Program-made: the position numbers and the translations under genes
The notes under the pieces: model-generated
What the model saw: the letters and a program-made list of their open reading frames with translations, nothing else
Told to the model about the DNA's origin: nothing
The model's database searches: none
Source of the DNA: a virus
Taxonomy: Duplodnaviria; Heunggongvirae; Uroviricota; Caudoviricetes
Reading direction: 5' to 3' (one strand)
Length of the DNA stretch: 39,356 bases
Virus record (IMG/VR): IMGVR_UViG_2671180568_000005
In this document: in pieces, positions 1 to 39,356 of the stretch
Position numbering within the stretch: the stretch's first letter is position 1
How the letters are laid out: every line of letters begins with the position of its first letter

Positions 1-87
1 TTACAGTTCCATCGGGTGTGCGCTAAGCTCTTTTCGTTCCCCATTGGGACCCCCTTTTGATTTCTTGTTTGACACTTGCAGTTGCCA
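1..87. repeat. 87-bp segment identical to 395-481 (IS200-like tnpA 5' end plus leader), abutting the 10-N gap
   Basis: Direct comparison of the two stretches; the minus-strand translation ends with the same residues in ORFs 1..489 and 395..583. Confidence 0.8.
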
Positions 88-97
88 NNNNNNNNNN
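88..97. other. Scaffold gap (10 N)
   Basis: Run of n characters. Confidence 0.99.
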
Positions 98-438
98 GTA
101 TCGACGTAGTACCCTCTGCACCAGAACTCCCTGTTCCTGTATTTGAATTTCAAATCACCAAACTGCTCGTAAAGCATCAGACTGCTTTTCCCTTTCAGAT
201 ATCCCATAAAGCCGGATACGCTCATTTTGGGCGGGATCTCCACAAGCATATGGATATGATCTGCACAGCATTCAGCTTCCAGAATCCGTACACTTTTCCA
301 CTCACACAGCTTTCTCAAAATACTGCCTATTGCTCTACGCTTCTCTCTGTAGAACACCTGTCTTCGGTATTTTGGCGCAAAAACTATGTGATATTTACAG
401 TTCCATCGGGTGTGCGCTAAGCTCTTTTCGTTCCCCAT
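98..438 (-). pseudogene. tnpA: IS200/IS605-family transposase TnpA, partial (3' end lost in the gap)
   Basis: Minus-strand translation MGNEKSLAHTRWNCKYHIVFAPKYRRQVFY...HIHMLVEIPPKMSVS...FWCRGYYVD matches the IS200 TnpA HUH transposase; the ORF runs into the N run at 88-97. Confidence 0.85.
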
Positions 439-575
439 TGGGACCCCCTTTTGATTTCTTGTTTGACACTTGCAGTTGCCAGACCGCAAGGTGTTTTAAC
501 AAATCAAAAGGGGTTTTAATAACTGGCTTAAAGCTGAAAGCTTTCCGGAACCCCCAGCCTAGCTGGGGGTTTTCT
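98..575 (-). mobile_element. IS200-like insertion sequence, partial; outer end uncertain
   Basis: tnpA fragment plus leader and a perfect hairpin cccccagcctagctggggg at 551-570 typical of an IS200 end structure; the exact boundary cannot be fixed without a reference copy. Confidence 0.6.
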
Positions 576-584
576 GTGCACAAA

Positions 585-604
585 AAAGCGCCCGCAGGCG
601 CTTT
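585..604. repeat. Candidate attL core: 20-bp direct repeat aaagcgcccgcaggcgcttt shared with 38022-38041
   Basis: Perfect 20-bp identity with the stretch just downstream of serS; it sits about 80 bp from the integrase gene; on the minus strand it forms a hairpin plus T-run, consistent with the displaced half of the serS terminator. Confidence 0.6.
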
Positions 605-687
605 AACATTTCTTGCCCCCCCTGATGATTTACTTATTTTTCAACGAATAAGCCAAAACAGGGGGAACAAATTAACACAAATTATAA

Positions 688-1680
688 CTAATCGATGGAC
701 AGTTTATGGACACTTTCAGCCAGCGGATTAAAGTTGATCGCGTCCTGTAAGAAGTCCGGCGAAAAATGAGCGTACGTCATTGTTTGCTGAATCGTTGCGT
801 GCCCCAGGATTCGTTGCAACGTAACAATATTTCCGCCATTCATCATAAAGTGTGTGGCAAATGTATGACGCATGACATGCGTAGCCTGCCCCTTCGGCAA
901 ATCCGGTTTCACCTCCTGAAGAATCTCCCGGAACTTCAGATAATCAACCTGATACAATAACCCCGTTCGACGGGTTTTAATCAGAGGCACGACCGAATCC
1001 GCCACAGGAACCGAACGGGATTTTCCGTTTTTGGTGTTAAAGAACGTCACCCGGTTGCCAACGATATGCTCTCCACGTAGTTCCGATGCTTCACTCCATC
1101 GGGCACCAGTAGAAAGACACAGAATGGCAACACGACGCGCATCACCCTCCAGTCGCTCAAGAAGCCGTTCAATCTCATCATCAGAAAGAAAGGCCATCTC
1201 TGTGTTCTGAACTTTCAGTTTTCGTATACCGCGTACAGGGTTCGCGTTGTGAAAGACCTCAGCTTCAATCAGCACCGTGAACATGGTAGACAGTACGCAT
1301 AAGTCACGATTAATACTGGACGGCATTAATCCGGCCTGTAATTTCTCTGACCGATATTCAAGCATAAATTTTCGCGTCATCTGACTGGCGCGAGGATCTC
1401 CCATTTCACGAACAACCTTCCCTAGCCTAACCCTGTAGCTATCCCCGTAAGCCTGATTACGCCCATCAAGCATCCACCACGCATCAAGCAGCTCTGATAA
1501 TCGCCGCTGATCAGCTGGCTTAGCCTGCCATGGCTTGTCATGAAAGTTCTGTAACACATACTTCTCAAACTCCTGAGCCTTTGATTTCAGGGCAAAGATT
1601 TTTCGAATCCGCTTTCCTTCCGCCCCCTGCGGTCTGACATCGACCTGATAACGTCCGTCTTTGAGTTGCTTAATCGACAT
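688..1680 (-). CDS. int: P2-type tyrosine integrase
   Basis: Translation MSIKQLKDGRYQVDVRPQGAEGKRIRK...HVMRHTFATHFMMNGGNIVTLQRILGHATIQQTMTYAHF resembles P2 Int; GGAGG lies 8 nt upstream of this ATG. The ORF track's alternative start at 1695 adds 5 codons. Confidence 0.9.
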   Translation of the reverse strand: MSIKQLKDGRYQVDVRPQGAEGKRIRKIFALKSKAQEFEKYVLQNFHDKPWQAKPADQRRLSELLDAWWMLDGRNQAYGDSYRVRLGKVVREMGDPRASQMTRKFMLEYRSEKLQAGLMPSSINRDLCVLSTMFTVLIEAEVFHNANPVRGIRKLKVQNTEMAFLSDDEIERLLERLEGDARRVAILCLSTGARWSEASELRGEHIVGNRVTFFNTKNGKSRSVPVADSVVPLIKTRRTGLLYQVDYLKFREILQEVKPDLPKGQATHVMRHTFATHFMMNGGNIVTLQRILGHATIQQTMTYAHFSPDFLQDAINFNPLAESVHKLSID

Positions 1681-1749
1681 GATTAGCCCCTCCAACGGAT
1701 AAATTAACTAAACACTCCTTGCGATATGTAATTCGCTCAATGTGTAGAG

Positions 1750-2091
1750 TCAGCCAACATTGCGGCCTGATCGGGGTGATTTTTGGGTAATACCGATTGA
1801 AACCTGATCGCCCTCCGACTGAATAGATCCATCAAGAGAGAGAGCCGGAGCAATCTGCCCGGCGACAGGTAGCGTCTTATCTTTTATTAGCCACAGCATG
1901 TATTTTTCAAAGCGATCGACTTGCAGAACCGCCTCAACGATTTTTGCTCTAGCGTTCTTTTGCCCCGATTCGTAATTCCTTATGGTTGCCAAAGACAACC
2001 CAGTAATATCCGCAAACTGCTTTTGTGTTAACCCTTCCGCCTTACGTATCTGACGTAACTTTTTTGCGTAGTCTATTGACAAGATAACCAT
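1750..2091 (-). CDS. Immunity repressor, XRE-type helix-turn-helix (P2 C-like position)
   Basis: HTH segment LTQKQFADITGLSLATIRNYESGQ; divergent from the early operon as in the P2/186 switch; start chosen at the internal Met with an upstream GAGAGG. Confidence 0.75.
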   Translation of the reverse strand: MVILSIDYAKKLRQIRKAEGLTQKQFADITGLSLATIRNYESGQKNARAKIVEAVLQVDRFEKYMLWLIKDKTLPVAGQIAPALSLDGSIQSEGDQVSIGITQKSPRSGRNVG

Positions 2092-2135
2092 TTGAGTATT
2101 AACCTCTCGCACAAAGATAACCTTTTGGTTATCTT
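2076..2135. promoter_or_regulatory. Switch region: TTGACA -35-like hexamer and two direct 9-bp repeats AAGATAACC (2081-2089, 2114-2122) plus an inverted copy (2127-2135)
   Basis: Repeats read directly; the position between the divergent repressor and cox-like genes matches the P2 operator arrangement. Confidence 0.5.
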
Positions 2136-2195
2136 TACAAGCCAAAACAAACCATCACAAGGCGCGACAAGCGCACCAACGCAAGAGGATAACAA

Positions 2196-2717
2196 ATGCG
2201 GGACTTCATTGCCGATAAAGAGTTATCTGACCACCAACCACTTCAGGAAAGTGACGCACTCAGCGGATCCATTGATGCCGCCAACGACGACGAGCACGAA
2301 GAAAACAAGAAAAAGCGTTCCTACAAAAAAGGAGCGACTTTGCGGCTGGATGGTCCGATCGCCGGGCTTTGCTCTCTGGAAAAAGGCGCGGCATATATTG
2401 GGCTAACAAAATCTGCACTGCGCGTAGCCATTCATCGCGGTCAAATGCCGGGACACAAAACACGCACAAACCCGGAAGATGAAAACTCAGACGGAGTATG
2501 GTGGTTTAACGCCAAAGAGTGGGACAAGTTGGCTGATGAGCTACCAGAGCACGAGCCCCCAGAATGGCACAACTGGAAAAGTTACTGGACGTATGACCGC
2601 CAGAAAAGGAAGTTCTCTCCAGCTAATAAAGAAGACTGCCAGACCATTAACGGTAAGCGAGTTTATACAGGCAGAAGCTCAAAACTGGACCAACTCAGAA
2701 ACAACAGAGGCAACTAA
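2196..2717 (+). CDS. Cox/Apl-like excisionase or early regulator (first gene of the early operon), longer than P2 Cox
   Basis: Position; HTH-like segment AAYIGLTKSALRVAIHRGQMP followed by an aromatic WWF motif as in Cox; AGAGGA ribosome-binding site upstream. Confidence 0.5.
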   Translation: MRDFIADKELSDHQPLQESDALSGSIDAANDDEHEENKKKRSYKKGATLRLDGPIAGLCSLEKGAAYIGLTKSALRVAIHRGQMPGHKTRTNPEDENSDGVWWFNAKEWDKLADELPEHEPPEWHNWKSYWTYDRQKRKFSPANKEDCQTINGKRVYTGRSSKLDQLRNNRGN

Positions 2718-2721
2718 TCGT

Positions 2722-3144
2722 ATGAAAACAAACACGTCAGATTTCACAATAACTATTTCAAAAAATGACCAAGCATTAATTGATAACCTGAAATACCTTG
2801 CGGAAAAACATAATAACGGACGAATTGCAATTAATTTACGACACATCACAGGAGTAACAATTGTAACCAGTTACTGGCATCTATATCTAATCGCTAAATC
2901 AGTACTTGAAAACAAAGATTCTGTTGTCAATGGAAGAGATATAGATACTCTTCCTGCACAAATCAAACCGATAGCCTATCAATTGCGTAATCGTTTTAAA
3001 AATGAAGGTGGGATTATATTTGACTTTCCCGCAGCTGTAGCCGTGAGCTTCTCTCGGGGGGATATACTTCACTCATTTCGTTTTGCTCTATCAGGTGACG
3101 AGACATTATGGCAGCTAGAAGATGCCGGGAGCAGCCCGGCATAA
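2722..3144 (+). CDS. Hypothetical protein in AT-rich island
   Basis: ORF of 140 aa starting MKTNTSDFTITISKNDQ; local GC is clearly lower than the flanks; no recognisable motif. Confidence 0.5.
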   Translation: MKTNTSDFTITISKNDQALIDNLKYLAEKHNNGRIAINLRHITGVTIVTSYWHLYLIAKSVLENKDSVVNGRDIDTLPAQIKPIAYQLRNRFKNEGGIIFDFPAAVAVSFSRGDILHSFRFALSGDETLWQLEDAGSSPA

Positions 3145-3150
3145 ATCAAA

Positions 3151-3342
3151 TTAAAAATCAACCAGTTGTGTGACAGGTGGGTATTTACGCTGAATTTTGT
3201 CAGTTACTAACGCCAGTAATATATGAATCTCTGTGTTTAATGCGTCTTTATCACCCGTCGTTTTTACCCTGGGAGGGTTAATGTTATCCAGAGCAGCACT
3301 AAGTTCACTCAACAAATTAACAACTTTTTTATCTTCTGACAT
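3151..3342 (-). CDS. Hypothetical small protein (63 aa), convergent with the 2722-3144 gene
   Basis: ORF in the same AT-rich island, 6 bp from the stop of the convergent partner. Confidence 0.4.
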   Translation of the reverse strand: MSEDKKVVNLLSELSAALDNINPPRVKTTGDKDALNTEIHILLALVTDKIQRKYPPVTQLVDF

Positions 3343-3479
3343 GAAAACCTCTTAACAATTTAATTAAACATAAGCCAGGACCTGAACCGGCCAGTCCAAG
3401 TCCTAGACACACAAAAAAAATACCACAAATCAATACAAGGTGACACGAGTACACCTTACCGAAGGTACAGAGTTTTAAT

Positions 3480-3830
3480 ATGAAACTACAGCGCAATTCT
3501 TCACAGCAGCGCTTCCGCAACGGTGCGGAACGCCATGCTAACCGTTTCGCTACCAGTGCATCACGTAGCAACTCTCGCTACAGCCTGAGCGAAACACACG
3601 CAACGCCGGATGGCTACCCAGTAAAACAAATTGGTGAACACACTTGGCTGATTGAAAAAGCAGGAATCGTGGTTCACAGATGCCAGCGCAACCCATTTAC
3701 CGGAAACCGCATTTTTGCACTGAGCAACGGCGACAATCAGTTCGGGCAGGATTTCACATTATACGAAGCACTTCGCACGGTTGATCGTCTGCTTCACGGG
3801 CAAAGTTTTATTAAACAGGCTGATTTATAA
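3480..3830 (+). CDS. Hypothetical early-region protein
   Basis: ORF of 116 aa, co-directional with the early operon. Confidence 0.5.
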   Translation: MKLQRNSSQQRFRNGAERHANRFATSASRSNSRYSLSETHATPDGYPVKQIGEHTWLIEKAGIVVHRCQRNPFTGNRIFALSNGDNQFGQDFTLYEALRTVDRLLHGQSFIKQADL

Positions 3831-3840
3831 CAGGTGCTTT

Positions 3841-4119
3841 ATGACCAAAGAGCATGCACAAGGTGTATTTATCCGTTTTATTGATTTTCGCGGTGAACTG
3901 TTATTACGCGCATCAGCCATTGACGGAGTTGTTCCATCCGAAAAAAATGCAGCTACTTACGTTTATCTGAACGGCACGCGCCTGACCGTAGAACTTCCGT
4001 ACCAGACTGTACACGAAATCATTAGCGAAGCGGAAAAAGCACGTAAGACTAATGGCGATGAACCCTATATCGAAATTATTTGTATGGATTCAGAAGCAGA
4101 AATTCAGAAAGCAGATTAA
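3841..4119 (+). CDS. Hypothetical early-region protein
   Basis: ORF from the internal Met MTKEHAQG; tight spacing to neighbours. Confidence 0.5.
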   Translation: MTKEHAQGVFIRFIDFRGELLLRASAIDGVVPSEKNAATYVYLNGTRLTVELPYQTVHEIISEAEKARKTNGDEPYIEIICMDSEAEIQKAD

Positions 4120-4130
4120 AGGGCGTTGCG

Positions 4131-4373
4131 ATGGGCAAAGAATATAAAACTCTCATTAACAAAGCACTTGAGCGTTTTTATTTTCGCTTAAGTGCATCAG
4201 GCGCTCATGCTGAACGTGCAGCCCGTGACTCATTGACCAGGGCAATCCGGAGTCTGTATGACGTGGCTTTTTACGCTGATGATCTGGATGCACTTAACGA
4301 ACTTTCCGAGCTGATCTGTGCCGCAGAATGCGGGGAACATATTGAACCGTATAAGCTGGGGAATATCGCATGA
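4131..4373 (+). CDS. Hypothetical early-region protein
   Basis: ORF from MGKEYKTL; its stop overlaps the next start (ATGA). Confidence 0.5.
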   Translation: MGKEYKTLINKALERFYFRLSASGAHAERAARDSLTRAIRSLYDVAFYADDLDALNELSELICAAECGEHIEPYKLGNIA

Positions 4374-4483
4374 GTATATTTATGTCATGGATTGTTCTGA
4401 TTATTTCAGTGGTCTGCGCAATTGGCATTGTGCGAATTATTCATTCAGTAAAAAAGATTGAACGTTTTTTCACTGGTGAATAA
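4370..4483 (+). CDS. Small single-pass membrane peptide (37 aa), MSIFMSWIVLIISVVCAIGIVRIIHSVKKIERFFTGE
   Basis: ATGA overlap with the upstream gene; hydrophobic core followed by a basic tail; absent from the ORF track because of its length. Confidence 0.4.
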   Translation: MSIFMSWIVLIISVVCAIGIVRIIHSVKKIERFFTGE

Positions 4484-4576
4484 CGATACAAATAAAACAT
4501 CAAATTAAATAAGAAAACGTGAAAACCATCCGTATTAACGGAGGTATTCGCACACGCAAATAACGGAGATACAAAA

Positions 4577-4987
4577 ATGCACGCAAAAGAAGAAGGTATC
4601 ATCAGAGCACTGAAAGAAATTTCAAAGACAGAAAACGAAGTAGCGAAAAAAGCCATAGCAAATAATCATATGGACGTCGCAACCCACACACTGATAGTCG
4701 CAAGAGTCACGGCAGAAGCAGCCGAAATTATCGCAAAACAGGATGCTGAACTGGCGGTTCTCAGAACACAACCAGTCACCGGACTGGATTTGTCTAACAC
4801 CGGACGCCTTATTTACACAATTGGCTCGGAGCTACAGCGATACACCATTATCGCCGGGTTACAGGATAAATACCTGATCACTCCTCACCCCATAAGGGAA
4901 TCAGAAATTCTGACAAATCTCCGCCTGATAGAGCGCTCTCAAGTCGCATTCATTGATGACGCACAGTGCACCGTATTTAACGCATAG
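4577..4987 (+). CDS. Hypothetical early-region protein
   Basis: ORF of 136 aa. Confidence 0.5.
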   Translation: MHAKEEGIIRALKEISKTENEVAKKAIANNHMDVATHTLIVARVTAEAAEIIAKQDAELAVLRTQPVTGLDLSNTGRLIYTIGSELQRYTIIAGLQDKYLITPHPIRESEILTNLRLIERSQVAFIDDAQCTVFNA

Positions 4988-5010
4988 AGTTACTGGACAA
5001 AGGGGGCGCA

Positions 5011-5214
5011 ATGGCAATTAAGCATTTTCCCGTCGTTCGCTTTACCTCCAGAGGGCGCGAATACGAGGTCGACGAACGCCTGATTACCACTATCGACAAA
5101 CATCGTTCGGAAAAGGATGCACACCACATCTACCTCACTGACGGCACTTACTTCTGCGCCACTAATGTGGCGCGGGTAAACCTTATCCGACAGGTACAGG
5201 AGCCACGCAGATGA
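5011..5214 (+). CDS. Hypothetical small protein
   Basis: ORF of 67 aa; stop overlaps the next start. Confidence 0.45.
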   Translation: MAIKHFPVVRFTSRGREYEVDERLITTIDKHRSEKDAHHIYLTDGTYFCATNVARVNLIRQVQEPRR

Positions 5215-5477
5215 CCATTCTGGACTACATCGCTACTCATCCGGGGTGTAGCGGCGGAGAGATCGCCGCAGCACTGAATACTCCAACCACAGCCATTAAT
5301 GCTGAGTTACGCCAACTTTGGCGCGGCGGCTTAGTCATCAGAACAAACCGCAGCACAGGTGGTCGCGCTCGCAAAACTGGAGGCCAGGCTTCTTACCACG
5401 TAAACCCGATGCCGTTCGGGTGTAGCAATCCACTTACTCACATGTTTAACCAGCTACTGAAGGAAGCCAGAACATGA
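5211..5477 (+). CDS. Hypothetical protein, possible winged-helix DNA-binding
   Basis: ORF of 88 aa; overlapping stop and start with both neighbours. Confidence 0.45.
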   Translation: MTILDYIATHPGCSGGEIAAALNTPTTAINAELRQLWRGGLVIRTNRSTGGRARKTGGQASYHVNPMPFGCSNPLTHMFNQLLKEART

Positions 5478-5773
5478 GCACCATCAACCACCAGAAGCTA
5501 CGCGAACTGGCATTTGCCCTGCAACGAATGGCAACGCCTCAAAAATTACTGGCATTTCGCGCAATGCTCTCGCCGTCTGCTGTGCTGGCACTGCTGAATG
5601 AGCTGGAGCACGCCAGAACCACGGCTCCTGCCATTCGCCTGACGCTCCATCATGAAATCGCTGATTTCTGCGCGACGTTGGAGGCGCCGGGCGAACCGGA
5701 AACGCCGGAAGCAATACAGCAAGAGCTGCTGCAACGCATTGACAAGGTTTTTGATTTTTTTCTGAACCAGTAA
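5474..5773 (+). CDS. Hypothetical early-region protein
   Basis: ORF of 99 aa. Confidence 0.5.
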   Translation: MSTINHQKLRELAFALQRMATPQKLLAFRAMLSPSAVLALLNELEHARTTAPAIRLTLHHEIADFCATLEAPGEPETPEAIQQELLQRIDKVFDFFLNQ

Positions 5774-6095
5774 GAAACCAGAACATGCACACACAAAAAA
5801 ACCGCTTGCCATGCCGCAATCAGTCAGGTTACATTTCCGCTGCACCTCATAAAACGGGTGCCGGGTTTCGCAGCCCGCTGACAAACGTAGCGCACAACCG
5901 CGCCAGCGGTTTTTTTGTGCGTACTGTATCGCCACGTCTTTTTCGCATCAGAATTATGGTGGGGCGTACGGGGCCGACTTCGGTCGGGCCGGGTTCTGCG
6001 TTTGCCGGTACTGCGAACCTCGTACGTCTCGCCACCCACAGTTTCGCAGCTCTGGATGGTGAGTTTTCAAAACTTACACACGTAGAGGCCACACC

Positions 6096-6326
6096 ATGGC
6101 AAACCGCAAACAGCACCGCGCTATCGCGGAGCGTCGTCACATCCAGACTGAAATCAACCGCAGACTTTCCCGCGCATCACGCGTCGCGCAAATCATGCAC
6201 ATCAATATGCTGCATGAGCGCAGCCACGCACTATCAAACATTTATTCCGCCGCTGTTTTCAGCTATCTGGCGGATGATCTGCACGAGCTTCAACAGCTCA
6301 TCCAGCAGCAAAACAAACTCCATTAA
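6096..6326 (+). CDS. Hypothetical small basic protein
   Basis: ORF of 76 aa with a weak ribosome-binding site; overlapped by an implausible 205-aa ORF in another frame. Confidence 0.3.
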   Translation: MANRKQHRAIAERRHIQTEINRRLSRASRVAQIMHINMLHERSHALSNIYSAAVFSYLADDLHELQQLIQQQNKLH

Positions 6327-6398
6327 TTCCTGTTCCGGGCCTTTCCTGCACCTTGCGGCGGGAGGCCTTCGCACATCTGTAGCAAGAGGATTGCCGCA

Positions 6399-6764
6399 AT
6401 GATTCTCGCCAACGACTTTCTTGAATACCTGCTCAACACAGAACGTGATCTTGCCGCTCGCGTGCGTGATCGTTATGACATGTACCTGAAATCCCTGCCT
6501 GTACCGCAGCTCGCTGACGGAAAAATTGTTATTGATGGTCGCTACATGATCGACAGCCATGAGGGAAATTACAGGCTTTACCGCATTGAAGGTGGCACCC
6601 CGTCCGTTATTGGCATTTACCAGCACCCATCCTCTGCAATCGTCGATGTGATTGCCGACAGCATCCGCATCACACATCGCCATGCCGACACAGAAGACAC
6701 CGTGCTGGAAATTCAGCGGCTGGCTACAGTCTGCCGCGACACCCTGAATGGCATGACGAAGTAA
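6399..6764 (+). CDS. Hypothetical protein immediately upstream of the replicase
   Basis: ORF of 121 aa. Confidence 0.5.
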   Translation: MILANDFLEYLLNTERDLAARVRDRYDMYLKSLPVPQLADGKIVIDGRYMIDSHEGNYRLYRIEGGTPSVIGIYQHPSSAIVDVIADSIRITHRHADTEDTVLEIQRLATVCRDTLNGMTK

Positions 6765-6770
6765 ATCACT

Positions 6771-9593
6771 ATGACGGCAGAGTACATCAGGGACTGGCAG
6801 CAACCGCGCCACGCAGTGGGGCGTGAAGGAACGGGGATCCCCGCTCCTGAATCCGCGCTTTCCTCCTGGCTGGATGCCTACCGGGCAGAGAACGAGCGCT
6901 GCCAGGAAATGGCTGATGCGGCGTTCTCCGCCACACCGCTGGGCAACCTGATTAATAAAAGCCTGGACGCACAGGAAAAACAGGACAAAACCATCACACT
7001 GGCAGGAGACGCCAGAAAACGGGCACGCGGCGCGGTGGATGAAGCCATGGCCTCGCTGCGCCTGCTGCCGTCCTATCTGCGCGATCCGCTTATTCGCCAC
7101 CTCTCCTTCCTGCGCAAAAAACAGGAAGCCGATCGCCGGAAAGGCAAAAAGAGCTGGCAGGCGGAACGCTATGCACGCGGAACCCTGCGCAAAATATTCG
7201 AACGTCTGGATCGCACTGACAGACGCTGGCTGACACCGGGTTATCGCTCCCTTGTCGGACGCGAACGCCTGGACGATTTGCTTTACCTGCCGCAGCTCAA
7301 CAAACACCAGATACAGACGCTGGCCACCATGACGGCGGCGATGTTCAGCAGCACCTTCGAAAAACTCTGCGATGGCTTTGGCGCGACTGATGGCGAACTG
7401 ACCATGGATGTAACGCTGAAGGCGTATCAGATGCTGGCCCGCATGGCGTTACACCTGCACGCCATGCCTCCACATTATGACGCACTGACAACAGACAAAG
7501 ACCGGAGGAACGAACCGGACACGGAGCTGCTGCCGGGCGCAATCCTCCGCCTGACCTGTGCGGAATGGTGGAAACGCAAACTGTGGCTGTTACGTTGCGA
7601 GTGGAGAGAAGAACAACTCCGCGCCGCCTGTCTGGTTTCCAGAAAAACATCGCCCTATCTGAGCCAGGGCGCGTTAAGCGAGTTTCGCGCACAGCGCGAG
7701 AAAACACGCGATTTCCTGAAAAGTTTCATGCTGGAAAACGAAGACGGGTTCACGATTGATCTCGAGACAGTGTATTACGCGGGAGTAAGTAACCCGGTTC
7801 ACCGTAAGGCAGAAATGATGGCCACCATGAAGGGGCTGGAACTTCTGGCCGAAGCCCGTGGCGACAAAGCGGTGTTTCTGACTGTCACCTGCCCGTCAAA
7901 ATACCACGCCACAACAGAGAACGGTCATCCGAATCCCAAATGGAACGGGGCCACCATGCGCGACTCCAGCGATTACCTGGTTAACACGTTTTTTGCAGCG
8001 GTCCGCAAAAAACTGAACCGCGACGGCCTGCGCTGGTATGGCATCCGCACGGTGGAGCCTCACCATGACGGCACCGTGCACTGGCATATGATGGTCTTTG
8101 CTCATCCGGAAGAAATCGACACCATTGTGTCCCACACCCGCGATATTGCCATTCAGGAAGACCGCCACGAGCTGGGCAATGATATTACTCCGCGCTTTAA
8201 GGTGGAGTATGTCGACGGCTCAAAAGGCACACCAACCAGCTACATCGCCACCTACATCGGAAAGAACCTGGACAGCCGCGCCGTGGATGGCATCGACCCG
8301 AAAACGGGCAAGCCACGCGTTGACCACGAAACCGGAAAATCAATGGCCGAGAGCGTGGAGCGTGCCATCGGCTGGGCGCGCCTTCACCGGGTCCGCCAGT
8401 TCCAGTTCTTTGGTATCCCCTCCCGTCAGGTGTGGCGTGAACTGCGTCGCCTTGCCAGCCAGATGGCACGCAACCCGGAAGGACCGCAACGGCTGAAGGA
8501 TGACGCAATGGACGCGGTTCTTGCTGCCGCTGATGCCGGATGTTTTGCCACCTACATAGAGAAACAGGGCGGCGTACTTGTTCCACGCAAAGACTACCTG
8601 ATTCGCACCGCCTACGACCTCGCAGATGAGCTGAACGATTACGGCGAACAGAGCGTACAGATTTACGGGATCTGGTCGCCGCTCATTGGGGTATCTTCCC
8701 GCGTATGCACGCATCCGGATAACTGGAAGCTGGTAAGACGCAAACCGGAAGCGGAAGACAGCGCCCGCGAAAATGGTTTTGACCTTCAGGGCGGCCCTGC
8801 CGCCCCTTGGACTCGTGGCAATAACTGTCCCCGTGTACAGGAAACGGACAACAACGGGACAGAACAGCCGGAAGAACGGCCAGCACCGTGGCCGCAGCTC
8901 CCTGACGGCGTTGAAGTGAACGAATGGATGCGCTCACTGAAACGGCACGAACGCCGGGCGCTGATGCGTTCGCTTCGTGACAAACAGGCAAAAAACAGCA
9001 GTGATGAAATGCAGAGCTGGACACAGAGCCGCAAACAGCAGCGGCCTTTGCCTGATAACCACGAATTACTCGCTAAAGAATGGCGGGAGTCTGCCGAATC
9101 TCTCGGCCTGCATATCGGTGAACAGCAGATGCAGCACCTGTTACGGGGCGGCAGTCTGTACGTTGACGGCAGCATCATTGCACCGCAGGGATTTGAAATT
9201 GTACGCAAACCGGATACCCGACCGGACAGCCGGATCACGCAGCTCTGGCAGCGCCTGAGCCGTAACCACGGCGTAAGCAGCACGGAGATCCGCCATAACC
9301 CGGTCGCCAGCTATCTGGAACAGCTGGGGGCATCAGACCCCGAAGCCGCCGCACGCCTGGCATCCACACTTCAGCAAGACCAGAACACCATGAAAACACC
9401 CGTTACCGTGCTTTCTGACATGCTGCGCGCCATCCGCGACGCAGAGCACGCACAGAGAATCAGTGAAACCACTGAACGCGCCCGCCGCAAAGCAGACCTG
9501 CTGCGAGGTGGCCTGACCAGTGGAAACAAAAAACAGACAGAAACGGGATTCACAAATCCCGTAAATGAGCAAAAAACGCGCCGCGATATATGA
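6771..9593 (+). CDS. A: Rolling-circle replication initiator (P2 gpA-like HUH endonuclease), 940 aa
   Basis: HUH motif TVHWHMMVF and catalytic tyrosine pair SYIATYIGK; position after the early genes. Confidence 0.85.
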   Translation: MTAEYIRDWQQPRHAVGREGTGIPAPESALSSWLDAYRAENERCQEMADAAFSATPLGNLINKSLDAQEKQDKTITLAGDARKRARGAVDEAMASLRLLPSYLRDPLIRHLSFLRKKQEADRRKGKKSWQAERYARGTLRKIFERLDRTDRRWLTPGYRSLVGRERLDDLLYLPQLNKHQIQTLATMTAAMFSSTFEKLCDGFGATDGELTMDVTLKAYQMLARMALHLHAMPPHYDALTTDKDRRNEPDTELLPGAILRLTCAEWWKRKLWLLRCEWREEQLRAACLVSRKTSPYLSQGALSEFRAQREKTRDFLKSFMLENEDGFTIDLETVYYAGVSNPVHRKAEMMATMKGLELLAEARGDKAVFLTVTCPSKYHATTENGHPNPKWNGATMRDSSDYLVNTFFAAVRKKLNRDGLRWYGIRTVEPHHDGTVHWHMMVFAHPEEIDTIVSHTRDIAIQEDRHELGNDITPRFKVEYVDGSKGTPTSYIATYIGKNLDSRAVDGIDPKTGKPRVDHETGKSMAESVERAIGWARLHRVRQFQFFGIPSRQVWRELRRLASQMARNPEGPQRLKDDAMDAVLAAADAGCFATYIEKQGGVLVPRKDYLIRTAYDLADELNDYGEQSVQIYGIWSPLIGVSSRVCTHPDNWKLVRRKPEAEDSARENGFDLQGGPAAPWTRGNNCPRVQETDNNGTEQPEERPAPWPQLPDGVEVNEWMRSLKRHERRALMRSLRDKQAKNSSDEMQSWTQSRKQQRPLPDNHELLAKEWRESAESLGLHIGEQQMQHLLRGGSLYVDGSIIAPQGFEIVRKPDTRPDSRITQLWQRLSRNHGVSSTEIRHNPVASYLEQLGASDPEAAARLASTLQQDQNTMKTPVTVLSDMLRAIRDAEHAQRISETTERARRKADLLRGGLTSGNKKQTETGFTNPVNEQKTRRDI

Positions 9594-9645
9594 AGCGCGC
9601 ATAAAACAGGCAAAAACGGGATTTCAGAATCCCGTAAACGATTAA
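9533..9645. repeat. Two copies of a ~40-bp unit containing the palindrome aaacgggatt-N5-aatcccgtaaa (9541-9565, 9615-9639): candidate parC-like centromere or operator
   Basis: Read directly; located immediately upstream of the ParM-like gene; the first copy lies within the 3' end of the A coding sequence. Confidence 0.5.
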
Positions 9646-9669
9646 TTAATCAACATAAGGAAAAGCGAC

Positions 9670-10629
9670 ATGAAAATTTGTATCGATGACGGCTCCACCA
9701 ACATCAAGCTGGCATGGACTGAGAACGGCGAACGCCGCAACGCCATCAGCCCGAACAGCTTCAAGTCGGAATGGTCTGCGCCGTTCGGTGGCACGCAGCC
9801 CGCGAACTACATGCTTGATGGCGTGCGCTATGGTTTTGATCCGGTCAGCGATCGCTTTGTCCAGACGACTGACACGCAATACCAGTACAGCGATGTGAAT
9901 GTCATTGCCATTCATCACGCGCTGGTCAAATCAGGCATCACGCCACAGGAGGTGGATGTGGTTGTCACCCTGCCACTGAGCGAGTATTTCGACACAAACG
10001 CACAGCCGGACATAGCCAACATCAACCGCAAAAAAGCGAACGTTATGCGCCCGGTGGAGTACCAGAACGGCGAAGCATTCACTATCCGTAACGTACGGGT
10101 TATGCCTGAATCCATTCCGGCTGGCTTTAAGGCACTGGCTGACATGAGTCCGTTTGAATCCCTGCTGATTGTGGATTTAGGCGGAACCACGCTGGATGTG
10201 GCAAAGGTTCAGGGACAACTGGCAGGTATCAGCCAGGTGTTTTGCGATCCACACGTAGGCGTTTCCCTGATGGCCGATGCCGTACTGTCGGTGATGGCCA
10301 CTAACGGTATGCGTACCAGTCACCACATCGCCAATACCATTATCGAACATCGCCATGATGAAGCCTGGCTGCGCCAGCACATCCACAATGACGCGCATTA
10401 CGCCAGCCTGATGGCGGTTATTCGTGAAAAGGAAGAAACACTGAAACAACGCGTGATCCGCGCGCTGGCGGGTTTTTCGGGTTACGGGCGGGTGATGGTT
10501 GTCGGTGGCGGGGCAGAGATTGTGGCACCCGCTATCCGCGAAGCCTGCGGAGTTAATGCGACTTTCATCGCGGACGGGGTGCCACAGTTTGCTCTGGTTA
10601 ATGGGCTGTACGCAATGGGCAAGGAGTAA
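9670..10629 (+). CDS. parM: ParM/StbA-family actin-like segregation ATPase
   Basis: N-terminus MKICIDDGSTNIKLAW...ISPNSF...YSDVNVIAIHHAL matches the ParM phosphate-1 and adjacent motifs; DLGGTTLDV phosphate-2-like motif. Confidence 0.8.
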   Translation: MKICIDDGSTNIKLAWTENGERRNAISPNSFKSEWSAPFGGTQPANYMLDGVRYGFDPVSDRFVQTTDTQYQYSDVNVIAIHHALVKSGITPQEVDVVVTLPLSEYFDTNAQPDIANINRKKANVMRPVEYQNGEAFTIRNVRVMPESIPAGFKALADMSPFESLLIVDLGGTTLDVAKVQGQLAGISQVFCDPHVGVSLMADAVLSVMATNGMRTSHHIANTIIEHRHDEAWLRQHIHNDAHYASLMAVIREKEETLKQRVIRALAGFSGYGRVMVVGGGAEIVAPAIREACGVNATFIADGVPQFALVNGLYAMGKE

Positions 10630-10633
10630 ACCA

Positions 10634-10945
10634 ATGACGACACCAACCAGACGGATAAGTTTCTATCTGAAGCCCGCCGCCGTCAAGAACGAAGGCGAAG
10701 CATGCGCCTGGCTGGACAGCCTTACACCAGAAGCCCGCAAAAGTGGTCAACGCGTGGCTTTTCTGGCCGGGCTGGCACTACTGAAAATGAATCCGGCAGA
10801 GGCTTACCGACTGGCTGCATGGGCTGATGATGAGGCGTTATCAATGACACAAACCAGGACAGAACGCCCCGCGTCACAGCCAGTATCAGCCGCACAGATA
10901 ACCAGTCAGATGGCCGGAAATATCCGGGCGTTATTTCCCGAATAA
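10634..10945 (+). CDS. parR: ParR/StbB-like centromere-binding adaptor
   Basis: RRISFYLKPAAV...LDSLTPEARKSGQRVAFLAGLALL...IRALFPE parallels R1 ParR (ribbon-helix-helix N-terminus, conserved C-terminal tail); AAGGAG ribosome-binding site; 4 bp after the parM stop. Confidence 0.7.
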   Translation: MTTPTRRISFYLKPAAVKNEGEACAWLDSLTPEARKSGQRVAFLAGLALLKMNPAEAYRLAAWADDEALSMTQTRTERPASQPVSAAQITSQMAGNIRALFPE

Positions 10946-10951
10946 CACAAC

Positions 10952-10977
10952 ATCAGGGCGCATCCGCCCTGATGACT
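10952..10977. promoter_or_regulatory. Perfect 10-bp-stem inverted repeat catcagggcg-catc-cgccctgatg between parR and the next cassette
   Basis: Read directly; no T-run follows, so it may be an operator or a terminator. Confidence 0.4.
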
Positions 10978-11008
10978 TTAACCCGGGAGCATAAACAAGG
11001 GGGACACA

Positions 11009-11341
11009 ATGCAACACATTGACAGAGAAAAAGCGCAGCGACTGATTGAGCGGATGGAAGCGCTGGCGAAAGAAGAAAATGTCAACATCCAAAAAATAGC
11101 TGAATGTGGCCAGATAGTTCTTCGTCGTGAAAAAGACCTCAAACAACTGATGTCTGGCGAAACCAGCAAAACATGGACTTCAGGCAAGGAGACGGTTTAT
11201 TGCAGCTTCTGCAATAAATCCCAGTACGAAGTCACAAAGGTGATTGCCGGACCGTCTGTTTACATCTGCAATGAGTGCGTGGATTTGTGCAATGAAATTA
11301 TCAGGAAAGAAGTGACAGACAAAAAGGAAAAAAACGCATGA
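11009..11341 (+). CDS. Small protein with a ClpX-type C4 zinc-binding domain
   Basis: C-terminal [39 protein letters not shown] is nearly identical in pattern to the E. coli ClpX N-terminal zinc-binding domain ([37 protein letters not shown]); no AAA+ module follows. Confidence 0.75.
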
Positions 11342-11652
11342 ACAGAAAACAGAAACAAGAGTTGAAATACTTCTTACGTAAAGAAATTGCCAGGCTTGAA
11401 GATGCAGAGTCACAATCATCAGAAATTCCGTTCGGAATGGATATCAACGACGCCCGTATGCTCCAGGCATACCGCATAGCTCAGGCTGCACTACAGGCAA
11501 AACCGTCAGATGGACTGGTTAGAGCGGTGCGTTTCTATGAACAGGTAAAGCGTGAGAATCCGCCAGTCGAAACCGGAGCATGGAAAGACGCTGTTGACTG
11601 GGTGCTCAAAGAGGCTTGCCAGTCTGTAAACATTGGCATCAAAGGAGAGTGA
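11338..11652 (+). CDS. Hypothetical protein (104 aa), translationally coupled
   Basis: ATGA overlap with the upstream gene; ends ...IGIKGE. Confidence 0.5.
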
Positions 11653-11654
11653 GA

Positions 11655-12146
11655 ATGCAAATTTCACCGGTTACTCTTCGTGTTGCGAAGGCGTTTATAT
11701 CCAGACATCACCGACACAATAAACCCCCGGTGGGGCATAAATTCAGCATTGGTCTGAGAAATGATGCCGGAGAATTGATAGGTGTGGCGACAGCCGGTCG
11801 ACCTGTTGCACGACATTTGGATGATGGATTAACGCTTGAAGTAAATCGCACATGTACCACAGGAGAACGCAACGCTAACAGCGCGCTTTATGGTGCTGTC
11901 TGGCGGGCAGCAAAAGCTATGGGTTATCAACGTTGTATTACGTACACCCGGGCAGATGAATCAGGAGCATCTCTTCGCGCAGCTGGTTTTGTTCGTGTGA
12001 AAGCGCTTCCTCCAAGAAAAAGCTGGGCGGAATCAAGCGTCGCCCTGCGGAGTAAACGCGATCCAGTCGGAAACGGTGGTGTTCCTCGTGTGCTCTGGGA
12101 AATCAGGATAATGAGTACCACTGGTATTCGCATCAAAGGAGAGTGA
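11655..12146 (+). CDS. Hypothetical protein (163 aa) with an HHRH basic patch
   Basis: Start at the ATG after the repeated junction gcatcaaaggagagtga; ends ...IRIKGE like the preceding gene. Confidence 0.5.
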   Translation: MQISPVTLRVAKAFISRHHRHNKPPVGHKFSIGLRNDAGELIGVATAGRPVARHLDDGLTLEVNRTCTTGERNANSALYGAVWRAAKAMGYQRCITYTRADESGASLRAAGFVRVKALPPRKSWAESSVALRSKRDPVGNGGVPRVLWEIRIMSTTGIRIKGE

Positions 12147-12147
12147 T

Positions 12148-12411
12148 ATGGCAACTTTGACAAAAAAAGAACGGGCATGGTTGAACGAATTACAGGACGT
12201 TCTTGATCGCTGTCCATCACCGAAAAAAATTGGTTTTTACACCATTGGCGATAAAAGCATTTACCTGTATGACCTACGCCGCATGGATGAAATCATGGAG
12301 GCTCTTGATAATCGTTCGTCAATGGATTGGTGTGTTGCTGTCCATGATATGAATGCAGGGTTTGATGAAAAGATTTTGTTCCCCTCATCAGTTGAAAGCA
12401 CAGCAGGATAA
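12148..12411 (+). CDS. Hypothetical protein (87 aa)
   Basis: Follows the second copy of the 17-bp junction repeat. Confidence 0.5.
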   Translation: MATLTKKERAWLNELQDVLDRCPSPKKIGFYTIGDKSIYLYDLRRMDEIMEALDNRSSMDWCVAVHDMNAGFDEKILFPSSVESTAG

Positions 12412-12445
12412 GGACCCAGCAAATATACACAACCTATAAAACACT

Positions 12446-12468
12446 AAAGCGCCTCAGGGGCGCTTTTT
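12446..12468 (+). terminator. Rho-independent terminator aaagcgcctcaggggcgcttttt
   Basis: GC-rich hairpin followed by a T-run after the 4-gene cassette. Confidence 0.6.
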
Positions 12469-12471
12469 GTT

Positions 12472-12498
12472 TGCACAAAAGTGCACAAATTTGCACAA
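12472..12498. repeat. Three copies of TGCACAA phased at 10 bp (12472, 12482, 12492); a fourth at 12564
   Basis: Read directly; helical phasing suggests a protein-binding array. Confidence 0.5.
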
Positions 12499-12997
12499 TT
12501 TTTTTGAACGACTTTTTACCCTTCCGGCCCGCATGGCGGCTGGATCCGTCAAGGATCCGTGCGTGCACAAAAAAACGCGCTTTTTCTGCGCGCAGGTGAC
12601 GGGGGAACAGCCCGCGTTTCAGGGGGTAAATAGCATTCCCTGAACGATGTCGCAGAGACACAACAGAATGGCCATATTTCTCACGCTGAGCATGAAAAAG
12701 GCGTGAGGGCTTTTGATTTGATGGGGTGAAAGGTAAGGCCGTCAAAATCGCACTGAGGCAGCGAGAACATACAGTCAACGCGGTGGAATTGCGTAAGAGT
12801 CTGACCGTCGATGGTGGCGATAAACTGGAAGGCGTCGTGAAATTATCTGATTGATACAGGAGCTGGAGAGCCGGGGCATAAATTTTTTATGCCCCGGCGA
12901 AGCAGCAGACAAGCGAAGCGCGTCAGCGATACGGCACCTTGCCGACCATACTTCATAAGTGCAAAATACGAGCAAAGAAATCAATGGAGGCTGTCTT

Positions 12998-13522
12998 ATG
13001 GTCATTAATTACAAGCAGTTAAGAGAAAAACGGGAGCAGGTAAAGGAGAGCTTTCGCCGCAATGAAGATCTGACCCCGCTTGTACGCCTTGCCCAGGGCA
13101 TTGTTGATGCTTATGAAATCTCGCTGGAGCTGCCATCACAGACCTGGACAGATAGCGACGGTAATCGCCAGCATTACGTTTCATGCGGACTGGAAGCAGC
13201 CGAAGGATTTCGCAGAATGCCTTTATCCCAGATCCCTGCCGCTACCCCCAAAGCATGGGGCAGCAATGATGAGCGAAAACTGACTTTTAGTATTGAAACG
13301 GTGGTTGACGACACACCTGGCGAAGTCGCGTTCGTACACACTCCTGTTTCGATCGCAATGTATAACGATGAAATACAGGTTCGCGTTAATAATAATATCG
13401 TGCCACTTAAAGAAGGTAATTCACCCTACACCACCGTTTGTGAAGCCATTCAATATTACGTTCTCTCTGAAATTGATAATCTCAAGCCTGACGGCACCCA
13501 GAAAATGGTTCAACTCTGGTAA
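12998..13522 (+). CDS. Hypothetical protein (174 aa) between the structured noncoding region and the portal gene
   Basis: GGAGG 7 nt upstream of the ATG; followed by a bidirectional terminator. Confidence 0.5.
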   Translation: MVINYKQLREKREQVKESFRRNEDLTPLVRLAQGIVDAYEISLELPSQTWTDSDGNRQHYVSCGLEAAEGFRRMPLSQIPAATPKAWGSNDERKLTFSIETVVDDTPGEVAFVHTPVSIAMYNDEIQVRVNNNIVPLKEGNSPYTTVCEAIQYYVLSEIDNLKPDGTQKMVQLW

Positions 13523-13523
13523 A

Positions 13524-13555
13524 AAGGACAGCCCCATCACGGGGCTGTTTTTTCA
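13524..13555. terminator. Bidirectional terminator hairpin (cagcccc-atca-ggggctg) flanked by A and T runs
   Basis: Read directly; overlaps the stop of the portal gene. Confidence 0.6.
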
Positions 13556-14583
13556 TCAAGAAGAGCATAAGAGTTAAAACGGATCACCTCTTCGCCAAGC
13601 CAGTCATTGATGTGCTTCATAGCCTCCATGACGGGCATCAGCTCGTTAATTGCGTAAACCCGCGCTGCCTTCTCCACATCGCCAAACGCACTTTTTTCGC
13701 CCGGCATCGCCCCCATCAGTTGCGGCGGAACGCGGTGCGCAGCCAGCACATCATCACGGGATGCCGCCTTAACATTCATGAATTCATCTTTTGCGGTGAT
13801 CTGCTGGAACGGCAAAATTTGCACCCCCTCTTTGCCCCCGTTGGGCGCATGAATGAGCACGTTTTTAAACGCACCACCACCACGTGCCCCCTGTAGCGTT
13901 TCTTTCAGGGAGTCCATGCTTTCGCGGTTTACCTGCGCTGCACCGATGTAGATGATGCACCCGGCGTGGGATCCGTTGTCGTAGTACAGTTTTCTGAACA
14001 TGTCCGCCGAATGAGAAAGGCTGGCCGAGAGTAATGCGCCAAGATATTCCGGCATGCCGTAGATTTCCTGGTTAATATCCGGATTCATCAGGTGGCACAC
14101 TTTGCCAGGACGAAACTGAAACGCGTCCTTGCCATCCTGCACATACCACCATGATTCAAGATCGCTTCCGCGTCGCATGTATTTCGCCAGGGCGTGCCGT
14201 AATTTAAGCGGTTCGCCGAGCATATTGCTTCGAAGCTCAAGGAATGCGTTACCGAACACAAACCAGTCCAGCGCCAGCGCCGAGAAATCCTGCCGGGAAA
14301 GCAGCGGGTGCGGGATGTAGCAACCGAGTAATACATTGCGCTTAAAGTAAAGCGCAGACTGATGCCAGGACGTTTGCCGGGCTGCTCTTGCCAGACCGTA
14401 CCAGTCCACCGGGGTTTCATACCACCGCCCGTTATCAGCACAGTACATATTGTCCAGCAGGTCATGCCCGGTCAGGCGATAAGGACCATCAAATGTGAAT
14501 GCACTGAGCGATGATTCTTTCCTGAGCGCATCAGCGAGATCAATGCGTGAACTCATGCGCACTTTTTTATTTTTTCTGCTCAT
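13537..14583 (-). CDS. Q: Portal protein (P2 gpQ-like)
   Basis: Size, position and divergent Q-P / O-N arrangement; start overlaps the terminase stop (ATGA). Confidence 0.85.
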   Translation of the reverse strand: MSRKNKKVRMSSRIDLADALRKESSLSAFTFDGPYRLTGHDLLDNMYCADNGRWYETPVDWYGLARAARQTSWHQSALYFKRNVLLGCYIPHPLLSRQDFSALALDWFVFGNAFLELRSNMLGEPLKLRHALAKYMRRGSDLESWWYVQDGKDAFQFRPGKVCHLMNPDINQEIYGMPEYLGALLSASLSHSADMFRKLYYDNGSHAGCIIYIGAAQVNRESMDSLKETLQGARGGGAFKNVLIHAPNGGKEGVQILPFQQITAKDEFMNVKAASRDDVLAAHRVPPQLMGAMPGEKSAFGDVEKAARVYAINELMPVMEAMKHINDWLGEEVIRFNSYALLDEKTAP

Positions 14584-16334
14584 CAGAACTCCATAACCGT
14601 GAAACGCTCGTTTTCTCCTTCGCCGCCAATTGGTTCGTTAATGACAGCAAGCATGGTTGCCCACGCAAGGTCGCCGTGGCTGATCCCCCTCGCGCGGTCC
14701 GTTTCGTAAGTGATAAAGCCGCCCGGTGTTTTCACCTTACGCACGGCGTTAAAGGCTGCGACCAGCTCGCGTTCGGCGCGATCGTATTCCCACCGCCCGG
14801 CACGCATTATTTGCAGCATTTTCAGTACCAGCGACCGTTTTGATGACAGCGTGAAGGTGTACGGAATAGCAGCAGGGAAAAACCGTTTCACTATCTGATA
14901 AACAGCCTCCCCGTTCCCGCCTGTCACATCAATGCCGATGTGTTCCACGTTGTAGCGACACGTGAACTCTTCAATGACTCTGGCCTGTTCTTCAAACTCC
15001 AGCCCCTGAACGCGTCGCGTCTCCACCGTTCGAAAACGGCCTCCAGGAACAGCCGGAGGAACCACCACGGACACAGCGCCGCTGTCGCCGTTTCCACTGC
15101 TGCCGTTTGCGTCATACCCAATCCATACCGGACGATTCCCCATCGGGCGGGGAGCAAAAGGTTTCCAGTCTTTCCAGTCGTCGTATCCGTCAACACCACA
15201 GCCAATCAGGATATTCAGGTTAAATGCCGATTCCCCTTCGCGGACAAACTCACACATATAGAGATTGAGGAACTCGTCTTCGGTGTTTTCATCACGAATT
15301 TCATCAATATCGGTGTGTTTCCAGCCGTGATTAACCACATCTTCCAGCGTGACAATTTGCCGCCACGTCCGGTCAGGGCAGATAAGCCCGTTATGCAGCG
15401 TTTTCCAGTCCACAGAAAAACGCTGGCGTTTATGCGTGGCCTTTTTCTCGTTCCAGCGGTCGCCGTTCCAGTAGGCGTATGCCTCGTGCGTTTCGGTGGA
15501 TGGCGTGGAGAAGTAGGTGCGCCGCAGTCCGCTGAGGGTTGCCATAGCGCCAGCCACCTTGCGCAGTTCAGCAAAGCGACTGACCCAGAAAAATTCATCA
15601 AAATAAAAATTGCCCGTATAGGACTGTGCCGACGCAGCAGAAGTGCCGAGAAAATGCAGCTCTGCGCCGTTGGAGAGGATGATTTTATCGCCCCCTTTCA
15701 GCTCCACATCAACTTCAGCCGCAGCCTTCTGAATAATGCTTTTAAACTGGAACGCCTGACGACGCGACGCAGACAAAAAAATCTGGTTACGCTGGTAAGG
15801 TTGCGCCACATCGTCACGCAGCGCCATCAGCAGTGCTTCCTGTGCAAAATACCAGGTCGCCCCAATCTGTCGGGATTTCAGGATCATCCTGTTACGTATC
15901 CCGGCTTCCCTGCAAAGGGTCAGGGAGTCAAACCAGCCCCGCTGATGCCACTCCAGCCTGCTGATGATTTTTTCCCGCAGTGCGGCAATCTGTTCCGGCG
16001 TGAAATGATTTTTGAGTTTTTTCGCCCGGCCTTTCTTTCCTGTGGCCGTCGCATCCGGCTGGCCATCATGCAGTTTTTTAAGCTGCCGGGTCAGCAGGTC
16101 TATTTCCTTAAAGTCACCGCCTGTTTTATTCTGTTTTTCAGTAAGCTGGATGAGGCGCGCATCGATGGACTGCGTGACACGCTGCACGGGTGGCGTTTCA
16201 TCCCACTGGTCGCGTTTTTTCCACGCATAAATCGTGTTCGGGTTTATTCCCATCAGACGTGATATTTCTGCGGGCGGATAACCCTGCCAGTAAAGTTGCC
16301 GCGCACGCTGGCGCACAAAAGCGTCCTGAATCAT
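14583..16334 (-). CDS. P: Terminase large (ATPase) subunit (P2 gpP-like)
   Basis: 583-aa ORF beginning MIQDAFVRQRARQLYWQGYPPAEISRLMG; position upstream of the portal gene. Confidence 0.85.
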   Translation of the reverse strand: MIQDAFVRQRARQLYWQGYPPAEISRLMGINPNTIYAWKKRDQWDETPPVQRVTQSIDARLIQLTEKQNKTGGDFKEIDLLTRQLKKLHDGQPDATATGKKGRAKKLKNHFTPEQIAALREKIISRLEWHQRGWFDSLTLCREAGIRNRMILKSRQIGATWYFAQEALLMALRDDVAQPYQRNQIFLSASRRQAFQFKSIIQKAAAEVDVELKGGDKIILSNGAELHFLGTSAASAQSYTGNFYFDEFFWVSRFAELRKVAGAMATLSGLRRTYFSTPSTETHEAYAYWNGDRWNEKKATHKRQRFSVDWKTLHNGLICPDRTWRQIVTLEDVVNHGWKHTDIDEIRDENTEDEFLNLYMCEFVREGESAFNLNILIGCGVDGYDDWKDWKPFAPRPMGNRPVWIGYDANGSSGNGDSGAVSVVVPPAVPGGRFRTVETRRVQGLEFEEQARVIEEFTCRYNVEHIGIDVTGGNGEAVYQIVKRFFPAAIPYTFTLSSKRSLVLKMLQIMRAGRWEYDRAERELVAAFNAVRKVKTPGGFITYETDRARGISHGDLAWATMLAVINEPIGGEGENERFTVMEF

Positions 16335-16488
16335 TGCTCCCCCTGAGTAATTACAGGAAGATTACCCGCGCGCGAAACCGTTCTCCTTACCCCCCTGTTC
16401 TGGCCGTTTTCTTACAACAAAAGCCCTTTGTATCAGCCTGTTACGCTTTGCCATCATGACTGAAGAACCAGTCAGAGGGGCAAAAACT
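16335..16488. promoter_or_regulatory. Divergent late-promoter region between P and O
   Basis: Position only; a clean Ogr-type TGT-N12-ACA element was not found by eye. Confidence 0.35.
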
Positions 16489-17325
16489 ATGGCTAATGAA
16501 AAAAAGACATCCCGCAAAAAGTTTCGCGTGGCTGTCTCCGGATCAACTGTTGATGGCCGCGAAATCAGCCCGGTACATCTGCGTGAAGCCGCCGAGAACT
16601 TCAACCCGGATGTTTACGCTGCCCGCGTGAACGTTGAGCACTATCTCTCGCCATGCCCGTCAAGCGAATTTTCCGCAATGGGCGATGTCACCGCGCTGAG
16701 TACGGAAGATATTACGGAAGGCCCGCTGGCCGGACGTACTGCGCTGTATGCAGAAATCGAACCGACCGAGCGCATGAAGCAGCTTGTCGCTGACGGCAAG
16801 AAAATCTATTCCAGTATCGAACTGCACCCGCAGTTCTCCGTTAACGGGCGCGCCTATCTGGTCGGGCTGGCGATGACCGACACCCCGGCAAGCCTGGGCA
16901 CTGAGCGCCTGAAATTCACGGCACAGCAACGTCAGGCGGTGATGACGTTCAACAGTATCCAGGGTGAAGCGCCGCTTATCTCCGAAGCCATTGAGTCTGA
17001 AATCATCGAAATGGCAGAACAACGCCAGGAAGAAGGCACCCAGTGGTTTAACCGCGTAATGGGGATTATTGGCCGTGGCCGCAAAGCGGATGACGCCAGT
17101 TTTTCCCGTATTCAGGAAGCGGTGGAAGGCGTCGCAACGTCACAGGCCGACATTATCGACCGTTTTAATGTGCTGGAAGCCCGCCATAAGCAGGACCATC
17201 AGAAAATCACGTCACTGACCACAGAGCTGACAGCATTGAAGGAAAAACTGCGCACGCAGGACGGCGATCCGCAGAACCGCTTCACCGCAACGGGCGCAGC
17301 CTCCGACCAGCTGGCTGACTTCTGA
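16489..17325 (+). CDS. O: Capsid scaffolding protein (P2 gpO-like)
   Basis: Start at MANEKKTSRKKFRVAVSGSTVDGREISPVHLRE, parallel to the gpO N-terminus; GAGGGG ribosome-binding site. Confidence 0.85.
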   Translation: MANEKKTSRKKFRVAVSGSTVDGREISPVHLREAAENFNPDVYAARVNVEHYLSPCPSSEFSAMGDVTALSTEDITEGPLAGRTALYAEIEPTERMKQLVADGKKIYSSIELHPQFSVNGRAYLVGLAMTDTPASLGTERLKFTAQQRQAVMTFNSIQGEAPLISEAIESEIIEMAEQRQEEGTQWFNRVMGIIGRGRKADDASFSRIQEAVEGVATSQADIIDRFNVLEARHKQDHQKITSLTTELTALKEKLRTQDGDPQNRFTATGAASDQLADF

Positions 17326-17348
17326 TAAGACAAAGGAGCAAATTTTTT

Positions 17349-18401
17349 ATGAATCTGGTGATGTCAGATATTACCCGCAACAAGCTGGGTTGCTATATGG
17401 CGCAGCAGGCGTCGCTTAACAATATCCCGGTATCTGCACTGGTATCGCGATTTACCGTGGAACCCGCGGTGCAGCAGCGTTTTGAAAACGCCTCAAAGGA
17501 AAGTACCGAATTTACGAAAAGAATTAACGTGATCGGCGTGACCGACCAGAAAGGCGAAAAAATCCTCCTGGACACCACCGGGCCAATTGCGCGCACGAAT
17601 AGCAGTTATGACGGCATCAAACGCCGTAACCCGAATAACGTGATCGATATGAAGTCTCGTCAGTACCAGTGCGAACAGGTGAACTACGATACCTTTATTT
17701 CGTACCCACAGCTTGATACCTGGGCGGCCCACAGCGATTTTCAGTCCCGTATCAGTACACAGATCGCCCGGCAGGTAGCGCTTGATCGCATCATGATTGG
17801 CTTTAACGGCACATCCCACGCCTACGAGTCTGATTTTCACACCAACAAGCTGCTTCAGGACGTTAACGTGGGCTGGCTGGAGCACATCAGAACCGATGCC
17901 AGCGAGCGCGTAATGAATGACGTGACGCTGACCTCCCGCAACATGGACAACACTGTGGCGCACGCGGGTAAGTATGCGAATGCCGATGCTCTGGTACAGG
18001 ATGCGCGCTCATCCCTGCTGGATGAATGGCACAAGGAAGCTGACGACCTCGCGGTGATTATGGGGCGCAACCTGTTTAACTCGCTGCGTCTGCCCGTGCT
18101 GAACAGCATCAGCGGCCAGAATCCCAATGCGGAATTACTTGCCGGGCAGCTCATCCTGTCATCGCGCACCATTGGCGGGCTGGGCGTGTTCCTTGCGCCG
18201 TTCTTCCCGGATGCAACGATGCTTATCACCTCGTTCAACAACCTGTCGATTTACTGGCAGAAAGGTTCAATGCGTCGCCTGATGAAAGACGAGCCGGAAT
18301 ACAACCGCATCGCCACCTACCAGTCCATCAATGACGCTTATGTCGTTGAAGACTATGGCAAGTGCGCAATGATCACTGGCCTGAAGTTCGCCGACAGCTA
18401 A
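17349..18401 (+). CDS. N: Major capsid protein (P2 gpN-like)
   Basis: 350 aa; conserved blocks such as FTVEP, GEKI, MIGFNG, VGWL, FFPDATMLIT, NLSIYW, YVVEDY. Confidence 0.85.
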   Translation: MNLVMSDITRNKLGCYMAQQASLNNIPVSALVSRFTVEPAVQQRFENASKESTEFTKRINVIGVTDQKGEKILLDTTGPIARTNSSYDGIKRRNPNNVIDMKSRQYQCEQVNYDTFISYPQLDTWAAHSDFQSRISTQIARQVALDRIMIGFNGTSHAYESDFHTNKLLQDVNVGWLEHIRTDASERVMNDVTLTSRNMDNTVAHAGKYANADALVQDARSSLLDEWHKEADDLAVIMGRNLFNSLRLPVLNSISGQNPNAELLAGQLILSSRTIGGLGVFLAPFFPDATMLITSFNNLSIYWQKGSMRRLMKDEPEYNRIATYQSINDAYVVEDYGKCAMITGLKFADS

Positions 18402-18446
18402 TCAACTCACGGCGGGCATCATGCCCGCCTGTAACGGAGAGAAAAA

Positions 18447-19247
18447 ATGATTACTCCTGCACAACAACACTGGCAGAACGTGATGGCACAGCGCGCAGGC
18501 CGGGCGAATGAAGGTGTGGACCACGCCGCGCGTACCGCGCATGAAGAGGTGCTGTATCGTCTGCGTCTGGCACAGGCCAGGCTAAAGGGCGTACAGGCCA
18601 GAAGCGCGAAAGCCGCCATCAAAAAAGAGTTGTTGCCGGACTTTTCCGGCTGGATTGAGGGAACGCTGGAGACTGACGGCGGGCAACAGGACGAAGTAAT
18701 TGCCACGCTGATGGTGTGGGCGATTGACTGCGGCGATCTTCCGCTGGCGCTGCGTATTGGTGCATATGTGGTCCGTCACAACCTCATCATGCCGGATAAC
18801 TTTGGCCGTACTGCTGCCACGGTACTGACCGAAGAAATCTGTAATCCGGTACTGACGCAGGCCGGGACGGATGCCGACGCGGATTTGTCCGCCTTTATCG
18901 AACCACTGGACACACTTTGGGAGATTGTCACCGACCAGGACATGCCGGACGAAGTGCGCGCCAAATTATGCAAGGCGTGCGCCTTTGCCCGCCGTGGCCT
19001 GACCGATGCGGACAGCATGGCCTCATCACTGAAGCTGCTACGCGAAGCAATGCACCTGAACCCGAACGCAGGTGTGAAACGCGAGATTGCAACCCTTTCC
19101 CGCGCCCTGAAAAAAGCCGATTCCACAGCCGCACCAGAAGATGCCAGCACACCGCAGGCGCAGGACGAAAGCAGCAAAAGTAAAAAGACAACGCGGAAGC
19201 CTGCAACACGAAAAACCACCGCGACGCAGAAGGCAAAGCGCGGTTAA
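18447..19247 (+). CDS. M: Terminase small/endonuclease subunit (P2 gpM-like)
   Basis: DMPDEVRAKL and KKELLP blocks shared with gpM; basic C-terminal tail. Confidence 0.8.
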   Translation: MITPAQQHWQNVMAQRAGRANEGVDHAARTAHEEVLYRLRLAQARLKGVQARSAKAAIKKELLPDFSGWIEGTLETDGGQQDEVIATLMVWAIDCGDLPLALRIGAYVVRHNLIMPDNFGRTAATVLTEEICNPVLTQAGTDADADLSAFIEPLDTLWEIVTDQDMPDEVRAKLCKACAFARRGLTDADSMASSLKLLREAMHLNPNAGVKREIATLSRALKKADSTAAPEDASTPQAQDESSKSKKTTRKPATRKTTATQKAKRG

Positions 19248-19348
19248 CGACTGACCCCGTCAGCGGGCGGCGTGCGCGGTGTTCCGGTTTGACTCCGTGA
19301 CCGTTTACACCGCGCACCCACCGCCCGATTTTTTCAGGAGTGAACCCC

Positions 19349-19843
19349 ATGAGTATGGTTGCCAGAACCAACCCCGGACCCGCAGAGGACGACATCACCG
19401 ATACCGATGATGGTGATACCCGTATTTCAGCGGGTGCATTCTGGCCGGATATTGTGCTGCGTGAGCTGCGTCTGGCGGTACGACTGCCGGGCCGTGTGAC
19501 CACCTCCCGCCTGCTGCATACCGCCACCGGGGCCGTGGCACACGTTACCCGCGAGCTGGAAGCGTGGCAGCAGGAACAGCAGGCGGCTGGCCATCAGACG
19601 CTGGCCGATGTTCCGGCACCCGTAATTAACGGAGAAAGCGTCAATCTCTGGCACTGGCGCAATGCTGTTTATACCGCCACGCGCGCCCTGATTCTGGAGC
19701 GTTATCGTGATGCAGACACAACGGACAAGGGCGACCGCCGGGCGGACGCTCTGGATATACAGACATCGGATTTGTGGCGTGATGTGAGCTGGGCCATCTC
19801 TGACATTCTGTGCCGCCCGCGAATCTTTGCGGAGTTGTGCTGA
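19349..19843 (+). CDS. L: Head completion protein (P2 gpL-like)
   Basis: Position after M; start at the ATG with CAGGAG 8 nt upstream (the ORF track's 19340 is a GTG). Confidence 0.7.
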   Translation: MSMVARTNPGPAEDDITDTDDGDTRISAGAFWPDIVLRELRLAVRLPGRVTTSRLLHTATGAVAHVTRELEAWQQEQQAAGHQTLADVPAPVINGESVNLWHWRNAVYTATRALILERYRDADTTDKGDRRADALDIQTSDLWRDVSWAISDILCRPRIFAELC

Positions 19844-20043
19844 TGAAAGTGAAGGCACTGGAAGGCGACACCGTGGATTCGCTCTGTTTCCGGTACTACG
19901 GCACGACGCAGGGCGTCACCGAAAAGGTGCTGGATGCTAACCCCGGACTCTGTCAGCAGGTATTTCTGGACGCCGGGCAGGAAGTGGAGATGCCGGAGCC
20001 GGAGAAGAAGAAACGAGAAATGATTCAGTTGTGGGGGGAGTAG
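19843..20043 (+). CDS. X: Tail protein X (LysM-like, P2 gpX-like)
   Basis: 66-aa product MKVKALEGDTVDSLCFRYYG; start overlaps the L stop. Confidence 0.8.
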   Translation: MKVKALEGDTVDSLCFRYYGTTQGVTEKVLDANPGLCQQVFLDAGQEVEMPEPEKKKREMIQLWGE

Positions 20044-20045
20044 CA

Positions 20046-20369
20046 GTGAGCACCATTCAAACAGGGATCACAGAGCAGGTTATTGCGTGGCTCTTTGACC
20101 ACCTGCCAACGGTGTATGCAGTAGGCGCGGCGGTCAGCATTTCCGCGCTGATGAGTCTTTATGACGGACGAACACTGGTTCAGACCGTAACGGGATCGCT
20201 GGCGTGCGGCGTTCTTGCCATGGCCGTGGCCGGGTCGCTGCGCTTCTTCGGGATCCCTGAGGATGCAGTGACGTTTTTTGGTGCCTCAATCGGTTTTATG
20301 GGCGCAGAGAAAGCACGCGACAAGGTTATTGCAATATTTGATCGCAGGGTGAAGGAGAGGAACGAATGA
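20046..20369 (+). CDS. Putative holin
   Basis: Membrane protein with two hydrophobic segments, immediately upstream of the endolysin; GTG start with GGGGGAG upstream (alternative GTG at 20031). Confidence 0.6.
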   Translation: MSTIQTGITEQVIAWLFDHLPTVYAVGAAVSISALMSLYDGRTLVQTVTGSLACGVLAMAVAGSLRFFGIPEDAVTFFGASIGFMGAEKARDKVIAIFDRRVKERNE

Positions 20370-20758
20370 GCAACACATTTAAATTCAGCAGCCGGAGCGA
20401 AAAGAATTTGCAGGGTGTAAATCCTGATCTGGTGAAAGTGACCCGACGGGCGCTGGAAATCTCGGAAGTGGATTTTGGTATCACCGAAGGATTGCGCAGT
20501 CGTTATCGTCAGAAGCAGCTCGTGACCACAGGCAAGAGCCAGACCATGAACAGTCGCCATCTCACAGGGCATGCCGTGGATGTTGTGGCTTATGTCGGCA
20601 ACCAGGTGTCATGGGAATGGCCGCTGTACGAAAAAATCGCAGCAGCATTCAGACAGGCCAGCCAGGAACTGAATATTCCGGTGGAATGGGGCGGCGACTG
20701 GAAGACCCTGAAAGACGGACCGCATTTTCAGTTACCACACGGAGCCTATCCGGCATGA
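20366..20758 (+). CDS. Endolysin, peptidase M15 family (L-alanyl-D-glutamate endopeptidase type)
   Basis: Motif SRHLTGHAVDV (metal-binding His/Asp of M15 peptidases); position in the lysis cassette. Confidence 0.8.
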   Translation: MSNTFKFSSRSEKNLQGVNPDLVKVTRRALEISEVDFGITEGLRSRYRQKQLVTTGKSQTMNSRHLTGHAVDVVAYVGNQVSWEWPLYEKIAAAFRQASQELNIPVEWGGDWKTLKDGPHFQLPHGAYPA

Positions 20759-21150
20759 AGCTCTGGCCCACGCTTGGCGTCGCTTTCCTTCTGATTACAT
20801 CCATGCGTCTGTCGTGGTCGCTGGGCCGGGAGAACGCCAGAAACGAAGCGCAGGCCAGCACCCTGAAAAGTACCGTCGACACACTGAATATCATCAGCGC
20901 CGGGGTACAGGATATGCAGCAGGTGCTGGCTCAGCTCCGCGCGGAAAATCAGCAACGCAATCAGGACGGAGAGGTAAGACGTGAACAGCTACGCAACGAT
21001 ATTGCAAAAGATGAATGCGCCCACGCTTTGCCTGACGCTCGTTTTACTGACAGGTTGCGCAGGCACGCAGAACGAGCCAGGGCCAGCGCCGTCAGTCCGG
21101 CTTATACCGCAGACGCTGACCATGCCGGTAACGCCTCCCCCCTTCCCTGA
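20755..21150 (+). CDS. Rz-like inner-membrane spanin
   Basis: N-terminal transmembrane segment LWPTLGVAFLLI followed by coiled-coil-like sequence. Confidence 0.7.
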   Translation: MKLWPTLGVAFLLITSMRLSWSLGRENARNEAQASTLKSTVDTLNIISAGVQDMQQVLAQLRAENQQRNQDGEVRREQLRNDIAKDECAHALPDARFTDRLRRHAERARASAVSPAYTADADHAGNASPLP

Positions 21151-21292
21151 CCCACCCACATGGGGAAACCTCGGAATATGGGGCGACCGCCTTCTGGATG
21201 CACTGGAAACCTGTAACGCGGATAAACGGGCCATTGCTGAACTGGATAAGAGAATAGCCGAACCGACACACCAGACGGGAGTAACACAATGA
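21011..21292 (+). CDS. Rz1-like outer-membrane lipoprotein spanin, overlapping the Rz gene out of frame
   Basis: Signal peptide with lipobox LLTGC and a proline-rich mature region; starts inside the Rz reading frame. Confidence 0.65.
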   Translation: MNAPTLCLTLVLLTGCAGTQNEPGPAPSVRLIPQTLTMPVTPPPFPDPPTWGNLGIWGDRLLDALETCNADKRAIAELDKRIAEPTHQTGVTQ

Positions 21293-23169
21293 CCAGTAAG
21301 AACTTTGCACTGATTACAGCCATGACACAGGCTGAACTGACTCAAAAGGTGAATGAACATCTTGCGAAAGGGTGGCATCTTCAGGGGGAGACGCGGGTTG
21401 CCTACGAACCCGGCACCCCGTGGTATCTAATGCAGGCAATGGTGGCCGATGGCACTACAGACATCTCACCTGATTCCCCCCAGCACGGCAGCGTGCCGGA
21501 GTGGTATTACGTGGTGGTACTTGCTGGTCAATCCAATGCCATGTCATATGGTGATGGAATGCCGCTGCCGGATTCTTACGATGCGCCCCACCCACGCATT
21601 AAGCAACTGGCCCGTCGCAACACAGTGACTCCCGGTGGTAAAGCATGCGCATTTAACGACATCATTCCGGCAGACCACTGCCTGCATGATGTTCAGGATA
21701 TGAGCGCACTGAATCATCCGAAGGCAGACCTGAGCAAAGGGCAGTACGGCTGTGTCGGCCAGGGCTTACATATTGCCAAAAAACTGCTCCCGTATATCCC
21801 GAATAACGCGGGGATCCTGCTGGTACCATGCTGCCGTGGTGGTTCGGCATTCACTCAGGGCGCGGAGGGAACATTCAGTACGACCACGGGGGCCAGCCAG
21901 GATTCGGCGCGCTGGGGTGTGGGTAAACCGTTATATCAGGACCTGATTGCGCGCACTAAAGCTGCATTACAGAAGAACCCGAAAAATGTGTTGCTGGCGG
22001 TGTGCTGGATGCAGGGCGAATTTGACATGAGCGCTGCCACCTACGCACAGCAACCGGACCTGTTCACGGCCATGCTGAAGCAGTTCCGTACTGACCTTTC
22101 CGGATTTAACGCGCAGTGCCATGGCGGCAGTGCTGCAGTTGTACCGTGGATTTGTGGCGACACGACGTATTACTGGAAAAACACATACGGCACACAGTAT
22201 GACTCCGTCTACGGCGCGTACAAAAACAGGGAGAGCGACAACGTTTTCTTTGTGCCGTTCATGACCGACGGTAACGGCAACAACACACCCACCAACTTAC
22301 CGGCAGAAGACCCGGATATTGCTGATGCAGGTTATTACGGCGCGCAATCCCGTAGTAATGGTAATTGGGTATCGTCAAATCGTCCGACACATTTCAGTTC
22401 ATGGGCGCGCAGGGGCATTATTTCGGATCGCCTGGCAACCGCTATTCTGAACGCAGTTGGTCGAACCAGCGCCTTCATCAGCGGTACCGCACCGGAGATT
22501 AAACCCTCNNNNNNNNNNNNNNNNNNNNNNNNNNNNNNNNNNNNNNNNNNNNNNNNNNNNNNNNNNNNNNNNNNNNNNNNNNNNNNNNNNNNNNNNNNNN
22601 NNNNNNNNNNNNNNNNNNNNNNNNNNNNNNNNNNNNNNNNNNNNNNNNNNNNNNNNNNNNNNNNNNNNNNNNNNNNNNNNNNNNNNNNNNNNNNNNNNNN
22701 NNNNNNNNNNNNNNNNNNNNNNNNNNNNNNNNNNNNNNNNNNNNNNNNNNNNNNNNNNNNNNNNNNNNNNNNNNNNNNNNNNNNNNNNNNNNNNNNNNNN
22801 NNNNNNNNNNNNNNNNNNNNNNNNNNNNNNNNNNNNNNNNNNNNNNNNNNNNNNNNNNNNNNNNNNNNNNNNNNNNNNNNNNNNNNNNNNNNNNNNNNNN
22901 NNNNNNNNNNNNNNNNNNNNNNNNNNNNNNNNNNNNNNNNNNNNNNNNNNNNNNNNNNNNNNNNNNNNNNNNNNNNNNNNNNNNNNNNNNNNNNNNNNNN
23001 CACGGTTACTCCGAAACTGAATGGAGTGGCTGGCCCGGCATTCCAGGTCATAAAAGACAGTCTGACACTGGGGCTGAATGCGCTGACGTTAACTGATATC
23101 ACTAAAAATGCCGCGTACGGCGTCGATATCGGCAGCCTGGTGCTGGAAATCAATAATCCCGCAGTATAA
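21289..23169 (+). CDS. NanS-p-like sialate O-acetylesterase (DUF1737-like N-domain plus SASA/SGNH domain); interior replaced by a 492-N gap
   Basis: N-terminus ITAMTQAELTQKVNEHLAKGWHLQGE and esterase block VVVLAGQSNAMSYGDG (GQSN motif); residues encoded by 22509-23000 are unknown. Confidence 0.65.
   Translation: MTSKNFALITAMTQAELTQKVNEHLAKGWHLQGETRVAYEPGTPWYLMQAMVADGTTDISPDSPQHGSVPEWYYVVVLAGQSNAMSYGDGMPLPDSYDAPHPRIKQLARRNTVTPGGKACAFNDIIPADHCLHDVQDMSALNHPKADLSKGQYGCVGQGLHIAKKLLPYIPNNAGILLVPCCRGGSAFTQGAEGTFSTTTGASQDSARWGVGKPLYQDLIARTKAALQKNPKNVLLAVCWMQGEFDMSAATYAQQPDLFTAMLKQFRTDLSGFNAQCHGGSAAVVPWICGDTTYYWKNTYGTQYDSVYGAYKNRESDNVFFVPFMTDGNGNNTPTNLPAEDPDIADAGYYGAQSRSNGNWVSSNRPTHFSSWARRGIISDRLATAILNAVGRTSAFISGTAPEIKPXXXXXXXXXXXXXXXXXXXXXXXXXXXXXXXXXXXXXXXXXXXXXXXXXXXXXXXXXXXXXXXXXXXXXXXXXXXXXXXXXXXXXXXXXXXXXXXXXXXXXXXXXXXXXXXXXXXXXXXXXXXXXXXXXXXXXXXXXXXXXXXXXXXXXXXXXXXXXXXXXXXXXTVTPKLNGVAGPAFQVIKDSLTLGLNALTLTDITKNAAYGVDIGSLVLEINNPAV
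22509..23000. other. Gap (492 N) inside the esterase gene
   Basis: Run of n characters. Confidence 0.99.
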
Positions 23170-23192
23170 GGAAGAGCAGGAGAGCAAAACAG

Positions 23193-23660
23193 ATGCTTAA
23201 GACAAACAGTCTGCGAGAGTCCATGCTTCATGGATGTCGGTGGTGCCAGGCTAATCCCGAGAAATTCACCATTTTCGTGGAGAGCGGCAACATTGAAACG
23301 ACCGGAGAAACCCCATCGTTTGTTTACCGCTATCAGATGGTGATGTTTGTCATGGATTACGCCGGGGAGCTGGACGACCTCACGCTGCCGCTGCTGGCGT
23401 GGTTATCCGAAAATCAGCCACAGTTGTTGCTCAACCCTGAGCGTAATCAGGACATCAAATTCTCCGCCGTTATCAATGACGATGACAGCGCCGATCTCCT
23501 GTTTACGCTCCCCCTGCGGGAACGCGTTCGCATCACGCGCAGCAGTCAGGGCACACCGCAGGCAGAACACCTGTCGGAGCCAAAACCCCGCCTGCCATCT
23601 TCCGAAGGCGACTGGTCGCATGTATTCCAGGATGTGACGTGGGGTGAAAGCGATGGATAA
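23193..23660 (+). CDS. R: Tail completion protein (P2 gpR-like)
   Basis: MLKTNSLRESMLHG...LPLLAWLSENQPQ parallels gpR. Confidence 0.8.
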   Translation: MLKTNSLRESMLHGCRWCQANPEKFTIFVESGNIETTGETPSFVYRYQMVMFVMDYAGELDDLTLPLLAWLSENQPQLLLNPERNQDIKFSAVINDDDSADLLFTLPLRERVRITRSSQGTPQAEHLSEPKPRLPSSEGDWSHVFQDVTWGESDG

Positions 23661-24288
23661 GGCATTCACCAGCGTGGATGAAACCTTTGAGGCTATCCGC
23701 GACAGCCTGAATCAGCAGGCCATCAATAACATCGCCAGAAAGCTGGCACAGGATTTACGTCGCGCCCAGCAGGCGCGTATCCGGTCACAAAAAGCGCCGG
23801 ACGGGACCGAATGGACACCACGCAGACGCCGCGTAACCCGGATACAGGAGCGCATTCGCTTTATCTGGAATAACGAAGCACGCACGCTGAAAAACTGGCA
23901 TCACGACACGGGGAAATACGGGCGAACCATTACCGGGTGGGATGAGGATAAAAACAATATCCGCACGTTTTACCGGGATGACATCGACCGTTTTCTGGAA
24001 ATACGCACCCGGCGCATCAACCAGGACAGCACAAAGCGCGTCCCCATGTTCGTAAAACTGCGCACCGCCCGCTACCTGAAAGCCCGTGCAGATGCCTCCG
24101 GTGTGACGGTGGGTTACAGCGGCGTGGCCGCACGTATTGCACGCGTTCATCAGTTCGGTGAGCGCGATCAGGTTGCGCCGGGCATTTTCACCGATTACCC
24201 GGTACGTGAGCTGTTGGGTATCAGCCAGGCAGATGAGCGCCTGATTTATAACACGGTGCTGGGCCGGATTGCGGAGGCTGTACGGTGA
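23644..24288 (+). CDS. S: Tail completion / virion morphogenesis protein (gpS position)
   Basis: Position between R and V; PDGTEWTP block. Confidence 0.6.
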   Translation: MKAMDKAFTSVDETFEAIRDSLNQQAINNIARKLAQDLRRAQQARIRSQKAPDGTEWTPRRRRVTRIQERIRFIWNNEARTLKNWHHDTGKYGRTITGWDEDKNNIRTFYRDDIDRFLEIRTRRINQDSTKRVPMFVKLRTARYLKARADASGVTVGYSGVAARIARVHQFGERDQVAPGIFTDYPVRELLGISQADERLIYNTVLGRIAEAVR

Positions 24289-24866
24289 GCGCAGAACTCA
24301 TGCGACTGCTGAGCAACATCATCCGCACCGGGATCATCTCTGAAGTTGATGAGAAGTCCTGGCGCGTGCGCGTTCGCAGCGGCGAACTGGAAACAGGCTG
24401 GTTGCGCTGGAACACCACGCGCGCGGGAGCCTTCAATGTGTGGCTGCCGCCATCACCAGGCGAACAGGTGGTAATTGCCTGCATTGGCGGCAACCCGGAA
24501 ACCGCCATGATAATTGGCAGCCTGTGGAGTGATGCCAGTCCGGCCCCCGGCAAAAGCCTGAAAGAAATCGTGGTCAGCGCGCCGGATGGCGCGGTGTTCC
24601 GCTACGACGCAGACGCTGGCGCACTGAGCGCCAGCGGCATGAAAACAGCCACCCTGCAGGCATCCGTCAGCGTGACACTGGATACGCCCGTCGTGGAATG
24701 CACAAACCTTCTGAGAACAGCGACGCTTGACGTCACAAAAGGGGGAAAGATGAGCGGCAATATCACGCACAGCGGCGGCAACTTCACCTCAAACGGCATC
24801 ACAGTGCATACGCATAAACACGGTGGCGTGAAAGGCGGCAGCGATTCGACAGGAGGCCCGCAGTGA
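24285..24866 (+). CDS. V: Baseplate central spike (P2 gpV-like)
   Basis: 193-aa ORF with a glycine-rich C-terminus, immediately upstream of W. Confidence 0.85.
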   Translation: MSAELMRLLSNIIRTGIISEVDEKSWRVRVRSGELETGWLRWNTTRAGAFNVWLPPSPGEQVVIACIGGNPETAMIIGSLWSDASPAPGKSLKEIVVSAPDGAVFRYDADAGALSASGMKTATLQASVSVTLDTPVVECTNLLRTATLDVTKGGKMSGNITHSGGNFTSNGITVHTHKHGGVKGGSDSTGGPQ

Positions 24867-25213
24867 CAACCCGCTACACAGGAATGAATCCGGACGGGAC
24901 GGGAAACCTGAATGATATGGAGCACCTGAAACAGTCAGCCAGGGACATCCTGACCACCCCGCTGACCAGCCGGGTTATGCGACGGGAATATGGCAGCCTT
25001 GTACCTGATTTGATTGACGAACCCATGAATAACACCACGCGTCTGCAATGCATGAGTGCTGCCGTGATTGCGCTGACACGATGGGAACCCCGCATTGCCC
25101 TGGACGCCATCGACGTTGTCTGGAAAGCGGGAGGCCGCGCCGGGGTGACGCTGTCGGGCACTGTCATGCAGACCATGCAGAATGTTGAGTTAACCATCAC
25201 GCTGAGGGAGTAA
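24863..25213 (+). CDS. W: Baseplate wedge protein (P2 gpW-like, gp25 fold)
   Basis: MTTRYTGMNPDG...SRVMRREYGSL...WEPRIAL matches gpW blocks. Confidence 0.85.
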   Translation: MTTRYTGMNPDGTGNLNDMEHLKQSARDILTTPLTSRVMRREYGSLVPDLIDEPMNNTTRLQCMSAAVIALTRWEPRIALDAIDVVWKAGGRAGVTLSGTVMQTMQNVELTITLRE

Positions 25214-25216
25214 ATC

Positions 25217-26113
25217 ATGCCTGCTGTTGACCTTTCCCAGTTACCGGAACCCGCCATCATCGCGAAGCCTGATTTTGAGGCAATTCTGGCTGACACAAAG
25301 GCCATGATGATTGCGTCCTATCCTGCCGAACAGCGTGAAGCCGTCTCCGCCGCGCTGGAGCTGGAATCGGAACCCCTGAACGTTATCGCCCAGACAACAG
25401 CGTTTCGTGAAATGCTGTTACGCCAGCGGGTCAATGAGGGTGCACGCGCCTGCATGTTAAGCCACAGCGCCGGGACAGACCTGGACAACCTCGCGGGCAA
25501 TATGAACACAAAGCGCCTGGTTATCACTCCGGCAACGGATACCACCGACGCGGTGATGGAAAGCGACACATCGCTGAGACTGCGGGCGCAACGGGCGTAT
25601 GACGGTCTGAGTGTTGCTGGCCCGTCAGGCGCATACGAGTATTTTGCACGCAGCGCCAGCGGTCTGGTACGCGACGCGCGAGCCATCAGCCCGTCTCCGG
25701 CCAACGTGACGGTTTCCATCCTGTCCACTGAAGGCGACGGCACAGCAACGGAGGCGTTGCTTAATACCGTTCGCGCCGTTCTGAATGCAGAGGATACCCG
25801 CCCGGTGGCCGACCGCCTGACCGTACAGAGCGCCAGAATCGTGACATGGCGGCTGAATGCAAAACTGTACTTTTACCCCGGCCCGGAATCCGAACCTATT
25901 CTGGCCGCGGCTGAATCGTCGTTCAGGAAGTGGCTGGCTGAGCAGGGGCTTATCGGTCAGGACGTGGCGTTGTCCGCCATTGCTGCCGCACTGCATGTGC
26001 ACGGTGTGCAACGCGTGGAGATAATCGAACCCACACAGAATATGGCCATCAGCGACATACAGGCGGCGCGCTGTGAGTCATTCACCATCAGCGAAGGTGG
26101 ACGCAATGAGTAA
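25217..26113 (+). CDS. J: Baseplate protein (P2 gpJ-like)
   Basis: 298 aa; position and size. Confidence 0.85.
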   Translation: MPAVDLSQLPEPAIIAKPDFEAILADTKAMMIASYPAEQREAVSAALELESEPLNVIAQTTAFREMLLRQRVNEGARACMLSHSAGTDLDNLAGNMNTKRLVITPATDTTDAVMESDTSLRLRAQRAYDGLSVAGPSGAYEYFARSASGLVRDARAISPSPANVTVSILSTEGDGTATEALLNTVRAVLNAEDTRPVADRLTVQSARIVTWRLNAKLYFYPGPESEPILAAAESSFRKWLAEQGLIGQDVALSAIAAALHVHGVQRVEIIEPTQNMAISDIQAARCESFTISEGGRNE

Positions 26114-26714
26114 TTCGTTGTTACCACCATCAGCCAGCAATTTCATGCGTTGTGCCGAAGCCGTCGGAACACGCATTACAGACATTCCGGTAGACCTCAA
26201 CACGCTGTGGTCGCCGGACACCTGCCCGGTGCATCTGCTGCCTTATCTCGCCTGGGCGTTTTCCGTTGACCGCTGGGATCGCAACTGGCCGGAAGAGACA
26301 AAGCGACAGGTGATTCGTGATGCATGGCTGATACACCGACACAAAGGGACCATCAGCGCACTGCGAAGAGCCGTGGAGCCTCTCGGCTACCTGATTGAAG
26401 TAAAGGAGTGGTGGCAACTCAACGAGGAGCCGGGAACATTTCGCATTGTTGTCGGAGTACTTGATCAGGGCATCACCGATGAAATGTATCAGGAACTTGA
26501 GCGCCTTATTGCGGATGCAAAACCAGTAAGTCGCCATCTGACGGGGCTGGCGATCAGCCTGAGTGTGAACGGAAAGATTTTCGTTGGTACGGGATGCTAT
26601 CACGGCGATGCCCTGACGGTTTATCCCTACACCCCGGAGTCCATTATTGTCGAAGGGGATTATTTCCCTGCCCCGGCCATTCATTTAATTGATAATCTGA
26701 GAGTAAACGCATGA
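26106..26714 (+). CDS. I: Baseplate/tail protein (P2 gpI-like)
   Basis: MSNSLLPP...LWSPDTCPVHLLPYLAWAFSVDRWD parallels gpI. Confidence 0.85.
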   Translation: MSNSLLPPSASNFMRCAEAVGTRITDIPVDLNTLWSPDTCPVHLLPYLAWAFSVDRWDRNWPEETKRQVIRDAWLIHRHKGTISALRRAVEPLGYLIEVKEWWQLNEEPGTFRIVVGVLDQGITDEMYQELERLIADAKPVSRHLTGLAISLSVNGKIFVGTGCYHGDALTVYPYTPESIIVEGDYFPAPAIHLIDNLRVNA

Positions 26715-28440
26715 CAGTGAAATACTACGCCATTCTGACTAATCAGGGCGCGGCACGACTGGCTAACGCGACGATGCTCGGCAGTAAGCTGAATCTGACG
26801 CGAATGGCCGTTGGTGATGCAAATGGTGTGTTACCAACACCAGACCCTGCACAAACAAAACTGATTAACCAGAAACGCATTGCACCGCTGAATCTTCTGA
26901 GTGTTGACCCTAACAATCAGAGCCAGATTATTGCGGAGCAAATCATCCCTGAAAGCGAGGGTGGATTCTGGATCCGTGAGATTGGTCTTTATGATGATAA
27001 AGGTGTACTCATTGCGGTGGCAAACTGCCCGGAAACGTACAAACCGCAGTTGCAGGAAGGCAGTGGACGCACCCAGACTATCCGCATGATTCTGGTTGTC
27101 ACGAACACCGAAGCCATCACGCTGAAAATCGACCCGTCTGTGGTTCTGGCAACCCGCAAATATGTGGATGATAAAATATCAGAGCACGAGCAGTCACGAC
27201 GTCACCCGGACGCCTCGCTGACCGCAAAAGGCTTTGTTCAACTTAGCAGTGCCACGGACAGTCAATCAGAAACTGAGGCTGCCACGCCGAAGGCTGTGAA
27301 AATCGCGTATGATCTGGCCCGGGGAAAATACACAGCCCAGGATGCAACAACGACCCGTAAAGGGATCGTACAACTGAGCAGCGCCACCAACAGCACCTCT
27401 GAAACGCTGGCCGCCACACCAAAAGCCGTCAAGGCTGCATACGACCTTGCAGCCGGCAAGGCGCCCGTCAGCCACACTCACCCGTGGAGTCAGATAACGG
27501 GAGTGCCTGCTGCCTCGCTGACGGCAAAAGGCACCGTACAACTGAGCAGTGCCATCAACAGCACGTCTGAAATACTGGCCGCCACACCGAAAGCGGTCAA
27601 GGCTGCATACGATCTGGCAGCCGGCAAGGCGCCCGTCAGCCACACTCACCCGTGGAGTCAGATAACGGGAGTGCCTGCTGCCTCGCTGACGGCAAAAGGC
27701 ACCGTACAACTGAGCAGTGCCATCAACAGCACGTCTGAAATACTGGCCGCCACACCGAAAGCGGTCAAGGCTGCATACGATCTGGCAAACGGAAAACAAC
27801 CGGCAGATGCCACGCTCACTGCTCTGGCAGGACTTGCCACTGCAGCAGATCGGTTGCCTTATTTTACCGGAGCAGACCGCGCAGCGCTGGCAACCCTTAC
27901 AGCTATTGGTCGCGCTATTATCGCTAAGGGCAGTATAAAAGATGTCCTCAATTACCTTGGTTTNNNNNNNNNNTTGGTTTGGGGGAAGGCTCTGCATTGC
28001 CTGTTGGTGTACCGGTTCCATGGCCCACCGCCACACCGCCAGCAGGCTGGTTACAGTGCAACGGAGCTACGTTCACCAAAGAACAATATCCTGTTCTGGC
28101 CAGAGTCTACCCGACCCTCCGTCTTCCCGATTTGCGCGGTGAGTTTATCCGTGGATGGGACGGTGGTCGCAAGGTTGATACCGGGCGTGCGCTACTTTCA
28201 TTTCAGGAAGGGACTATCGTATCCGGTTTTGATGATAATGATAACGGAGATATCAGTTCGCTCGGCTCTACACAATACGGATTTGGTGACGCTTTAACCT
28301 CTAATCAACTGGGGGTCTTAAATGGCAAAAAGTGGATATTTGATGCATCCTCTAAAGGTGCACAAAGATATGACTGGTGGGCTTATGTATCAGCTCGCCC
28401 CCGCAATATCGCATTTAACTATATCGTGAGGGCGGCGTGA
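26711..28440 (+). CDS. H: Tail fibre protein (gpH-like): constant part fused to a variable tip; reading frame apparently broken by the 10-N gap
   Basis: N-terminus MTVKYYAILTNQGAARLANA; repeated fibre motif TAKGxVQLSSA...TPKAVKAAYDLA; after the gap the frame 27979..28440 continues with GEGSALPVGVPVPWPTATPPAGW and ends NYIVRAA. Confidence 0.75.
27451..27786 (+). repeat. Perfect tandem duplication of a 168-bp (56-codon) unit inside the fibre gene
   Basis: 27451-27618 repeats at 27619-27786; two older diverged copies of the motif lie upstream. Confidence 0.85.
27964..27973. other. Scaffold gap (10 N) at the constant/variable fibre junction
   Basis: Run of n characters; ttggttt is present on both sides. 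Confidence 0.99.
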
Positions 28441-28446
28441 TACCGT

Positions 28447-29061
28447 TCAACTGGCAAGTGCCAGTGGTGCTTCCGGCCAGCTGATTTCAGGTGCCGTGCT
28501 GATATCCAGTGCGTTCAGCTCGTCGATATAATCCAGCACGGCGTTCAGTTTTGCCGTTTCTTCTGGTGTCAGACTGCGACCAGCACGCAGTTTGAGGTTG
28601 ATAAGATCGACGGACGCCATCGCCTGTTTCACCCGTTGCTGGCGTTGCTGTCTGGCAACCTCCAGTTCTGCGGTTCGCTGCCGTTCAGTATCGGTTACCC
28701 ACGCCTCACCGTTCCAGGTATCCCATGGCGTGGCTGGCTGTTTTGTGGTGGTGTCCGCCGGGTAATCACCCGGTTGGGTAATCAGAACGGGGTTACCGTT
28801 CTCCGTGCTGTATACCGTCTCGCCGCGGTGATCAGGCACATGCTCCCACCCGTTCAGCGTGGCAGTCCGGCAAACCACGTAACCCGAAATTGCCTCCGGC
28901 GGTGCATCGGCGCACGAATGTGCCGGAGTACCCACCCCAAGGGCGAGATACTCCACAGAGGATGAGGTGTATTCCCGGGTTTCCTCGTCATAGTGATATA
29001 CAGTGATATCGCCCGCTACAGTGGCGATACCGTTTTCATCCAGAACTGCAGTGTTACTCAT
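28447..29061 (-). CDS. Tail fibre assembly chaperone (Tfa/gpG/Mu U family)
   Basis: 204 aa with a C-terminal ...LDYIDELNALDISTAPEISWPEAP tail typical of Tfa proteins; adjacent to the alternative fibre tip. Confidence 0.75.
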   Translation of the reverse strand: MSNTAVLDENGIATVAGDITVYHYDEETREYTSSSVEYLALGVGTPAHSCADAPPEAISGYVVCRTATLNGWEHVPDHRGETVYSTENGNPVLITQPGDYPADTTTKQPATPWDTWNGEAWVTDTERQRTAELEVARQQRQQRVKQAMASVDLINLKLRAGRSLTPEETAKLNAVLDYIDELNALDISTAPEISWPEAPLALAS

Positions 29062-29630
29062 TAAACTGCCCTCACAATGTAATTAAGTGCAATGCTACGG
29101 GGTCTGACAGTGATACCCTTCGCATACCCGCTTCTGATAGAGGTCAGAATAGTAGCCTGCATACCATTGTCTGACATTGCTATGACAGGATCGCTGAATG
29201 TTGTCCCGTCCGGCATTTTAAAGCTGCCCTCACGAAGGTCTGTAATGGAATCTTCATTGTTGAATCCCATGCCGACTATCCCCGAGGTTCCCGTAGTGTC
29301 CTGGTTATAATAATCCAGCATTGCTGTTCTTAACAGCGTTGCCCCTTGTGCGGACAGCAACTTACGTCCTGTATCAACTTTGCGCCCGTCATCCCATCCA
29401 CGGATAAACTCACCGCGTAAATCGGGAAGACGGAGGGTCGGGTAGGCTCTGGCCAGAACAGGATATTGTTCTTTTGTAAAGGCGCGCCCGTCGCACTTTA
29501 ACCAGCCTGCTGGCGGTGTGGCGGTGGGCCACGGAACAGGCACACCAACGGGTAGCGCCGAGCCTTCTCCTAAACCAACGTTTTCGTTTTTATCCCTACC
29601 TATACCAACTCTGTATTTTTCACGAAACAA
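29061..29630 (-). CDS. Alternative tail-fibre C-terminal cassette, promoterless and on the opposite strand
   Basis: Shares GLGEGSALPVGVPVPWPTATPPAGWL and the C-terminal NYIVRA motif with the tip at 27979-28440; begins with TTG and has no independent ribosome-binding site. Confidence 0.7.
   Translation of the reverse strand: MFREKYRVGIGRDKNENVGLGEGSALPVGVPVPWPTATPPAGWLKCDGRAFTKEQYPVLARAYPTLRLPDLRGEFIRGWDDGRKVDTGRKLLSAQGATLLRTAMLDYYNQDTTGTSGIVGMGFNNEDSITDLREGSFKMPDGTTFSDPVIAMSDNGMQATILTSIRSGYAKGITVRPRSIALNYIVRAV
29565..29590. promoter_or_regulatory. Candidate right crossover site for the invertase (ttctcctaaaccaacgttttcgtttt), mirrored across the gap at about 27955-27990
   Basis: AAACC/GGTTT half-site pattern reminiscent of hix/gix/cix sites; position immediately upstream of the invertase gene. 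Confidence 0.35.
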
Positions 29631-29644
29631 AGAGGATGTTTTTT

Positions 29645-30244
29645 ATGCAAATTGGCTATATTCGTGTGTCAACAAACGACCAGAACACGGATTTACAACG
29701 CAATGCACTGAACTGCGCAGGATGTGAACTGATTTTTGAAGATAAAATCAGCGGAACGAAATCAACCAGACCGGGATTGAAAAAACTGCTCAGAACGCTA
29801 TCAGAAGGAGATACGCTGGTTGTCTGGAAGCTGGACAGACTGGGCAGAAGTATGAAACACCTGATCACGCTTATTGAGGAATTGCGGGAAAAAGGTGTTA
29901 ATTTCCGTAGTCTGACGGACAGCATTGACACGTCAACACCCATGGGGCGTTTCTTTTTTCACGTCATGGGGGCTTTAGCCGAAATGGAACGTGAATTAAT
30001 TGTAGAACGTACACTGGCTGGGCTGGCAGCAGCACGCGCACAAGGACGCATTGGCGGACGTCGCCCGAAGTTGACAAAAGAACAACACGAGCAAATAGCG
30101 AGGCTGATTAAAAACGGTCATGACAGGAAACAACTGGCGATCATTTACGACATCGGCATATCGACGATTTATCGTTATCACCCTGTAGGCGATATACAGG
30201 CTGAAGAAACAACCAGGCAGACTCAGGAAAATGAAAACCGCTAA
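29645..30244 (+). CDS. Serine DNA invertase of the Hin/Gin/Pin/Cin family
   Basis: MQIGYIRVSTNDQNTDLQRNAL...VVWKLDRLGRSMKHLI...GRFFFHVMGALAEMERELI with the catalytic Ser in YIRVST and a C-terminal HTH. Confidence 0.9.
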   Translation: MQIGYIRVSTNDQNTDLQRNALNCAGCELIFEDKISGTKSTRPGLKKLLRTLSEGDTLVVWKLDRLGRSMKHLITLIEELREKGVNFRSLTDSIDTSTPMGRFFFHVMGALAEMERELIVERTLAGLAAARAQGRIGGRRPKLTKEQHEQIARLIKNGHDRKQLAIIYDIGISTIYRYHPVGDIQAEETTRQTQENENR

Positions 30245-30263
30245 TCTGACCATTAGCGGTTTT
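30234..30263. terminator. Bidirectional terminator hairpin aaaaccgctaat-ctgacc-attagcggtttt between the convergent invertase and U genes
   Basis: 12-bp perfect stem flanked by A and T runs. Confidence 0.65.
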
Positions 30264-30270
30264 GCGTTAA

Positions 30271-30765
30271 TCAAAACAGCCCTTTAACAGAGCTGGCCGC
30301 GCTGTTGAGGGATGATGTGACCTTATCTTTGAAGCCGGACAGCATATCACTGAACGATGAGGATTGCAGACGCTCCCGCAAATCCTCATCACAGCGTTCA
30401 AGAGTCAGTGAAAATTCTATCTTTTTCGCCTTACCATAGCGATCAAACTCGGAACGGGTCGTATTCGTTTCAGTCAGTACATACATGCCGTAAATCTGCC
30501 CGACACCATCAATCAGAGGCCAGGGGCGTCCTGTATATGCCTGCGTGGTCAGCAACGAAAGCGACACTTCGCCACCTGTAATTTCAGGATAAAGCACGCC
30601 GGAAAGCACGATGCGATCATCACCTGCACCGATATACTGCCAGCTTGCTGAGCGGTTTACGCGCTCATTTTTCACATGCCGCCAGCTTTTGTTTTGCTGT
30701 AACTGCTGATGCGGCAATGTGCGCAGCTCAAAAACAAACATGCCGTAGATCATCATCATGGCCAT
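30271..30765 (-). CDS. U: Tail protein (P2 gpU-like)
   Basis: FVFELRTLPHQQLQQNKSWRH...RIVLSGVLYPEITGG parallels gpU. Confidence 0.8.
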   Translation of the reverse strand: MAMMMIYGMFVFELRTLPHQQLQQNKSWRHVKNERVNRSASWQYIGAGDDRIVLSGVLYPEITGGEVSLSLLTTQAYTGRPWPLIDGVGQIYGMYVLTETNTTRSEFDRYGKAKKIEFSLTLERCDEDLRERLQSSSFSDMLSGFKDKVTSSLNSAASSVKGLF

Positions 30766-30771
30766 GACTCC

Positions 30772-33588
30772 TCAATCTTTATCGTAAAAACTGCCACGCC
30801 CGGCACGGGCACGCCGTTCCATTTCTGCCCTGACCATTTCACCGACCAGTTTCGCCAGTTCGCGGGGATTCTGCGTAACAACGTTATGCAGATGAACATG
30901 AATTTCACCACCAAATCCGGAGGCAACAGGCTCCCGGTTACGGGAAGTTACAGGAACTGATGCCACTGGAGATCGTATGGCCTCCGCCACCGGGCGGGAG
31001 CTGGCCGCAACAACAGGGACCAGCGCCGGAGGCAGCGGAGCCGGGACCACGGGAGTGATATTCATTGCGGGGGCAGGCTTACTGACCTGTGCAATCTTCC
31101 GCTCCTGCCACTCCCCACGAACAGCAAGTGCGCGGGGCAGGTTCTTAAAGACAATATCGCCGGGGCCAATACGTTTTTTTGTCTCATCAACCAGCTTACC
31201 TGTGTTATCAGCAATTTTGCTGAGTCTGCGCAGCGTACCGGTATTGCTGTCTGTGAGCGGTTTGTTGTCTTTGGGTTTATCACCTCCGGTGCCATTGCCA
31301 TTTTCCACAGGCTTCGGCGGATTGATTTTCGCCAGGTCCCCCTGAAGTAAGGCAACCTTGTCCTGAAGAATGGCCGCACGCTGTGCGTCTTCGATTTTCT
31401 TGCGCGCCCTTTCCGCTTCATCCGGAAGGACGCCAAGTTTTTCAAGTATCCACGCCAGCGTATCCAGCAACATTTTTGCAGGCGTCAGAACAAGTTGTAA
31501 CGCACCGCCAAGAACGTTACCGAATATCTCGCCAGCACTGGTACATTTATCCAGCGTTTCCTTGCTGGATTCCATCGGTGACAGCAGCGATTTAAACCAG
31601 TTAAACACCTGGCTGATCCCGCTTCCGATTGCGTCAAAAACAGGACCAAACCGTTCAAAGGTTTCGCGCAACGGGTTCAGCCTTTCCATAATCCCGTTGA
31701 ACACCCCGGCATAAAACGCCTTAATGGGTTCCCAGTATTTCCAGATGAGAACCGCCGCAGCCACAAACGCAGCAGCAATCAATCCGACCGGACTGAACAG
31801 CGCCCCGATAGCGCCTCCCAGCAAAGAAACGGAACCCGTCACCATTCCCCACAGCGCAGGCAACACCCTGACGACATTCATTGACCGGGTAAGAATGTCA
31901 AAACCAAGACGCAGGGTGGCCAGCTTCCCGTAAAGCACCCCAATAACCAGCGACAACGAGCCAATCGTTGCAGTCATTGCCAGCAACGCACCGCCTGCTA
32001 TCAGTAGCTGGCGCGTCAGTACCGGATGGGCCTGCGCCAGCGAGGTGACTTTTTCAAGCACCCGCGTGAGCCACTGCGTGACAGAACGCAGCGGACCGTC
32101 AACCAGATCACTGATGCGAATACGAAGACCTTCCCATGCGCTGTCGAGATTTTTCAGGTCCCCATCAAGATTATCGGCCATTACTTTTGCAACGCGATCG
32201 GACTCTCCCCTTGCCCCCTGCAATTCTCTGGTCAGTTTTTGCAGCTCTCCTGAACCAGCCGCCGCAACAAGCGTCTGCAAACCAACGAACGCCTCTTCTC
32301 CGGCGATGTCCTTGAAGAAGGAGACCTGGTCCACCTGTCCGTATTTTTGTGTCGCCTTATAGAGATCAAGCAGCACATCCTCCATCGGGCGCATTTTGCC
32401 TCTGGCGTCAGCAACTGACACCCCCAGCTCTTTCAGTGCATCAGCCGCAGCTTTTGGCGGTGATGCAAGGCGGGACAGACTTGCGCGCATGGCCGTACCA
32501 GCATCGCTTCCGCGAAGACCATTATTGGCAAGCATCCCGGCCATGGCTGCCGCTTCTTCAAGACTGATACCAAGTTTTGCGGCAACCGGACCGGTATACT
32601 TCATGGTTTCGCCCAGCGCGCGTAAATCAGTATTGGTCCGGGTGAATGCCGCTGTCAGCGTATCGCCAACCCGGTCCATTTGATCGGCTGTCAGGTTGAA
32701 CTGTGTGAGGATATTGGAGCCTATATCCGCCGTCTCGCCGAGTTCGACGCCACCTGCCAGCGCCATATTAAGAACACCGGGCAATGCGGCCTGAATGGCC
32801 TGCGGAGTAAAACCAGCCATTGCCAGAAAGCTCTGTCCACTGGCGGCATCACTCGCAGTAAACTGTGTTTCAGAGCCAAGTTTTAACGCCTGCTCACGCA
32901 GCGCCTTAAACTGCGGGCTGTTTTTGTCGATTCGCGTCAGTGCCTGAACGCGGGACATCTCTTTCCCGAACCCGATCGCAGGCTGCAAAAAACGCCCGGC
33001 AGCATAGCCGCCAGCCGCTGCCGCACCAATTGTCAGCGCACCACCTGTTTTCAGTTTTCCCGCGGTTTCCTGCGCGCGCGAATACCGCTCACGCGCCCGC
33101 GTTACACGCGCAAGCGCCTGCCGTTCGCGTTCAAGCTGGTTGTTGTACTGTTCGGTGCGTCTGATGGCCTGCTGGATGGTGTTATCGCTGCCTGTCAGGG
33201 AAATGCCGTGGCGTTTCAGCTCTCCGCCAAGTTCCCGCATTTTCTGAATTTCCCGTGTGCGCGATTCATTCAGGCGTTCAAGCCGGGTGCTTAACTGCTG
33301 CATCAGCTTTTGTTGTTTTTCGCTGAGCACTGTACCCGTGCGTTGTAACTGATTAAGGGCGTTAAGCTGGCGTCGTGCTTTCACGATGCCCGCATCCGCT
33401 TTACTGACAGCGTCACGGGCGCGCTCAAATGAACGCGCCTGACGCTCGAGATTTTTGATCGCCCCCTGCGTTCGCTGGATGGAGTCACCAAACTGCCCCA
33501 TCAGGCGGCGGGCGTTTTCGGCAGGCCGGGTCAGCCTGTCAACGGCGCTGAAAGCGACCCGGATATCAAGAGTCTTCATTGTCTGCAT
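30772..33588 (-). CDS. T: Tail tape measure protein (P2 gpT-like)
   Basis: 938 aa, coiled-coil and Gly/Ala-rich transmembrane-like middle; position between E and U. Confidence 0.85.
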   Translation of the reverse strand: MQTMKTLDIRVAFSAVDRLTRPAENARRLMGQFGDSIQRTQGAIKNLERQARSFERARDAVSKADAGIVKARRQLNALNQLQRTGTVLSEKQQKLMQQLSTRLERLNESRTREIQKMRELGGELKRHGISLTGSDNTIQQAIRRTEQYNNQLERERQALARVTRARERYSRAQETAGKLKTGGALTIGAAAAGGYAAGRFLQPAIGFGKEMSRVQALTRIDKNSPQFKALREQALKLGSETQFTASDAASGQSFLAMAGFTPQAIQAALPGVLNMALAGGVELGETADIGSNILTQFNLTADQMDRVGDTLTAAFTRTNTDLRALGETMKYTGPVAAKLGISLEEAAAMAGMLANNGLRGSDAGTAMRASLSRLASPPKAAADALKELGVSVADARGKMRPMEDVLLDLYKATQKYGQVDQVSFFKDIAGEEAFVGLQTLVAAAGSGELQKLTRELQGARGESDRVAKVMADNLDGDLKNLDSAWEGLRIRISDLVDGPLRSVTQWLTRVLEKVTSLAQAHPVLTRQLLIAGGALLAMTATIGSLSLVIGVLYGKLATLRLGFDILTRSMNVVRVLPALWGMVTGSVSLLGGAIGALFSPVGLIAAAFVAAAVLIWKYWEPIKAFYAGVFNGIMERLNPLRETFERFGPVFDAIGSGISQVFNWFKSLLSPMESSKETLDKCTSAGEIFGNVLGGALQLVLTPAKMLLDTLAWILEKLGVLPDEAERARKKIEDAQRAAILQDKVALLQGDLAKINPPKPVENGNGTGGDKPKDNKPLTDSNTGTLRRLSKIADNTGKLVDETKKRIGPGDIVFKNLPRALAVRGEWQERKIAQVSKPAPAMNITPVVPAPLPPALVPVVAASSRPVAEAIRSPVASVPVTSRNREPVASGFGGEIHVHLHNVVTQNPRELAKLVGEMVRAEMERRARAGRGSFYDKD

Positions 33589-34104
33589 TCCCGCTGCGAA
33601 GTGCCGCCCGCTCGCGCCAGCTAACCACTTCGCCGGGCGTCATCATGAAGATTTCGGCGGGCGACCAGTTAAAAATGGCGGCAATATCCGCCACCAGATC
33701 TTCGATGTGCTCAAAGCACACCAGGGTGATTACGCTGCCGTCTCCTGCACGCTCTTCGCGCCAGAGTCTGGCTCGCTCATAAAATTTACAGCCACAGCGC
33801 ACAACTGAATAAAATCGCGTGACGACATTTTTTTAATCATCACTTCATCCAGTCGTGGCGAGGTCACGCGAGGCAACAGCGTGAACATGGTATCCGCTTT
33901 CAGATTCAGCACATCAGACAGCGACAGACCACGCAGGGATCCCGCCTGCTCAATAGCCCCGGTGATCTCCACATATGTGATTTTTTCGCCACCACGCTCA
34001 ATTGGCCGGGAAAGTTTTACACCACGTTCGACAGCCATATCCTCACCTGCCGTCACATCATCCGCTACGGTGTTATTCCGGGTTTCAGTATCGATATCTT
34101 TCAT
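33566..34104 (-). CDS. Tail assembly chaperone E+E' made by programmed -1 frameshift at AAATTTT (33781-33787)
   Basis: The E frame (33730..34104) and the overlapping -1 frame (33566..33802) meet at a canonical X_XXY_YYZ heptamer; arrangement as in P2 E/E'. Confidence 0.6.
33730..34104 (-). CDS. E: Tail assembly chaperone (P2 gpE-like), zero-frame product
   Basis: 124-aa ORF directly upstream of the tape measure gene. Confidence 0.75.
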   Translation of the reverse strand: MKDIDTETRNNTVADDVTAGEDMAVERGVKLSRPIERGGEKITYVEITGAIEQAGSLRGLSLSDVLNLKADTMFTLLPRVTSPRLDEVMIKKMSSRDFIQLCAVAVNFMSEPDSGAKSVQETAA

Positions 34105-34159
34105 CAGTTGTCTCCTTTTCAGTCAGAGGCGACGCACTGCGCCGCCTGCATATTACTTA

Positions 34160-34672
34160 TCAGCCAAGCCCAAGCGCGGAACGAATGCGGTCAGGCACAA
34201 TGTCCTTGCCGTCCTTCCGGTAGATGTGGTTCAACAGGTCGATTTCCCACAGCGGGCGATCGTTAACGCTCAGCTTGTAGTAGGTGTTTTTGACAGCGTA
34301 AGTGTGTGATGTGGCTTCGCCCTGTTTGGCCTCCCCCATATCAATTTCCGTCACACGCCCGCGCATCTCGATTTCATACAGATCGCTTTCTGCATCGGTG
34401 TAGTATTCACCCGCAAAACGCAGCAGCGTGCCGTCAATCGTGCCGCCATATTTAAGGAACAGCGCACGAACAGCTCCCCCCATAACAAAACTCGCATCAA
34501 GCGCGGAGTCGTCCAGACCGAGATCAATACTTACCGCCCCCATCATGCCACCACCACGATAGCTGTCGGTTTTGCGCGTCAGTTTGGGCGGCGTGACGGA
34601 CGTCACCTTACCCACTTCGTTTTCACCATCCACAAACAGCGTAAAAAAGCGAAGATGTTTTGGTACAGCCAT
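34160..34672 (-). CDS. FII: Tail tube protein (P2 gpFII-like)
   Basis: 170 aa; position after the sheath gene. Confidence 0.85.
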   Translation of the reverse strand: MAVPKHLRFFTLFVDGENEVGKVTSVTPPKLTRKTDSYRGGGMMGAVSIDLGLDDSALDASFVMGGAVRALFLKYGGTIDGTLLRFAGEYYTDAESDLYEIEMRGRVTEIDMGEAKQGEATSHTYAVKNTYYKLSVNDRPLWEIDLLNHIYRKDGKDIVPDRIRSALGLG

Positions 34673-35856
34673 CAGGCACCTCCCAGCACCGCAAATGCGG
34701 GACCAAAGAATTCATCAGTAAACGACTGGTAAAGCTCCATGTCTTCCAGCGGCGGAACGGGCGTATATTTGTAGCGAATACGCACACGCCCCTGACGTAA
34801 ATTCGTGGTGCTGTTATCCACGATGTCATACCAGCACTCCGCGCCAATCAGTTTCCCGGCAGTAACCAGTGAATCCAGTTTTGCCCTGATGGCACTGATA
34901 ACATCCTTCACGTTCGCAGGCGTCAGTGGACTGTCGATGGTTTCAAACTGCGCTTCCGCAATTGAATCAGCCAGCACCTGTGCGGTTCGGGTATACACCT
35001 CAAAGATGTAGGCGTTCGTTTCCGGTGTGCGGTTGCCCCAGAAGCGGAACCCGTTACGACGAATAATGGTCGTGATTTCTTTGTTGTTGAGGCTGTTGGC
35101 ATCACTGTCTTCGGCCTGTAACGACCAGAACACATGCCTCGACATCCCCAGCACATTTTTAACCGGAACGTTGGACAGCGATTTGTGCCAGCCCTGCTCA
35201 TGGTCAATGTACGCACGAAGGCCGCACGCATAAGCAGGCGCGGGGAACGTTTCGTTTTTGCCACTTTTCGGGTTGTAGGCGATGAAGTCAGGCCATAAGA
35301 GCATCACCTCACGTTCGTTGAATTTCTGGCGGTAGGTAATCGCCTCAGCCATCGTGTTACAACCATGACATGCGGCATACACAAACGCGCGCAGTTTACC
35401 CGCAATCACGCACAGGGATTTTGTCACCGCCTCCGTGTCCAGCTCCGGCGCGGCCAGAATACGCGGACGGTATCCGATGCTTTCATCCTGCTCTGCAACA
35501 AGCAGCGCATACATCCCCGTATAGCTGCCGTCAGATTCAGAACCACCGATAACCAGTTGATCCTGCGTCTTTCCGTTTTCTTCTTTGTGTTCAGCCACGC
35601 GAACGACGATCACCTTTGTGCTCACCTGGTCTGCGATGGCCTTAAGCGCACGATAAAGCGTCCCCGTTGTCCCGCATTTTCCCAGCACGTCATTGACGCG
35701 GGTCAGCAGTGTGGGCTTGTTCAGCGGGAACAGCTTCGCGTCCGCATCATCCGCCGTTGCCACGATACCGATAACGCTGGAATCAACATCATTAATCGCT
35801 GTTACCAGGTCGGTACTTTCCGTAACACGGGCACCATGAAAACGAGTTTCACTCAT
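34672..35856 (-). CDS. FI: Tail sheath protein (P2 gpFI-like)
   Basis: 394 aa; AAGGGG ribosome-binding site upstream. Confidence 0.85.
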   Translation of the reverse strand: MSETRFHGARVTESTDLVTAINDVDSSVIGIVATADDADAKLFPLNKPTLLTRVNDVLGKCGTTGTLYRALKAIADQVSTKVIVVRVAEHKEENGKTQDQLVIGGSESDGSYTGMYALLVAEQDESIGYRPRILAAPELDTEAVTKSLCVIAGKLRAFVYAACHGCNTMAEAITYRQKFNEREVMLLWPDFIAYNPKSGKNETFPAPAYACGLRAYIDHEQGWHKSLSNVPVKNVLGMSRHVFWSLQAEDSDANSLNNKEITTIIRRNGFRFWGNRTPETNAYIFEVYTRTAQVLADSIAEAQFETIDSPLTPANVKDVISAIRAKLDSLVTAGKLIGAECWYDIVDNSTTNLRQGRVRIRYKYTPVPPLEDMELYQSFTDEFFGPAFAVLGGA

Positions 35857-36013
35857 AGCTTCAGCCCCTTGTATCCGTTAAATGATTCGGCAACAATCAT
35901 CACCCACCACGCGCGTAATCTCACCCCTGCGCCGTTCTCCCGCCACGGCGACAACAAAAAGCAGTAACCCCCTCCGCACGCACATGCGACCATGCCGCAC
36001 AGGGAGGGAGCAG
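35857..36013. promoter_or_regulatory. Divergent intergenic region between FI (minus) and D (plus); presumed late promoters
   Basis: Position only. Confidence 0.3.
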
Positions 36014-37123
36014 ATGACCGACACCACCATGCAATTGCTCAGTCAGGGCACAGACCCCGTGAAAATGCCGGATTTTGATATTCTCGCGGAGGGTAAAACG
36101 CTGTCAGGCGTGGCAGAGTGCCTGATGAGCCTGTCACTGACCGACAACCGGGGATTTGAGGCGGACCAGCTCACCATCACGCTGGATGATGCGGATGGTC
36201 AGTTGCTGCTACCGCCACGGGGCGCGCGCCTGACGGTTCTCATTGGCTGGAAAGGAGAACCGCTGACAGAAAAAGGCACTTACATTGTTGATGAAATCGC
36301 TCACGAAGGACCGCCGGACAGGCTGACGGTTTCAGCCAGAAGCGCAGATTTTCGGGATGAATTTAACGTTAAACGTGAGGTGTCCTGGCATGATGTGACC
36401 GTTGAGCGCGTGGTATCCGCCATCGCTCATCGGTACGGTCTGAAACCACAAATCAGCGAAATGCTGATGGATATTGAAATCGACCACGCTGACCAGACCG
36501 AAGAAAGCGACATGTCCTTCCTTACGCGCATGGCGGAAATGCTGGGCGCAATCACTACGGTAAAAAGCGGTAATCTGTTATTCATCATGCCAGGCGGTGG
36601 CGTGAACGCACAGGGCCAGCCGTTGCCCTCGTTCGCCATCACGCGCAGCAGTGGCGATCACCATCAGTTCCGCATTGCTGACCGCGAAGCGTATACGGGG
36701 GTACGCGCTTACTGGCTTGATCTTAATTACGGGAAAAAGAAAAAAGTCAGCGTGAAACGCCGCAAACCGCCAAAACCCAAAAAGGAGAAAAGCAGCAGCC
36801 GTGAAGGTGATTATATGGAAGGCGCGGAAGGCAATGTGTTTGTGTTACGCAAGACCTATCAGAACGAACAGGCAGCAAGACGCGCAGCGGCGGCAAAGTG
36901 GCAGCAGCTACAACGCGGAGCCGCATCATTCTCCATCACGCTGGCGCGTGGACGTGCAGAACTCTACCCCGAAATGCATGGTACGGTAACAGGATTTAAA
37001 AGCGAGATTGATAATCAGGACTGGATCATTGCAAAAGCCGAGCACACTATTGATAACAGCGGCTTTACCACGCAGCTTGAGCTTGAGGCAAAAATCCCGG
37101 AATGGATAGCGGAAACAGAGTGA
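36014..37123 (+). CDS. D: Tail protein D (P2 gpD-like)
   Basis: Start at the ATG 6 nt after GGGAGGGA; the ORF track's upstream extension from 35882 is probably not translated. Confidence 0.8.
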   Translation: MTDTTMQLLSQGTDPVKMPDFDILAEGKTLSGVAECLMSLSLTDNRGFEADQLTITLDDADGQLLLPPRGARLTVLIGWKGEPLTEKGTYIVDEIAHEGPPDRLTVSARSADFRDEFNVKREVSWHDVTVERVVSAIAHRYGLKPQISEMLMDIEIDHADQTEESDMSFLTRMAEMLGAITTVKSGNLLFIMPGGGVNAQGQPLPSFAITRSSGDHHQFRIADREAYTGVRAYWLDLNYGKKKKVSVKRRKPPKPKKEKSSSREGDYMEGAEGNVFVLRKTYQNEQAARRAAAAKWQQLQRGAASFSITLARGRAELYPEMHGTVTGFKSEIDNQDWIIAKAEHTIDNSGFTTQLELEAKIPEWIAETE

Positions 37124-37165
37124 GCAACTTAGAATAGCGGCAGCACCACGTTAAGGGAGGTCGCT

Positions 37166-37426
37166 ATGTTCCGTTGTCCGCTTTGTGGCGCATCTGCCCG
37201 TATCCGCACCAGTCGTCCGGAAAATGATTCAAACACCGTGCGGCAAAAGTATTACCAGTGTAACAACCTGGAATGCGGCGTATGCTTCTCAACACTGGAA
37301 GCTTTCCATAAATTCACATCAAAACACGCCTCCGCCGTTCACTCTTCAGAAGGTATCCCGTGGCATGAGCTGCCAGCTTCACACAGGGGAAACAATCAGA
37401 TGAGTTTGCCTTTACCTCAGAACTAA
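37166..37426 (+). CDS. ogr: Late-gene transcriptional activator, Ogr/Delta zinc-finger family
   Basis: MFRCPLCGASARIRTSR...YYQCNNLECG with the Cys-X2-Cys...Cys-X4-Cys arrangement of Ogr. Confidence 0.8.
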   Translation: MFRCPLCGASARIRTSRPENDSNTVRQKYYQCNNLECGVCFSTLEAFHKFTSKHASAVHSSEGIPWHELPASHRGNNQMSLPLPQN

Positions 37427-37617
37427 CAGGCAGAATTGCCGGATTAACAAAAAAGCGATAGATTACGCGCGGGTGCCTTTCGGCTGATGGTCGGAGGGAA
37501 TACCCGAAGGCCAGATGTGGAAAGGCCCCGGAAAACATTTCTGTTTAACCGAGGCCCTAACATATCTACCTTAAGCAAGTGATAGGTTAGCGCCTCTCCA
37601 ACAAAGGAGCAAGCGCT

Positions 37618-37758
37618 ATGTCGCAAAAATCGCTTACGGCCATCACGTTCTGCGTGACGGTAATCCTCATCATCTGGATGCTACACGGTTCGCTGTGTGA
37701 AATACGGATGAGCTTCTGGGGAGCGGAGTTTGCGGCGTTCTTACAGTGTAAGCAGTAA
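37618..37758 (+). CDS. hok: Hok/Gef-family type I toxin (46 aa)
   Basis: MSQKSLTAITFCVTVILIIWMLHGSLCEIRMSFWGAEFAAFLQCKQ: transmembrane segment plus the SLCEIR and E-AAF motifs of Hok/Gef. Confidence 0.75.
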   Translation: MSQKSLTAITFCVTVILIIWMLHGSLCEIRMSFWGAEFAAFLQCKQ

Positions 37759-37852
37759 GGAAACCGCGACGGGGAAGGCAACTTCCCCGTCAATCGGTTG
37801 CCAGGGTAAAGGTCGAAAAGGCACCCTATTTCCAGTTGACGTGAACAACAAG

Positions 37853-37885
37853 CCCGCAGCGTAAAAACTGCGGGTTTTCTTTTTG
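37853..37885 (+). terminator. Rho-independent terminator (cccgcag ... ctgcggg followed by a T-run)
   Basis: Read directly downstream of the hok-like gene. Confidence 0.6.
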
Positions 37886-37916
37886 GTTCCCTCACTCATG
37901 AGGACACCAAAAAACA

Positions 37917-37948
37917 AAGCCCACAGCATAGAAGCTGTGGGCTTTTTG
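37917..37948 (+). terminator. Second terminator hairpin (gcccacagc ... gctgtgggc followed by ttttt)
   Basis: Read directly. Confidence 0.6.
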
Positions 37949-38021
37949 CATTCAAAGATGGACGTTATATGGACACTTAAAAATAAAATCCATTTATTTT
38001 CAAATGATTAAACCTCTACTT

Positions 38022-38041
38022 AAAGCGCCCGCAGGCGCTTT
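38022..38041. repeat. Candidate attR core (identical to 585-604), forming the serS-proximal terminator hairpin
   Basis: Perfect 20-bp direct repeat, 22 bp downstream of the serS stop. Confidence 0.6.
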
Positions 38042-38063
38042 TTAGATTCAGAAAAATTGGGTA

Positions 38064-39356
<1,293 letters not shown>

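Follow-up and report, generated by a model that had tools for sequence, protein, structure and literature searches.

The window, by which we mean the whole analysed stretch of 39,356 nucleotides of Escherichia coli PCN033 DNA, holds a P2-like prophage between the host gene serS and an insertion sequence. Each end of the prophage carries one copy of the 20-mer AAAGCGCCCGCAGGCGCTTT. The main features are as follows.

98-581, minus strand: right part of an IS200C copy, lying in an A/T-run 3 nt from the attL core.
585-604, no strand assigned: attL core (B-O-P'), the copy of the terminator hairpin that retains the host T-run on the minus strand; identical to the K-12 and attP copies.
605-38021, no strand assigned: body of the P2-like (Peduoviridae) prophage, 37,437 bp including one core, supported by Pfam matches and by the RefSeq annotation of PCN033.
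688-1680, minus strand: int, a P2-type tyrosine integrase of 330 aa (WP_000023738.1; Pfam Int_N 97.2 bits, Phage_integrase 68 bits).
1750-2091, minus strand: C-type immunity repressor (HTH), transcribed with int; assigned by Pfam and annotation.
2196-2717, plus strand: Cox-family protein of 173 aa, presumably acting as excisionase and switch regulator (Phage_Cox 31.2 bits, with a Pfam cut-off of 27.5 bits; the annotation agrees).
37916-37945, no strand assigned: predicted strong bidirectional phage terminator with a 12-bp stem, 76 nt inside attR (-30.1 kcal/mol, z -4.8).
38022-38041, no strand assigned: attR core (P-O-B'), where the 20-mer recurs, 22 nt past the serS stop codon.
38064-39356, minus strand: serS (seryl-tRNA synthetase), the host gene whose predicted terminator is the attB core.

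Pfam models for Int, the HTH repressor, Cox, GPA, GPD and Ogr match within the prophage. The window has full-length ORFs for int, C, cox, A, D and ogr and for the portal, terminase, capsid and tail genes. Int aligns over its full length with a P2-like Int at 56% identity, including the conserved ARW, HxxRHT and TYAH motifs. The record of this comparator is labelled Peduovirus P2; we treat its Int as P2-like because the attP of the record could not be matched to the P2 core.

A scan of the whole window located the 20-mer at 585-604 and 38022-38041 on the plus strand with 0 mismatches, exactly twice, as the earlier note had reported. The left copy indeed adjoins the integrase gene, at a distance of 83 nt, and the right copy lies just past serS, 22 nt from the stop codon at 38064-38066. 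The identity extends over exactly 20 bp, and the flanks diverge at once on either side: the left copy is bordered by cacaaa and aacatt, and the right copy by ctactt and ttagat. Barring the duplicate at 1-87/395-481, which is an assembly artefact, and the tandem repeats of the tail-fibre region, this is the sole exact direct repeat of at least 18 nt in the window. The expectation from 100 shuffles of the window is 0, and a uniform model gives about 7e-4 exact 20-mer repeat pairs by chance.

The 20-mer is a perfect 8-bp inverted repeat with a 4-nt centre, AAAGCGCC-CGCA-GGCGCTTT. In the attB RNA, it reads AAAAAGCGCC-UGCG-GGCGCUUUUU-UU, 22 nt past the serS stop codon, and this hairpin prevails in the MFE and centroid structures alike. 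The folding thus agrees with the earlier description of each copy as a hairpin on the minus, serS-sense strand. In K-12, the attB stem-loop is followed by seven U residues and folds as a terminator; from this fold and from inspection, we predict that it is the intrinsic (Rho-independent) terminator of serS. The hairpin at attB was missed by a simple terminator scanner, probably because the scanner takes the T-run into its stem extension. In PCN033, TTTTTT follows the left copy on the minus strand, six T residues instead of the seven in the IS-free lysogens, because IS200C cut the run, while the right copy is followed by TTTAAGTAGAGG. The flank sequences therefore bear out the assignment of the T-run to the left copy and of the serS-proximal context to the right copy. 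A further proposal, that integration into the serS terminator rebuilds the hairpin, is supported with one qualification. The entire hairpin lies inside the core and is duplicated whole, but the terminator at serS is incomplete, since four of its seven U residues remain with attL and serS is therefore left with only UUU. Read-through from serS would be stopped on the minus strand by the bidirectional phage terminator predicted at 37916-37945. An extended helix across attL in the IS-free lysogens (z -4.7) was set aside, as it is probably a chance pairing of a purine run with a pyrimidine run.

What does the site look like without the prophage? In K-12, the unoccupied serS-dmsA intergenic region contains exactly one 20-mer, 22 nt past the serS stop codon and upstream of dmsA. 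The sequence to its left is the same as at attL in the IS-free lysogens, in which the 20-mer is followed by phage DNA, and the sequence to its right is the same as at attR in the window. This in silico comparison supports the earlier expectation that an unoccupied serS locus would carry the 20-mer. Moreover, prophage-free genomes align to the window from exactly 38022. Of 5426 complete E. coli genomes, 5075 have an intact empty site and lack the prophage region, while attL-type junctions occur in about 337 genomes and attR-type junctions in 279. The orientation is constant, with int beside dmsA and ogr/hok beside serS, at every occupied serS-dmsA site inspected in E. coli and E. albertii. Within the window, IS200C replaces the dmsA-side host flank, so that the left flank here is not dmsA DNA; this insertion is absent from the O103:H2, UTI89 and AVS0226 lysogens.

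The predicted attP, consisting of the right arm, one 20-mer and the left arm, is contiguous in the IncC plasmid pC-Ec2-KPC (NZ_MK439959.1), where the junction (P arm, 20-mer, P' arm, int) matched over 602 of 602 nt at 99.3%. The junction expected for the excised circle thus exists as natural DNA and lies at the 20-mer, as anticipated. IS26 probably captured a circular phage copy there: the gene order around attP fits IS26 cointegration of the circular phage followed by an inversion. This captured DNA, which is the sole attP record, could also stem from a tandem lysogen. Among the phage, IMG/VR, JGI metagenome, E. coli and plasmid sets, the plasmid collection alone yielded the attP junction; no free-phage genome with attP was found in INPHARED, IMG/VR, the JGI metagenomes or the complete E. 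coli genomes. INPHARED does list three "phage" records with int, but these are prophage cut-outs that still hold dmsA. The 20 bp are identical across attL, attR, the K-12 attB and the plasmid-borne attP. These comparisons confirm that the 20-mers are both ends of a 37.4-kb P2-like prophage in the terminator hairpin after serS.

The two arms beside the cores hold the candidate protein-binding sites.

650-660, plus strand: candidate box for Cox (the recombination directionality factor), AAGCCAAAACA, in the P' arm, proposed from the P2 precedent.
694-715, plus strand: putative P' arm-type Int sites, GATGGACAGTT and TATGGACACTT, two repeats in 11-bp phase that overlap the last int codons.
37957-37978, plus strand: putative P arm-type Int sites, GATGGACGTTA and TATGGACACTT, oriented as the P' pair.
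37998-38010, plus strand: IHF-like site TTTCAAATGATTA, lying after an A/T-rich tract, between the P-arm repeats and the core; one mismatch to WATCAANNNNTTR.

The exact copies of TATGGACACTT, at 705-715 and 37968-37978, are each the second member of a tandem pair, the partners being GATGGACAGTT at 694-704 and GATGGACGTTA at 37957-37967. Both pairs contain (g/t)ATGGAC(a/g) with 11-bp phasing and have the same orientation in the two arms. The pattern ATGGACN5ATGGAC occurs at only two places in the window, against an expected 0.15, and 1 of 100 shuffles reached 2. Motifs related to tatggacactt had been noted just inside both ends; they are present in both arms, at positions 0-3 nt from those first given. 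PMC3448106 gives tgTGGaCa as the P2-type arm-site consensus and states that attP and attB share an identical core. The suggestion that these motifs are arm-type sites gains support from the 11-bp-phased tandem repeats, from the match to this consensus and from their position, collinear with the repeats of the P2-like attP, and they probably bind Int. The IHF consensus occurs over the window at chance level, so that the match at 37998-38010 is not significant by itself; the P2-like attP has a conserved counterpart (TTTCAnnTGATTA) at the corresponding position. IHF may act at this weak consensus match. The 11-mer of the candidate Cox box recurs at 2139-2149 in the C/cox switch region and matches the consensus weakly; by analogy with P2, it may serve Cox.

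One genome (CP122609.1) carries a secondary insertion at the lysV/RtT hairpin, whose stems are identical to those of the 20-mer but whose loop differs, and the junction is a hybrid. The shared stem and the other loop place the crossover in the loop or at the stem-loop boundary, as judged from one of the two junctions in this one assembly. The other junction was not found in pattern scans of IMG/VR, and look-ups with ogr/hok led to other prophage modules. A sister att module adjoins the ihfA terminator. We also considered whether Yersinia and Serratia integrases of 59% identity use the same site, and rejected this, as the inspected Yersinia locus has its junction elsewhere, beside what we take, from its translated ORF, to be a PflA-like radical-SAM activase gene. 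The 20-mer located 2.2 kb away in the Yersinia and Serratia loci is their own serS terminator; the 20-mer is kept downstream of serS even in these genera.

How would the phage enter and leave this site? We propose, with high confidence, that the two copies of the 20-mer are the cores of attL and attR, produced by the conservative site-specific integration of a temperate P2-like phage of the PhiECO5 group at the serS terminator. The phage attP carries the same 20 bp as the host terminator. The two 8-bp halves of the stem would serve Int as inverted core-type sites, with its N-terminal domain presumably placed on the two pairs of ATGGAC arm-type repeats, and IHF would bend the P arm. Strand exchange would then proceed across the asymmetric hairpin centre, at putative cleavage positions. 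Since the identity segment spans the whole stem-loop, a hairpin remains at both junctions. The host U-run outside the core passes to attL, where it would end the C-int transcript and insulate dmsA, while serS retains the hairpin and only UUU, with the predicted phage terminator 76 nt downstream as a presumed backup. The Cox-family protein would direct excision. The PCN033 prophage is probably still active.

The limits could be right and the PCN033 copy nevertheless a fossil, a defective or locked prophage in which the 20-mers are scars and no working att sites remain. We consider this unlikely, though it deserves some weight. P2-type prophages are classically non-inducible, gpD is truncated in some relatives (266 vs 369 aa), IS200C has inserted 3 nt from attL in PCN033, and the phage and virome collections contain no virion-derived genome with attP. 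However, the prophage genes listed above are full-length, and the two cores and the four arm repeats are undamaged, with the same sequence as in other lysogens and in attP. IS200C lies outside the 20-mer and outside the attP-derived DNA. In addition, about 5,800 assembly-index blocks list the identical form of Int (WP_000023738.1), and a plasmid has picked up a copy that contains attP. Two further explanations have negligible probability. GC-rich hairpins with A and T runs are common, and the same-stem hairpin at lysV/RtT exists elsewhere in the chromosome, so that the 20-mers might be unrelated look-alike terminators of int and serS, with the true ends elsewhere; this is refuted by the empty genomes, whose homology breaks off with single-base precision at the 20-mer on each side, and by the attP record, which joins the arms via exactly one copy, while an exact repeat of this length is itself hardly a product of chance. 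A target-site duplication made by a transposase-like insertion without a shared attP/attB core would formally be compatible with a direct repeat of which the empty site holds one copy, but the attP sequence refutes it, as the 20-mer is already present in the unintegrated form; furthermore, the element has arm sites and genes for a tyrosine integrase and a Cox-type directionality factor, and its insertion is site- and orientation-specific over hundreds of genomes.

The att system at serS can be set beside its closest known counterparts. The core sequence and the host site differ from those of P2, and here the core is a perfect 8+4+8 palindrome and itself a host terminator. The Cox protein has 173 aa, whereas P2 Cox has about 91 aa. 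The rest of the arrangement resembles the P2 Int/attP/Cox/IHF system: a presumably heterobivalent tyrosine integrase, two direct arm repeats per side, an identical attP/attB core, an attP between ogr and the 3' end of int, a presumed Cox directionality factor and an intergenic non-tRNA target. As with the integrators at tRNA and tmRNA 3' ends (186, HP1, Fels-2 and the P4-type elements), the phage has its own copy of a conserved host element with dyad symmetry, which is regenerated on integration, and the conserved target makes for a stable attB, as for those phages. In contrast to them, the target here is the terminator of a protein gene rather than an RNA gene, and the rebuilding is incomplete on the serS side, as described above. 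The layout, and only the layout, also resembles lambda sib: the RNA element 3' of int differs between the integrated and non-integrated DNA, because attP sits between int and this element. Thus, int is followed by the hairpin and U6-7 in the prophage, and by the hairpin and UUUAAG in attP.

A prophage at this site is already known, and our finding is correct but ordinary in this respect. The PhiECO5 prophage of UTI89 was catalogued at 911187-948481 (Nilsson, Johansson and Haggard-Ljungquist 2011, Bacteriophage 1:207; PMC3448106), and these ends land within the loops of the two 20-mers of UTI89. PhiECO5 shares with the PCN033 prophage the identical Int, the serS-dmsA site, the 20-mer at both ends and the orientation, and its size is about 37.3 kb; it differs in the C protein (WP_000247830 in UTI89 vs WP_001368591 in PCN033) and in some cargo. 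The running text of PMC3448106, as distinct from its Figure 5, does not mention the serS terminator as the core, and the words "terminator" and "hairpin" have 0 occurrences there. Our literature search on prophage integration at serS/dmsA returned nothing beyond this article.

The split of the terminator may be put to use, with the 3' end of int set by the integration state as in lambda sib, and this Int lineage may read terminator stems generically, as the insertion at lysV/RtT and the sister att module beside the ihfA terminator would fit; we offer both ideas tentatively and think them improbable. The C-int transcript of the prophage would end at the full terminator, while on circular DNA it would meet the hairpin and UUUAAG and read through to the next terminator.

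The results leave the current understanding of site-specific recombination unchanged. The exact limits can be used to annotate the prophage in PCN033 and in about 300 other complete E. coli genomes, and there are modest by-products: a defined pair of a 196-bp attP and a 20-bp attB for a P2-type integrase, a natural hybrid junction that hints at the crossover position, and an example of the capture of a whole temperate phage onto a carbapenemase plasmid by IS26. For the biology of this phage group, the landing pad is a deeply conserved terminator hairpin, chosen by the same logic as tRNA-gene targets; if the generic reading of terminator stems were true, intrinsic terminators would form a predictable class of attB sites.

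The 20-mer AAAGCGCCCGCAGGCGCTTT, a palindrome of the form 8+4+8, occurs exactly at 585-604 and at 38022-38041, as the earlier note had claimed, against 0 expected by chance (a uniform model gives ~7e-4 exact repeat pairs of this kind). The identity between the two copies spans exactly 20 bp, and the flanks diverge from the first base on both sides. In a k-mer census, the 20-mer was the sole exact direct repeat of at least 18 nt in the window, apart from a duplicate at its start and the tandem repeats of the tail-fibre gene. The window is 100% identical to the chromosome of Escherichia coli PCN033 (NZ_CP006632.1). The start duplicate, in which positions 1-87 exactly copy 395-481 and are followed by 10 N, is not a biological feature but an artefact of assembly, scaffolding or masking; the finished chromosome differs from window 1-97 in IS200C sequence (PCN033 locus L002, 2534-2619).

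A P2-like prophage of 37.4 kb lies between the two 20-mers. Its main genes, and the host gene on its right, are as follows.

688-1680, minus strand: int, P2-like prophage gene
1750-2091: C-type repressor with HTH, P2-like prophage gene
2196-2717: Cox-family gene, P2-like prophage gene, product of 173 aa
All within the prophage: GPA replication gene, portal, terminase, capsid, tail, gpD and ogr
38064-39356, minus strand: serS, right of the prophage, its stop codon 22 nt from the right 20-mer

How does the occupied site compare with an empty one? The serS-dmsA intergenic region of K-12 contains a single copy of the 20-mer (L001 1501-1520), in the order gagacaaaa, 20-mer, ttagattcag and, further on, the TTA of the serS stop. 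In an O103:H2 lysogen without an IS, attL consists of the K-12 left flank, the 20-mer and phage DNA (aacgtttc...), and in the window, attR consists of phage DNA (...ctactt), the 20-mer and the K-12 right flank. Consistently, the match of prophage-free genomes to the window starts exactly at 38022. The comparison with a prophage-free serS downstream region, which the earlier note had called for, thus bears out its observation of the prophage boundaries and supports its interpretation. A 321-nt probe across the site found it empty and intact in 5075 of 5426 complete genomes, and attL-type and attR-type junctions were present in ~337 and 279 genomes, respectively. The orientation was fixed at all of the occupied serS-dmsA sites inspected in E. 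coli and E. albertii, with int toward dmsA and ogr/hok toward serS.

No free-phage record with this attachment region was found in the phage, IMG/VR, metagenome and complete-genome collections. A synthetic attP, made by joining window 37741-38041 to 605-905, matched the conjugative IncC KPC plasmid pC-Ec2-KPC (NZ_MK439959.1) over 602 of 602 nt at 99.3% identity. The plasmid junction reads ...aaacctctactt-AAAGCGCCCGCAGGCGCTTT-aacgtttcttgcc..., with a single 20-mer that separates hok and ogr from int. The excised-circle junction, for which the earlier note had suggested PCR, is therefore found in nature, and it maps to the 20-mer. The plasmid carries a whole phage copy around and between three IS26 copies (L122 and L123, about 38958-79975), in the order IS26, early genes to baseplate J, IS26, an inverted segment and IS26. 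The inverted segment begins with DUF4754, continues with int, an intact attP and hok, and ends with the tail fibre. This layout would result, as we infer, if a circular phage genome had entered by IS26 cointegration and IS26 had then mediated an inversion; alternatively, the phage copy may have been captured from a tandem lysogen.

The empty-site RNA, read in the serS sense, is AAAAAGCGCC-UGCG-GGCGCUUUUU-UU, and the attB hairpin dominates both the MFE and centroid folds. The earlier note had proposed that integration splits the serS terminator and rebuilds its hairpin. A hairpin is indeed present in both copies; it is duplicated rather than split, and only the U-run is partitioned between the junctions. 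The serS-side copy retains the hairpin with UUUAAGUAGAGG after it, since four of the seven U's are external to the core and end up at attL. At attL, the copy is located 83 nt past the int stop and has the hairpin with the host U-run, which comprises 7 U in IS-free lysogens and 6 U in PCN033. Termination of serS may be weaker in lysogens, with partial read-through predicted as far as a strong, bidirectional phage terminator (37916-37945; 12-bp stem, -30 kcal/mol), which is found 76 nt beyond the attR copy and could stop it. The 3' ends of the int transcript would, on this model, differ between integrated and circular DNA. Yersinia alsatica and Serratia nevei also have the exact 20-mer 3' of serS (L012 6217-6236 and L017 6288-6307). 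Since it is kept there despite the divergence of the flanks, this host element is conserved unusually deeply for a terminator, which fits the attB role.

In PCN033, an IS200C copy interrupts the terminator's A/T-run at a distance of 3 nt from the attL core (window 98-581; L002 about 2397-3102). It extends left beyond the window, its tnpA shares the orientation of int and dmsA, and it is absent from attL in other lysogens. As a result of the insertion, the U-run has 6 instead of 7 residues, and the IS's own end hairpin (551-578) adjoins attL. In IS-free lysogens, the attL RNA (L003 2495-2553) is predicted to form a long extended helix (-32 kcal/mol, z -4.7), in which the terminator hairpin is enclosed by pairing of phage GGGGGGGCAAGAAA with host UUUUUUUGUCUCCC. 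This is probably a chance pairing of a purine run with a pyrimidine run, and the IS insertion destroys the predicted helix in PCN033.

The integrase contains the Pfam Int_N and Phage_integrase domains and shows 56% full-length identity to a P2-like phage Int. The arm-type motifs that the earlier note placed just inside both ends proved to be paired ATGGAC repeats in an 11-bp phase, two per arm, at 694-715 in the int-side P' arm and 37957-37978 in the ogr/hok-side P arm. Within the window, ATGGACN5ATGGAC is restricted to the two arms, with 0.15 expected. According to the text of Nilsson et al. (PMC3448106), the core of P2-type phages is flanked on either side by two or more direct arm repeats, with the consensus tgTGGaCa, and is the same in attP and attB. 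An attP that spans both pairs of repeats measures 196 bp here (37957-38041 joined to 605-715). When the inferred attP was aligned with its counterpart in a P2-like phage, both showed the same layout: the ogr terminator, the P-arm repeats, an A/T-rich tract with the IHF-like TTTCAnnTGATTA (37998-38010), a core and then a spacer, both of them divergent, and the P'-arm repeats, which lie within int at its 3' end. The 11-mer AAGCCAAAACA is common to the P' arm (650-660) and the C/cox divergent promoter/switch region (2139-2149), where the 173-aa Cox-family protein may bind it as a recognition box. Judging from these motifs, Int, IHF and Cox would bind at the ATGGAC repeats, 37998-38010 and AAGCCAAAACA, respectively.

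A further junction bears on the crossover. In CP122609.1 (assembly GCA_030013065.1; L099), the identical Int adjoins not dmsA, but a hairpin 3' of the tRNA-Lys gene lysV, within the RtT repeats next to xapR; L121 703-727 is the corresponding empty site. The host sequence is AAAGCGCC-CTAAA-GGCGCTTTTTT, the junction reads phage...GTTAAAGCGCC-T-AAAGGCGCTTTTTT...host, and its core (L099 4077-4100) is a hybrid, AAAGCGCC-T-AAA-GGCGC. The hybrid junction itself was not found among 5426 complete genomes, and its form occurred in none of the best-matching empty lysV/RtT sites listed from them, the best matching at 99.6% with a one-base gap. The junction probably reflects secondary-site integration or an Int-mediated rearrangement. 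In a secondary-site integration, the reciprocal hybrid partner would comprise the lysV flank, AAAGCGCCC-T-GCG-GGCGCTTT and the P arm. In the alignment, the switch from phage-specific to host-specific sequence falls within CCT, at int-sense core positions 7-9 (plus strand 12-14), which points to strand exchange at the stem-loop boundary. The overlap region is predicted to comprise 6-8 bp around CGCA as its centre. This one junction in one assembly also suggests that the stems may be the recognition element and that the loop may tolerate heterology.

Several features of the prophage interior are also worth recording. Just 3' of gene A lies a plasmid partition pair, ParM (StbA) and a StbB-type gene (9527-10945), preceded by two 42-nt direct repeats, 81% alike (9527-9568 and 9600-9641), which could be a parC-like centromere. 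The pair and these candidate repeats suggest that the phage may also persist as a plasmid. A 626-aa protein, encoded at 21289-23169 by an insertion among the lysis and tail genes, has DUF1737 and sialate O-acetylesterase (SASA) domains and presumably resembles the NanS-like esterases of Stx prophages. The tail-fibre gene has 168-nt tandem repeats (27212-27862), and 3' of it, the opposite strand carries a tail-collar fragment and a gene for tail-fibre assembly, adjoined by a Hin/Gin-type serine invertase (29516-30244); the region 27212-30244 is probably an invertible host-range segment. Between ogr and attR, amid several terminator hairpins, is a 46-aa Hok/Gef-family toxin ORF (37618-37758).

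This ogr-hok right end is also paired with other att modules (L102 3795-3885; L111-L120). One such prophage, which has TGGAC-type arm repeats immediately inside its end, abuts the ihfA terminator hairpin AAAAGGCCGC-AGAG-CGGCCTTTTT, at a distance of 13 nt from the ihfA stop; others adjoin pgsA or flk. In a one-genome-per-species collection, the same Int occurs at the same site only in E. albertii besides, and none of the other integrases exceeds 59% identity. The one Yersinia locus inspected with a related integrase has a different site, beside an ORF that reads as a PflA-like gene.

The text of Nilsson et al. 2011 (PMC3448106) gives PhiECO5 of UTI89 as a prophage at 911187-948481. PhiECO5 is the present element, with the same Int accession, serS-dmsA site and 20-mers, and its published ends fall within the two hairpin loops. 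The literature therefore already contains both the site and the method of deducing it from attL versus attR; the text of that paper, as distinct from its Figure 5, does not mention the terminator. The att site is an ordinary P2-type attachment site, catalogued before, to which the present analysis makes small additions: the partition of the U-run between the junctions, a natural attP on a KPC plasmid, and a hybrid secondary-site junction.

Follow-up and report, generated by a model that had tools for sequence, protein, structure and literature searches.

An AT-rich cassette in the early operon of an Escherichia coli prophage carries two convergent genes, referred to here as big and small, which specify proteins of 140 and 63 amino acids and which are maintained together in at least seven deeply diverged alleles. 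The most plausible explanation, to which we assign a probability of about 0.4, is that small specifies an immune or exclusion protein that would be expressed in the lysogen, while big would specify its cognate neutraliser, made early in the lytic cycle, in the manner of the TERi or Tai/Ati systems. This explanation is ranked first because the architecture of the cassette matches those two systems; the expression pattern, the interaction of one protein with the other and the anti-phage activity that it would entail are all deduced from that architecture. Some 5% of the complete genomes of E. coli, among them those of pandemic ST131 (EC958) and the model uropathogen UTI89, carry a prophage with the cassette, and both genes are annotated merely as hypothetical.

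The window (the whole stretch of 39,356 nucleotides that was analysed) is a P88-like E. coli prophage (Xuanwuvirus, Peduoviridae, P2 family) of the type seen in ST131 and UTI89. Three phage records, including one from O25b:H4-ST131, match the segment from 2100 to 4200 at 99.9% identity. P88 itself and the other Xuanwuviruses show similarity to this segment only from the start of the DUF4761 gene onward. The early (Pe-type) operon begins with cox, which forms the left border of a variable slot in which the cassette is found (Table 1). An earlier note on this DNA had described a convergent pair of ORFs, 140 codons on the plus strand and 63 on the minus strand, lying directly after a cox-like gene in an AT-rich island, and this description proved accurate to the nucleotide. 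The G+C content of the island is 38.1%, compared with a mean of 53% for the whole window, and represents the lowest value for any 762 bp in the 39 kb: none of the 730 sliding windows of that size is as low (mean 0.53, sd 0.044). At the third codon position, GC falls to 29% in big and 31% in small, whereas cox and DUF4761, on either side, have 49–50% GC overall and 48–53% at the third position. Nearby early genes are also fairly AT-rich (41–47% GC), so the contrast of the island with its surroundings is real but not extreme.

Table 1. Positions, in window coordinates, of genes and candidate expression signals in and around the cassette.
Feature	Position	Strand	Remarks
Integrase	688-1695	-	
CI/C-type repressor	1750-2145	-	
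Cox-like regulator/excisionase, 173 aa	2196-2717	+	Pfam Phage_Cox PF10743, E=1.9e-7; phrog_23196, E=1e-116
AT-rich accessory cassette in the cox|DUF4761 slot	2718-3479	none	38.1% GC
big, 140 aa	2722-3144	+	ATG to TAA; same orientation as early operon
Stem-loop ATGCCGGG-CTGCT-CCCGGCAT	3122-3142	-	Directly past the small stop codon, in the 3' end of big; -13.7 kcal/mol
small, 63 aa	3151-3342	-	ATG to TAA; interrupts early operon from the opposite strand
Shine-Dalgarno AAGAGG	3348-3353	-	5 nt before the small ATG; read from sequence
14-bp stem-loop, predicted 5' end of small mRNA	3375-3406	-	-21.7 kcal/mol, z=-3.0
Extended -10 promoter motif TGGTATTTT	3417-3425	-	74 nt upstream of the small ATG
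Dyad AAGGTG-N9-CACCTT over -35 region of putative promoter	3437-3457	-	Read from sequence
DUF4761 gene	3480-3830	+	Pfam PF15958, E=2e-68; right border of slot, next gene of early operon
92-aa gene, then DUF4754 and others	between DUF4761 and gene A	+	
Replication gene A	6771-9593	+	

Among related prophages the content of the slot is variable. It is empty in P88, BCE049 and strain 272, where cox is followed directly by DUF4761. In EC581 and F95, which have the matching cox type, it contains a plus-strand gene for a 68-aa protein with two transmembrane segments, and the homology between the window and EC581 stops at the cox stop codon and resumes at the ribosome-binding site of DUF4761. The repressor alleles of EC581 and F95 are those that adjoin the island in WS1933D/ETEC1701 and UTI89. 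Other contents of the slot are a plus-strand gene for a 64-aa soluble protein, and an unrelated convergent pair of 117 aa (plus strand) and 155 aa (minus strand). A minus-strand gene in the slot is always accompanied by a convergent plus-strand partner, and none has been seen alone. PRO_A-1504 lacks both genes of the pair through a clean deletion with CTA microhomologies at its ends (about 2712 to 3403). The island is clearly not conserved in all relatives, given that the slot is empty or otherwise filled in syntenic prophages, and the proposal of the earlier note that it was imported is borne out by its absence from P88 and many other syntenic prophages, its replacement under the same repressor, and its deletion in one case.

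Of 5426 complete E. coli genomes, 1352 have a DUF4761-type prophage region, and 324 of the genomes have the C/cox type of the window; the window-type island is present in 270–272 of the 5426, including EC958 and UTI89, and in 270 of the 324. In UTI89 the C-cox region is 88% identical to that of the window but the island is 99% identical. The lower divergence of the island relative to its flanks points to horizontal spread of the cassette. Variable presence, deviant composition, and a predicted promoter with flanking stem-loops (see below) together give the island the appearance of an accessory cassette of the moron type.

The two genes are tightly packed. The start of big lies 4 nt past the cox stop codon, and 6 nt separate the stop codons of big and small. 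With cox and big on one side, and DUF4761 through to gpA on the other, all of them on the plus strand, small is an opposite-strand gene within a lytic operon. A word-indexed search of ~5.8 billion protein clusters returned only near-identical E. coli copies, but an exhaustive HMMER search led to a 138-aa Salmonella protein (33–34% identity), and a profile search to a third relative. The contigs of these relatives are P2-like prophages in which the gene is again downstream of int, repressor and cox, and in which a convergent minus-strand ORF (62 aa in contig L007; called as 70 aa in L009) shows 39–40% identity to the 63-aa protein of the window. Further alleles are present in the IMG/VR contigs L028 and L040, and in the E. 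coli strains JNEC-KY174 and strain 48. Those of the last two strains are not linked to the island by DNA search, but hhalign connects them to it through both products (P=5e-6 for big, P=1.4e-8 for small). In total, at least seven alleles are found, their hosts being P2-like prophages of E. coli and Salmonella and the two IMG/VR contigs. Scans of metagenomes and of further viral sequences added no others.

All seven pairs are convergent, with 3' ends that range from 13 nt apart to 7 nt overlapping, and all are located past cox in the early operon, although their neighbours differ. Members of the big family occupy the equivalent position in each and share 16–35% identity, while the small homologues, each converging on a big-family gene, are 60–64 aa in length, show 26–45% identity among the seven alleles and represent the more conserved partner. 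At the DNA level the seven are too diverged to be aligned by megablast. The presence of diverged, convergent homologues in seven alleles indicates that both ORFs encode proteins, and that they travel as a unit. The pairwise divergences of big and small are correlated (Spearman 0.74), although this co-divergence could be explained by linkage alone.

It might be objected that the 63-codon minus-strand ORF is not a gene at all, and that this strand yields an antisense RNA at most. It is short, belongs to no family, and has three variable sites within E. coli. Against this, the length, start, stop position, ribosome-binding site and motifs of the ORF have been kept across the seven alleles at protein identities of 24–45%. 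The conserved motifs comprise an N-terminal helix with the pattern M-x-E/Y-D-x-K/E-hydrophobic-hydrophobic-x-L/M-L, and a KYP motif, and the hhalign value given above for small is that of the most distant allele. An artefact of this kind is very hard to credit.

In the window, small is preceded by an apparent promoter and bracketed by stem-loops (Table 1). An extended -10 motif of the form TGnTATnnT is found 64–74 nt upstream of the minus-strand gene (34 nt in L048) in all nine cassette versions examined, two of which have a minus-strand gene unrelated to the small family; the background frequency of this motif is 8.9e-5 per nt. It reads TGGTATTTT in the window and in L051, TGCTATGTT or TGTTATGTT in L007 and L040, TGCTATCTT in L009 and L028, and TGGTATTCT in L048. 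Directly past the -10 motif is a stem-loop, of varying sequence, in six of the seven alleles (window, L007, L009, L028, L040 and L051); it is weak in L048. All four alleles that were folded (window, L048, L051 and L007) have a second stem-loop after the small stop codon, which in L048 has a U-run, and which has z-scores of -4.8 in L051 and -4.5 in L007. That of the window is a candidate for the 3' end or terminator of the small transcript. It has no good U-tract, and would be a poor terminator, so that the transcript may continue antisense through big and cox; read-through of this type may also fit a purely regulatory role. The dyad over the -35 region is possibly a regulator site or an insulator hairpin, and at the equivalent position the other alleles have different GC-rich dyads. 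Only half-site matches to a LexA box were seen by eye upstream of small, and Rfam gave no match, and so no antisense RNA, between 2000 and 4200.

The -10 motif and the flanking stem-loops predict that small is a self-contained unit of expression, and the suggestion of the earlier note that the island has its own regulation appears, on these predicted signals, to be correct. In L051, L052 and L004 an identical promoter and stem-loop sequence precedes three unrelated minus-strand genes. From this, the promoter appears to be resident in the slot, with the minus-strand genes serving as interchangeable cargo. The situation of big is different, in that no promoter of its own was found in the window, and since it begins 4 nt after cox, its expression is expected only when the early promoter fires. 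A scan of the plus strand between big and DUF4761 detected neither a terminator nor a promoter, and the early transcript should then cross small in the antisense direction.

In the favoured explanation, small would be expressed constitutively in the lysogen from its own predicted promoter, and its product would act against incoming phages. The big protein would be made only upon infection or induction, when the early promoter fires, and would neutralise the small protein as one of the first events of the prophage's own lytic cycle. Transcription of the early operon would have to cross small head-on to reach DUF4761 and replication gene A, and this convergent transcription would additionally damp small. 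A layout of this kind, as predicted from the order and orientation of the genes, would by definition be a noncontiguous operon.

Such immune/neutraliser logic has been demonstrated experimentally for both TERi and Tai/Ati (bioRxiv 10.1101/2025.02.27.640495; PMC11364771, PMC11087260). In TERi of the Listeria phage phi10403S, the gene for the 65-aa TerI protein lies within the early lytic module, on the minus strand, and has its own promoter, from which it is expressed constitutively; the protein stops packaging by invading phages, and two proteins of the early operon counter it upon induction. Among comK prophages, 96% retain the terI promoter, under which one gene may be exchanged for another (bioRxiv 10.1101/2025.02.27.640495). 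The cassette similarly has a minus-strand gene of 60–64 codons, a partner in the early operon, and a promoter motif that precedes three unrelated genes. It differs in that there is no sequence similarity, the hosts are Listeria in one case and Enterobacterales with a P2-like myovirus in the other, there are two partners in TERi but one here, and the 3' ends of big and small abut without full overlap. Tai/Ati of phi80 and Tha/Ith of Staphylococcus aureus prophages are immune/counter-immune pairs arranged as noncontiguous operons, in which lysogens express the immune gene constitutively, expression of the counter-defence gene is confined to the lytic cycle, and the cognate proteins bind each other (PMC11364771, PMC11087260). 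In these too, an opposite-strand gene breaks a lytic operon that holds its adjacent partner. Tai, however, is a 26 kDa protein and lies in the late, Q-controlled operon, whereas the small protein is 7 kDa and its gene is in the early operon right after cox, and there is no homology between them. No homology to TerI or anti-TerI, Tai/Ati or Tha/Ith was detected, as far as those phages are among the 50,697 phage records searched.

As AT-rich and variably present cargo at a fixed position in otherwise syntenic prophages, the cassette also resembles the old, tin and Z/fun genes of P2. The major defence hotspot of P2 and P4 lies in the gpA-gpQ interval, and the tail genes contain another. A minor hotspot is the interval from int to gpA, in which a 2026 survey located 8% of the defence systems that could be recognised in P2-like prophages (PMC9122126, PMC13586616). 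The cassette differs from old, tin and Z/fun, and from the hotspot systems, in occupying another slot, and in being a convergent two-gene unit of the early operon that PADLOC does not recognise. For the superinfection exclusion proposed in the earlier note, the outcome is divided: exclusion of the membrane type finds no support, as both proteins are soluble and neither has a membrane-spanning segment, but the layout does resemble that of the exclusion-class systems TERi and Tai/Ati, and so favours, by analogy, exclusion in the wider sense.

A different view of the same layout is that the cassette modulates the lysis-lysogeny decision, with the leftward promoter and its small protein stabilising lysogeny, and big acting as an early counter-regulator. 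This could operate by convergent interference, by antisense RNA, or by an effect of the small protein on a phage or host regulator, in analogy to 186 pE/CII or lambda oop/CIII. Coliphage 186, where control by convergent promoters also takes the form of pR/pL interference, provides a precedent in the CII-activated leftward promoter pE at the apl-cII junction, which, like the putative promoter of small, is just past cox/apl and opposes the early lytic operon. The cassette adjoins the immunity region, and a small transcript would oppose the early operon; the poor terminator of the window and the stronger conservation of the small protein also suit such a role. On the other hand, pE requires CII, drives cI-int and has no protein of its own, whereas here the extended -10 motif precedes a conserved protein gene with bracketing stem-loops. 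The island contains no C-operator repeats (AAGATAACC), and neither protein is similar to CII, Fil or Tum: hhalign gave probabilities below 1% for 186 CII or Fil, and 0.3% for a Tum/DinI-like strand-helix-strand-strand-helix fold. The occurrence of unrelated minus-strand genes under one promoter is suggestive of cargo rather than a regulator. The view is weakened further in that the same C repressor alleles, with nearly the same cox, function with the pair, with the membrane-protein cassette, or with nothing in the slot, which implies that the pair is not part of the core switch. We consider this view rather unlikely.

The tight linkage of the genes, which are kept together and co-diverge, could also reflect a relationship like that of toxin and antitoxin, where big would be a toxic host-takeover or growth-arresting early protein, and small the antidote present in the lysogen, which either neutralises leaky expression of big or triggers abortive infection when titrated. 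The small helical protein is a plausible binder, and as in type II toxin-antitoxin systems, there are two small, co-inherited genes on a mobile element. They are convergent, however, rather than in an operon, the small protein lacks a DNA-binding antitoxin domain, big matches no toxin family, and the predicted expression of big and that of small fall in opposite states of the life cycle. No toxin or antitoxin domain was found in any allele with Pfam or NCBIfam at a cut-off of E<=0.01. With neither product hydrophobic, and no antisense RNA known to Rfam, the pair does not resemble type I. The repressor would already silence big in the lysogen, and the one genome that has cleanly lost both genes is no evidence either for or against addiction. 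A classical type I or type II pair, of the kind that the earlier note had included among its suggestions, is unlikely because these defining features are lacking, and the looser relationship outlined above is distinctly improbable. The two genes might instead be independent cargo, with big an early anti-host-defence or host-modifying protein, and small an unrelated lysogenic-conversion gene that uses the resident promoter. This would account for the unrelated minus-strand genes that follow the slot promoter, and for the single plus-strand genes that also occur in the slot. It would also fit a recombinant (E. albertii, and E. coli E300010) in which residues 1–120 of the big family, joined to a new tail, face a minus-strand gene of the ECs1072 family, an arrangement that counts against strict cognate pairing, or else simply marks a recombinant. 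The seven diverged alleles argue the other way, as all have kept big and small together, with ends that abut or overlap and with correlated divergence, and apart from the recombinant neither family was found alone in the ~5.8 billion protein clusters. Independence of the two genes is therefore quite unlikely in our estimation.

If the immune/neutraliser explanation is correct, the pair would represent a new protein family pair among the recently recognised prophage immune systems with built-in self-immunity, and would bring the early operon of P2-like phages within the range of this class. A stronger version, which we regard as doubtful, is that these pairs constitute a new family of exclusion and anti-exclusion modules with allele specificity, forming a second, protein-based layer of 'immunity type' in P2-like prophages. 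Incoming phages, whether P2-like or not, would be stopped at an early step by the small protein of the lysogen, and only those that carry the matching allele of big, as the second gene of their early operon, would escape. Modules of this sort would explain why so many deeply diverged, matched alleles exist in one slot, and the slot would then be a general expression platform for such cargo, by virtue of its resident leftward promoter. Comparison of two close alleles of the Salmonella type gives dN/dS values of 0.58 for big (25 differences) and 0.25 for small (2 differences). Together with the allelic diversity seen within a species at a single slot, the value for big is what might be expected of conflict genes. 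Within E. coli, the variable sites of the island (5 of 423 nt in big, 3 of 192 nt in small) are too few for dN/dS or a selection test. More generally, cox|DUF4761 would be a cargo slot that had not been described before and that has a resident promoter, and a survey of it might yield further small defence or counter-defence genes overlooked by domain-based tools.

The statement of the earlier note that neither protein has a recognisable motif is upheld by more extensive searches. Scans with Pfam, PHROG, NCBIfam and PADLOC (PADLOC-DB v2) assigned no family to the pair of the window or to those of the six further alleles, and the family profiles gave nothing meaningful against PDB sequences. When four members of the families were used as tblastn queries (E<=1) against 50,697 phage records, only the allele of the window itself was recovered, and a literature search by accession found nothing. 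Within the libraries and literature searched, the protein families and the cox|DUF4761 slot are undescribed, while the architecture is of a known kind. A weak match to DUF1408/phrog_5450 (E about 0.02-0.04) was seen with one member only and was dismissed. A hint of gene fusion, in that the E. albertii big protein has a C-terminal extension weakly resembling helix 1 of small, was not significant (hhalign P=0.0018, probability 15%).

Both proteins are soluble and hydrophilic (GRAVY -0.17 to -0.63), near-neutral to mildly acidic, and neither contains a membrane-spanning segment or Cys/His motif. A single-sequence AF2 run models small as a two-helix hairpin (helices 3-21 and 31-53, pLDDT 68), for which Foldseek found no match in the PDB; the corresponding model for big (pLDDT 42) is unusable. 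A helix-strand-strand-helix unit may have been duplicated within big; the score obtained when its two halves are compared with each other by hhalign (P=6e-4) is suggestive only.

The variable interval between cox and the DUF4761 gene is occupied in contig L052 by a convergent pair unrelated to the big and small genes, with members from two families of unknown function (phrog_10410 and phrog_9021). It shares both the location and the predicted leftward promoter with the big/small pair, which suggests that this slot hosts plus/minus gene pairs in general. Alleles of the Salmonella type (contigs L007, L009 and L028) share an identical start of ∼32 nt (ribosome-binding site plus ATGAAACTCACCATCGAAGAT, encoding MKLTIED) between the big gene and the plus-strand gene that comes after it, so that the cassette is flanked by a direct repeat. 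The repeat may be the recombination junction used for cassette insertion. Beside the pair, L009 and L040 encode early-region proteins of 131–134 aa that are faintly similar to the N-terminal part of the scaffold/protease GpO (Pfam PF05929, with E=0.008 for the protein in L040).

Features of the window and of related contigs
Feature	Sequence	Position	Strand	Remark
phrog_10410/phrog_9021 pair	L052	2195-2548; 2540-3007	+; -	
∼32-nt direct repeat	L007	5986-6021; 6751-6786		
∼32-nt direct repeat	L009	615-650; 1334-1369		
∼32-nt direct repeat	L028	3739-3774; 4446-4481		
131–134-aa proteins	L009	229-633		
131–134-aa proteins	L040	5685-6080		
isrK RNA	window	5842-5916		Rfam match
C4 antisense RNA	window	5952-6039		Rfam match
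'Derepression protein' ORF	window	6096-6326		so labelled in other annotations
357-aa ORF	window	6234-7307	-	antisense to GC-rich start of gene A and genes upstream
IS200-type transposase ORF	window	1-489	-	adjoins prophage integrase
STnc490 RNA of this ORF	window	448-571		

Further along the P2-like early region, the 'derepression protein' ORF lies directly downstream of the isrK and C4 antisense RNAs, and the whole segment (5842-6326) is a predicted antisense-RNA-controlled antirepressor module resembling P1/P7 immI. The 357-aa minus-strand ORF is probably spurious, one of a type often met in antisense frames of high GC content. In a Firmicute assembly, 'Vagococcus sp. WN89Y', one contig (L005, NZ_JBQPOM010000071.1) codes for a DUF4761 protein with 88% identity to that of the window; this contig is probably enterobacterial contamination. 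At the left end (1-690), dmsA lies ∼300 bp from the prophage integrase in other strains, while the window has the IS200-type transposase ORF and its STnc490 RNA in that place. The window contains three runs of N (88-97, 22509-23000 and 27964-27973).

Follow-up and report, generated by a model that had tools for sequence, protein, structure and literature searches.

A probable type II (ParMRC) partition cassette behind the replicase gene of a P88-like P2-family prophage of Escherichia coli

In this study, the window, meaning the whole stretch of 39,356 nt that was analysed, was found to contain an integrated P88-like (Xuanwuvirus, Peduoviridae) P2-family prophage of E. coli. On its plus strand, a gene for a gpA-type replication endonuclease (6771-9593; 940 aa; PF05840, 1.9e-130), closed by a TGA at 9591-9593, is followed by parM (9670-10629; 319 aa), encoding an actin-fold ATPase of the R1 ParM/StbA family (phrog_691), and by parR (10634-10945; 103 aa), encoding an adaptor of the R1 StbB/ParR family and starting 5 nt past the parM stop. 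Two candidate parC repeat units lie at the gpA end and upstream of parM, and a GC-rich hairpin, CATCAGGGCGCATCCGCCCTGATG, stands directly 3' of parR at 10951-10974, where the conserved block ends. The element itself is about 37 kb long, integrative and P2-like. Its boundaries are formed by two exact copies of a 20-bp direct repeat, AAAGCGCCCGCAGGCGCTTT, itself palindromic, with the attL core at 585-604 and the attR core at 38022-38041; everything from int through the late genes lies between them. The minus-strand ORF at 688-1695 has a PCN033 counterpart annotated as phage integrase, and a P2-type gene set is present (int, C, cox, gpA, portal, terminase, GPO scaffold, P2 capsid and tail genes), the names being those annotated on the PCN033 chromosome for the genes around the match to our query. 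This 1.6-kb query, covering the gpA 3' end, parM and parR, was 100% identical to the PCN033 chromosome and 98.1% identical, over its full length, to phage P88.

Profile searches confirmed the ParM-like ATPase and the ParR-like adaptor that a preliminary description had recognised. ParM matched PF06406 at 3.6e-82 (274.5 bits, cut-off 24.6) and PF21523 at 1.3e-68 (230.5 bits, cut-off 27.4), its match to ALP_N being weak and below threshold, and the PDB chains of R1 ParM (1mwk) matched residues 2-317 at E 2.5e-93. Its best homologues are plasmid partition ParMs, R1 included, at about 47-52% identity, so that the case named in advance as refuting the assignment, closest relatives among non-partition actin-like proteins, did not arise. 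In an alignment that took in R1-type, IncI, IncK and IncL/M ParMs, the phosphate-1 motif DDGSTN, PESxPAG with the catalytic Glu, DxGGTTxD (DLGGTT) and GGGAE were all invariant, the roles of these motifs being assumed from R1 ParM. The gene was full length in all 93 loci compared and gave dN/dS values of 0.04-0.16, indicating strong purifying selection. Besides the plasmid-prophage D6, 14 P88-like records were the only ones among 50,697 phage records to carry an R1-family ParM; it is thus absent from other P2-like phages, bearing out the view that type II partition is foreign to canonical P2. As an annotation the module is not new, since RefSeq, the phage P88 record and PHROGs already speak of ParM or a partition protein; we found no published study of what parMR does in a P88-like phage.

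ParR matched PF10784, the R1 StbB/ParR family, over residues 6-76 (2.5e-24, 85.4 bits, cut-off 25) and phrog_2515 at 4.4e-58, and no PDB sequence match was found for it. In the protein, a variable linker joins a conserved N-terminal part, predicted to bind DNA, to the C-terminal tail NIRALFPE, which is likewise conserved. Residues 1-18 were invariant over the aligned ParR alleles and probably include the DNA-contacting strand. The tail aligns with ...KKNAMKLIN of R1 and ...NIKNLFPDD of IncI and IncL/M, with the Asn invariant, and it is kept even where the overall identity between ParR alleles falls to about 52%. In R1, the ParR tail binds the ends of ParM filaments. An AlphaFold2 model of the ParR monomer had low confidence (mean pLDDT 55, pTM 0.30); its helices at 20-29, 37-52 and 54-61, disordered stretch at 62-88 and C-terminal helix at 89-100 would be compatible with a ribbon-helix-helix fold.

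The two palindromic units of roughly 40 bp that had been noticed upstream of parM, the first overlapping the last replicase codons, were recovered as a 42-nt direct repeat in two copies (9527-9568 and 9600-9641), with 81% identity and a start-to-start spacing of 73 nt, which would correspond to about seven helical turns. Each unit contains a perfect 8-N4-8 palindrome with the arms ACGGGATT and AATCCCGT: the first, ACGGGATTCACAAATCCCGT, at 9543-9562, lies inside the last 17 codons of gpA, and the second, ACGGGATTTCAGAATCCCGT, at 9616-9635, lies 35 nt upstream of the parM start. No more than two sites (four half-sites) thus make up the candidate centromere, which occupies the canonical position of a parC. 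The pattern occurs nowhere else in the 39 kb, even when up to three mismatches are allowed (0.11 matches expected), and none of 100 first-order Markov simulations gave two perfect 8-N4-8 palindromes with a common arm, indicating that the arrangement is unique in the window and non-random. The versions from E. coli, E. albertii, Salmonella and Hafnia all share an unchanged core, CGGGATT...AATCCC; over four genera the arms did not change and the 4-nt spacers varied, at a parM synonymous divergence to Hafnia of 0.64. Many relatives carry palindromes with one or two mismatched positions, and the fully symmetric form described here is a single allele of the conserved core. Judged by position, repetition and conservation, the palindromes are a probable centromere.

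Other functions for the palindromes were also considered: they might be operators of another phage regulator, such as the MarR-family protein encoded at 5211-5477, hairpins or terminators directed against antisense transcripts, or elements controlling replication at the gpA end, and ParR might bind elsewhere, for example at A-rich CAAAAAC-like motifs resembling the R1 iterons. Both palindromes do score as intrinsic-terminator-like on the minus strand, where a T-run follows the stem, but no minus-strand gene ends nearby, all the genes from 2196 to 13522 being on the plus strand, and in our reading base-pairing is not consistently maintained among the natural variants, whichever RNA strand is considered. 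Direct iterons rich in A/C or in T, rather than palindromes, serve the plasmid relatives of this ParR, the A-rich flanks of the palindromes are conserved as well, and the same site variants occur with both ParR allele classes, so that no co-variation ties ParR to the sites. Against these points, two identical sites 73 bp apart directly upstream of parM form the standard type II arrangement, and the invariance of the first 18 ParR residues matches that of the arms. We therefore regard a function other than that of a ParR centromere as distinctly unlikely.

With regard to the wider locus, the order gpA-parM-parR was retained in every relative inspected, and variable cargo was seen only after parR; the variable region begins after, and partly within, parR, and beyond the hairpin the gene content differs among relatives. 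By this conserved adjacency, the cassette is to be placed in the backbone of P88-like phages and not with their cargo. P2 carries the tin and old accessory genes at the same position, a defence hotspot. The cassette could accordingly be read as accessory cargo, or as a module co-opted for something apart from DNA movement, such as defence or incompatibility against plasmids, as it sits between gpA and the portal gene, an interval holding variable genes in relatives, and as ParR shows allelic mosaicism. We consider this highly improbable, since the cassette occupies an invariant position in every P88-type genome inspected, with the variable block starting after it, parM is under the selection described above, and PADLOC returned no matches for ParM, ParR or the neighbouring genes. 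Cross-incompatibility in particular is unlikely because no sequence relationship links the sites found here to the iteron centromeres of the plasmids examined.

The linkage to the replicase extends into the protein itself. The last ~145 aa of gpA are specific to the P88 lineage, this C-terminal part being found only in P88-type phages, and every phage that has it also carries parMR. No sigma-70 consensus match was found in 9300-11100, and a relaxed scan with first hexamers starting at 9440-9664 gave only matches of 8/12 or fewer in implausible positions, these being crude consensus scans that a weak or non-sigma-70 promoter may escape. A terminator scan likewise gave no plus-strand terminator between gpA and parM. 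Because parM and parR lie directly behind gpA on the same strand, with no recognisable promoter or plus-strand terminator between, they are most likely transcribed with the early replication operon.

Taken together, we assign a probability of about 0.6 to the reading of the locus as a genuine type II (ParMRC) partition cassette, built into the conserved backbone of P88-like phages, which partitions or positions extrachromosomal phage circles. Such a role, exerted on circular phage DNA during expression of the early replication operon, appears the most likely one, with srpMRC of SXT/R391 and AlpAC of CGP3 as precedents. ParR dimers would bind the two 20-bp palindromes, one of them within the 3' end of the replicase gene, and the conserved C-terminal tail of ParR would capture the ends of ATP-dependent ParM filaments, whose growth would push apart, or position, the circular genomes. 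The cassette would act on the replicating phage circle, either after infection and before integration or after excision, and would have no action on the repressed, integrated prophage. The benefit may be that unintegrated or excised circles reach both daughter cells and are not lost, comparable to what srpMRC does for SXT/R391. In a rapid lytic cycle, inheritance at cell division has no bearing, and a purely segregational benefit would thus need a prolonged, for P88-like phages hypothetical, episomal phase.

The same machinery could also serve another purpose, with ParMR organising lytic replication and not inheritance. As has been proposed for AlpAC of CGP3, filaments would then move or spread replicating monomeric circles to favourable sites, and loss of ParMR would be expected to lower replication and burst size rather than stability. 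Monomeric circles are the packaging substrate of P2-type phages. The place of the cassette behind the replicase in the early operon, without a promoter of its own, implies expression during replication, and the P88-specific gpA extension, which always co-occurs with parMR, has its coding sequence overlapping repeat unit 1. In CGP3, moreover, efficient replication of the phage DNA requires AlpA and AlpC, both of which are induced early (PMC4446434). This ParM, however, is close to true plasmid-segregating ParMs (47-52%) and not of the AlpC lineage, and efficient replication in other P2-like phages needs no such system, which makes a purely lytic role possible but unlikely.

The integrated state of the element is supported by the integrase, the 20-bp att repeats and the genome survey, as the preliminary description had held. 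The module was found in 1374 of the 5426 complete E. coli genomes (about a quarter), and 1543 of its 1545 places in them were chromosomal. A single circular record of 34,461 bp (34.4 kb), entered as a plasmid, corresponds to an entire P88-like genome. This complete record raises the thought that the phage is facultatively a phage-plasmid, which ParMRC would maintain stably at low copy number as a plasmid prophage, in place of integration, in some hosts or conditions, for instance when attB is occupied or absent; it may, however, represent an excised, replicating circle captured by the assembly. Escherichia phage D6, the only other phage among the database records with an R1-family ParM (48% identity), is in our understanding a P1-like episomal plasmid prophage, the annotation in its record going no further than a StbA-type plasmid stability protein. 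At 91 kb, the D6 record contrasts with the 37-kb integrative P2-like phage described here. The almost exclusively chromosomal places speak against plasmid maintenance, and a rolling-circle gpA replicase in a repressible early operon would appear unsuited to copy-controlled maintenance under repression, so that we hold a plasmid lifestyle to be quite improbable. The element here is integrated and is not an autonomous replicon as in the phage-plasmids P1, D6 and N15; because it is integrated here and in almost all the E. coli genomes, it falls outside the phage-plasmid class.

In comparison with known systems, the closest resemblance is to parMRC of R1 (the stbAB/parA locus) and its counterparts on IncF, IncI, IncK and IncL/M plasmids, which have the same order of centromere, parM and parR and ParMs with all motifs intact, and the R1 ParR belongs to the same Pfam family as the phage protein and has an alignable tail. 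Unlike these plasmid systems, the cassette is carried by an integrative P2-family phage. At 103 aa, the phage ParR is shorter than all the others compared (116-147 aa), and part of its middle region is missing. The plasmid relatives have about ten direct iterons of 10-11 bp, whereas the phage has, as its candidate centromere, conserved palindromic sites of 20 bp repeated 73 bp apart next to parM, an architecture unlike iteron arrays, and one of these sites lies inside the replicase coding sequence, which is not so in the plasmids. An embedded, ParR-autoregulated promoter is typical of R1 parC, and none is recognisable in the candidate centromere. What sets the cassette apart from the plasmid relatives is, as far as the sequence indicates, this putative two-palindrome centromere and the lack of a recognisable promoter inside it.

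Actin-type systems have also been described on other integrated elements. The srpMRC locus of SXT/R391 stabilises the excised, rolling-circle-replicating form of an integrative conjugative element; like the phage cassette, it is a type II partition locus on a normally integrated element. It is expressed only upon activation of that element, as is predicted for the phage cassette, and its centromere, like the candidate one of the phage, is made up of a small number of repeats, here four, direct and inverted, that precede the ParM-like gene (PMC4489591). It differs in that SrpM and SrpR are distant from R1 ParM and ParR, to which the phage cassette is closely related, in that its carrier is a conjugative element and not a phage, and in that its function has been demonstrated, whereas the phage cassette is known from sequence. 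The AlpAC/alpS system of the CGP3 prophage of Corynebacterium glutamicum also lies on an integrated prophage and encodes an actin-like ATPase and a DNA-binding adaptor (PMC4446434, PMC5539076). Its adaptor gene is co-transcribed, the binding sites lie upstream of the operon, and both early-induced proteins act on the circular prophage DNA, linking it to actin-like filaments (PMC4446434). AlpAC belongs, however, to another actin-like lineage and a Gram-positive host, and it is reported to serve efficient replication and positioning, not inheritance; the weak, sub-threshold match to ALP_N is the sole trace of a relationship to the phage cassette. Dh-cParM1 and Cb-cParM resemble the present system in being ParM/ParR cassettes located on chromosomes and differ in being Firmicute systems with no stated phage context (PMC12270681). 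The cassettes listed in the section consulted do not include the P88-type one of E. coli, and the words "phage" and "Escherichia" are absent from the main text of the paper. Such chromosome-encoded ParMs raise the question of roles beyond plasmid segregation (PMC12270681).

The cassette of parM (9670-10629) and parR (10634-10945) was found to belong to a P88-type prophage. With a 1.6-kb query covering the 3' end of the replication endonuclease gene gpA together with parM and parR (9400-11000), 100% identity was observed to the chromosome of E. coli PCN033, in which the cassette lies inside a P2-type prophage, and 98% identity to phage P88 (Xuanwuvirus, Peduoviridae). The genes are ordered int, C, cox, early genes, gpA, parM, parR, a few small genes, portal, terminase, capsid, lysis and tail, and the 37.4-kb prophage lies between two exact copies of a 20-bp repeat, at 585-604 and 38022-38041. 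We detected the module in 1374 of the 5426 complete E. coli genomes, at 1543 chromosomal and 2 plasmid places, so that the element is indeed integrative, as the preliminary description had held. Fourteen phage records also carry the module, under labels that vary between ParM, 'partition protein' and sometimes 'recombinase' or 'hypothetical protein', and the PHROGs families to which both proteins belong are called 'partition protein', so that at gene level the identification is public already. In a collection of 50,697 phage records, an R1-family ParM (R1 being the plasmid with the reference parMRC locus) was found in the P88 group and the plasmid-prophage D6 only.

The product of parM, 319 aa long and preceded by an AAGGAA ribosome-binding site, matched PF06406 (3.6e-82) and PF21523 (1.3e-68) far above threshold, and it aligned over its whole length with the R1 ParM crystal-structure sequences (E 2.5e-93). 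It is 47% identical to the R1-type IncF ParM and 52% identical to the IncI, IncK and IncL/M ParMs, and the motif columns DDGSTN, PES, DLGGTT and GGGAE are invariant in the alignment with plasmid ParMs. The best homologues are plasmid partition ParMs and not non-partition actin-like proteins. ParM relatives occur in more than 5000 plasmid records, all below 60% identity except six plasmid-labelled records that hold the same phage module at 95% identity or more, indicating that the phage ParM is a distinct branch of the plasmid ParM family rather than an actin-like protein of some other kind. A profile scan of viral contigs with the ParM alignment retained only loci that are 98-99% identical.

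The parR gene begins 5 nt past the parM stop and encodes 103 aa that matched PF10784, the R1 StbB/ParR family (2.5e-24); its end at 10945 had been placed correctly. An alternative ORF call is longer and TTG-initiated, from 10499, and the start in all annotated relatives is the ATG at 10634. In the alignment, the N-terminal domain is common to the R1-type, IncI, IncK and IncL/M ParRs, and the tail ...MAGNIRALFPE aligns with ...ETKKNAMKLIN of R1 and with ...ETRNNIKNLFPDD of IncI and IncL/M, the Asn being invariant. The C-terminal peptide of R1 ParR is said, in work by Salje and Löwe in 2008 and by Gayathri et al. in 2012, to be the ParM-binding part. Among the phage alleles, little or no variation is seen in residues 6-14 (RRISFYLKP), in a large part of the N-terminal domain as far as residue 63 and in the tail N-I-x-x-x-F-P, and residues 65-90, with many P, Q, A and S, are hypervariable, suggesting the expected layout of a DNA-binding domain, a flexible linker and a putative ParM-binding tail. 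The AlphaFold model is of low confidence (pLDDT 55), with a secondary structure that is compatible with a putative ribbon-helix-helix fold.

We also observed that parR is mosaic. The DNA is 98% identical to some relatives up to about 10688, after which the ParR proteins are about 52% identical, with the C-terminal NIxxLFPE tail kept past the breakpoint; among these loci parM is 98-99% identical throughout. Of 85 loci, 63 carry the ParR class of the window and 22 the other class. The ParR homologue search returned Escherichia, Cronobacter and Hafnia only, the Salmonella and Citrobacter relatives coming from other searches, and a profile scan of genome contigs with the ParR alignment gave three loci only. 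The family appears narrow, and the Hafnia version was the most distant that could be used. On a 226-kb contig labelled as the Gram-positive 'Vagococcus sp. WN89Y' (NZ_JBQPOM010000071.1), a ParR with 92% identity to that of the window was also seen, which is probably contamination or a mislabelled assembly.

The two palindromic repeat units are present ahead of these genes as had been described, at 9527-9568 and 9600-9641. They form a 42-nt direct repeat with 81% identity and a 73-nt spacing, and each holds one perfect palindrome, ACGGGATT-N4-AATCCCGT, at 9543-9562 and 9616-9635. The first overlaps the end of the replicase gene, as noticed earlier, lying inside the last 17 codons of gpA (6771-9593; 940 aa; PF05840, E 1.9e-130; stop codon 9591-9593). 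The last 145 or so residues of gpA (about 796-940; window about 9160-9593), whose coding sequence overlaps repeat unit 1, have no counterpart in other P2-like replicases, which align upstream of this part only. This C-terminal part was found in P88-type phages only, in 14 phage records, all with parMR.

With up to three mismatches allowed, the palindrome pattern occurs at these two sites only in 39 kb, where 0.11 would be expected. Seven perfect 8-N4-8 palindromes were observed in the window against 0.66 expected, and four of the seven make up two same-arm pairs, namely the candidate parC pair and the two att cores; no same-arm pair arose in any simulated sequence. In the E. coli, E. albertii, Salmonella and Hafnia versions, the arms CGGGATT...AATCCC are invariant at both sites, and the variable parts are the 4-nt spacers and the stretch around the gpA stop codon. 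Many E. coli alleles have one or two arm mismatches, suggesting that the requirement is a conserved core and not perfect symmetry. In plasmid relatives, the region ahead of parM holds 10-11-bp direct iterons in arrays and no such palindromes, whereas the phage candidate centromere offers four half-sites in two pairs about seven helical turns apart; the architectural difference from the plasmid iteron centromeres is real. We treat the two palindromes as a candidate ParR-bound centromere. No co-variation between ParR allele and site variant was seen, and since both ParR classes share the same sites this comparison is uninformative.

It is improbable that the palindromes are not ParR sites, with an operator of another regulator, terminator-like hairpins on the minus strand or A-rich iteron-like motifs in question instead. 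On the minus strand, T-runs follow both palindromes and give scores like those of intrinsic terminators. The terminator score is found on that strand only, where no gene ends, and natural variants do not consistently keep the pairing on either strand; an RNA hairpin or terminator is accordingly not adopted and is retained as a minor rival. The strong fold z-score of the region is a trivial consequence of the same palindrome being repeated. A separate GC-rich inverted repeat, CGCGC...GCGCG, surrounds the gpA stop codon at about 9576-9600; in phage 520873 it reads CGTGC...GCACG, apparently a compensatory pair of changes, and the pairing is lost in other relatives.

Regarding the place of the cassette in the genome, gpA-parM-parR is constant in P88, 520873, 569R5, the Hafnia contigs, E. 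albertii and others inspected, whereas the genes from parR to the portal differ among those same relatives. The variable accessory interval begins after the cassette, its exact boundary falling inside parR, and it occupies the position of the P2 tin/old accessory region. In the window it spans 11009-13522 and includes a ClpX-type zinc-finger-only protein (11009-11341) and an XF1762-family protein (11616-12146; NCBIfam 2.4e-60) assigned by phrog to 'Mom-like DNA modification'; none of its genes had a PADLOC match. A defence or cargo role as the main explanation was rejected, given that PADLOC gave no match for ParM, ParR and the five downstream ORFs and that the cassette keeps its position while the cargo after it varies. 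Moreover, parM is full length in 93 of 93 loci, with dN/dS of 0.04-0.16, and 0.043 against Hafnia (dS 0.64). From the constant gene order, the intact and constrained parM, the co-occurrence with the P88-type gpA and the PADLOC result, we conclude that the cassette serves the P88 lineage as a core function kept by selection.

No credible sigma-70 promoter was detected in or near the repeats by a tool scan and a relaxed scan, and no plus-strand terminator was found between gpA and parM. On the simplest reading, parMR would be transcribed by read-through from the early lytic promoter, so that ParMR production would accompany that of the replicase and be shut off in the repressed lysogen. The targets of the system would then be extrachromosomal circles of the phage genome, following infection or excision. 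Precedents support such a role by analogy: srpMRC, the partition locus of SXT/R391 ICEs, is induced only when the element is activated and stabilises its excised form, which replicates as a rolling circle (PMC4489591), and AlpAC, the actin-like system of the Corynebacterium glutamicum prophage CGP3, connects circular phage DNA with actin-like filaments and is required for replication to be efficient (PMC4446434). We favour partition of transient episomes, given how closely the proteins are related to ParMs that truly segregate DNA. Lytic positioning of phage DNA rather than inheritance is less likely, though the two are inseparable by sequence data.

A stable plasmid lifestyle of P88-like phages is also unlikely. 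One circular record deposited as an E. coli plasmid (NZ_CP148288.1, 34,461 bp) is a complete P88-like genome including the integrase, and may represent either a genuine episome or a replicating circle that had excised and was picked up in the assembly; a coexisting integrated copy was sought, and the assembly of this strain is absent among the E. coli genome matches. Against such a lifestyle stands the ratio of 1543 chromosomal to 2 plasmid places. On a bolder reading, to which we give a probability of about 0.4, a very common integrative P2-family phage of E. coli would use an R1-type actin spindle on a minimal two-palindrome centromere, one palindrome lying in the 3' end of the rolling-circle replicase gene. 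The phage would thereby pass briefly through a plasmid phase with active partition, before it integrates or once it has excised, which would raise lysogenisation and prevent loss. If so, the line between 'integrative' and 'plasmid' prophage lifestyles would be less sharp than supposed, and this would be a naturally pared-down ParMRC in which few ParR dimers are enough for ParM filament capping. Taken together, the observation in the preliminary description is confirmed and its interpretation supported.

The annotation is already known, and the biology is that of an integrative element carrying an uncharacterised type II partition system, whose candidate centromere is a minimal variant and for which no promoter of its own was detected. 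For P88/Xuanwuvirus partition, the literature yielded annotations and the phiSM paper, which lists the gene merely as a putative 'fitness' factor, and no functional study was found. The 2025 paper on genome-encoded ParMs (PMC12270681) concerns Firmicute systems, and its main text does not contain 'phage' or 'Escherichia'. ParMRC is the textbook plasmid-segregation machine, and here a close R1-family copy, carried by about 25% of complete E. coli genomes, is a conserved backbone module of an integrative phage. Its presence suggests active management of the phase that such phages spend outside the chromosome, as has been shown for SXT/R391 elements and CGP3; given these, it would be no great surprise to a specialist, yet it is a very widespread and experimentally accessible E. 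coli case on which we found no study. P88 or phiSM offers a genetically tractable E. coli system for what an actin-like spindle does for a virus, and the small natural candidate centromere could be used in structural work on ParR-ParM capping. ParM/ParR matches in E. coli assemblies are often prophage genes and not evidence of plasmids.

Other features were noticed in the window. Immediately ahead of the replication genes, a 76-aa ORF (6096-6326) matched the Pfam family 'Derepression' (6.5e-08), and its product may be an antirepressor-type induction factor of the phage. Between the lysis and tail genes, a 626-aa protein (21289-23169) with DUF1737 and SASA (sialate O-acetylesterase-type) domains had no PADLOC match and looks like an accessory, moron-like insertion. 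In the IS200-like region to the left of the prophage, 1-87 duplicates 395-481 exactly and is followed by a run of N at 88-97, which most likely arose as an artefact where scaffolds of a draft assembly were joined. The tail-fibre gene (26711-28297) contains three tandem 168-nt copies at 27359-27862 (100%, 93% and 63%).

Follow-up and report, generated by a model that had tools for sequence, protein, structure and literature searches.

Does a free-standing copy of a host protease docking domain, encoded at the head of four tightly packed phage genes, belong to a dedicated four-gene system, or are the genes exchanged separately? The question is raised by a 39,356-nt stretch of viral DNA (IMG/VR record IMGVR_UViG_2671180568_000005; hereafter the window, meaning the whole stretch that was analysed), in which an earlier note, made from the sequence alone, had proposed a coupled accessory cassette. 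The sequence features that it described are real and its identification of a ClpX domain is right; the four-gene system is not. We consider it probable that the array is hotspot cargo of independently exchanged modules in a P88-like prophage, the first gene, g1, encoding a mimic of the ClpX zinc-binding domain (ZBD). The proposed new system thus gives way to something more ordinary and better defined, and what is left of interest is a host-domain mimic that is conserved and whose mechanism can be tested directly, a family of mini-Mom proteins, and a gene-end/ribosome-binding-site joint common to lambdoid and P2-family phages.

An accessory array in the gpA-gpQ interval

An entire P88-like E. 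coli prophage (Xuanwuvirus, P2 family) makes up the window. It is 100% identical to E. coli chromosomes, e.g., those of DA33135 and PCN033, holds a complete P2-family prophage from integrase to ogr, adjoining serS, and has phage P88 (Xuanwuvirus, Peduoviridae) as its nearest named relative. The array comprises four tightly packed genes on the plus strand at 11009-12411; the same four ORFs stand in the RefSeq annotation of E. coli DA33135, with 100% sequence identity across this part. The g1 and g2 genes overlap in ATGA, and gaps of 2 nt and 1 nt separate g2 from g3 and g3 from g4, confirming the tight coupling of four small genes noticed earlier. The features are as follows.

11009-11341, plus strand: g1, 110-aa stand-alone ClpX zinc-binding-domain protein; WP_001163784; phrog_6797
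11009-11173, plus strand: g1 N-terminal region, residues 1-55 (structure model, fold search, family alignment)
11198-11314, plus strand: g1 ZBD core, residues 64-102, with Cys65, Cys68, Cys87 and Cys90; aligned to E. coli ClpX residues 14-52
11338-11652, plus strand: g2, 104 aa
11338-11506, plus strand: g2 N-terminal module, residues 1-56; common to P88 gp20 and the 135-aa alternative g2 of CFSAN004176
11507-11652, plus strand: g2 C-terminal module with Ea22-type end …NIGIKGE; phrog_26213, 660 and 250; many lambdoid prophage genes
11636-11652, plus strand: 17-mer copy 1, encoding G-I-K-G-E-stop; AAGGAG Shine-Dalgarno 7 nt before the g3 ATG; P88 homology breaks here
11655-12146, plus strand: g3, 163 aa; WP_001167295; XF1762-family protein with a GNAT fold, distant Mom relative
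12130-12146, plus strand: 17-mer copy 2, which also forms the 3' terminus of lambda ea22; g4 ATG 6 nt downstream of the Shine-Dalgarno
12148-12411, plus strand: g4, 87 aa; WP_000224227; phrog_1714
12446-12472, plus strand: intrinsic-terminator-like hairpin and T run; closes the array; P88-like homology resumes here

The replication endonuclease gene, followed by ParM and a ParR-like gene, precedes the array, and after the terminator come a 174-aa ORF and the portal gene, which lies on the strand opposite to g1-g4. The array thus occupies the gpA-gpQ (tin/old) position of P2, between the replication endonuclease and portal genes, as the earlier note had placed it. In P2-like phages this interval is a documented hotspot that holds tin/old in P2 itself, is rich in defence systems, and carries a partition module in about one-quarter of these phages (Rousset et al., 2022; PMC9122126). 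The array qualifies as cargo of this hotspot by lying between endonuclease and portal and by being replaced by other genes in close relatives. Position and rapid cargo replacement are what it has in common with the P2 hotspot; in contrast, the cargo here resembles lambdoid early-region accessory genes and lacks a known defence profile match.

In a supplementary table of the same study (PMC9122126), these very proteins appear as "StbA + zf-C4_ClpX + hypothetical x4 + Plasmid_stab_B", comprising WP_001163784, WP_001080491, WP_001167295, WP_000224227 and their neighbours; we came across neither ClpX nor StbA in the main text of that paper. The arrangement of g1-g4, the earlier note's lead candidate for something undescribed, is therefore already catalogued, uncharacterised, in the gpA-gpQ list of Rousset et al. 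(2022). Many StbA + Plasmid_stab_B loci in the table lack g1, and on this ground we rejected the idea that g1 belongs to the fixed backbone of P2-like prophages with ParMR.

None of the four proteins matched a component in PADLOC-DB 2.0 (E<=0.1), which counts against the defence-system role that had been raised for the cassette; some of the genes may nonetheless serve in defence, the array being in a defence-rich hotspot. A terminator follows g4 and a consensus scan found no sigma-70-like promoter site upstream of g1 (weak evidence on expression in lysogens), so the array looks like the promoter-distal end of the early rightward operon.

A stand-alone ClpX docking domain

In a zf-C4_ClpX profile search, a check that the earlier note had proposed, g1 residues 64-99 match Pfam PF06689 with E=6.8e-18 and 64.7 bits against a cut-off of 27, and the cysteine pattern aligns: C65, C68, C87 and C90 (CxxC…CxxC) fall on the zinc-ligand cysteines of ClpX. 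E. coli ClpX ZBD structures (1OVX, 2DS5) are the best PDB matches of this domain, with E ~1e-19, and 31 of the 39 residues of the g1 core (79%) are identical to ClpX residues 14-52. The AAA+ module is absent; against the ClpX unfoldase models TIGR00382 and NF003745, g1 reaches 51 bits where the cut-off is 371, aligning to model positions 6-54 only, and is not a member of that family. The description of g1 as a near-perfect copy of the ClpX C4 domain without an AAA+ module therefore holds.

An AlphaFold model of g1 alone (mean pLDDT 79.7), another of the proposed checks, has a predicted two-helix hairpin (residues 6-22 and 27-48), a disordered linker (residues 49-62) and then the ZBD, which superposes on 2DS5, 2DS6 and 2DS8 at 0.7-0.8 Å, with TM scores of 0.87-0.91 for 2DS5 and 2DS8. 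A Foldseek search with the model found no fold match for the hairpin, and the N-terminal residues 1-55 have relatives within the g1 family only, in line with the earlier view that this part is unrelated to ClpX. Relatives of g1 over its full length come only from E. coli, E. albertii and Salmonella. Across homologs with 42-50% overall identity the ZBD is nearly invariant, and the hairpin is conserved within the family.

Recent capture of E. coli clpX can be ruled out as the source of g1: the core is 67.5% identical to clpX at the nucleotide level, and the same codon is used at 12 of the 31 identical residues. The Nei-Gojobori estimates for this pair, pN 0.165 against pS 0.985, point to an old divergence from clpX held by purifying selection. 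Compared with the N-terminal ZBD of E. coli ClpX (1OVX, 2DS5-2DS8), g1 has the same C4 zinc ribbon and helix and the same F16/I46 patch, whereas the AAA+ module is missing, the ZBD is mounted on a phage-specific helical hairpin, and synonymous sites are saturated.

In ClpX, lambda O, SspB, RssB and trigger factor dock on a hydrophobic surface around F16 and I46 (PMC7804408); the equivalent residues in g1, F67 and I97, are both nearly invariant in the family. When supplied in trans, the isolated E. coli ZBD inhibits RssB-mediated degradation of sigmaS in vitro (PMC7226468), and a titration or decoy role for g1 is biochemically plausible by analogy. g1 would dimerise and compete with ClpX for N-domain-dependent adaptors and substrates, or would pair with the ClpX N-domain; given that the ZBD and its ligand patch are kept and that a free ZBD is inhibitory in trans, competition for N-domain ligands or pairing with the N-domain is what g1 most likely does. 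In either case g1 would shift the specificity of ClpXP while the early genes are expressed. The fuller proposal, that g1 is a phage decoy (or hetero-pairing partner) of the ClpX docking domain which reprograms host ClpXP during early expression, is a tentative one that we would not yet call probable.

Two other roles appear less likely still. In the first, g1 would be an adaptor whose ZBD docks on or pairs with the ClpX N-domain while the hairpin, maybe together with the N-terminal module of g2, delivers a host or phage protein to ClpXP. A two-domain build with a flexible linker would suit such a protein, as would a hairpin conserved in the family, ZBD core and helix residues identical to those of ClpX, and the overlap of g1 and g2 in ATGA; however, g1 occurs without g2 and g2 without g1, and both the partner protein and the ClpX heterodimer are hypothetical, which leaves the adaptor unlikely. 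We similarly doubt that the ZBD is a generic zinc-ribbon dimerisation module with a role unrelated to ClpX, e.g., in a small regulator of phage development. It is true that zf-C4_ClpX also occurs in other architectures and in many short proteins, and in cyanobacterial sigma factors (PMC11119718), and that the neighbouring lambdoid exo-xis genes encode small developmental regulators. Yet 79% identity to the host domain has been kept despite saturated synonymous divergence, and the residues of the surface ligand patch are preserved beyond what the needs of fold or dimer predict.

If g1 does act as a decoy or hetero-pairing partner, it could stabilise N-domain-dependent substrates, e.g., replication proteins, sigmaS or antitoxins, and it would be a kind of phage protease modulator for which we found no description: the literature searched contained no paper on phage stand-alone ClpX ZBD proteins. 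A functional analogy, at the level of concept, comes from mycobacteria, where ClpC2, a partial and free-standing homolog of the N-terminal domain of ClpC1, serves as a decoy (PMC10030653); ClpC2 belongs to a different domain family, is a cellular gene and binds an antibiotic. The lead for further work is that temperate phages keep, under strong purifying selection, a ClpX docking domain that mimics the host's.

The partner proteins

The earlier note could name no motif in the three partners. This stands for g4, a member of an 87-aa family (phrog_1714) confined to Enterobacterales and without a domain assignment; it does not stand for g3, an XF1762/Mom-like GNAT, or for the C-terminal half of g2, which is matched in PHROGs. 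Searches of Pfam and NCBIfam gave no match for g2 or g4, and PDB sequence searches with g2, g3 and g4 returned nothing meaningful. g2 is chimeric: its N-terminal module is common to P88 gp20 and to the 135-aa alternative protein, and its C-terminal module, which is frequent in lambdoid prophages, matches PHROGs 26213, 660 and 250 and carries an Ea22-type +GE tail, IGIKGE. Beyond this tail, g2 has no significant BLASTP similarity to lambda Ea22.

g3 is a member of the XF1762 family, scoring 202.9 bits against NCBIfam NF045478 (cut-off 50), a family with more than 5000 homologs and invariant or strongly conserved motifs, on which we found no papers in the literature searched. Its link to Mu Mom rests on a shared PHROG and on fold because direct comparisons are weak: BLASTP, hhalign and hmmsearch against Mu Mom each gave only a weak match around ELNR/EVNR. 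g3 falls in phrog_1384, "Mom-like DNA modification protein", which also contains Mu Mom, and matches positions 21-159 of its 245-position profile; g3 has a GNAT fold, and the Mom structure 8BV8 is among its top structural matches, with other GNATs scoring equally well.

Mu Mom uses Gly-tRNAGly to modify DNA adenine and needs R111, S124, R151 and an HTH-like insertion (residues 175-209), deletion of which abolishes activity (PMC13219725). Invariant residues of the g3 family align with Mom H58, R111 and S124 (the last by our own alignment); g3 lacks the HTH-like insertion and apparently R151. With these absent and a score of 22 bits against Pfam Mom (PF25680), below the cut-off of 27.1, g3 is a Mom-lineage GNAT rather than a demonstrated Mom, and is a candidate only as Mom. 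The fold and the PHROG are what it has in common with Mu Mom (8BV8; PMC13219725), and its invariant residues aligned to H58, R111 and S124 may be equivalents of those in Mom; it differs in being about 80 residues shorter, in lacking the essential insertion and apparently R151, and in falling below the Pfam Mom threshold. We infer that g3 belongs to the Mom lineage as a small acyltransferase with a GNAT fold, its acceptor unspecified.

A true Mom-type enzyme that shields phage DNA from restriction would account for the shared PHROG, the precomputed PF25680 assignment carried by close homologs of g3, the rank of 8BV8 and the invariance of the three aligned residues, but the sub-threshold Pfam score, the missing insertion and apparently missing R151, the lack of a com-like regulator and the equally good structural matches to other GNATs make it improbable. 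g3 has no constant partner: elsewhere its family sits in arrays of small early genes and once beside a Kiwa system. In XF1762 proteins the conserved core stops near residue 150 and gives way to variable tails, which fits a junction-derived origin of the g3 tail, STTGIRIKGE. This very widespread 'mini-Mom' family is a lead to be related to the newly described tRNA-dependent Mom chemistry.

Exchange of modules and the ea22 gene end

The distribution of the genes answers the opening question. Among 5426 complete E. coli genomes, g4 is the commonest of the four (979 genomes), followed by the N-terminal half of g2 (185), g3 (154) and g1 (112); the whole array, counted where at least 80% was covered, is found in 33, that is, in 33 of the 1616 genomes that have any part of it. 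These 33 are 97-100% identical over the region and thus represent one lineage, not independent co-selection. The earlier note had named a lack of co-occurrence in related prophages as grounds for giving up the cassette; each gene is found without the others, and the cassette interpretation is refuted.

Relatives illustrate how the array comes apart. P88 has g1 and g2 only; in strain C3, g1 is followed by a Doc/Phd toxin-antitoxin pair; CFSAN004176 has g1 and a g2 with a different C-terminal half (135 aa); in strain 266917_2, g1 and g2 are followed by a pseudogene and a g4-like gene; and another P2-like prophage carries a g2 homolog without ParMR or g1. In pairwise BLAST comparisons, homology breaks at 11342 (the end of g1), 11506/7 (inside g2), 11648-11652 (17-mer copy 1), 12120-12135 (17-mer copy 2), 12414 (the end of g4) and 12458-12473 (the terminator). 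Each of the four is an accessory gene that can be exchanged on its own; together they do not make up one system.

Two parts can be told apart. g1 and the N-terminal half of g2 belong to the P88-type lineage; they usually occur together in P88-like prophages, and a two-gene functional pair is possible. The C-terminal half of g2, g3 and g4 form a block common to a lambdoid prophage, joined to the P88-type part inside g2: lambdoid prophage L008 of strain B19374 matches 11507-12414 at 98.7%, encodes proteins identical to g3 and g4, and has before them a 119-aa gene with the same C-terminal half as g2. Homologs of g3 or g4 come immediately after Ead/Ea22-like genes in the early accessory regions of a lambdoid phage and of the P22-like phages Kapi1 and VSe13. 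Since lambdoid early regions are the usual place of g3 and g4, we infer that the block was imported from the lambdoid pool, this being the probable direction of transfer.

A single functional system made up of all four genes, in which the ZBD protein would be the sensor or regulator of an operon for anti-phage defence or for counter-defence, is very improbable: tight translational coupling, a place in the hotspot that is home to tin/old and many defence systems, and the recurrence of the arrangement in 33 genomes and in the Rousset catalogue speak for it, but each gene occurs far more often without the others, breakpoints fall at every gene junction, the 33 genomes are a single lineage, the PADLOC scan found no match, and there is nothing unusual about g3 and g4 in the early regions of lambdoid and P22-like phages.

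For the exchange of independent modules, the gene junctions suggest a route. The earlier note had seen a 17-bp repeat at two of them; there are indeed two exact copies of GCATCAAAGGAGAGTGA in the window, the first of which starts at 11636, not at 11635 (11636-11652 and 12130-12146). None of 100 shuffles had two matches, and no direct repeat in the region is stronger than the 36-nt one (83% identity) built around the 17-mer. The translations of g2 and g3 agree with the endings given earlier, IGIKGE and IRIKGE. Lambda ea22 ends in …GCTGGCATTCGCATCAAAGGAGAGTGA, and its protein in …DAGIRIKGE*, and both the 17-mer and the tail are those of g3; the 17-mer is a conserved Ea22-type gene end, K-G-E-stop, AAAGGAGAGTGA. 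The array thus has in common with the lambda ea22/exo-xis (ea) region the exact 17-mer and the …GIRIKGE end, and with lambdoid and P22-like phages the g3 and g4 homologs directly after Ead/Ea22-like genes, whereas these modules sit in a P2-family phage and g2 is not significantly similar to Ea22 beyond the tail.

According to a published comparison, every Ea22 protein ends in a basic residue followed by Gly-Glu, an ending of "significance unknown" (PMC7093339). Here, the codons AAA-GGA-GAG contain the Shine-Dalgarno sequence AAGGAG, 6-7 nt before the next start codon, and the 17-mer thus provides the downstream gene with its ribosome-binding site as well. The +GE tail would then be conserved because it doubles as that site, and the conserved 17-mer patch would serve as a homology joint for homologous exchange of modules. 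An ea22 gene end that is both ribosome-binding site and exchange point, even between lambdoid and P2-family phages, would offer a simple explanation for the unexplained '+GE' ending.

The shared sequence is not a mark of this cassette; it is the 3' end of lambda ea22 and a promiscuous joint, with at least 127 occurrences in at least 120 viral contigs. Among the matches listed, ORFs that end in the 17-mer fall into at least 10 protein clusters, a single Ea22-like one taking 88 of the 122, and ORFs that start just after it fall into at least 19 clusters (101 proteins). These downstream ORFs include g4-like (18) and g3-like (6) genes and, in two contigs among the matches listed, one for a 107-aa g1-like ClpX-ZBD protein.

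Partition module upstream of g1

The stretch immediately upstream of g1, the gene for the stand-alone ClpX zinc-binding-domain (ZBD) protein, holds two features:

9670-10945, ParM / ParR-like plasmid-partition module
10951-10974, strong, GC-rich 10-bp hairpin between the ParR-like gene and g1

An integrated P2-family prophage is here found to house a partition module of plasmid type. In the account of Rousset et al. (PMC9122126), such modules are present in about one quarter of P2-like phages, and plasmid maintenance is the role suggested for them. In a terminator scan, the hairpin scored as a terminator on the minus strand only.

Homologs and their neighbours elsewhere

In two IMG/VR contigs (L015 and L078), a 107-aa g1-like protein is encoded directly after the 17-mer (the 3' end of lambda ea22-type genes), downstream of Ea22-like genes; it shares the helical N-terminus of g1 and has a more diverged ZBD. 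The varied genes that follow Ea22-type endings therefore also include the ClpX-ZBD gene. In one relative, E. coli C3 (L006, 2501-3754), g1 is followed next by a Doc/Phd toxin-antitoxin pair. Phd of P1 is a ClpXP substrate, and the placement of a ClpX-domain mimic beside Doc/Phd is suggestive; alternatively, the adjacency may be a coincidence within a hotspot. In a Klebsiella prophage (L132-L134, 4001-6381), a homolog of the XF1762-family protein encoded by g3 adjoins the Kiwa (KwaA/KwaB) defence system, downstream of IstB-like and DUF977 genes.

From the end of the four genes to the portal gene

Beyond the four-gene array, the region leading to the portal gene contains:

12458-12926, intergenic stretch
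12870-12898, perfect 13-nt inverted repeat (GCCGGGGCATAAA/TTTATGCCCCGGC) within this stretch
12998-13522, 174-aa ORF (WP_000236495; phrog_5091, unknown function)

Sequence comparison shows that the intergenic stretch is kept across P88-like relatives, and it may form part of the cos region. The ORF, flanked by the terminator and the portal gene, is present in several P88-like hotspot arrangements and is absent in P88 itself.

Other features of the prophage

Annotation of the remaining prophage yielded:

4898-6326, SPFH-domain protein, ash pseudogene and 'derepression protein', early region
21301-23181, 626-aa DUF6645 protein, between the lysis and tail genes
28939-30555, recombinase-family gene with flanking tail-protein genes in opposite orientations
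37928-38068, Hok/Gef toxin gene at the prophage end, adjoining serS

P2 is not known to carry a large gene at the lysis-tail interval that the DUF6645 gene occupies here. Because oppositely oriented tail-protein genes flank the recombinase-family gene, the arrangement at 28939-30555 suggests an invertible tail-fibre segment.

Follow-up and report, generated by a model that had tools for sequence, protein, structure and literature searches.

A nanS-p-like sialate O-acetylesterase gene among the late genes of a P2-family prophage, with a front domain that looks tailored to phage type

We find that the window, the whole stretch of 39,356 nucleotides of viral DNA analysed here, very probably encodes an intact sialate 9-O-acetylesterase of the NanS-p type in a P2-type late operon, with a function as for other members of the family. 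The gene itself is an ordinary member of a common and already described family. What looks new, from sequence comparison, is its domain pattern: a small front domain that seems tailored to the type of phage. Domain identities support an exchange of the esterase and C-terminal domains with lambdoid alleles, while the DUF1737 front domain appears to follow the phage backbone. In EHEC, NanS-p counts as a fitness factor that is associated with virulence and stems from Stx and other lambdoid prophages. The same enzyme is a regular passenger of P2-family prophages too and, therefore, copy counts limited to lambdoid prophages miss the P2-borne copies. The domain pattern also leads to the prediction that the small front domain decides on which phage capsid the enzyme travels. 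If so, NanS-p would shift from a nutrient gene of the lysogen to a device by which the phage particle interacts with mucus; if the capsid prediction fails, the gene simply adds an allele to a well-described family.

The features on which the analysis rests are as follows.

20755..21150, + strand: lysB-like i-spanin gene (DUF2570; Pfam, RefSeq annotation)
21032..21292, + strand: lysC, o-spanin gene (Pfam LysC PF23793, E=1.4e-13; RefSeq annotation)
~21237..23235 (approximate), + strand: segment differing from P88 and nanS-p-free relatives (junction alignment)
21289..23169, + strand: nanS-p-like gene, 626 codons plus stop codon, ATG start (ORF listing)
21298..21447, + strand: DUF1737 N-terminal domain, residues 4-53, P2-backbone-specific variant (Pfam E=3.3e-07)
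21454..21495, + strand: Ser/Pro/Asp-rich linker, residues 56-69, TTDISPDSPQHGSV, predicted disordered
21493..22452, + strand: SGNH/SASA esterase domain, residues 69-388 (3PT5 match, E=1.9e-123 over residues 69-388)
21532-21534 and 22390-22392, + strand: codons of Ser82 and His368, esterase active site
22509..23000, no strand: N-run of 492 nt, 164 codons (residues 408-571), in frame
22579..23157, + strand: DUF6645, lectin-like jelly-roll C-terminal domain, residues 431-623 (Pfam E=2.2e-19)
23193..23660, + strand: gpR tail-completion gene (Pfam P2_Phage_GpR, E=3.8e-38)

As an earlier, sequence-only reading of this DNA had noted, the large reading frame directly follows the spanin genes. Its ATG overlaps the lysC TGA at 21290-21292 (ATGA, 21289-21292), a GGGAG Shine-Dalgarno sequence precedes the start, and 23 nt separate its stop codon from the start of gpR. 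Pfam identifies an M15 endolysin, a DUF2570 LysB-like protein and LysC on the 5' side, and P2 gpR followed by gpS (E=4e-27) on the 3' side. The assignment to a late position in a P2-like prophage was likewise upheld. Positions 1289-22508 are 100% identical to NZ_CP006632.1 of E. coli PCN033, from which our reference copy comes, and positions 23001-39356 show 0 mismatches to it (99.9%, with one 17-nt gap at a 10-N run), giving a total of 37.5 kb of readable sequence without mismatch. RefSeq annotates the identical region of PCN033 as a complete P2-family prophage, from integrase and cox through gpA to gpD and ogr, including gpO, the P2-family capsid protein, gpM, gpL, gpX, V, W, J, I, H, and the tail sheath and tube. 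These P2-type capsid and tail genes and their order place the prophage in the P2 family (Peduoviridae, P88-like).

The gene lacks what marks a classical moron, namely a promoter and terminator of its own and a deviant base composition. Between 16000 and 25000 a single promoter-like site was found, inside the 3' end of nanS-p and below shuffle expectation; a simple consensus scan of the same interval revealed no + strand terminators flanking the gene, with a count below shuffle expectation; and the GC content is 0.50-0.58 in nanS-p versus 0.51-0.62 in the flanks. The lack of its own promoter and terminator, together with the overlap with the lysC stop, therefore makes nanS-p a late-operon gene. 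Looking for TGT-N12-ACA, the dyad of P2 late promoters, was uninformative (4 matches versus 9.2 expected, none at the expected positions and one inside nanS-p), and late-promoter control consequently rests on gene order. From the order lysC-nanS-p-gpR and the simple consensus scans we infer that nanS-p is expressed only late. The earlier label of "cargo" may understate the role of the gene, given these missing signatures and a capsid-bound homologue in phi24B.

Under the N-run lie linker 2 and the greater part of the C-terminal domain; the sequence-only reading had considered intactness impossible to judge. Its 492 N are confirmed; however, the identical PCN033 reference shows an intact gene, 1881 nt long without stop or frameshift, in which the stretch matching the N-run measures exactly 492 nt. 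An assembly gap hiding damage is ruled out because the length of the run equals that of the reference exactly, and by this comparison the run is a mask and no real gap. Neither of the observations that had been named as fatal to the proposal appeared: the PCN033 interior contains no frameshift or stop, and profile searches assign the domain to SASA. Where synonymous divergence permits a reliable estimate, dN/dS values of 0.10-0.26 were obtained for each of the three domains, indicating that all of them are under purifying selection.

On the visible N-terminal 406 residues, Pfam places DUF1737 at residues 4-53 (E=7.6e-07, 29.3 bits, cutoff 24) and SASA at residues 75-271 (E=1.7e-13, 51.2 bits, cutoff 24.8), bearing out the proposed DUF1737-like N-terminus and SASA-family GQSN block (residues 80-83, nt 21526-21537). 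The DUF6645 sequence was taken from the identical PCN033, because the window is masked there. The full-length PCN033 protein scores 30.5 bits for DUF1737 (cutoff 24), 49.3 for SASA (24.8) and 70.1 for DUF6645 (27), so that the suggested NanS-p architecture of DUF1737, SASA and DUF6645 is complete and above gathering cutoffs throughout. Matches to 3PT5 and to 6YP6, the solved phi24B "NanS-p" C-terminal domain (E=3.9e-30), establish close kinship to experimentally characterised members. All SGNH blocks were found, namely GQSNA (Ser82), RGGSAF (183-188), MQGEFD (241-246) and RxTHFS (His368), and these catalytic blocks are conserved over ten homologues. They are as listed for 3PT5, including R-x-(S/T)-HFS (PMC10792757), and the catalytic Ser and His of NanS have been confirmed by mutagenesis (PMC10017367). 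By eye, from the 3PT5 alignment, we estimate the catalytic domain to be ~68% identical to NanS. An NCBIfam search of the protein gave no match, its PHROGs match is phrog_143 ("unknown function"), and the RefSeq label of the PCN033 copy (WP_047938338.1) reads only "DUF6645 domain-containing protein".

The protein would thus comprise three modules: DUF1737 (residues 1-55) with a flexible linker (AF2 pLDDT <50 at residues 56-74), the SGNH/SASA esterase with Ser82 and His368, and a lectin-like jelly-roll domain that is probably carbohydrate-binding. We propose a late operon in the order capsid, lysis genes, nanS-p, and tail-completion genes R and S, in which translation of nanS-p would be coupled to that of lysC. 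As a member of the late operon, NanS-p would therefore be made only on prophage induction, a timing deduced from this membership. Since its N-terminus is a DUF1737 fold with no signal peptide, it would leave the cell only via phage lysis. Outside the cell it would remove 9-O-acetyl groups from sialic acids, for example Neu5,9Ac2 on mucins, as shown for family members, and the deacetylated sialic acids would become usable by neighbouring lysogens. Every tested NanS-p allele of EDL933 and of O104:H4 C227-11 phi-cu is an active esterase allowing growth on Neu5,9Ac2, and mucin sialic acids are also substrates of tested members (PMC8065619, PMC5923452).

About 35% of P88-like prophages carry nanS-p, and the P2-type gene is present in 376 of 5,426 complete E. 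coli genomes (~7%), including the pandemic ST131 clone, the O104:H4 outbreak strain and an ExPEC isolate from a pig; RefSeq names it in these genomes, too, no further than "DUF6645 domain-containing protein". At this same position the O104:H4 strain holds an allele of 98.6-98.9% identity, with 100% amino-acid identity through the masked stretch. O104:H4 C227-11 has nanS-p copies in five places, which are not mappable onto the five published alleles of its Stx-phage-cured derivative. Other P2-family lineages contain, in the same lysC-gpR slot, homologues with 55-64% overall identity. In the nanS-p-free P88-like phages (P88, 503458, 520873, 500465-2, PhiR44_2, Chuche and P884B11) lysC runs directly into gpR; the differing segment comprises the last ~17 lysC codons, nanS-p and the first ~14 gpR codons, and in P88-like phages the sequences on either side of it adjoin each other, with 96-97% identity. 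The P2-type gene occurs in only three phage records, of which at least two end inside it. Frameshifted versions occur in the public records P0001-P0004, where DUF1737 is kept and the frame shifts just 5' of the GQSN block. With the N-domain alone as query, the search for homologues recovered nothing but short or frameshifted pieces of this gene and so no broader view of the family, and a megablast of the second P2 lineage against deposited phages gave no match.

The suggestion that one cargo is shared by unrelated phage backbones stood for the esterase domain (88% identical to the closest lambdoid allele) and the C-terminal domain (84%) and failed for DUF1737 (22-35% identical to lambdoid versions), which follows the P2 backbone. 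N-domains from P2 contexts are 49-76% identical among themselves and 22-45% identical to lambdoid ones, while the identities of the esterase and C-terminal domains do not track the backbone. DNA homology to Stx-phage alleles starts at gene nt 207, and over nt 401-800 the identity is 95-96% to the Stx1-phage allele versus 80-95% to another P2-borne allele. In 367 genomes the 206 nt of N-domain DNA share 99% identity or more, even though differences of up to 20% per 100-nt window separate the esterase cores of two P2-borne alleles. This pattern suggests that nanS-p is a long-standing resident of several P2-family lineages, whose esterase and C-terminal modules have been repeatedly overwritten through recombination with the copies that lambdoid prophages carry in the same host. 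The tracking of the backbone by the N-domain could also be simple linkage, with crossovers only within the conserved core leaving a divergent 5' end.

What the front domain does is suggested by a loop, EPG(T/V)P(W/F)YLMQ (EPGTPWYLMQ, residues 40-49, within the DUF1737 domain here), that is invariant in 6 of 6 P2-context proteins, missing from lambdoid ones, and aligned with the Tyr42-bearing loop of phi24B. A 2026 preprint, not peer-reviewed, reports that this phi24B loop inserts into the capsid hexon pore, that the full-length homologue is an abundant capsid-bound virion protein whose DUF1737 hexamer is resolved on the capsid, and that DUF1737 binds only the flat hexon at the facet centre of this T=9 podovirus. 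It also describes self-processing of gp84 at its linkers after release, noting SSP motifs there; the linkers of the window protein contain comparable Ser-Pro motifs (DISPDSP, KPSPGG..PSGPS). The AF2 model of the N-domain (strand 5-11, helix 14-26, strands 29-31, 36-38 and 46-53, loop 39-45; pLDDT 70-86) reveals a helix on an antiparallel sheet with an exposed loop, in agreement with the gp84-type DUF1737 fold described in the preprint. Foldseek, run with this model against the PDB, yielded only generic small alpha/beta folds without significance (best E=0.23); the entries compared included no DUF1737 or phi24B capsid structure. P2-type capsids are T=7 and are not known to have a flat facet-centre hexon, which counts against tethering here.

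Because phi24B DUF1737 binds its capsid, capsid tethering is plausible here. That DUF1737 tethers the enzyme to a P2-type capsid, and that the virion itself would carry a mucus-modifying enzyme, is a tentative reading by analogy, to which we grant somewhat less than an even chance. Any structural role would be dispensable, since P88 and its close relatives lack the gene. A broader proposal, which we regard as possible but rather doubtful, is that DUF1737 is an interchangeable capsid adaptor and NanS-p a virion-surface mucus-modifying enzyme of several unrelated E. coli phage types. The P2-specific loop variant would then dock the esterase-plus-lectin unit onto P2-type myovirus capsids, the phi24B variant would dock the same unit onto a T=9 podovirus capsid, and a non-DUF1737 N-domain would fill the same role in Mu-like prophages; NanS-p would be more than a metabolic gift to the lysogen. 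We note that four P88-like prophages with nanS-p can be told apart from three without it by 12 positions of the capsid protein. This is not counted as evidence of capsid co-adaptation, because it does not exceed the divergence that the two sub-lineages show in general.

The strongest competitor of capsid tethering, with a chance that we place close to even, is that the gene serves the lysogen alone: a soluble public good released from a few lysed cells would feed sibling lysogens and never enter the virion, and DUF1737 would serve oligomerisation, solubility or the like and track the backbone by genetic linkage only. EHEC growth on Neu5,9Ac2 indeed scales with nanS-p copy number (PMC5923452, PMC8065619), and nanS-p-free P88-like phages exist, the deposited P88 among them. 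In one P2 sub-lineage the N-domain is more variable than the capsid protein (67-76% versus 98% identity), and the capsid-protein differences just described, about equal to sub-lineage divergence, fit a soluble enzyme as well. Against this reading stand the abundance of the phi24B homologue in the virion with its resolved DUF1737 hexamer (2026 preprint), an N-domain dN/dS of 0.13 (one P2a-P2b comparison, the sole estimable case), and a putative anchor loop that is invariant although the capsid proteins of the P2 lineages are only 61-62% identical.

We consider it improbable that the true substrate is a bacterial surface glycan (such as an O-antigen with O-acetyl groups, K1 polysialic acid or another capsule) and not host mucin, with the enzyme aiding receptor access or escape from debris as virion-borne deacetylases of some other phages do. 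The possibility has been raised for NanS-p in a review (PMC8065619), the gene sits amid virion genes, and the lectin-like C-terminal domain is 35-93% identical between alleles, as in receptor-binding modules. However, Neu5,9Ac2 and mucin sialic acids are substrates of every tested family member (PMC8065619, PMC5923452), the catalytic core is close to NanS by the estimate given above and recurs across very different serotypes (ST131, O104:H4, O55:H7, O157), and activity on LPS or capsule is not known from any experiment. A broken, inactive copy with its defect under the N-run, as the masked interior and the frameshifted versions in P0001-P0004 might suggest, is very improbable in view of the mismatch-free match to PCN033 with its intact copy of the same length, the O104:H4 allele identical through the masked stretch, and visible flanks that are in frame with the catalytic residues present.

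Among known systems, P88 and its relatives (Xuanwuvirus, Peduoviridae) are closest in backbone: their late region, taken from the head-completion gene through to baseplate gene V, is 96-97% identical, and the P88 major capsid protein is 94% identical to that of the nanS-p prophage, but unlike the window prophage they have no esterase gene between lysC and gpR. The Stx-phage proteins 933W L0105/z1466 and phi24B gp84 (vb_24B_21) have DUF1737-SASA-DUF6645 and the catalytic blocks in common with the window protein, are likewise prophage-borne, late-transcribed and without signal peptide, and the phi24B 6YP6 domain is homologous to its C-terminal domain; their backbone is that of a lambdoid podovirus, whereas ours is that of a P2-family myovirus. 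The 933W protein is 53% identical overall (N-domain 22%, esterase 70%, C-terminal domain 37%), and the anchor loop reads YEPGTPWY here versus TAGYGAEF, with Tyr42, in 933W and phi24B. The closest lambdoid allele, yjhS of the Stx1a-converting phage Stx1_14040 (LC567819), is 81% identical overall, with 88% in the esterase, 90% in linker 2, 84% in the C-terminal domain and 35% in DUF1737. The sequence-only reading had lambdoid Stx phages place the gene after their lysis genes. It actually lies between stx and holin, before the lysis cassette (between stx2B and holin S in 933W, and between stx1B and holin in Stx1_14040), whereas here it lies 3' of the spanin genes. Both positions are late-transcribed, as had been supposed, but they are not equivalent, because the lambdoid gene precedes the lysis cassette.

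NanS (YjhS, 3PT5) has the same SGNH core, Ser/His active site and oxyanion blocks as the window protein, but is a single domain of ~330 residues without DUF1737 or a lectin-like domain. Chromosomal NanS is exported via a signal peptide; in its place the window protein has a folded N-domain (AF2 model). By analogy only, a tethered NanS-p would resemble T4 Hoc in being an accessory, dispensable capsid-surface protein in contact with mucin glycans, and the phi24B preprint (2026) itself compares capsid-bound NanS-p with the mucus-binding Hoc. Hoc is a non-enzymatic Ig-like monomer, whereas the exposed module of the window protein would be an esterase joined to a lectin-like domain.

The nanS-p-like gene is an intact late-operon gene whose masked interior can be read from a reference genome. 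The features concerned are:

21289..23169, + strand: nanS-p-like ORF, 626 codons with an ATG start in the ORF listing
22509-23000: N-run of 492 nt, or 164 codons, in frame
about 21237-23235: segment of ~2 kb that sets the window apart from P88 and six gene-free deposited relatives

The ORF lies where the sequence-only reading placed it, directly after the spanin genes, and both domains proposed there are matched by Pfam: the 406 readable residues before the gap contain DUF1737 (aa 4-53) and SASA (aa 75-271), each above its curated cutoff, with the GQSN block at aa 80-83. By Pfam, the 5' neighbours are an M15 endolysin, a DUF2570 LysB-like protein and LysC, and the 3' neighbours are P2 gpR and then gpS. 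The lysC stop codon and the nanS-p ATG overlap (ATGA at 21289-21292), a Shine-Dalgarno sequence (GGGAG) sits 7 nt 5' of the start, and 23 nt separate the nanS-p stop codon from gpR.

The worry that the gap hides a frameshift or stop can be set aside. Compared with the complete E. coli PCN033 genome (NZ_CP006632.1), window positions 1289 to 39356 show 0 mismatches outside N-runs; they differ only by a gap of 17 nt, which falls at a run of 10 N in a tail-fibre gene. The PCN033 counterpart of the masked stretch is exactly 492 nt, and its gene (1881 nt) is free of stop codons and frameshifts. The N-run is therefore a mask whose length is true, and it hides no lesion. Residues 408-571, read from PCN033, comprise a Pro/Ser/Gly-rich linker and most of DUF6645 (Pfam, E=2.2e-19); the O104:H4 allele has the identical amino-acid sequence across them.

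A second 10-N run lies near the left end (88-97). The one in the tail-fibre region (26711-30230) occupies 27964-27973, and there the window exceeds PCN033 by 17 nt. This region also holds an internal direct repeat of ~260 nt (27359-27619 and 27527-27787) with 96% identity between its copies, fibre-tip segments that are homologous but inverted (27974-28188 and 29364-29581, compared with the opposite strand) and, nearby, a serine recombinase gene. Taken together, these features resemble an invertible host-range segment of the Gin/Cin type.

The assignment as a NanS-p-like sialate O-acetylesterase holds. Residues 69-388 match the solved NanS/YjhS structure 3PT5 (E=1.9e-123), and residues 431-623 match the C-terminal domain of phi24B 'NanS-p', 6YP6 (E=3.9e-30). 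All four listed active-site blocks of 3PT5, GQSNA, RGGSAF, MQGEFD and R-x-S-HFS (PMC10792757), are found in the protein, Ser82 and His368 among them; the catalytic role of the NanS Ser and His was established by mutagenesis (PMC10017367). In all three domains, dN/dS is 0.10-0.26 where synonymous divergence sufficed for a reliable estimate. The protein is an intact, selected NanS-p family member; RefSeq names it merely 'DUF6645 domain-containing protein' and PHROGs lists it under 'unknown function'. NanS-p enzymes take 9-O-acetyl groups off Neu5,9Ac2 and mucin sialic acids, and EHEC growth on Neu5,9Ac2 scales with nanS-p copy number (PMC8065619; PMC5923452). Judging from its sequence, we are highly confident that the protein described here shares this 9-O-acetyl-removing activity.

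The prophage is a complete P2-family element and a near relative of phage P88 (Xuanwuvirus), with gene flanks 96-97% and capsid protein 94% identical. The esterase gene is absent from P88 and from six other deposited relatives, in which gpR follows lysC directly; the ~2-kb segment is made up of a variant 3' end of lysC, the esterase gene and a variant 5' end of gpR. A scan of the gene's flanks for promoter-like or terminator-like sites found none, its GC content resembles the backbone, and it is translationally coupled to lysC by the ATGA overlap. These features argue for a late-operon gene rather than a classical moron. For the P2 late-promoter dyad (TGT-N12-ACA) there were 4 matches against 9.2 expected by chance, one of them within the gene and none where a promoter would be expected. 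NanS-p would then be produced solely upon prophage induction and let out through lysis; in the AF2 model, a folded DUF1737 occupies the usual signal-peptide place.

Two further loci accompany this backbone. At 9670-10945, ParM-like and plasmid-partition-family genes, unusual equipment in an integrated P2-type phage, adjoin the gpA replication gene. A Hok/Gef-family toxin gene, called from the annotation of the identical PCN033 record, lies at the prophage right end just before serS (about 37601-37741).

The late position had been likened to that of lambdoid Stx prophages, with nanS-p after the lysis genes. In fact, in the Stx1 phage, 933W and one non-Stx lambdoid prophage, the gene has stx (or the Q region) on one side and the holin on the other, upstream of the lysis cassette. 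Both places are transcribed late, but they are not equivalent.

The proposal that this cargo moves between unrelated backbones stands for the esterase and C-terminal modules but not for DUF1737, which stays with its backbone. Against the Stx1-phage allele, identity is 35% in DUF1737, 88% in the esterase, 90% in linker 2 and 84% in the C-terminal domain; against 933W, the values are 22%, 70%, 36% and 37%. Among ten representatives, N-domains cluster by backbone (49-76% within the P2 context, 22-45% against lambdoid copies), whereas the esterase and C-terminal domains do not. At the DNA level, the two P2-borne alleles, from PCN033 and ST131, share 99-100% identity in nt 1-400 and close to the 3' end, but just 80-85% in nt 500-900, while nt 401-800 of the PCN033 allele are 95-96% identical to the Stx1-phage allele. 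Such a mosaic is the mark of gene conversion that acted on the core, between prophages of different families sharing a host.

More distant homologues with a related N-terminus are 55-64% identical overall. All four whose contigs were inspected (proteins P0065, P0081, P0047 and P0098) belong to other P2-family lineages, with a lysozyme-type endolysin and capsid proteins 61-62% identical to the window's, and occupy the same slot from spanin genes to gpR. A lambdoid and a Mu-like copy share 90% identity in the esterase and 86% in the C-terminal domain. The Mu-like homologue is:

L014:8001-10049 (contig AASWYJ010000037.1, GCA_012617125.1): NanS-p homologue of 682 aa

It lacks DUF1737 and carries instead an unrelated N-terminal segment of ~120 aa with zero Pfam matches; its gene lies at the right end of the prophage, where a gin-like resolvase precedes it and com and a DNA methylase follow. 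A small DUF1378 ORF, sometimes followed by DUF826, lies directly 3' of nanS-p in lambdoid, Mu-like and second-lineage P2-like contexts (loci L009:10046-10213, L010:10036-10200, L013:10105-10257, L014:10184-10366, L015:10090-10266), which suggests that they travel as a unit. In the window this ORF is absent, gpR beginning 23 nt downstream.

Of 5,426 complete E. coli genomes, 1,060 contain a P88-like late region, and 22 of 60 records sampled evenly from those 1,060 carry the esterase gene. Counted directly with a 206-nt probe specific to the P2-type N-domain, carriers number 376 of the 5,426 (6.9%), and in 367 of these the match reaches >=99% identity; all matches listed lie inside a DUF6645 gene, most also overlapping lysC. 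The gene is found in ST131 O25b:H4, the 2011 O104:H4 outbreak lineage, O55:H7 DEC5E and environmental isolates, among others. Counting every kind of NanS-p-like esterase core, 1,995 of the 5,426 genomes have at least one (median 3 copies, maximum 17). Homologues are encoded by 347 deposited phage genomes, nearly all Stx or other lambdoid; the P2-type gene appears in only three deposited phage records, at least two of which end within it. Public assemblies also hold frameshifted forms of the P2-type gene (P0001-P0004; P0001 represents 45 sequences on 24 contigs) that retain DUF1737 and change frame just before the GQSN block, the alternative frame being window ORF 21449..21628. Some lineages may express a stand-alone N-domain.

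According to a 2026 preprint (10.64898/2026.04.10.717836), the full-length homologue phi24B gp84 is abundant in the virion, where its DUF1737 hexamer plugs the capsid hexon pore via a Tyr42-bearing loop, and the protein then processes itself at Ser-Pro-containing linkers. Our AF2 model of aa 1-74 shows a small helix-plus-sheet fold of the gp84 DUF1737 kind, with an exposed loop (39-45) and a disordered linker. The motif EPG(T/V)P(W/F)YLMQ is found in this loop and the next strand; it is invariant in 6/6 P2-context proteins and missing from lambdoid ones among the ten representatives, and the window protein's linkers contain Ser-Pro motifs. By analogy, these features fit a DUF1737 that might serve as a backbone-specific capsid adaptor tethering the esterase, a tentative reading that we think somewhat more apt to fail than to hold. 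P2 capsids are T=7 and are not known to have the flat hexon at the facet centre that gp84 selects, which counts against tethering, as do the gene-free relatives, deposited phage P88 included, and capsid-protein differences between carriers and non-carriers that are no larger than general sub-lineage divergence. Nor did a Foldseek comparison of the N-domain model with the PDB return a significant match (best E=0.23). The divergent 5' end could instead stay with its backbone through linkage alone.

In the major capsid protein (17349-18401), twelve positions (40, 85, 90, 99, 101, 103, 105, 124, 129, 159, 162 and 164) split four nanS-p-positive from three nanS-p-negative P88-like prophages, a small sample; several changes are non-conservative (D159Y, S164H, P129S). 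The split may be sub-lineage structure only.

In sum, the NanS-p family, its activity and its three-domain build are already known, nanS-p in non-Stx prophages is on record (PMC10462455), and hundreds of sequenced genomes, those of intensively studied strains included, contain the window allele itself. A literature search, with the key O104:H4 study outside its reach, returned nothing linking nanS-p with P2-like prophages, and we class the gene as a family member that is new or, at the least, undescribed. To what is known, our analysis adds (I) that the gene is intact, (II) that it is a late-operon resident in several P2-family lineages, and (III) that its N-domain tracks the phage backbone while the rest is swapped with lambdoid and Mu-like copies. 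The capsid-adaptor hypothesis is the sole part able to surprise specialists.

Follow-up and report, generated by a model that had tools for sequence, protein, structure and literature searches.

How does a tail-fibre switch with two alternative tips operate with a single chaperone gene? The question is raised by the window, the whole 39,356-nt stretch of viral DNA analysed here, in which the initial annotation had described an invertible fibre-tip segment holding two tips and one Tfa gene, flanked by an invertase gene. All of the features that it listed were found at the positions it gave. The segment works as a DNA flip-switch, exchanging one receptor-binding tail-fibre tip for another, and represents a modular collar-cassette array in its two-cassette form. 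The switch is an ordinary member of a known, widespread family, and its architecture is not new.

Compared with the finished chromosome of Escherichia coli PCN033, the window had 0 mismatches apart from one 17-nt gap, which corresponds to 10 N plus a duplicated TTGGTTT. The segment very probably switches the host range of a P2-like prophage that has the gene layout of phage P88 and comes from PCN033 or an identical strain. The likeness to P88 is one of gene layout, judged by annotation: P2-type V-W-J-I-H baseplate and fibre genes are followed by the invertase gene, as in Peduoviridae of the P88-like (Xuanwuvirus-type) layout, and an inverted FI-FII-E-E'-T-U block converges on the fibre/invertase region (annotation of PCN033 and phage P88; Pfam match for gpU).

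The constant 5' part of the fibre gene (26711–27963, plus strand) is P2 gpH-like by Pfam analysis of the closed 570-aa product (WP_047938337.1 in PCN033); it encodes an N-terminal Phage_tail_fib domain and Phage_fiber_2 repeats, and its ...KDVLNYLG end lies at a crossover site. In the orientation shown, this part is fused to the tip-1 cassette (27974–28440, plus strand), a collar C terminus that is currently ON. The tip-1 ORF (27979–28440) matched the Collar domain (PF07484, E = 3e-16) and PHROG 523 (tail collar fibre), with homology to the tip of T4 gp37 and to a short tail fibre of solved structure (9cuy). The tip-2 cassette (29061–29578, minus strand) encodes an alternative collar C terminus (Collar domain, E = 5e-16), annotated in PCN033 as a pseudogene with 'missing N-terminus', and is silent here because it lacks a start codon and promoter of its own. 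The alternative tip had been placed at 29061–29630; this holds for the ORF but not for the extent of the cassette, which ends at the crossover core (29578), and the 19 codons of the ORF that lie beyond the core, as far as 29630, reflect an open frame that happens to continue into the flank on the invertase side. The structure matches of tip 1 were to 2XGF (E = 4e-13) and, over the whole tip, to 9cuy (E = 5e-17); the T4 gp37 tip and gp12-like short tail fibres have the collar domain and a C-terminal ...NIAFNYIVRxA strand in common with the window fibre, but are not inversion-switched. In genome annotations, 'partial phage tail protein' fragments beside pin-like genes are alternative gene ends, not signs of decay.

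To the right of the segment, and outside it, lies the gene for a 199-aa Pin/Min-type serine DNA invertase (29645–30244, plus strand). The Hin/Gin/Pin-type assignment made earlier agrees with what we found, a Pin/Gin-type protein that starts MQIGYIRVSTNDQ and carries the N-terminal resolvase catalytic domain (Pfam Resolvase, E = 2e-51) and C-terminal HTH_7 domain (E = 1e-12) of small serine recombinases, a class marked by an ...RVST... serine. It is 82.5% identical to e14 PinE and 86.7% identical to the phage P88 invertase, and one accession (WP_001375851.1) covers PCN033 and the strains U13A and U14A. A Fis-bound recombinational enhancer normally lies in cis within the 5' part of such genes; Fis-like 15-mers occur at positions 94 and 131 of the invertase gene and are conserved with pinE, with a spacing and quality that are not diagnostic. 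A stem-loop (30234–30263) separates the invertase gene from the gpU/tape-measure operon that converges on it. A terminator scan called it terminator-like on the minus strand, and, as read from the sequence, TTTT follows its palindromic stem on the plus strand as well; it probably acts in both directions.

The segment of about 1.6 kb is bounded by two hix-like crossover sites of 26 bp, which are inverted relative to each other and have 2-bp cores that are complementary. The left site (27945–27987) reads TCCTCAATTACC-TT-GGTTTGGGGGAA and is split by the 10-N gap and the duplicated TTGGTTT (27974–27980); the right site (29565–29590) reads TTCTCCTAAACC-AA-CGTTTTCGTTTT, its core dinucleotide being complementary to that of the left site. 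The cassette-side half-site TTGGTTTRGGRGAAGGCTC has exactly two copies in 39 kb, inverted, with 0.03 expected by chance, and the window contains exactly two crossover sites, not the more than two of Min-type arrays. Comparison with consensus sequences, suggested in the initial annotation as a check, gave agreement with the consensus and with the published sites of E. coli EC958: the constant half of the left site is that of the EC958 Phi2 5' site, and its cassette half is that of the Phi2 3' site (PMC4134206 Table 3). The inverted repeat between the tips is longer than the 80 bp or so first estimated, extending over 226 nt at 85% identity (27974–28199 and 29353–29578); its left arm is coding sequence for the conserved N-terminal portion of the collar domain. 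The 33-bp arm noted earlier within it (28021–28053 and 29499–29531) is indeed perfect, and maximal.

In the favoured explanation, the invertase recombines the two inverted sites, one inside the fibre gene and the other beside the invertase gene, and so flips the segment. In the orientation shown, the constant part is joined to collar tip 1; the flipped orientation joins it to tip 2, and the sole chaperone gene, a TfaE-type tfa, begins within the stop codon of that tip. When we modelled the inversion, tip 2 was fused in frame to give a 587-aa fibre, and only after the flip did the chaperone gene lie downstream of its tip, as had been predicted. Both orientations occur in finished E. coli genomes: the junction of the constant part with tip 1 is contiguous in 166 and that with tip 2 in 284. 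The inversion is real, as claimed, and the invertase is intact. Outside the repeat arms, the isolates U13A and U14A do not differ in sequence; the segment is inverted between them, with the left breakpoint inside the 7-bp TTGGTTT core. This pair is not a clean two-core exchange, because the right arm of U13A is chimeric (about 40 nt tip-2-like, the remainder tip-1-like), which gene conversion or mixed-read polishing could have caused. Inversion of related segments has been published twice: both orientations of EC958 Phi2 were present in PacBio reads (Forde et al. 2014, PMC4134206), and the 'shufflon' of a P2-like prophage in EPEC E2348/69, with three repeats, gave four isomers by PCR (Goldberg et al. 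2014, PMC4272514).

The 10-N run itself (27964–27973), with TTGGTTT on both sides, bears on whether the segment also inverts in the strain that was sequenced. Removal of the N run and one TTGGTTT copy yielded a 1,713-nt ORF whose product is the PCN033 protein (WP_047938337.1, 570 aa), so closing the gap by overlap at the left crossover restores the frame of the finished-genome fibre, as the initial annotation had argued. The gap is an assembly break, most likely from a culture that held both orientations, and this origin fits well with two contig ends that stop exactly at the points of divergence between the orientations. Breaks at this core are also seen in draft contigs of other genera: 8 of 13 start within 13 nt of AAACCAA, and two exactly at the AAACCAA core. 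It is very unlikely that ordinary assembly or scaffolding failure produced the gap in a segment that is fixed here, with inversion elsewhere being RecA-dependent exchange between the 226-bp repeats. The other 10-N join of the window (88–97) reflects nothing more than a repeat in IS200, assembly ran unbroken through the right junction, and the chimeric U13A arm points to some exchange inside the repeat, all in keeping with such a failure; yet the break lies inside the 7-bp core, no perfect repeat is longer than 33 bp, the intact invertase is identical to those of U13A and U14A, and site-specific inversion is documented for the same sites in EC958 (PMC4134206).

The single chaperone gene, tfa (28447–29061, minus strand), encodes a TfaE-type tail-fibre assembly chaperone (Caudo_TAP, PF02413, E = 5.5e-28; PHROG 105) that is 59% identical to e14 TfaE. 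Its ATG overlaps the tip-2 stop codon (TAATG), and in every cognate tip–chaperone pair of the other loci examined the stop and the start likewise have one base in common. Tip 1, by contrast with such pairs, is an orphan with no chaperone gene of its own. The claim of a single-chaperone segment held: one Caudo_TAP gene is present in the segment and in the prophage, unlike the canonical two-tip, two-chaperone arrangement, and a search of the whole window and prophage gave one tfa match and no second tfa. There is practically no chance that misassembly or collapse at the gap removed a second chaperone gene, the circumstance in which the single-chaperone reading would have failed. The gap does lie where the segment begins on the left, and two chaperone genes are usual in canonical segments, but the PCN033 chromosome is colinear, the gap closes through a 7-bp overlap, the stop codons of tip 1 and tfa are 6 bp apart, and the convergent junction of tip 1 with tfa is found in 166 finished genomes. 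On the comparison with finished PCN033 and the closure of the gap, we rejected a hidden second chaperone.

In Mu G and P1 C, two unrelated tips each have their own U/Tfa gene. These systems and phage P88 (Xuanwuvirus) resemble the window in mechanism, with a serine invertase that acts at 26-bp sites on a fibre gene made of a constant and a variable part, and P88 also in its whole tail-gene layout; P88 differs in having two unrelated tips, each with its own U/Tfa gene, whereas the window tips are paralogous and have one tfa locus. The e14 P segment (pinE, stfP-tfaP / tfaE-stfE) is similar in its invertase, in the position of the invertase gene and in the stop/start overlap, and its StfE/TfaE pair is homologous to tip 2 and Tfa (47% and 59%); it differs in carrying two chaperone genes and a second tip, StfP, that is not collar-type. 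The statement that canonical segments carry one chaperone per tip is therefore true of e14 and P88.

Collar-tip arrays follow another pattern. Cassettes of about 470 bp, each starting with the half-site TTGGTTTRGGRGAAGG, occur in the window, AVS0225, EC958 and the loci L092–L094 and L097, and arrays of 2, 3, 5, 7 and 9 collar cassettes contain one tfa, the other cassettes being orphans. One chaperone is the rule for collar-tip cassette arrays and is already in the literature; the initial annotation had missed that this layout is not unusual (PMC4134206, PMC4272514, PMC5786510). The passages of PMC4134206 and PMC4272514 that we covered do not remark that only one tip has a chaperone. The two-cassette minimal form corresponds to the 'simpler version' of PMC4272514. 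EC958 Phi2 is particularly close: its constant-side half-site TCCTCAATTACCTT and its cassette-side halves GGTTTGGGGGAA and GGTTTAGGAGAA are identical to those of the window, its inverted repeat is about 227 bp, its Tfa is 99% identical and its tip-1 and tip-2 cassettes are near-identical. Inversion has been seen experimentally in both Phi2 and the EPEC prophage, which differ from the window in having three cassettes in place of two (Phi2 segment, 2,067 bp; EPEC inversions, 2.2 kb and 1.8 kb); Phi2 also differs in lying beside aroA, where the converging tail operon is absent.

P1/P7-like phage-plasmids of the p15B Min type share the constant fibre 5' part, alternative collar cassettes starting with the same half-site, a single tfaE-type gene that is coupled to just one of the cassettes, and a pin/min invertase gene alongside. 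They differ in having 7–9 cassettes, many isomers and a P1-like backbone, compared with two sites and a P2-like backbone in the window, and the largest array has nine tips and one tfaE. The multiple-inversion region of p15B Min was reportedly worked out by Sandmeier and colleagues in 1990–92. Another plasmid of this type is pMCR_SCKP-LL83 (PMC5786510). The R64 shufflon (PilV C termini, Rci) also brings minimal C-terminal cassettes onto a constant gene without helper genes for each cassette, but it uses a tyrosine recombinase, encodes a pilus adhesin and is unrelated in sequence, and serves as an analogy only.

How, then, would the orphan tip fold? The favoured reading, at about even odds, is that tip 1 would form a working fibre without a co-expressed dedicated chaperone. 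The broader reading, in which orphan-class collar tips would assemble functional fibres without co-expressed Tfa and the TfaE-type gene would be an optional or cassette-specific accessory, is plausible and is put forward tentatively. The T4 fibres differ in this respect: gp37 needs gp38, and gp12 needs gp57A but is not known to need a Tfa/gp38-type protein, and thus offers a precedent for a collar tip without Tfa. In the window, tfa looks built for production only with its own tip, because it shares the stop/start overlap, because no promoter-like site was found in a scan of 27800–30900, and because the converging late operon is absent from EC958 Phi2 and the P1-like plasmids. Tip-1-type cassettes are usually orphans, but in a few 2+2 segments (L095, L096 and L090) they have a coupled TfaE-type gene of their own, which argues against chaperone independence.

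Alternatively, one TfaE-type protein might fold both or all collar tips in trans through their conserved collar and C-terminal parts. We regard such sharing as possible but somewhat doubtful. It would be favoured by the pairing of both tip-1-type and StfE-type tips with TfaE-type genes elsewhere, and by TfaE-type N-terminal domains that are 56–85% identical despite unrelated cognate tip inserts, a conservation that is compatible with a generalist chaperone; tfa is also never absent, each array examined keeping exactly one. Production of Tfa while tip 1 is ON might then come from transcription of the gpFI-gpU late operon, which converges on the segment in the present prophage, running on past the terminator and through the antisense invertase gene, or from a weak internal promoter, and tfa has its own GAGGG ribosome-binding site. 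Against this, with tip 1 ON tfa always runs antisense to the fibre operon, the terminator-like stem-loop stands between gpU and the invertase gene, the scan gave no promoter-like site, and a TGT-N12-ACA match at 29612 is no better than chance; the tfa allele, moreover, co-varies with the tip directly upstream, and EC958 Phi2 and the P1-like plasmids lack a converging late operon.

The fibres of P2, Mu and T4 cannot do without their Tfa-type chaperones (gpG, U and gp38, respectively). That dependence, with a tfa that is not co-oriented while tip 1 is ON, would suit a third possibility, that orphan-ON states are defective, tip-1 particles lacking functional fibres and the orphans acting as a recombination reservoir or OFF phase. 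We consider this unlikely: in orphan-versus-orphan comparisons, the variable part of tip 1 had a dN/dS of 0.16–0.20, the mark of purifying selection, every orphan ORF examined in finished genomes and plasmids was intact, and with up to eight orphans per tfa most isomers would be dead. The dN/dS values suggest that tip 1 is functional.

For genome work, an active inversion switch is marked by gaps or contig ends that lie beside a pin-like gene. With many collar tips and one chaperone gene, either the tips fold unaided or one chaperone serves them all, and the answer sets the minimum size of a transplantable host-range cassette. If orphan tips are chaperone-free, cassettes of about 470 bp would each be a plug-in host-range module, sufficient in itself, and the textbook pairing of every tip with its own chaperone would fail for a large and common class of enterobacterial phage fibres.

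The invertible region holds two fibre ends matching the Phage Tail Collar domain: tip 1 (27979-28440, plus strand), which is now joined to the constant part of the fibre (ON), and the silent alternative tip 2 (29061-29630, minus strand). Coupled to tip 2 is a tail-fibre assembly chaperone gene, tfa (28447-29061, minus strand; Caudo_TAP match), and next to the segment lies a serine invertase gene (29645-30244, plus strand; Resolvase and HTH_7 matches), followed by gpU (30271-30765, minus strand). The ORFs and domain matches of both tips, chaperone and invertase bear out the initial annotation of the region. The inverted repeat, put there at about 80 bp, measured 226 nt at 85% identity (27974-28199 and 29353-29578), and the reported 33-bp perfect stretch is its longest perfect part. 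The half-site on the cassette side (a cassette being an alternative fibre C-terminus that starts with a crossover half-site), TTGGTTTRGGRGAAGGCTC, has exactly two copies in the 39 kb (0.03 expected), inverted to each other. The left 26-bp site (TCCTCAATTACC-TT-GGTTTGGGGGAA) and the right 26-bp site (TTCTCCTAAACC-AA-CGTTTTCGTTTT) have complementary cores and enclose ~1.6 kb. The invertase shares 82.5% identity with e14 PinE and 86.7% with its P88 counterpart, and a modelled flip gave an in-frame 587-aa fibre with tip 2 as its end. Within the constant part, 27359-27787 carries a repeat of 168-nt period (27359-27619 versus 27527-27787, 95.8% identical) corresponding to Phage_fiber_2 repeats; annotated fibre lengths vary among the strains examined.

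The surrounding prophage is P2-like, with integrase, Cox, replication endonuclease, portal, terminase, capsid, lysis genes, V-W-J-I-H, and then D and ogr. It shares the layout of phage P88: the FI-FII-E-E'-T-U block has the opposite orientation to that in P2, so that it converges on the fibre gene and the invertible segment. The tail block, gpD and ogr fall within ~30234-35856 and 36014-37426, with gpD and ogr in the P2 orientation and a hok/gef gene past ogr (~37618-37758). In the early region, ~9670-10945 (plus strand) encodes ParM and a plasmid partition/stability protein according to the PCN033 annotation.

Three N runs interrupt the window (88-97, 22509-23000 and 27964-27973), outside which it has no mismatch to the finished E. 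coli PCN033 chromosome. Across the invertible region the sole difference is one 17-nt gap, made up of 10 N and one TTGGTTT copy. Closing it restores the frame, as had been proposed, and results in a fibre of 570 aa that equals the product of the PCN033 CDS. On the left, the contig stops at the last base that both possible orientations have in common; on the right, it begins at the first such base, since ACC|TTGGTTT and ACG|TTGGTTT part immediately before the core. With both contig ends at points of divergence, and the break located elsewhere than the 33-bp longest perfect repeat, the gap at 27964-27973 is best explained, judging from contig ends and sequence, by a culture of mixed orientation. 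Draft contigs of other Enterobacterales (loci L014-L042; Citrobacter, Kluyvera, Yokenella, Trabulsiella, Mangrovibacter, Pectobacterium, Mixta and others) included 13 ending 67-205 nt upstream of a pin-like invertase gene, 8 of which start at most 13 nt from AAACCAA and 2 exactly at this core (L022 and L032). The crossover core is a routine break point for assemblers. The 10-N join at 88-97 lies inside an IS200C copy and, unlike that at 27964, has no overlap; since window 1-87 is without match in the PCN033 neighbourhood, it is a plain repeat-induced contig join. The 492-N run, within a DUF6645-domain gene (~21289-23169, plus strand) between the lysis and tail-completion genes, has exactly the length of the matching PCN033 sequence. 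Rather than a deletion, it is a gap or mask of known size.

Related segments are known to invert. For prophage Phi2 of E. coli EC958, Forde et al. gave the sites as TCCTCAATTACCTTGGTTTAGGAGAA and ...ACGTTGGTTTGGGGGAA, with an imperfect repeat of 227 bp and an invertible segment of 2067 bp, and PacBio reads showed both orientations (PMC4134206). Phi2 shares its Tfa (99%) and its tip-1 and tip-2 cassettes with the window, but has an extra third cassette. Goldberg et al. found by PCR that three repeats in an EPEC P2-like prophage give four isomers, and mentioned that another P2-like prophage has a simpler version with two variants (PMC4272514). Among finished E. coli genomes, the junction of the constant part with tip 1 is contiguous in 166 and that with tip 2 in 284, part of which may be fixed arrangements. 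Outside the repeat arms, isolates U13A (5,061,273 bp) and U14A (5,061,272 bp) are identical at the locus, but the segment is oriented one way in the first and the other way in the second, with the left exchange point within TTGGTTT; their invertase has the same protein accession as that of PCN033. The two make a less than perfectly clean case of inversion, because the invertase-side (right) arm of U13A is chimeric (L003 5695-5752), its first ~40 nt being tip-2-like and the remainder tip-1-like. Gene conversion in the arms could account for this, and so could a consensus polished with a mixture of reads from the two orientations.

Mu G, P1 C and e14 P work in the same way as this locus, but have one chaperone per tip, a feature absent here. 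The contrast drawn with e14 holds: e14 (stfP-tfaP/tfaE-stfE) has two chaperones, as does P88. A hidden second chaperone was ruled out: finished PCN033 agrees, 6 bp separate the stop codon of tip 1 from that of tfa, and scanning the whole prophage with HMMs in all six frames gave a single tfa. The locus has the features of the Min-type collar-cassette arrays except multiplicity, with two sites only, which places it, as a minimal member, in a known family common in E. coli. One tfa accompanies two collar cassettes in the window and L006, three in AVS0225 and EC958 Phi2, five in two P88-like prophages (L093 and L094), seven in a P1-like element (L092; 3492-7388) and nine in pMCR_SCKP-LL83 (L097 1778-6711), whose invertible region is 99% identical to the p15B Min region according to its authors (PMC5786510). 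The same half-site starts every array cassette. PLSDB contains 215 P1/P7-like phage-plasmids matching the pMCR_SCKP-LL83-type region, and the best matches have one annotated "tail fiber assembly protein" beside several "phage tail protein" cassettes. TUM13770, considered as an array without tfa, is frameshifted at the locus and uninformative. A single tfa is therefore the rule where all cassettes are of collar type, and the chaperone asymmetry pointed out in the initial annotation is real and general. We found no discussion of it in the accessible literature, a scope to which the original p15B and carotovoricin papers do not belong.

Clustering of the variable parts revealed that the tfa allele varies together with the tip that immediately precedes it: the window allele (99-100%) follows the tip-2 type, the L093 allele another type, and TfaE follows StfE. 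Stop and start share one base in every such cognate pair. In the window, EC958 and L092-L094, tip-1-type cassettes are orphan, that is, without a chaperone gene of their own. In L095 (an E. coli P88-like prophage), L096 (a Mu-like prophage) and L090 (E. asburiae), by contrast, 2+2 segments couple such a cassette to its own TfaE-type gene. E. coli seldom has this cognate junction, which 5 finished genomes carry at ≥80% coverage. The StfE-type tip is likewise cognate in e14 and orphan in L092. Two-tip segments of Rosenbergiella (L026 5052-6962) and a Sodalis MAG (L041 1514-3608) have a collar tip without any chaperone, their sole tfa (TfaP-like or Mu-U/P88-like) belonging to the non-collar tip on the other arm. 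These suggested that collar tips never have a TfaE-type chaperone, which the tip-1-type pairs of E. asburiae, L095 and L096 refute. Orphan tip-1 variable regions have dN/dS of 0.16-0.20 at dS ~0.5, and are therefore maintained as proteins; that particles with an orphan tip ON are simply defective seems to us improbable.

With tip 1 ON, tfa lies antisense to the fibre operon, and a sigma-70 scan predicted no sigma-70-like promoter in 27800-30900. A candidate P2-late-type promoter for tfa, the one TGT-N12-ACA match (29612-29629), was rejected because chance alone would give more such matches and it has no usable -10 element. Read-through from the gpU operon was also rejected as a general source of tfa expression: a terminator-like stem-loop (30234-30263) intervenes between this converging operon and the invertase gene and, unlike the window, neither EC958 Phi2 (which adjoins aroA) nor the P1-like elements have a late operon that converges on the segment. 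The conserved translational coupling suggests that Tfa would be made only with its own tip. A generalist Tfa supplied in trans might nevertheless fold the orphan tips, a reading to which we attach some, though limited, probability; N-terminal domains of TfaE type show 56-85% identity even where the tip inserts cognate to them are unrelated. The whole length of tip 1 can be aligned with the solved short tail fibre 9cuy (E=5e-17), and tip 1 also aligns with the T4 gp37 collar. Short fibres of the T4 gp12 type are not known to need a Tfa/gp38-type protein. Given this likeness, the antisense position of tfa without a predicted promoter, the stem-loop and the coupling, we favour chaperone-independent folding of the orphan tips over both other readings, and give it about an even chance of being correct. 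The chaperone requirement of orphan tips is a testable question raised by an otherwise ordinary element.

Follow-up and report, generated by a model that had tools for sequence, protein, structure and literature searches.

In phage P2 the late genes FI-FII-E-E'-T-U-D-ogr are read on one strand with a single pF, and the stop of U overlaps the start of D. In the stretch of 39,356 nucleotides analysed here (the window), which is a P88-like (Xuanwuvirus) prophage of the P2 family located beside serS, FI to U are reversed and D-ogr forms a separate, divergent unit. Is this order a scaffolding artefact, a segment that is still switched or the normal layout of a lineage, and which promoters could serve the two units?

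Gene order of the tail block

The strands and gene identities proposed in the first-pass annotation held. Indeed, U, T, E/E', FII and FI occupy the minus strand (30271-35856) and D and ogr the plus strand, according to Pfam and to the PGAP annotation of the Escherichia coli PCN033 chromosome. The features are as follows.

29645-30244, plus strand: serine DNA invertase of the Hin/Gin type, part of the tail-fibre switch (Pfam Resolvase and HTH_7; PGAP 'recombinase family protein' in PCN033)
30234-30263: predicted two-way intrinsic terminator hairpin, AAAACCGCTAAT-loop-ATTAGCGGTTTT, with a 12-bp stem
30271-30765, minus strand: tail gene U (Pfam Phage_P2_GpU, 5.5e-39)
30772-33588, minus strand: tape measure gene T (Pfam PhageMin_Tail, 1.6e-56)
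33566-33787, minus strand: E' extension, by a predicted -1 frameshift at AAATTTT (33787-33781); PGAP has a 'GpE family phage tail protein' here
33730-34104, minus strand: tail assembly chaperone gene E (Pfam Phage_TAC_7, 21.7 bits for a cut-off of 25; 35% identity to P2 gpE)
34160-34672, minus strand: tail tube gene FII (Pfam Phage_tube, 2.1e-45)
34672-35856, minus strand: tail sheath gene FI (Pfam Phage_sheath_1, Gp18_domIII_N and Phage_sheath_1C)
35857-36013: FI/D spacer of 157 bp, a putative two-way late promoter region
36014-37123, plus strand: baseplate hub gene D (Pfam Phage_GPD; the PGAP start in PCN033 is at the identical base)
37166-37426, plus strand: late activator gene ogr (Pfam Ogr_Delta PF04606, 52.5 bits for a cut-off of 26.3; C4-X2-C7-X24-C32-X4-C37)

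With homologues of FI, FII, E, T, U and D and a gene of the Ogr zinc-finger type, this is a P2-like (Peduoviridae) late tail module. The Pfam matches exceed the cut-off for FI, FII, T, U and D, E alone falling below it, and the six proteins are 33-49% identical to those of P2 (tblastn). The window also resembles P2 in its gene set, its predicted E/E' frameshift, its Ogr-family activator and a candidate dyad located about 73 nt upstream of FI. The frameshift is sequence-predicted: the AAATTTT heptamer is in the slippery X XXY YYZ register and the -1 frame is open (...ITLVCFEHIEDLVADIAAIF...) until it overlaps the start of T, as in the P2-like arrangement. What the window lacks is the canonical single F operon, with FI through D on one strand.

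The invertase gene converges on U, and the hairpin between them is, by its predicted fold, the terminator common to the invertase gene and the FI-U operon. It folds at -16.9 kcal/mol on one strand and at -15.6 kcal/mol on the other, with a z of about -4.1 in either case, and none of its shuffled versions folded as well, in agreement with the bidirectional terminator initially proposed at this place. At the other end FI and D diverge across the 157-bp spacer, again as described before. A search of positions 27000-39356 against Rfam at the gathering threshold gave no matches.

Orientation of the block in closed genomes and in relatives

A scaffolding error, with the FI-U contig set in the wrong orientation, had been suggested because the window contains scaffold gaps. 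These gaps do exist, as three N runs (88-97, 22509-23000 and 27964-27973), but either junction lies more than 2 kb from any of them. Moreover, the block 29640-37430 (7.8 kb) matches the closed PCN033 chromosome in one piece at 100% identity, and the wider segment 26123-38500 also aligns to it in one piece, the sole difference being 10 Ns and a 7-bp overlap at 27964-27973. The same gene order is common to independent phage genomes, and the FI|D junction occurs in 1358 of 5426 complete E. coli genomes, about a quarter, against none of the 5426 for the collinear U-D junction (searched with a synthetic query). We therefore reject the assembly error, the probability of which is negligible; as closed genomes already match, the orientation is settled without junction PCR or long reads.

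The FI-U block could also be a large segment that the adjacent Hin-type invertase still switches. The invertase gene abuts the block, and only some 700 bp separate the block from the genuine 226-nt inverted repeats and the crossover site of this enzyme. However, the other orientation was found in 0 of the 1414 E. coli genomes carrying these genes, and the phages SEN5, Kp4848-1 and Kp4877-2 are inverted alike with no invertase match in the flanks examined. Neither a repeat search nor a crossover-site scan revealed inverted repeats or Hin-type crossover-like sites at the block ends (30250 and 35870). Thus FI-U has neither the terminal crossover sites nor the coexistence of both orientations among isolates that define the Hin/Gin/Cin invertible segments, and continued switching is extremely improbable.

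The order is instead shared with close relatives. Over positions 29651-37500, the only segment to which these identities apply, the window gives a single-piece match to P88 (91.8%) and to other Xuanwuvirus phages (93-94%). Such collinear one-piece matches, at 91-94%, include P88, P884B11, Shae_phiSM, 500465-2 and others, and the annotated strands agree. In these Xuanwuvirus phages (P88, P884B11, Shae_phiSM/PhiSM, 500465-2) and in the PCN033 prophage, order and strands are identical to those of the window from the invertase to ogr, the variation being found in the fibre C-terminal modules and in the E gene (the window E is 74% identical to that of P88). The divergent FI|D order is also present in SEN5, Kp4848-1 and Kp4877-2 (Senquatrovirus, Reipivirus, Reginaelenavirus), so that the inverted order spans four Peduoviridae genera (P88, Shae_phiSM, SEN5, Kp4848-1, Kp4877-2).

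A genome scan confirmed about 430 stretches that encode D. We then compared 80 species-representative loci for the orientation of FI, U and D against the identity of D. All 61 loci with a D identity of at least 61% are inverted; automatic scoring classed 60 of them as divergent, and the 61st (L044) has FI, FII and U on the minus strand upstream of D, with a damaged FI gene. Conversely, in the 19 loci with a D identity of 54% or less U is always directly upstream of D on the same strand, and FI is likewise collinear in 14, which are all those whose flank reaches FI. The split between inverted and collinear loci thus follows D identity in 80 of 80 cases, without exception, and the inverted order is a clean clade boundary within Peduoviridae.

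A large group of P2-like prophages thus has the inverted FI-U block as its regular, fixed arrangement, a standard layout that is already present and annotated in RefSeq and in ICTV-classified phages. A lineage-specific arrangement, one of the possibilities raised at first, is what the four genera bear out; synteny with close relatives had been named beforehand as a possible refutation, and as all are inverted the order is ordinary for the lineage. As a discovery it matters little, being standard in a very common prophage clade; for annotators and synteny-based prophage tools, it should not be flagged as a misassembly. The inversion is not mentioned in the texts on P88 (PMC5285337), P2-like diversity (PMC13100340), PhiSM (PMC6456863), SEN4/5 (PMC5261728), Serratia PP4 (PMC9826266) or Burkholderia P2-like phages (PMC3091744). 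A paper on a Xenorhabdus tailocin treats inversions of the fibre region and not of FI-U.

A putative two-way promoter between FI and D

How are the two divergent units activated? The P2 late-promoter consensus is TGT-N12-ACA, and these promoters are Ogr-dependent (PMC3931495). The first-pass annotation had called for independent late promoters and for a search of the FI/D and P/O spacers (35857-36013 and 16335-16488) for Ogr-type elements. The exact TGT-N12-ACA is found in neither spacer, and its four occurrences in the whole window are below chance (9.2). The dyads of the window came to light only through a search that tolerated one mismatch and a comparison with relatives: both late spacers carry TCT-N12-ACA, one mismatch from the consensus, within the longer motif GTTCT-N12-ACAAC, which has three exact matches in the window for about 0.15 expected. 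The elements concerned are as follows.

35934-35955: putative Ogr-type activator dyad GTTCT-N12-ACAAC (core TCT-N12-ACA at 35936-35953, centre 35944.5)
35896-35901, minus strand: predicted FI -10 hexamer GATGAT, ending 48.5 bp from the dyad centre, for a start expected near 35889
35985-35993, plus strand: predicted D extended -10 TG-c-GACCAT, ending 48.5 bp from the dyad centre, for a start expected near 36000
16397-16418: comparison dyad GTTCT-N12-ACAAC in the P/O spacer, with the P -10 TAATCT (16364-16359) and the O extended -10 TG-c-CATCAT (16449-16457)

Over 56 unique spacers of relatives, the dyad is conserved together with the -10-like hexamer on either side, while the 12-nt segment inside the dyad varies. 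The dyad column reads a perfect TGT-N12-ACA in 35 and TCT in 21 of these sequences, with 43 different spacers. Positions 2, 5 and 6 of the FI hexamer are conserved in 96-98%, and on the D side the values are 88% for G125, 95% for A128 and 89% for T132; the sequences compared are related and were anchored on the box itself, a procedure biased towards the columns of the box but not towards the flanking -10 columns. A generic sigma-70 scan of the FI/D spacer gave nothing useful, as activator-dependent promoters are expected to escape such a scan.

A single dyad equidistant from two divergent -10-like hexamers has, at the level of sequence, the layout of a shared promoter. In P2, one annotated activator site serves both pP and pO, and the annotated starts are 55.5 bp either side of its centre. 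In the FI/D spacer of the window the hexamers end 48.5 bp from the centre on each side, which would place the starts at this same distance of 55.5 bp, and the motif is the one carried by the P/O spacer of the window. The likeliest reading of this symmetry is one activator site with two divergent core promoters, as at pP/pO, and the start sites and Ogr dependence that we infer follow this model: the shared site is known to serve P and O in P2, and is predicted to serve FI and D in the window. FI-U and D-ogr thus probably share one two-way Ogr-type late promoter. The independent promoters called for earlier would be retained as separate -10-like elements in each direction, but not as independent activator sites, only one conserved dyad being present.

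Alternatively, the two promoters could be functionally independent, with the dyad acting for FI only and D-ogr read from a sigma-70 promoter that has an extended -10 and needs no activator. On the D side an extended -10 (TGn) and, at the -35 position, a TT are conserved, and promoters with such features can depend less on an activator; in P2 a separate promoter serves ogr, and a TAGAAT is present in the D-ogr gap of the window. Yet the distance from the dyad centre to the end of the D -10 is exactly 48.5 bp, the mirror image of the FI side, and this spacing fits the P2 pP/pO starts at 55.5 bp and is kept across genera. We consider independence unlikely on these grounds. Several features nevertheless count against the shared promoter that we prefer: the dyad of the window reads TCT and not TGT, and on the D side GACCAT makes a weak hexamer and the leader, predicted at 14 nt, is short.

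Origin of the inversion and its possible consequences

The more distant P2-like phages (phiE52237, PHL101, SopEPhi, P37 and P2) are collinear, and the collinear order is therefore taken as ancestral. Fels-2/SopEPhi-type loci (L070, L078, SopEPhi) have the same neighbourhood as the window, in which the tail block immediately follows a Hin-type invertase, but FI-U is collinear with D; the window differs from them exactly by the reversal between the 3' end of the invertase gene and the 5' end of D. The best explanation, which we hold to be probable, is one old and fixed inversion that included the F promoter and left a predicted shared Ogr-type site between FI and D. The ancestor would have had a P2/Fels-2-like order (fibre genes - [pF FI FII E T U] - D - ogr), and the segment from the F promoter and FI through U would have been inverted once and then fixed; both the direction and the mechanism of this event are what we infer. 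U would thereby have met the upstream fibre/invertase module tail-to-tail at the two-way terminator, and the predicted Ogr-binding dyad of the F promoter would have been brought against the 5' end of D. As this dyad is symmetric and would act from about -55 both ways, as it does at pP/pO in P2, a single FI/D site would most likely serve Ogr for the two units, FI-FII-E/E'-T-U being activated leftwards and D-ogr rightwards from separate -10 elements.

Two observations argue for this scenario. The presence of the inversion in all loci with a D identity of at least 61% and in none at 54% or less points to one old event. Furthermore, a box of the TGT-N12-ACA type lies 70-77 nt upstream of FI in the collinear relatives and in P2, and the distance from box start to FI ATG is 65-79 nt in the inverted clade, a likeness which indicates that pF moved with FI. 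No repeats were found at the inversion breakpoints, and this counts against it. The 'large inversion' envisaged at the outset thus holds if it is placed at the root of a clade of several genera, as an old event that became fixed, but not if it is taken for a recent rearrangement of this genome.

Could the block have been inserted in reverse as a foreign tail cassette, with no inversion in place? The U-side junction is a mosaic boundary, the invertase-U junction being found in only 621 genomes against 1358 for FI|D. However, FI, FII, U and D are similarly diverged from P2 (42-49%), their identities co-vary across the 80 loci, and the box-to-FI distance equals that of the collinear phages, which makes such an insertion very unlikely.

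We lean, with some reserve, towards the view that the old inversion, by setting the symmetric Ogr site of the F promoter beside D, made a late promoter that had acted in one direction act in both, and set D-ogr apart as a short unit. If so, ogr would lie about 1.1 kb behind an Ogr-dependent promoter, and not at the end of a 6.5-kb operon, giving a tighter positive-feedback loop, and the case would illustrate how operons can tolerate inversion when their activator sites have dyad symmetry. The FI/D spacer offers a small natural system in which to study how zinc-finger proteins of the Ogr type could activate in two directions. The protein of the window, which is 86 aa long, has the four cysteines of this type, with a spacing of X2/X24/X4 against X2/X22/X4 in P2.

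Gene layout and integrity of the tail region

The window is a P2-family prophage, typical of Xuanwuvirus, and its tail region is a P2-like tail module in gene content, E/E′ frameshift signal and Ogr-type activator, though not in operon order.

Genes of the window (coordinates, strand, identity)
688-1695, minus: integrase, in the left part of the window, which also holds an HTH repressor-like gene
Left part, between the HTH repressor-like gene and portal/terminase: replication gene A
13537-16334, minus: portal and large terminase
Plus: scaffold O and the genes beyond
29645-30244, plus: invertase (Resolvase/HTH_7; Pfam)
30271-30765, minus: U (Pfam)
30772-33588, minus: tape measure T (Pfam)
33730-34104, minus: E (Pfam)
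34160-34672, minus: tube FII (Pfam)
34672-35856, minus: sheath FI (Pfam)
36014-37123, plus: D (Pfam)
38064-39356: serS, a host gene

The Pfam gene calls bear out the strand pattern of the first-pass annotation, with FI, FII, E/E′, T and U on the minus strand, D and ogr on the plus strand, and a 157-bp spacer (35857-36013) between FI and D. As it had also stated, P2 carries these genes on one strand: the reference record reads FI, FII, E, E+E′, T, U, D, ogr, from the single promoter pF. The E′ frame, which runs into the T start, would be opened by an AAATTTT heptamer (33787-33781) in the X XXY YYZ register, and the ORF 3′ of D encodes an Ogr/Delta zinc finger with four Cys spaced X2/X24/X4. The FI-U block and the invertase gene indeed converge at 30234-30263, where a perfect 12-bp hairpin between the invertase and U stops is stable on both strands (-16.9 and -15.6 kcal/mol; z about -4.1).

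A scaffolding error, one of the explanations first offered for this order, is excluded. The only N runs in the window are 88-97, 22509-23000 and 27964-27973, and 29640-37430 matches the closed E. coli PCN033 chromosome at 100.0% identity over a single alignment, PGAP calling the same genes there on the same strands; an assembly-error reading of the FI-U orientation is thereby ruled out. The longer segment 26123-38500 likewise forms one unbroken alignment with PCN033, 10 Ns and a 7-bp duplicated overlap being the sole length difference.

The 10-N gap at 27964-27973 falls inside the left-hand crossover site of the tail-fibre switch (27974-28199 / 29353-29578). Since TTGGTTT is duplicated on either side of it and PCN033 reads through (TACCTTGGTTTGGGGGAAGG), the gap is a zero-length contig join at the switch site, probably caused by mixed read orientations; in the window it interrupts the reading frame of H.

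Directly 3′ of replication gene A lies a gene for a ParM/StbA-type actin-like plasmid segregation protein (9670-10629; Pfam 3.6e-82), unexpected for an integrating P2-like prophage. The ORF at 21289-23169, which separates the lysis genes from the tail-completion genes and is broken by the 492-N gap (22509-23000), combines DUF1737 with a SASA-type sialate/carbohydrate acetylesterase domain and is likely a moron or fibre-accessory enzyme. The PCN033 and P88 annotations place a Hok/Gef-family toxin gene at about 37618-37758, between ogr and serS; an Rfam search of 27000-39356 yielded no RNA at gathering score, whether Sok-type or of another kind.

Distribution and origin of the inverted order

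The suggestion of a lineage-specific arrangement proved correct, and the synteny comparison makes it an ordinary one, all close relatives having the inverted order. Among phage genomes searched by megablast, 29651-37500 is collinear in one piece, at 91-94% identity, with the Xuanwuvirus phages P88, P884B11, Shae_phiSM, 500465-2, PhiR44_2 and Chuche, and the annotations of P88 and Shae_phiSM repeat its strand pattern. In other genera, tblastn with FI and D together with gene maps made here revealed divergent FI and D in Salmonella phage SEN5 (Senquatrovirus; FI 56%, D 63%) and in Klebsiella phages Kp4848-1 (Reipivirus, about 70% identity) and Kp4877-2 (Reginaelenavirus, about 68%). Every phage on both tblastn lists whose FI is at most 49% identical is collinear (P2, SopEPhi, phiE52237, PHL101, P37 and others).

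A D-protein profile scan of one genome per bacterial species gave 80 loci. The 61 whose D is at least 61% identical to that of the window are all inverted; 60 scored divergent automatically, and the remaining one (L044) has FI, FII and U on the minus strand upstream of D, its FI gene being damaged. U immediately precedes D, in the same orientation, in all 19 loci with D at most 54% identical, and FI is collinear too in the 14 of these (14/14) whose flank extends to it. Members of the inverted clade occur in Escherichia, Salmonella, Citrobacter, Klebsiella, Enterobacter, Kosakonia, Serratia, Erwinia, Pantoea, Pectobacterium, Brenneria, Edwardsiella, Yersinia, Hafnia, Providencia, Morganella, Xenorhabdus and Photorhabdus. 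A Gram-positive assembly, 'Vagococcus sp. WN89Y' (NZ_JBQPOM010000071.1, locus L008), also has this enterobacterial block, at 97% identity on a 226-kb contig, which is likely contamination or mislabelling.

The FI/D junction is present in 1358 of 5426 complete E. coli genomes (coverage at least 80%), and the 1414 E. coli genomes carrying these genes include none that matches a synthetic collinear U-D junction; the orientation of the FI-U block is thus fixed. Collinearity in the more distant P2-like phages, from beta- and gamma-proteobacterial hosts, indicates that this order is the ancestral state and that the inversion is a derived character acquired once by the clade.

Two scanned loci, L070 and L078, run invertase, FI to U, D, ogr; turning round exactly the stretch from the 3′ end of the invertase gene to the 5′ end of D converts this order into that of the window. 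A TGT-N12-ACA-type box precedes the FI start by 70-77 nt in P2 and the collinear loci, and in the inverted clade it starts 65-79 nt from the FI ATG, a likeness which argues that the F promoter moved along with FI. The FI-U block fails as a Hin-type invertible segment: its two breakpoints carry no inverted repeats or Hin-type crossover sequences, its orientation is not polymorphic, and the sole large inverted repeat is the tail-fibre switch.

The U-side junction (30265-30269) is a mosaic boundary. The invertase-U junction occurs in only 621 E. coli genomes and in many others the match begins only at about 30265, so that different fibre or invertase modules adjoin the same tail block.

A putative shared late promoter between FI and D

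The four P2 late promoters are described in PMC3931495 (citing Christie & Calendar 1985 and Julien & Calendar 1995) as Ogr-dependent, with the consensus TGT-N12-ACA. The search for Ogr-type elements that was suggested for the two late spacers of the window gave a partial match: each holds a GTTCT-N12-ACAAC dyad, but neither an exact TGT-N12-ACA. GTT[GC]T-N12-ACAAC has three exact matches in the 39 kb, against about 0.15 expected, two of them in the divergent spacers (16397-16418, P/O; 35934-35955, FI/D). The third (31494-31515, minus strand), within gene T, may be a chance match or mark an internal late promoter. An alignment of FI/D spacers from four genera shows a perfect GTTGT-N12-ACAA(C/T) at the orthologous position in SEN5 and Kp4877-2. 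When 56 unique FI/D spacers were stacked on the box, the left half-site was TGT in 35 and TCT in 21, and ACAAC was nearly invariant around 43 different 12-nt sequences. Two -10-like elements flank the dyad:

35901-35896, minus: predicted FI-side -10 hexamer, GATGAT
35985-35993, plus: predicted D-side TGn-extended hexamer, TG-c-GACCAT

Across these spacers, positions 2, 5 and 6 of the FI-side hexamer are kept in 96-98%, and on the D side G is kept in 88%, A2 in 95% and T6 in 89%. Each hexamer ends 48.5 bp from the centre of the dyad, so that starts would be expected at about 35889 and 36000, that is, ±55.5 bp, as in P2. There, one annotated activator-binding site (3057-3087) is common to the divergent pP and pO, whose start sites (3016 and 3127) are each 55.5 bp away from the midpoint of the GTTGT-N12-CCA core. 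The P/O spacer of the window shares this geometry, with the -10 of P (TAATCT) ending at 16359 and that of O (TG-c-CATCAT) at 16457; the true start codon of O is at 16489 rather than the 16456 of a longer ORF.

From this conservation and geometry we infer that a single Ogr site would drive FI-U leftwards and D-ogr rightwards. The claim that the inversion requires independent late promoters would then hold for the -10-like elements, which are separate for FI and D, but probably not for the dyad, which appears common to both. The half-site in the window is degenerate (TCT) and the D-side hexamer weak, and an Ogr-independent D promoter is a live alternative. The inverted order itself is already plain in deposited annotated genomes, and the literature searched (P88, a 2026 P2-like diversity survey, PhiSM, SEN4/5, Serratia PP4) makes no comment on it; the modest new point is the putative shared two-way late promoter, with the short D-ogr unit that would result from it.

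The -10 elements on the D side and the P side are each closely preceded by a conserved GC-alternating run (CGCGCGC-like; 35973-35983 and 16365-16374), and a conserved TCACGC-like element (35921-35926) lies to the left of the FI/D dyad. A small 'hypothetical protein' at about 35836-35967, across the FI start, predicted promoter and dyad, is annotated in P88 (SF19_gp50, 10173-10304 of locus L001) and many RefSeq E. coli genomes, though not in PCN033, and is probably a spurious call.
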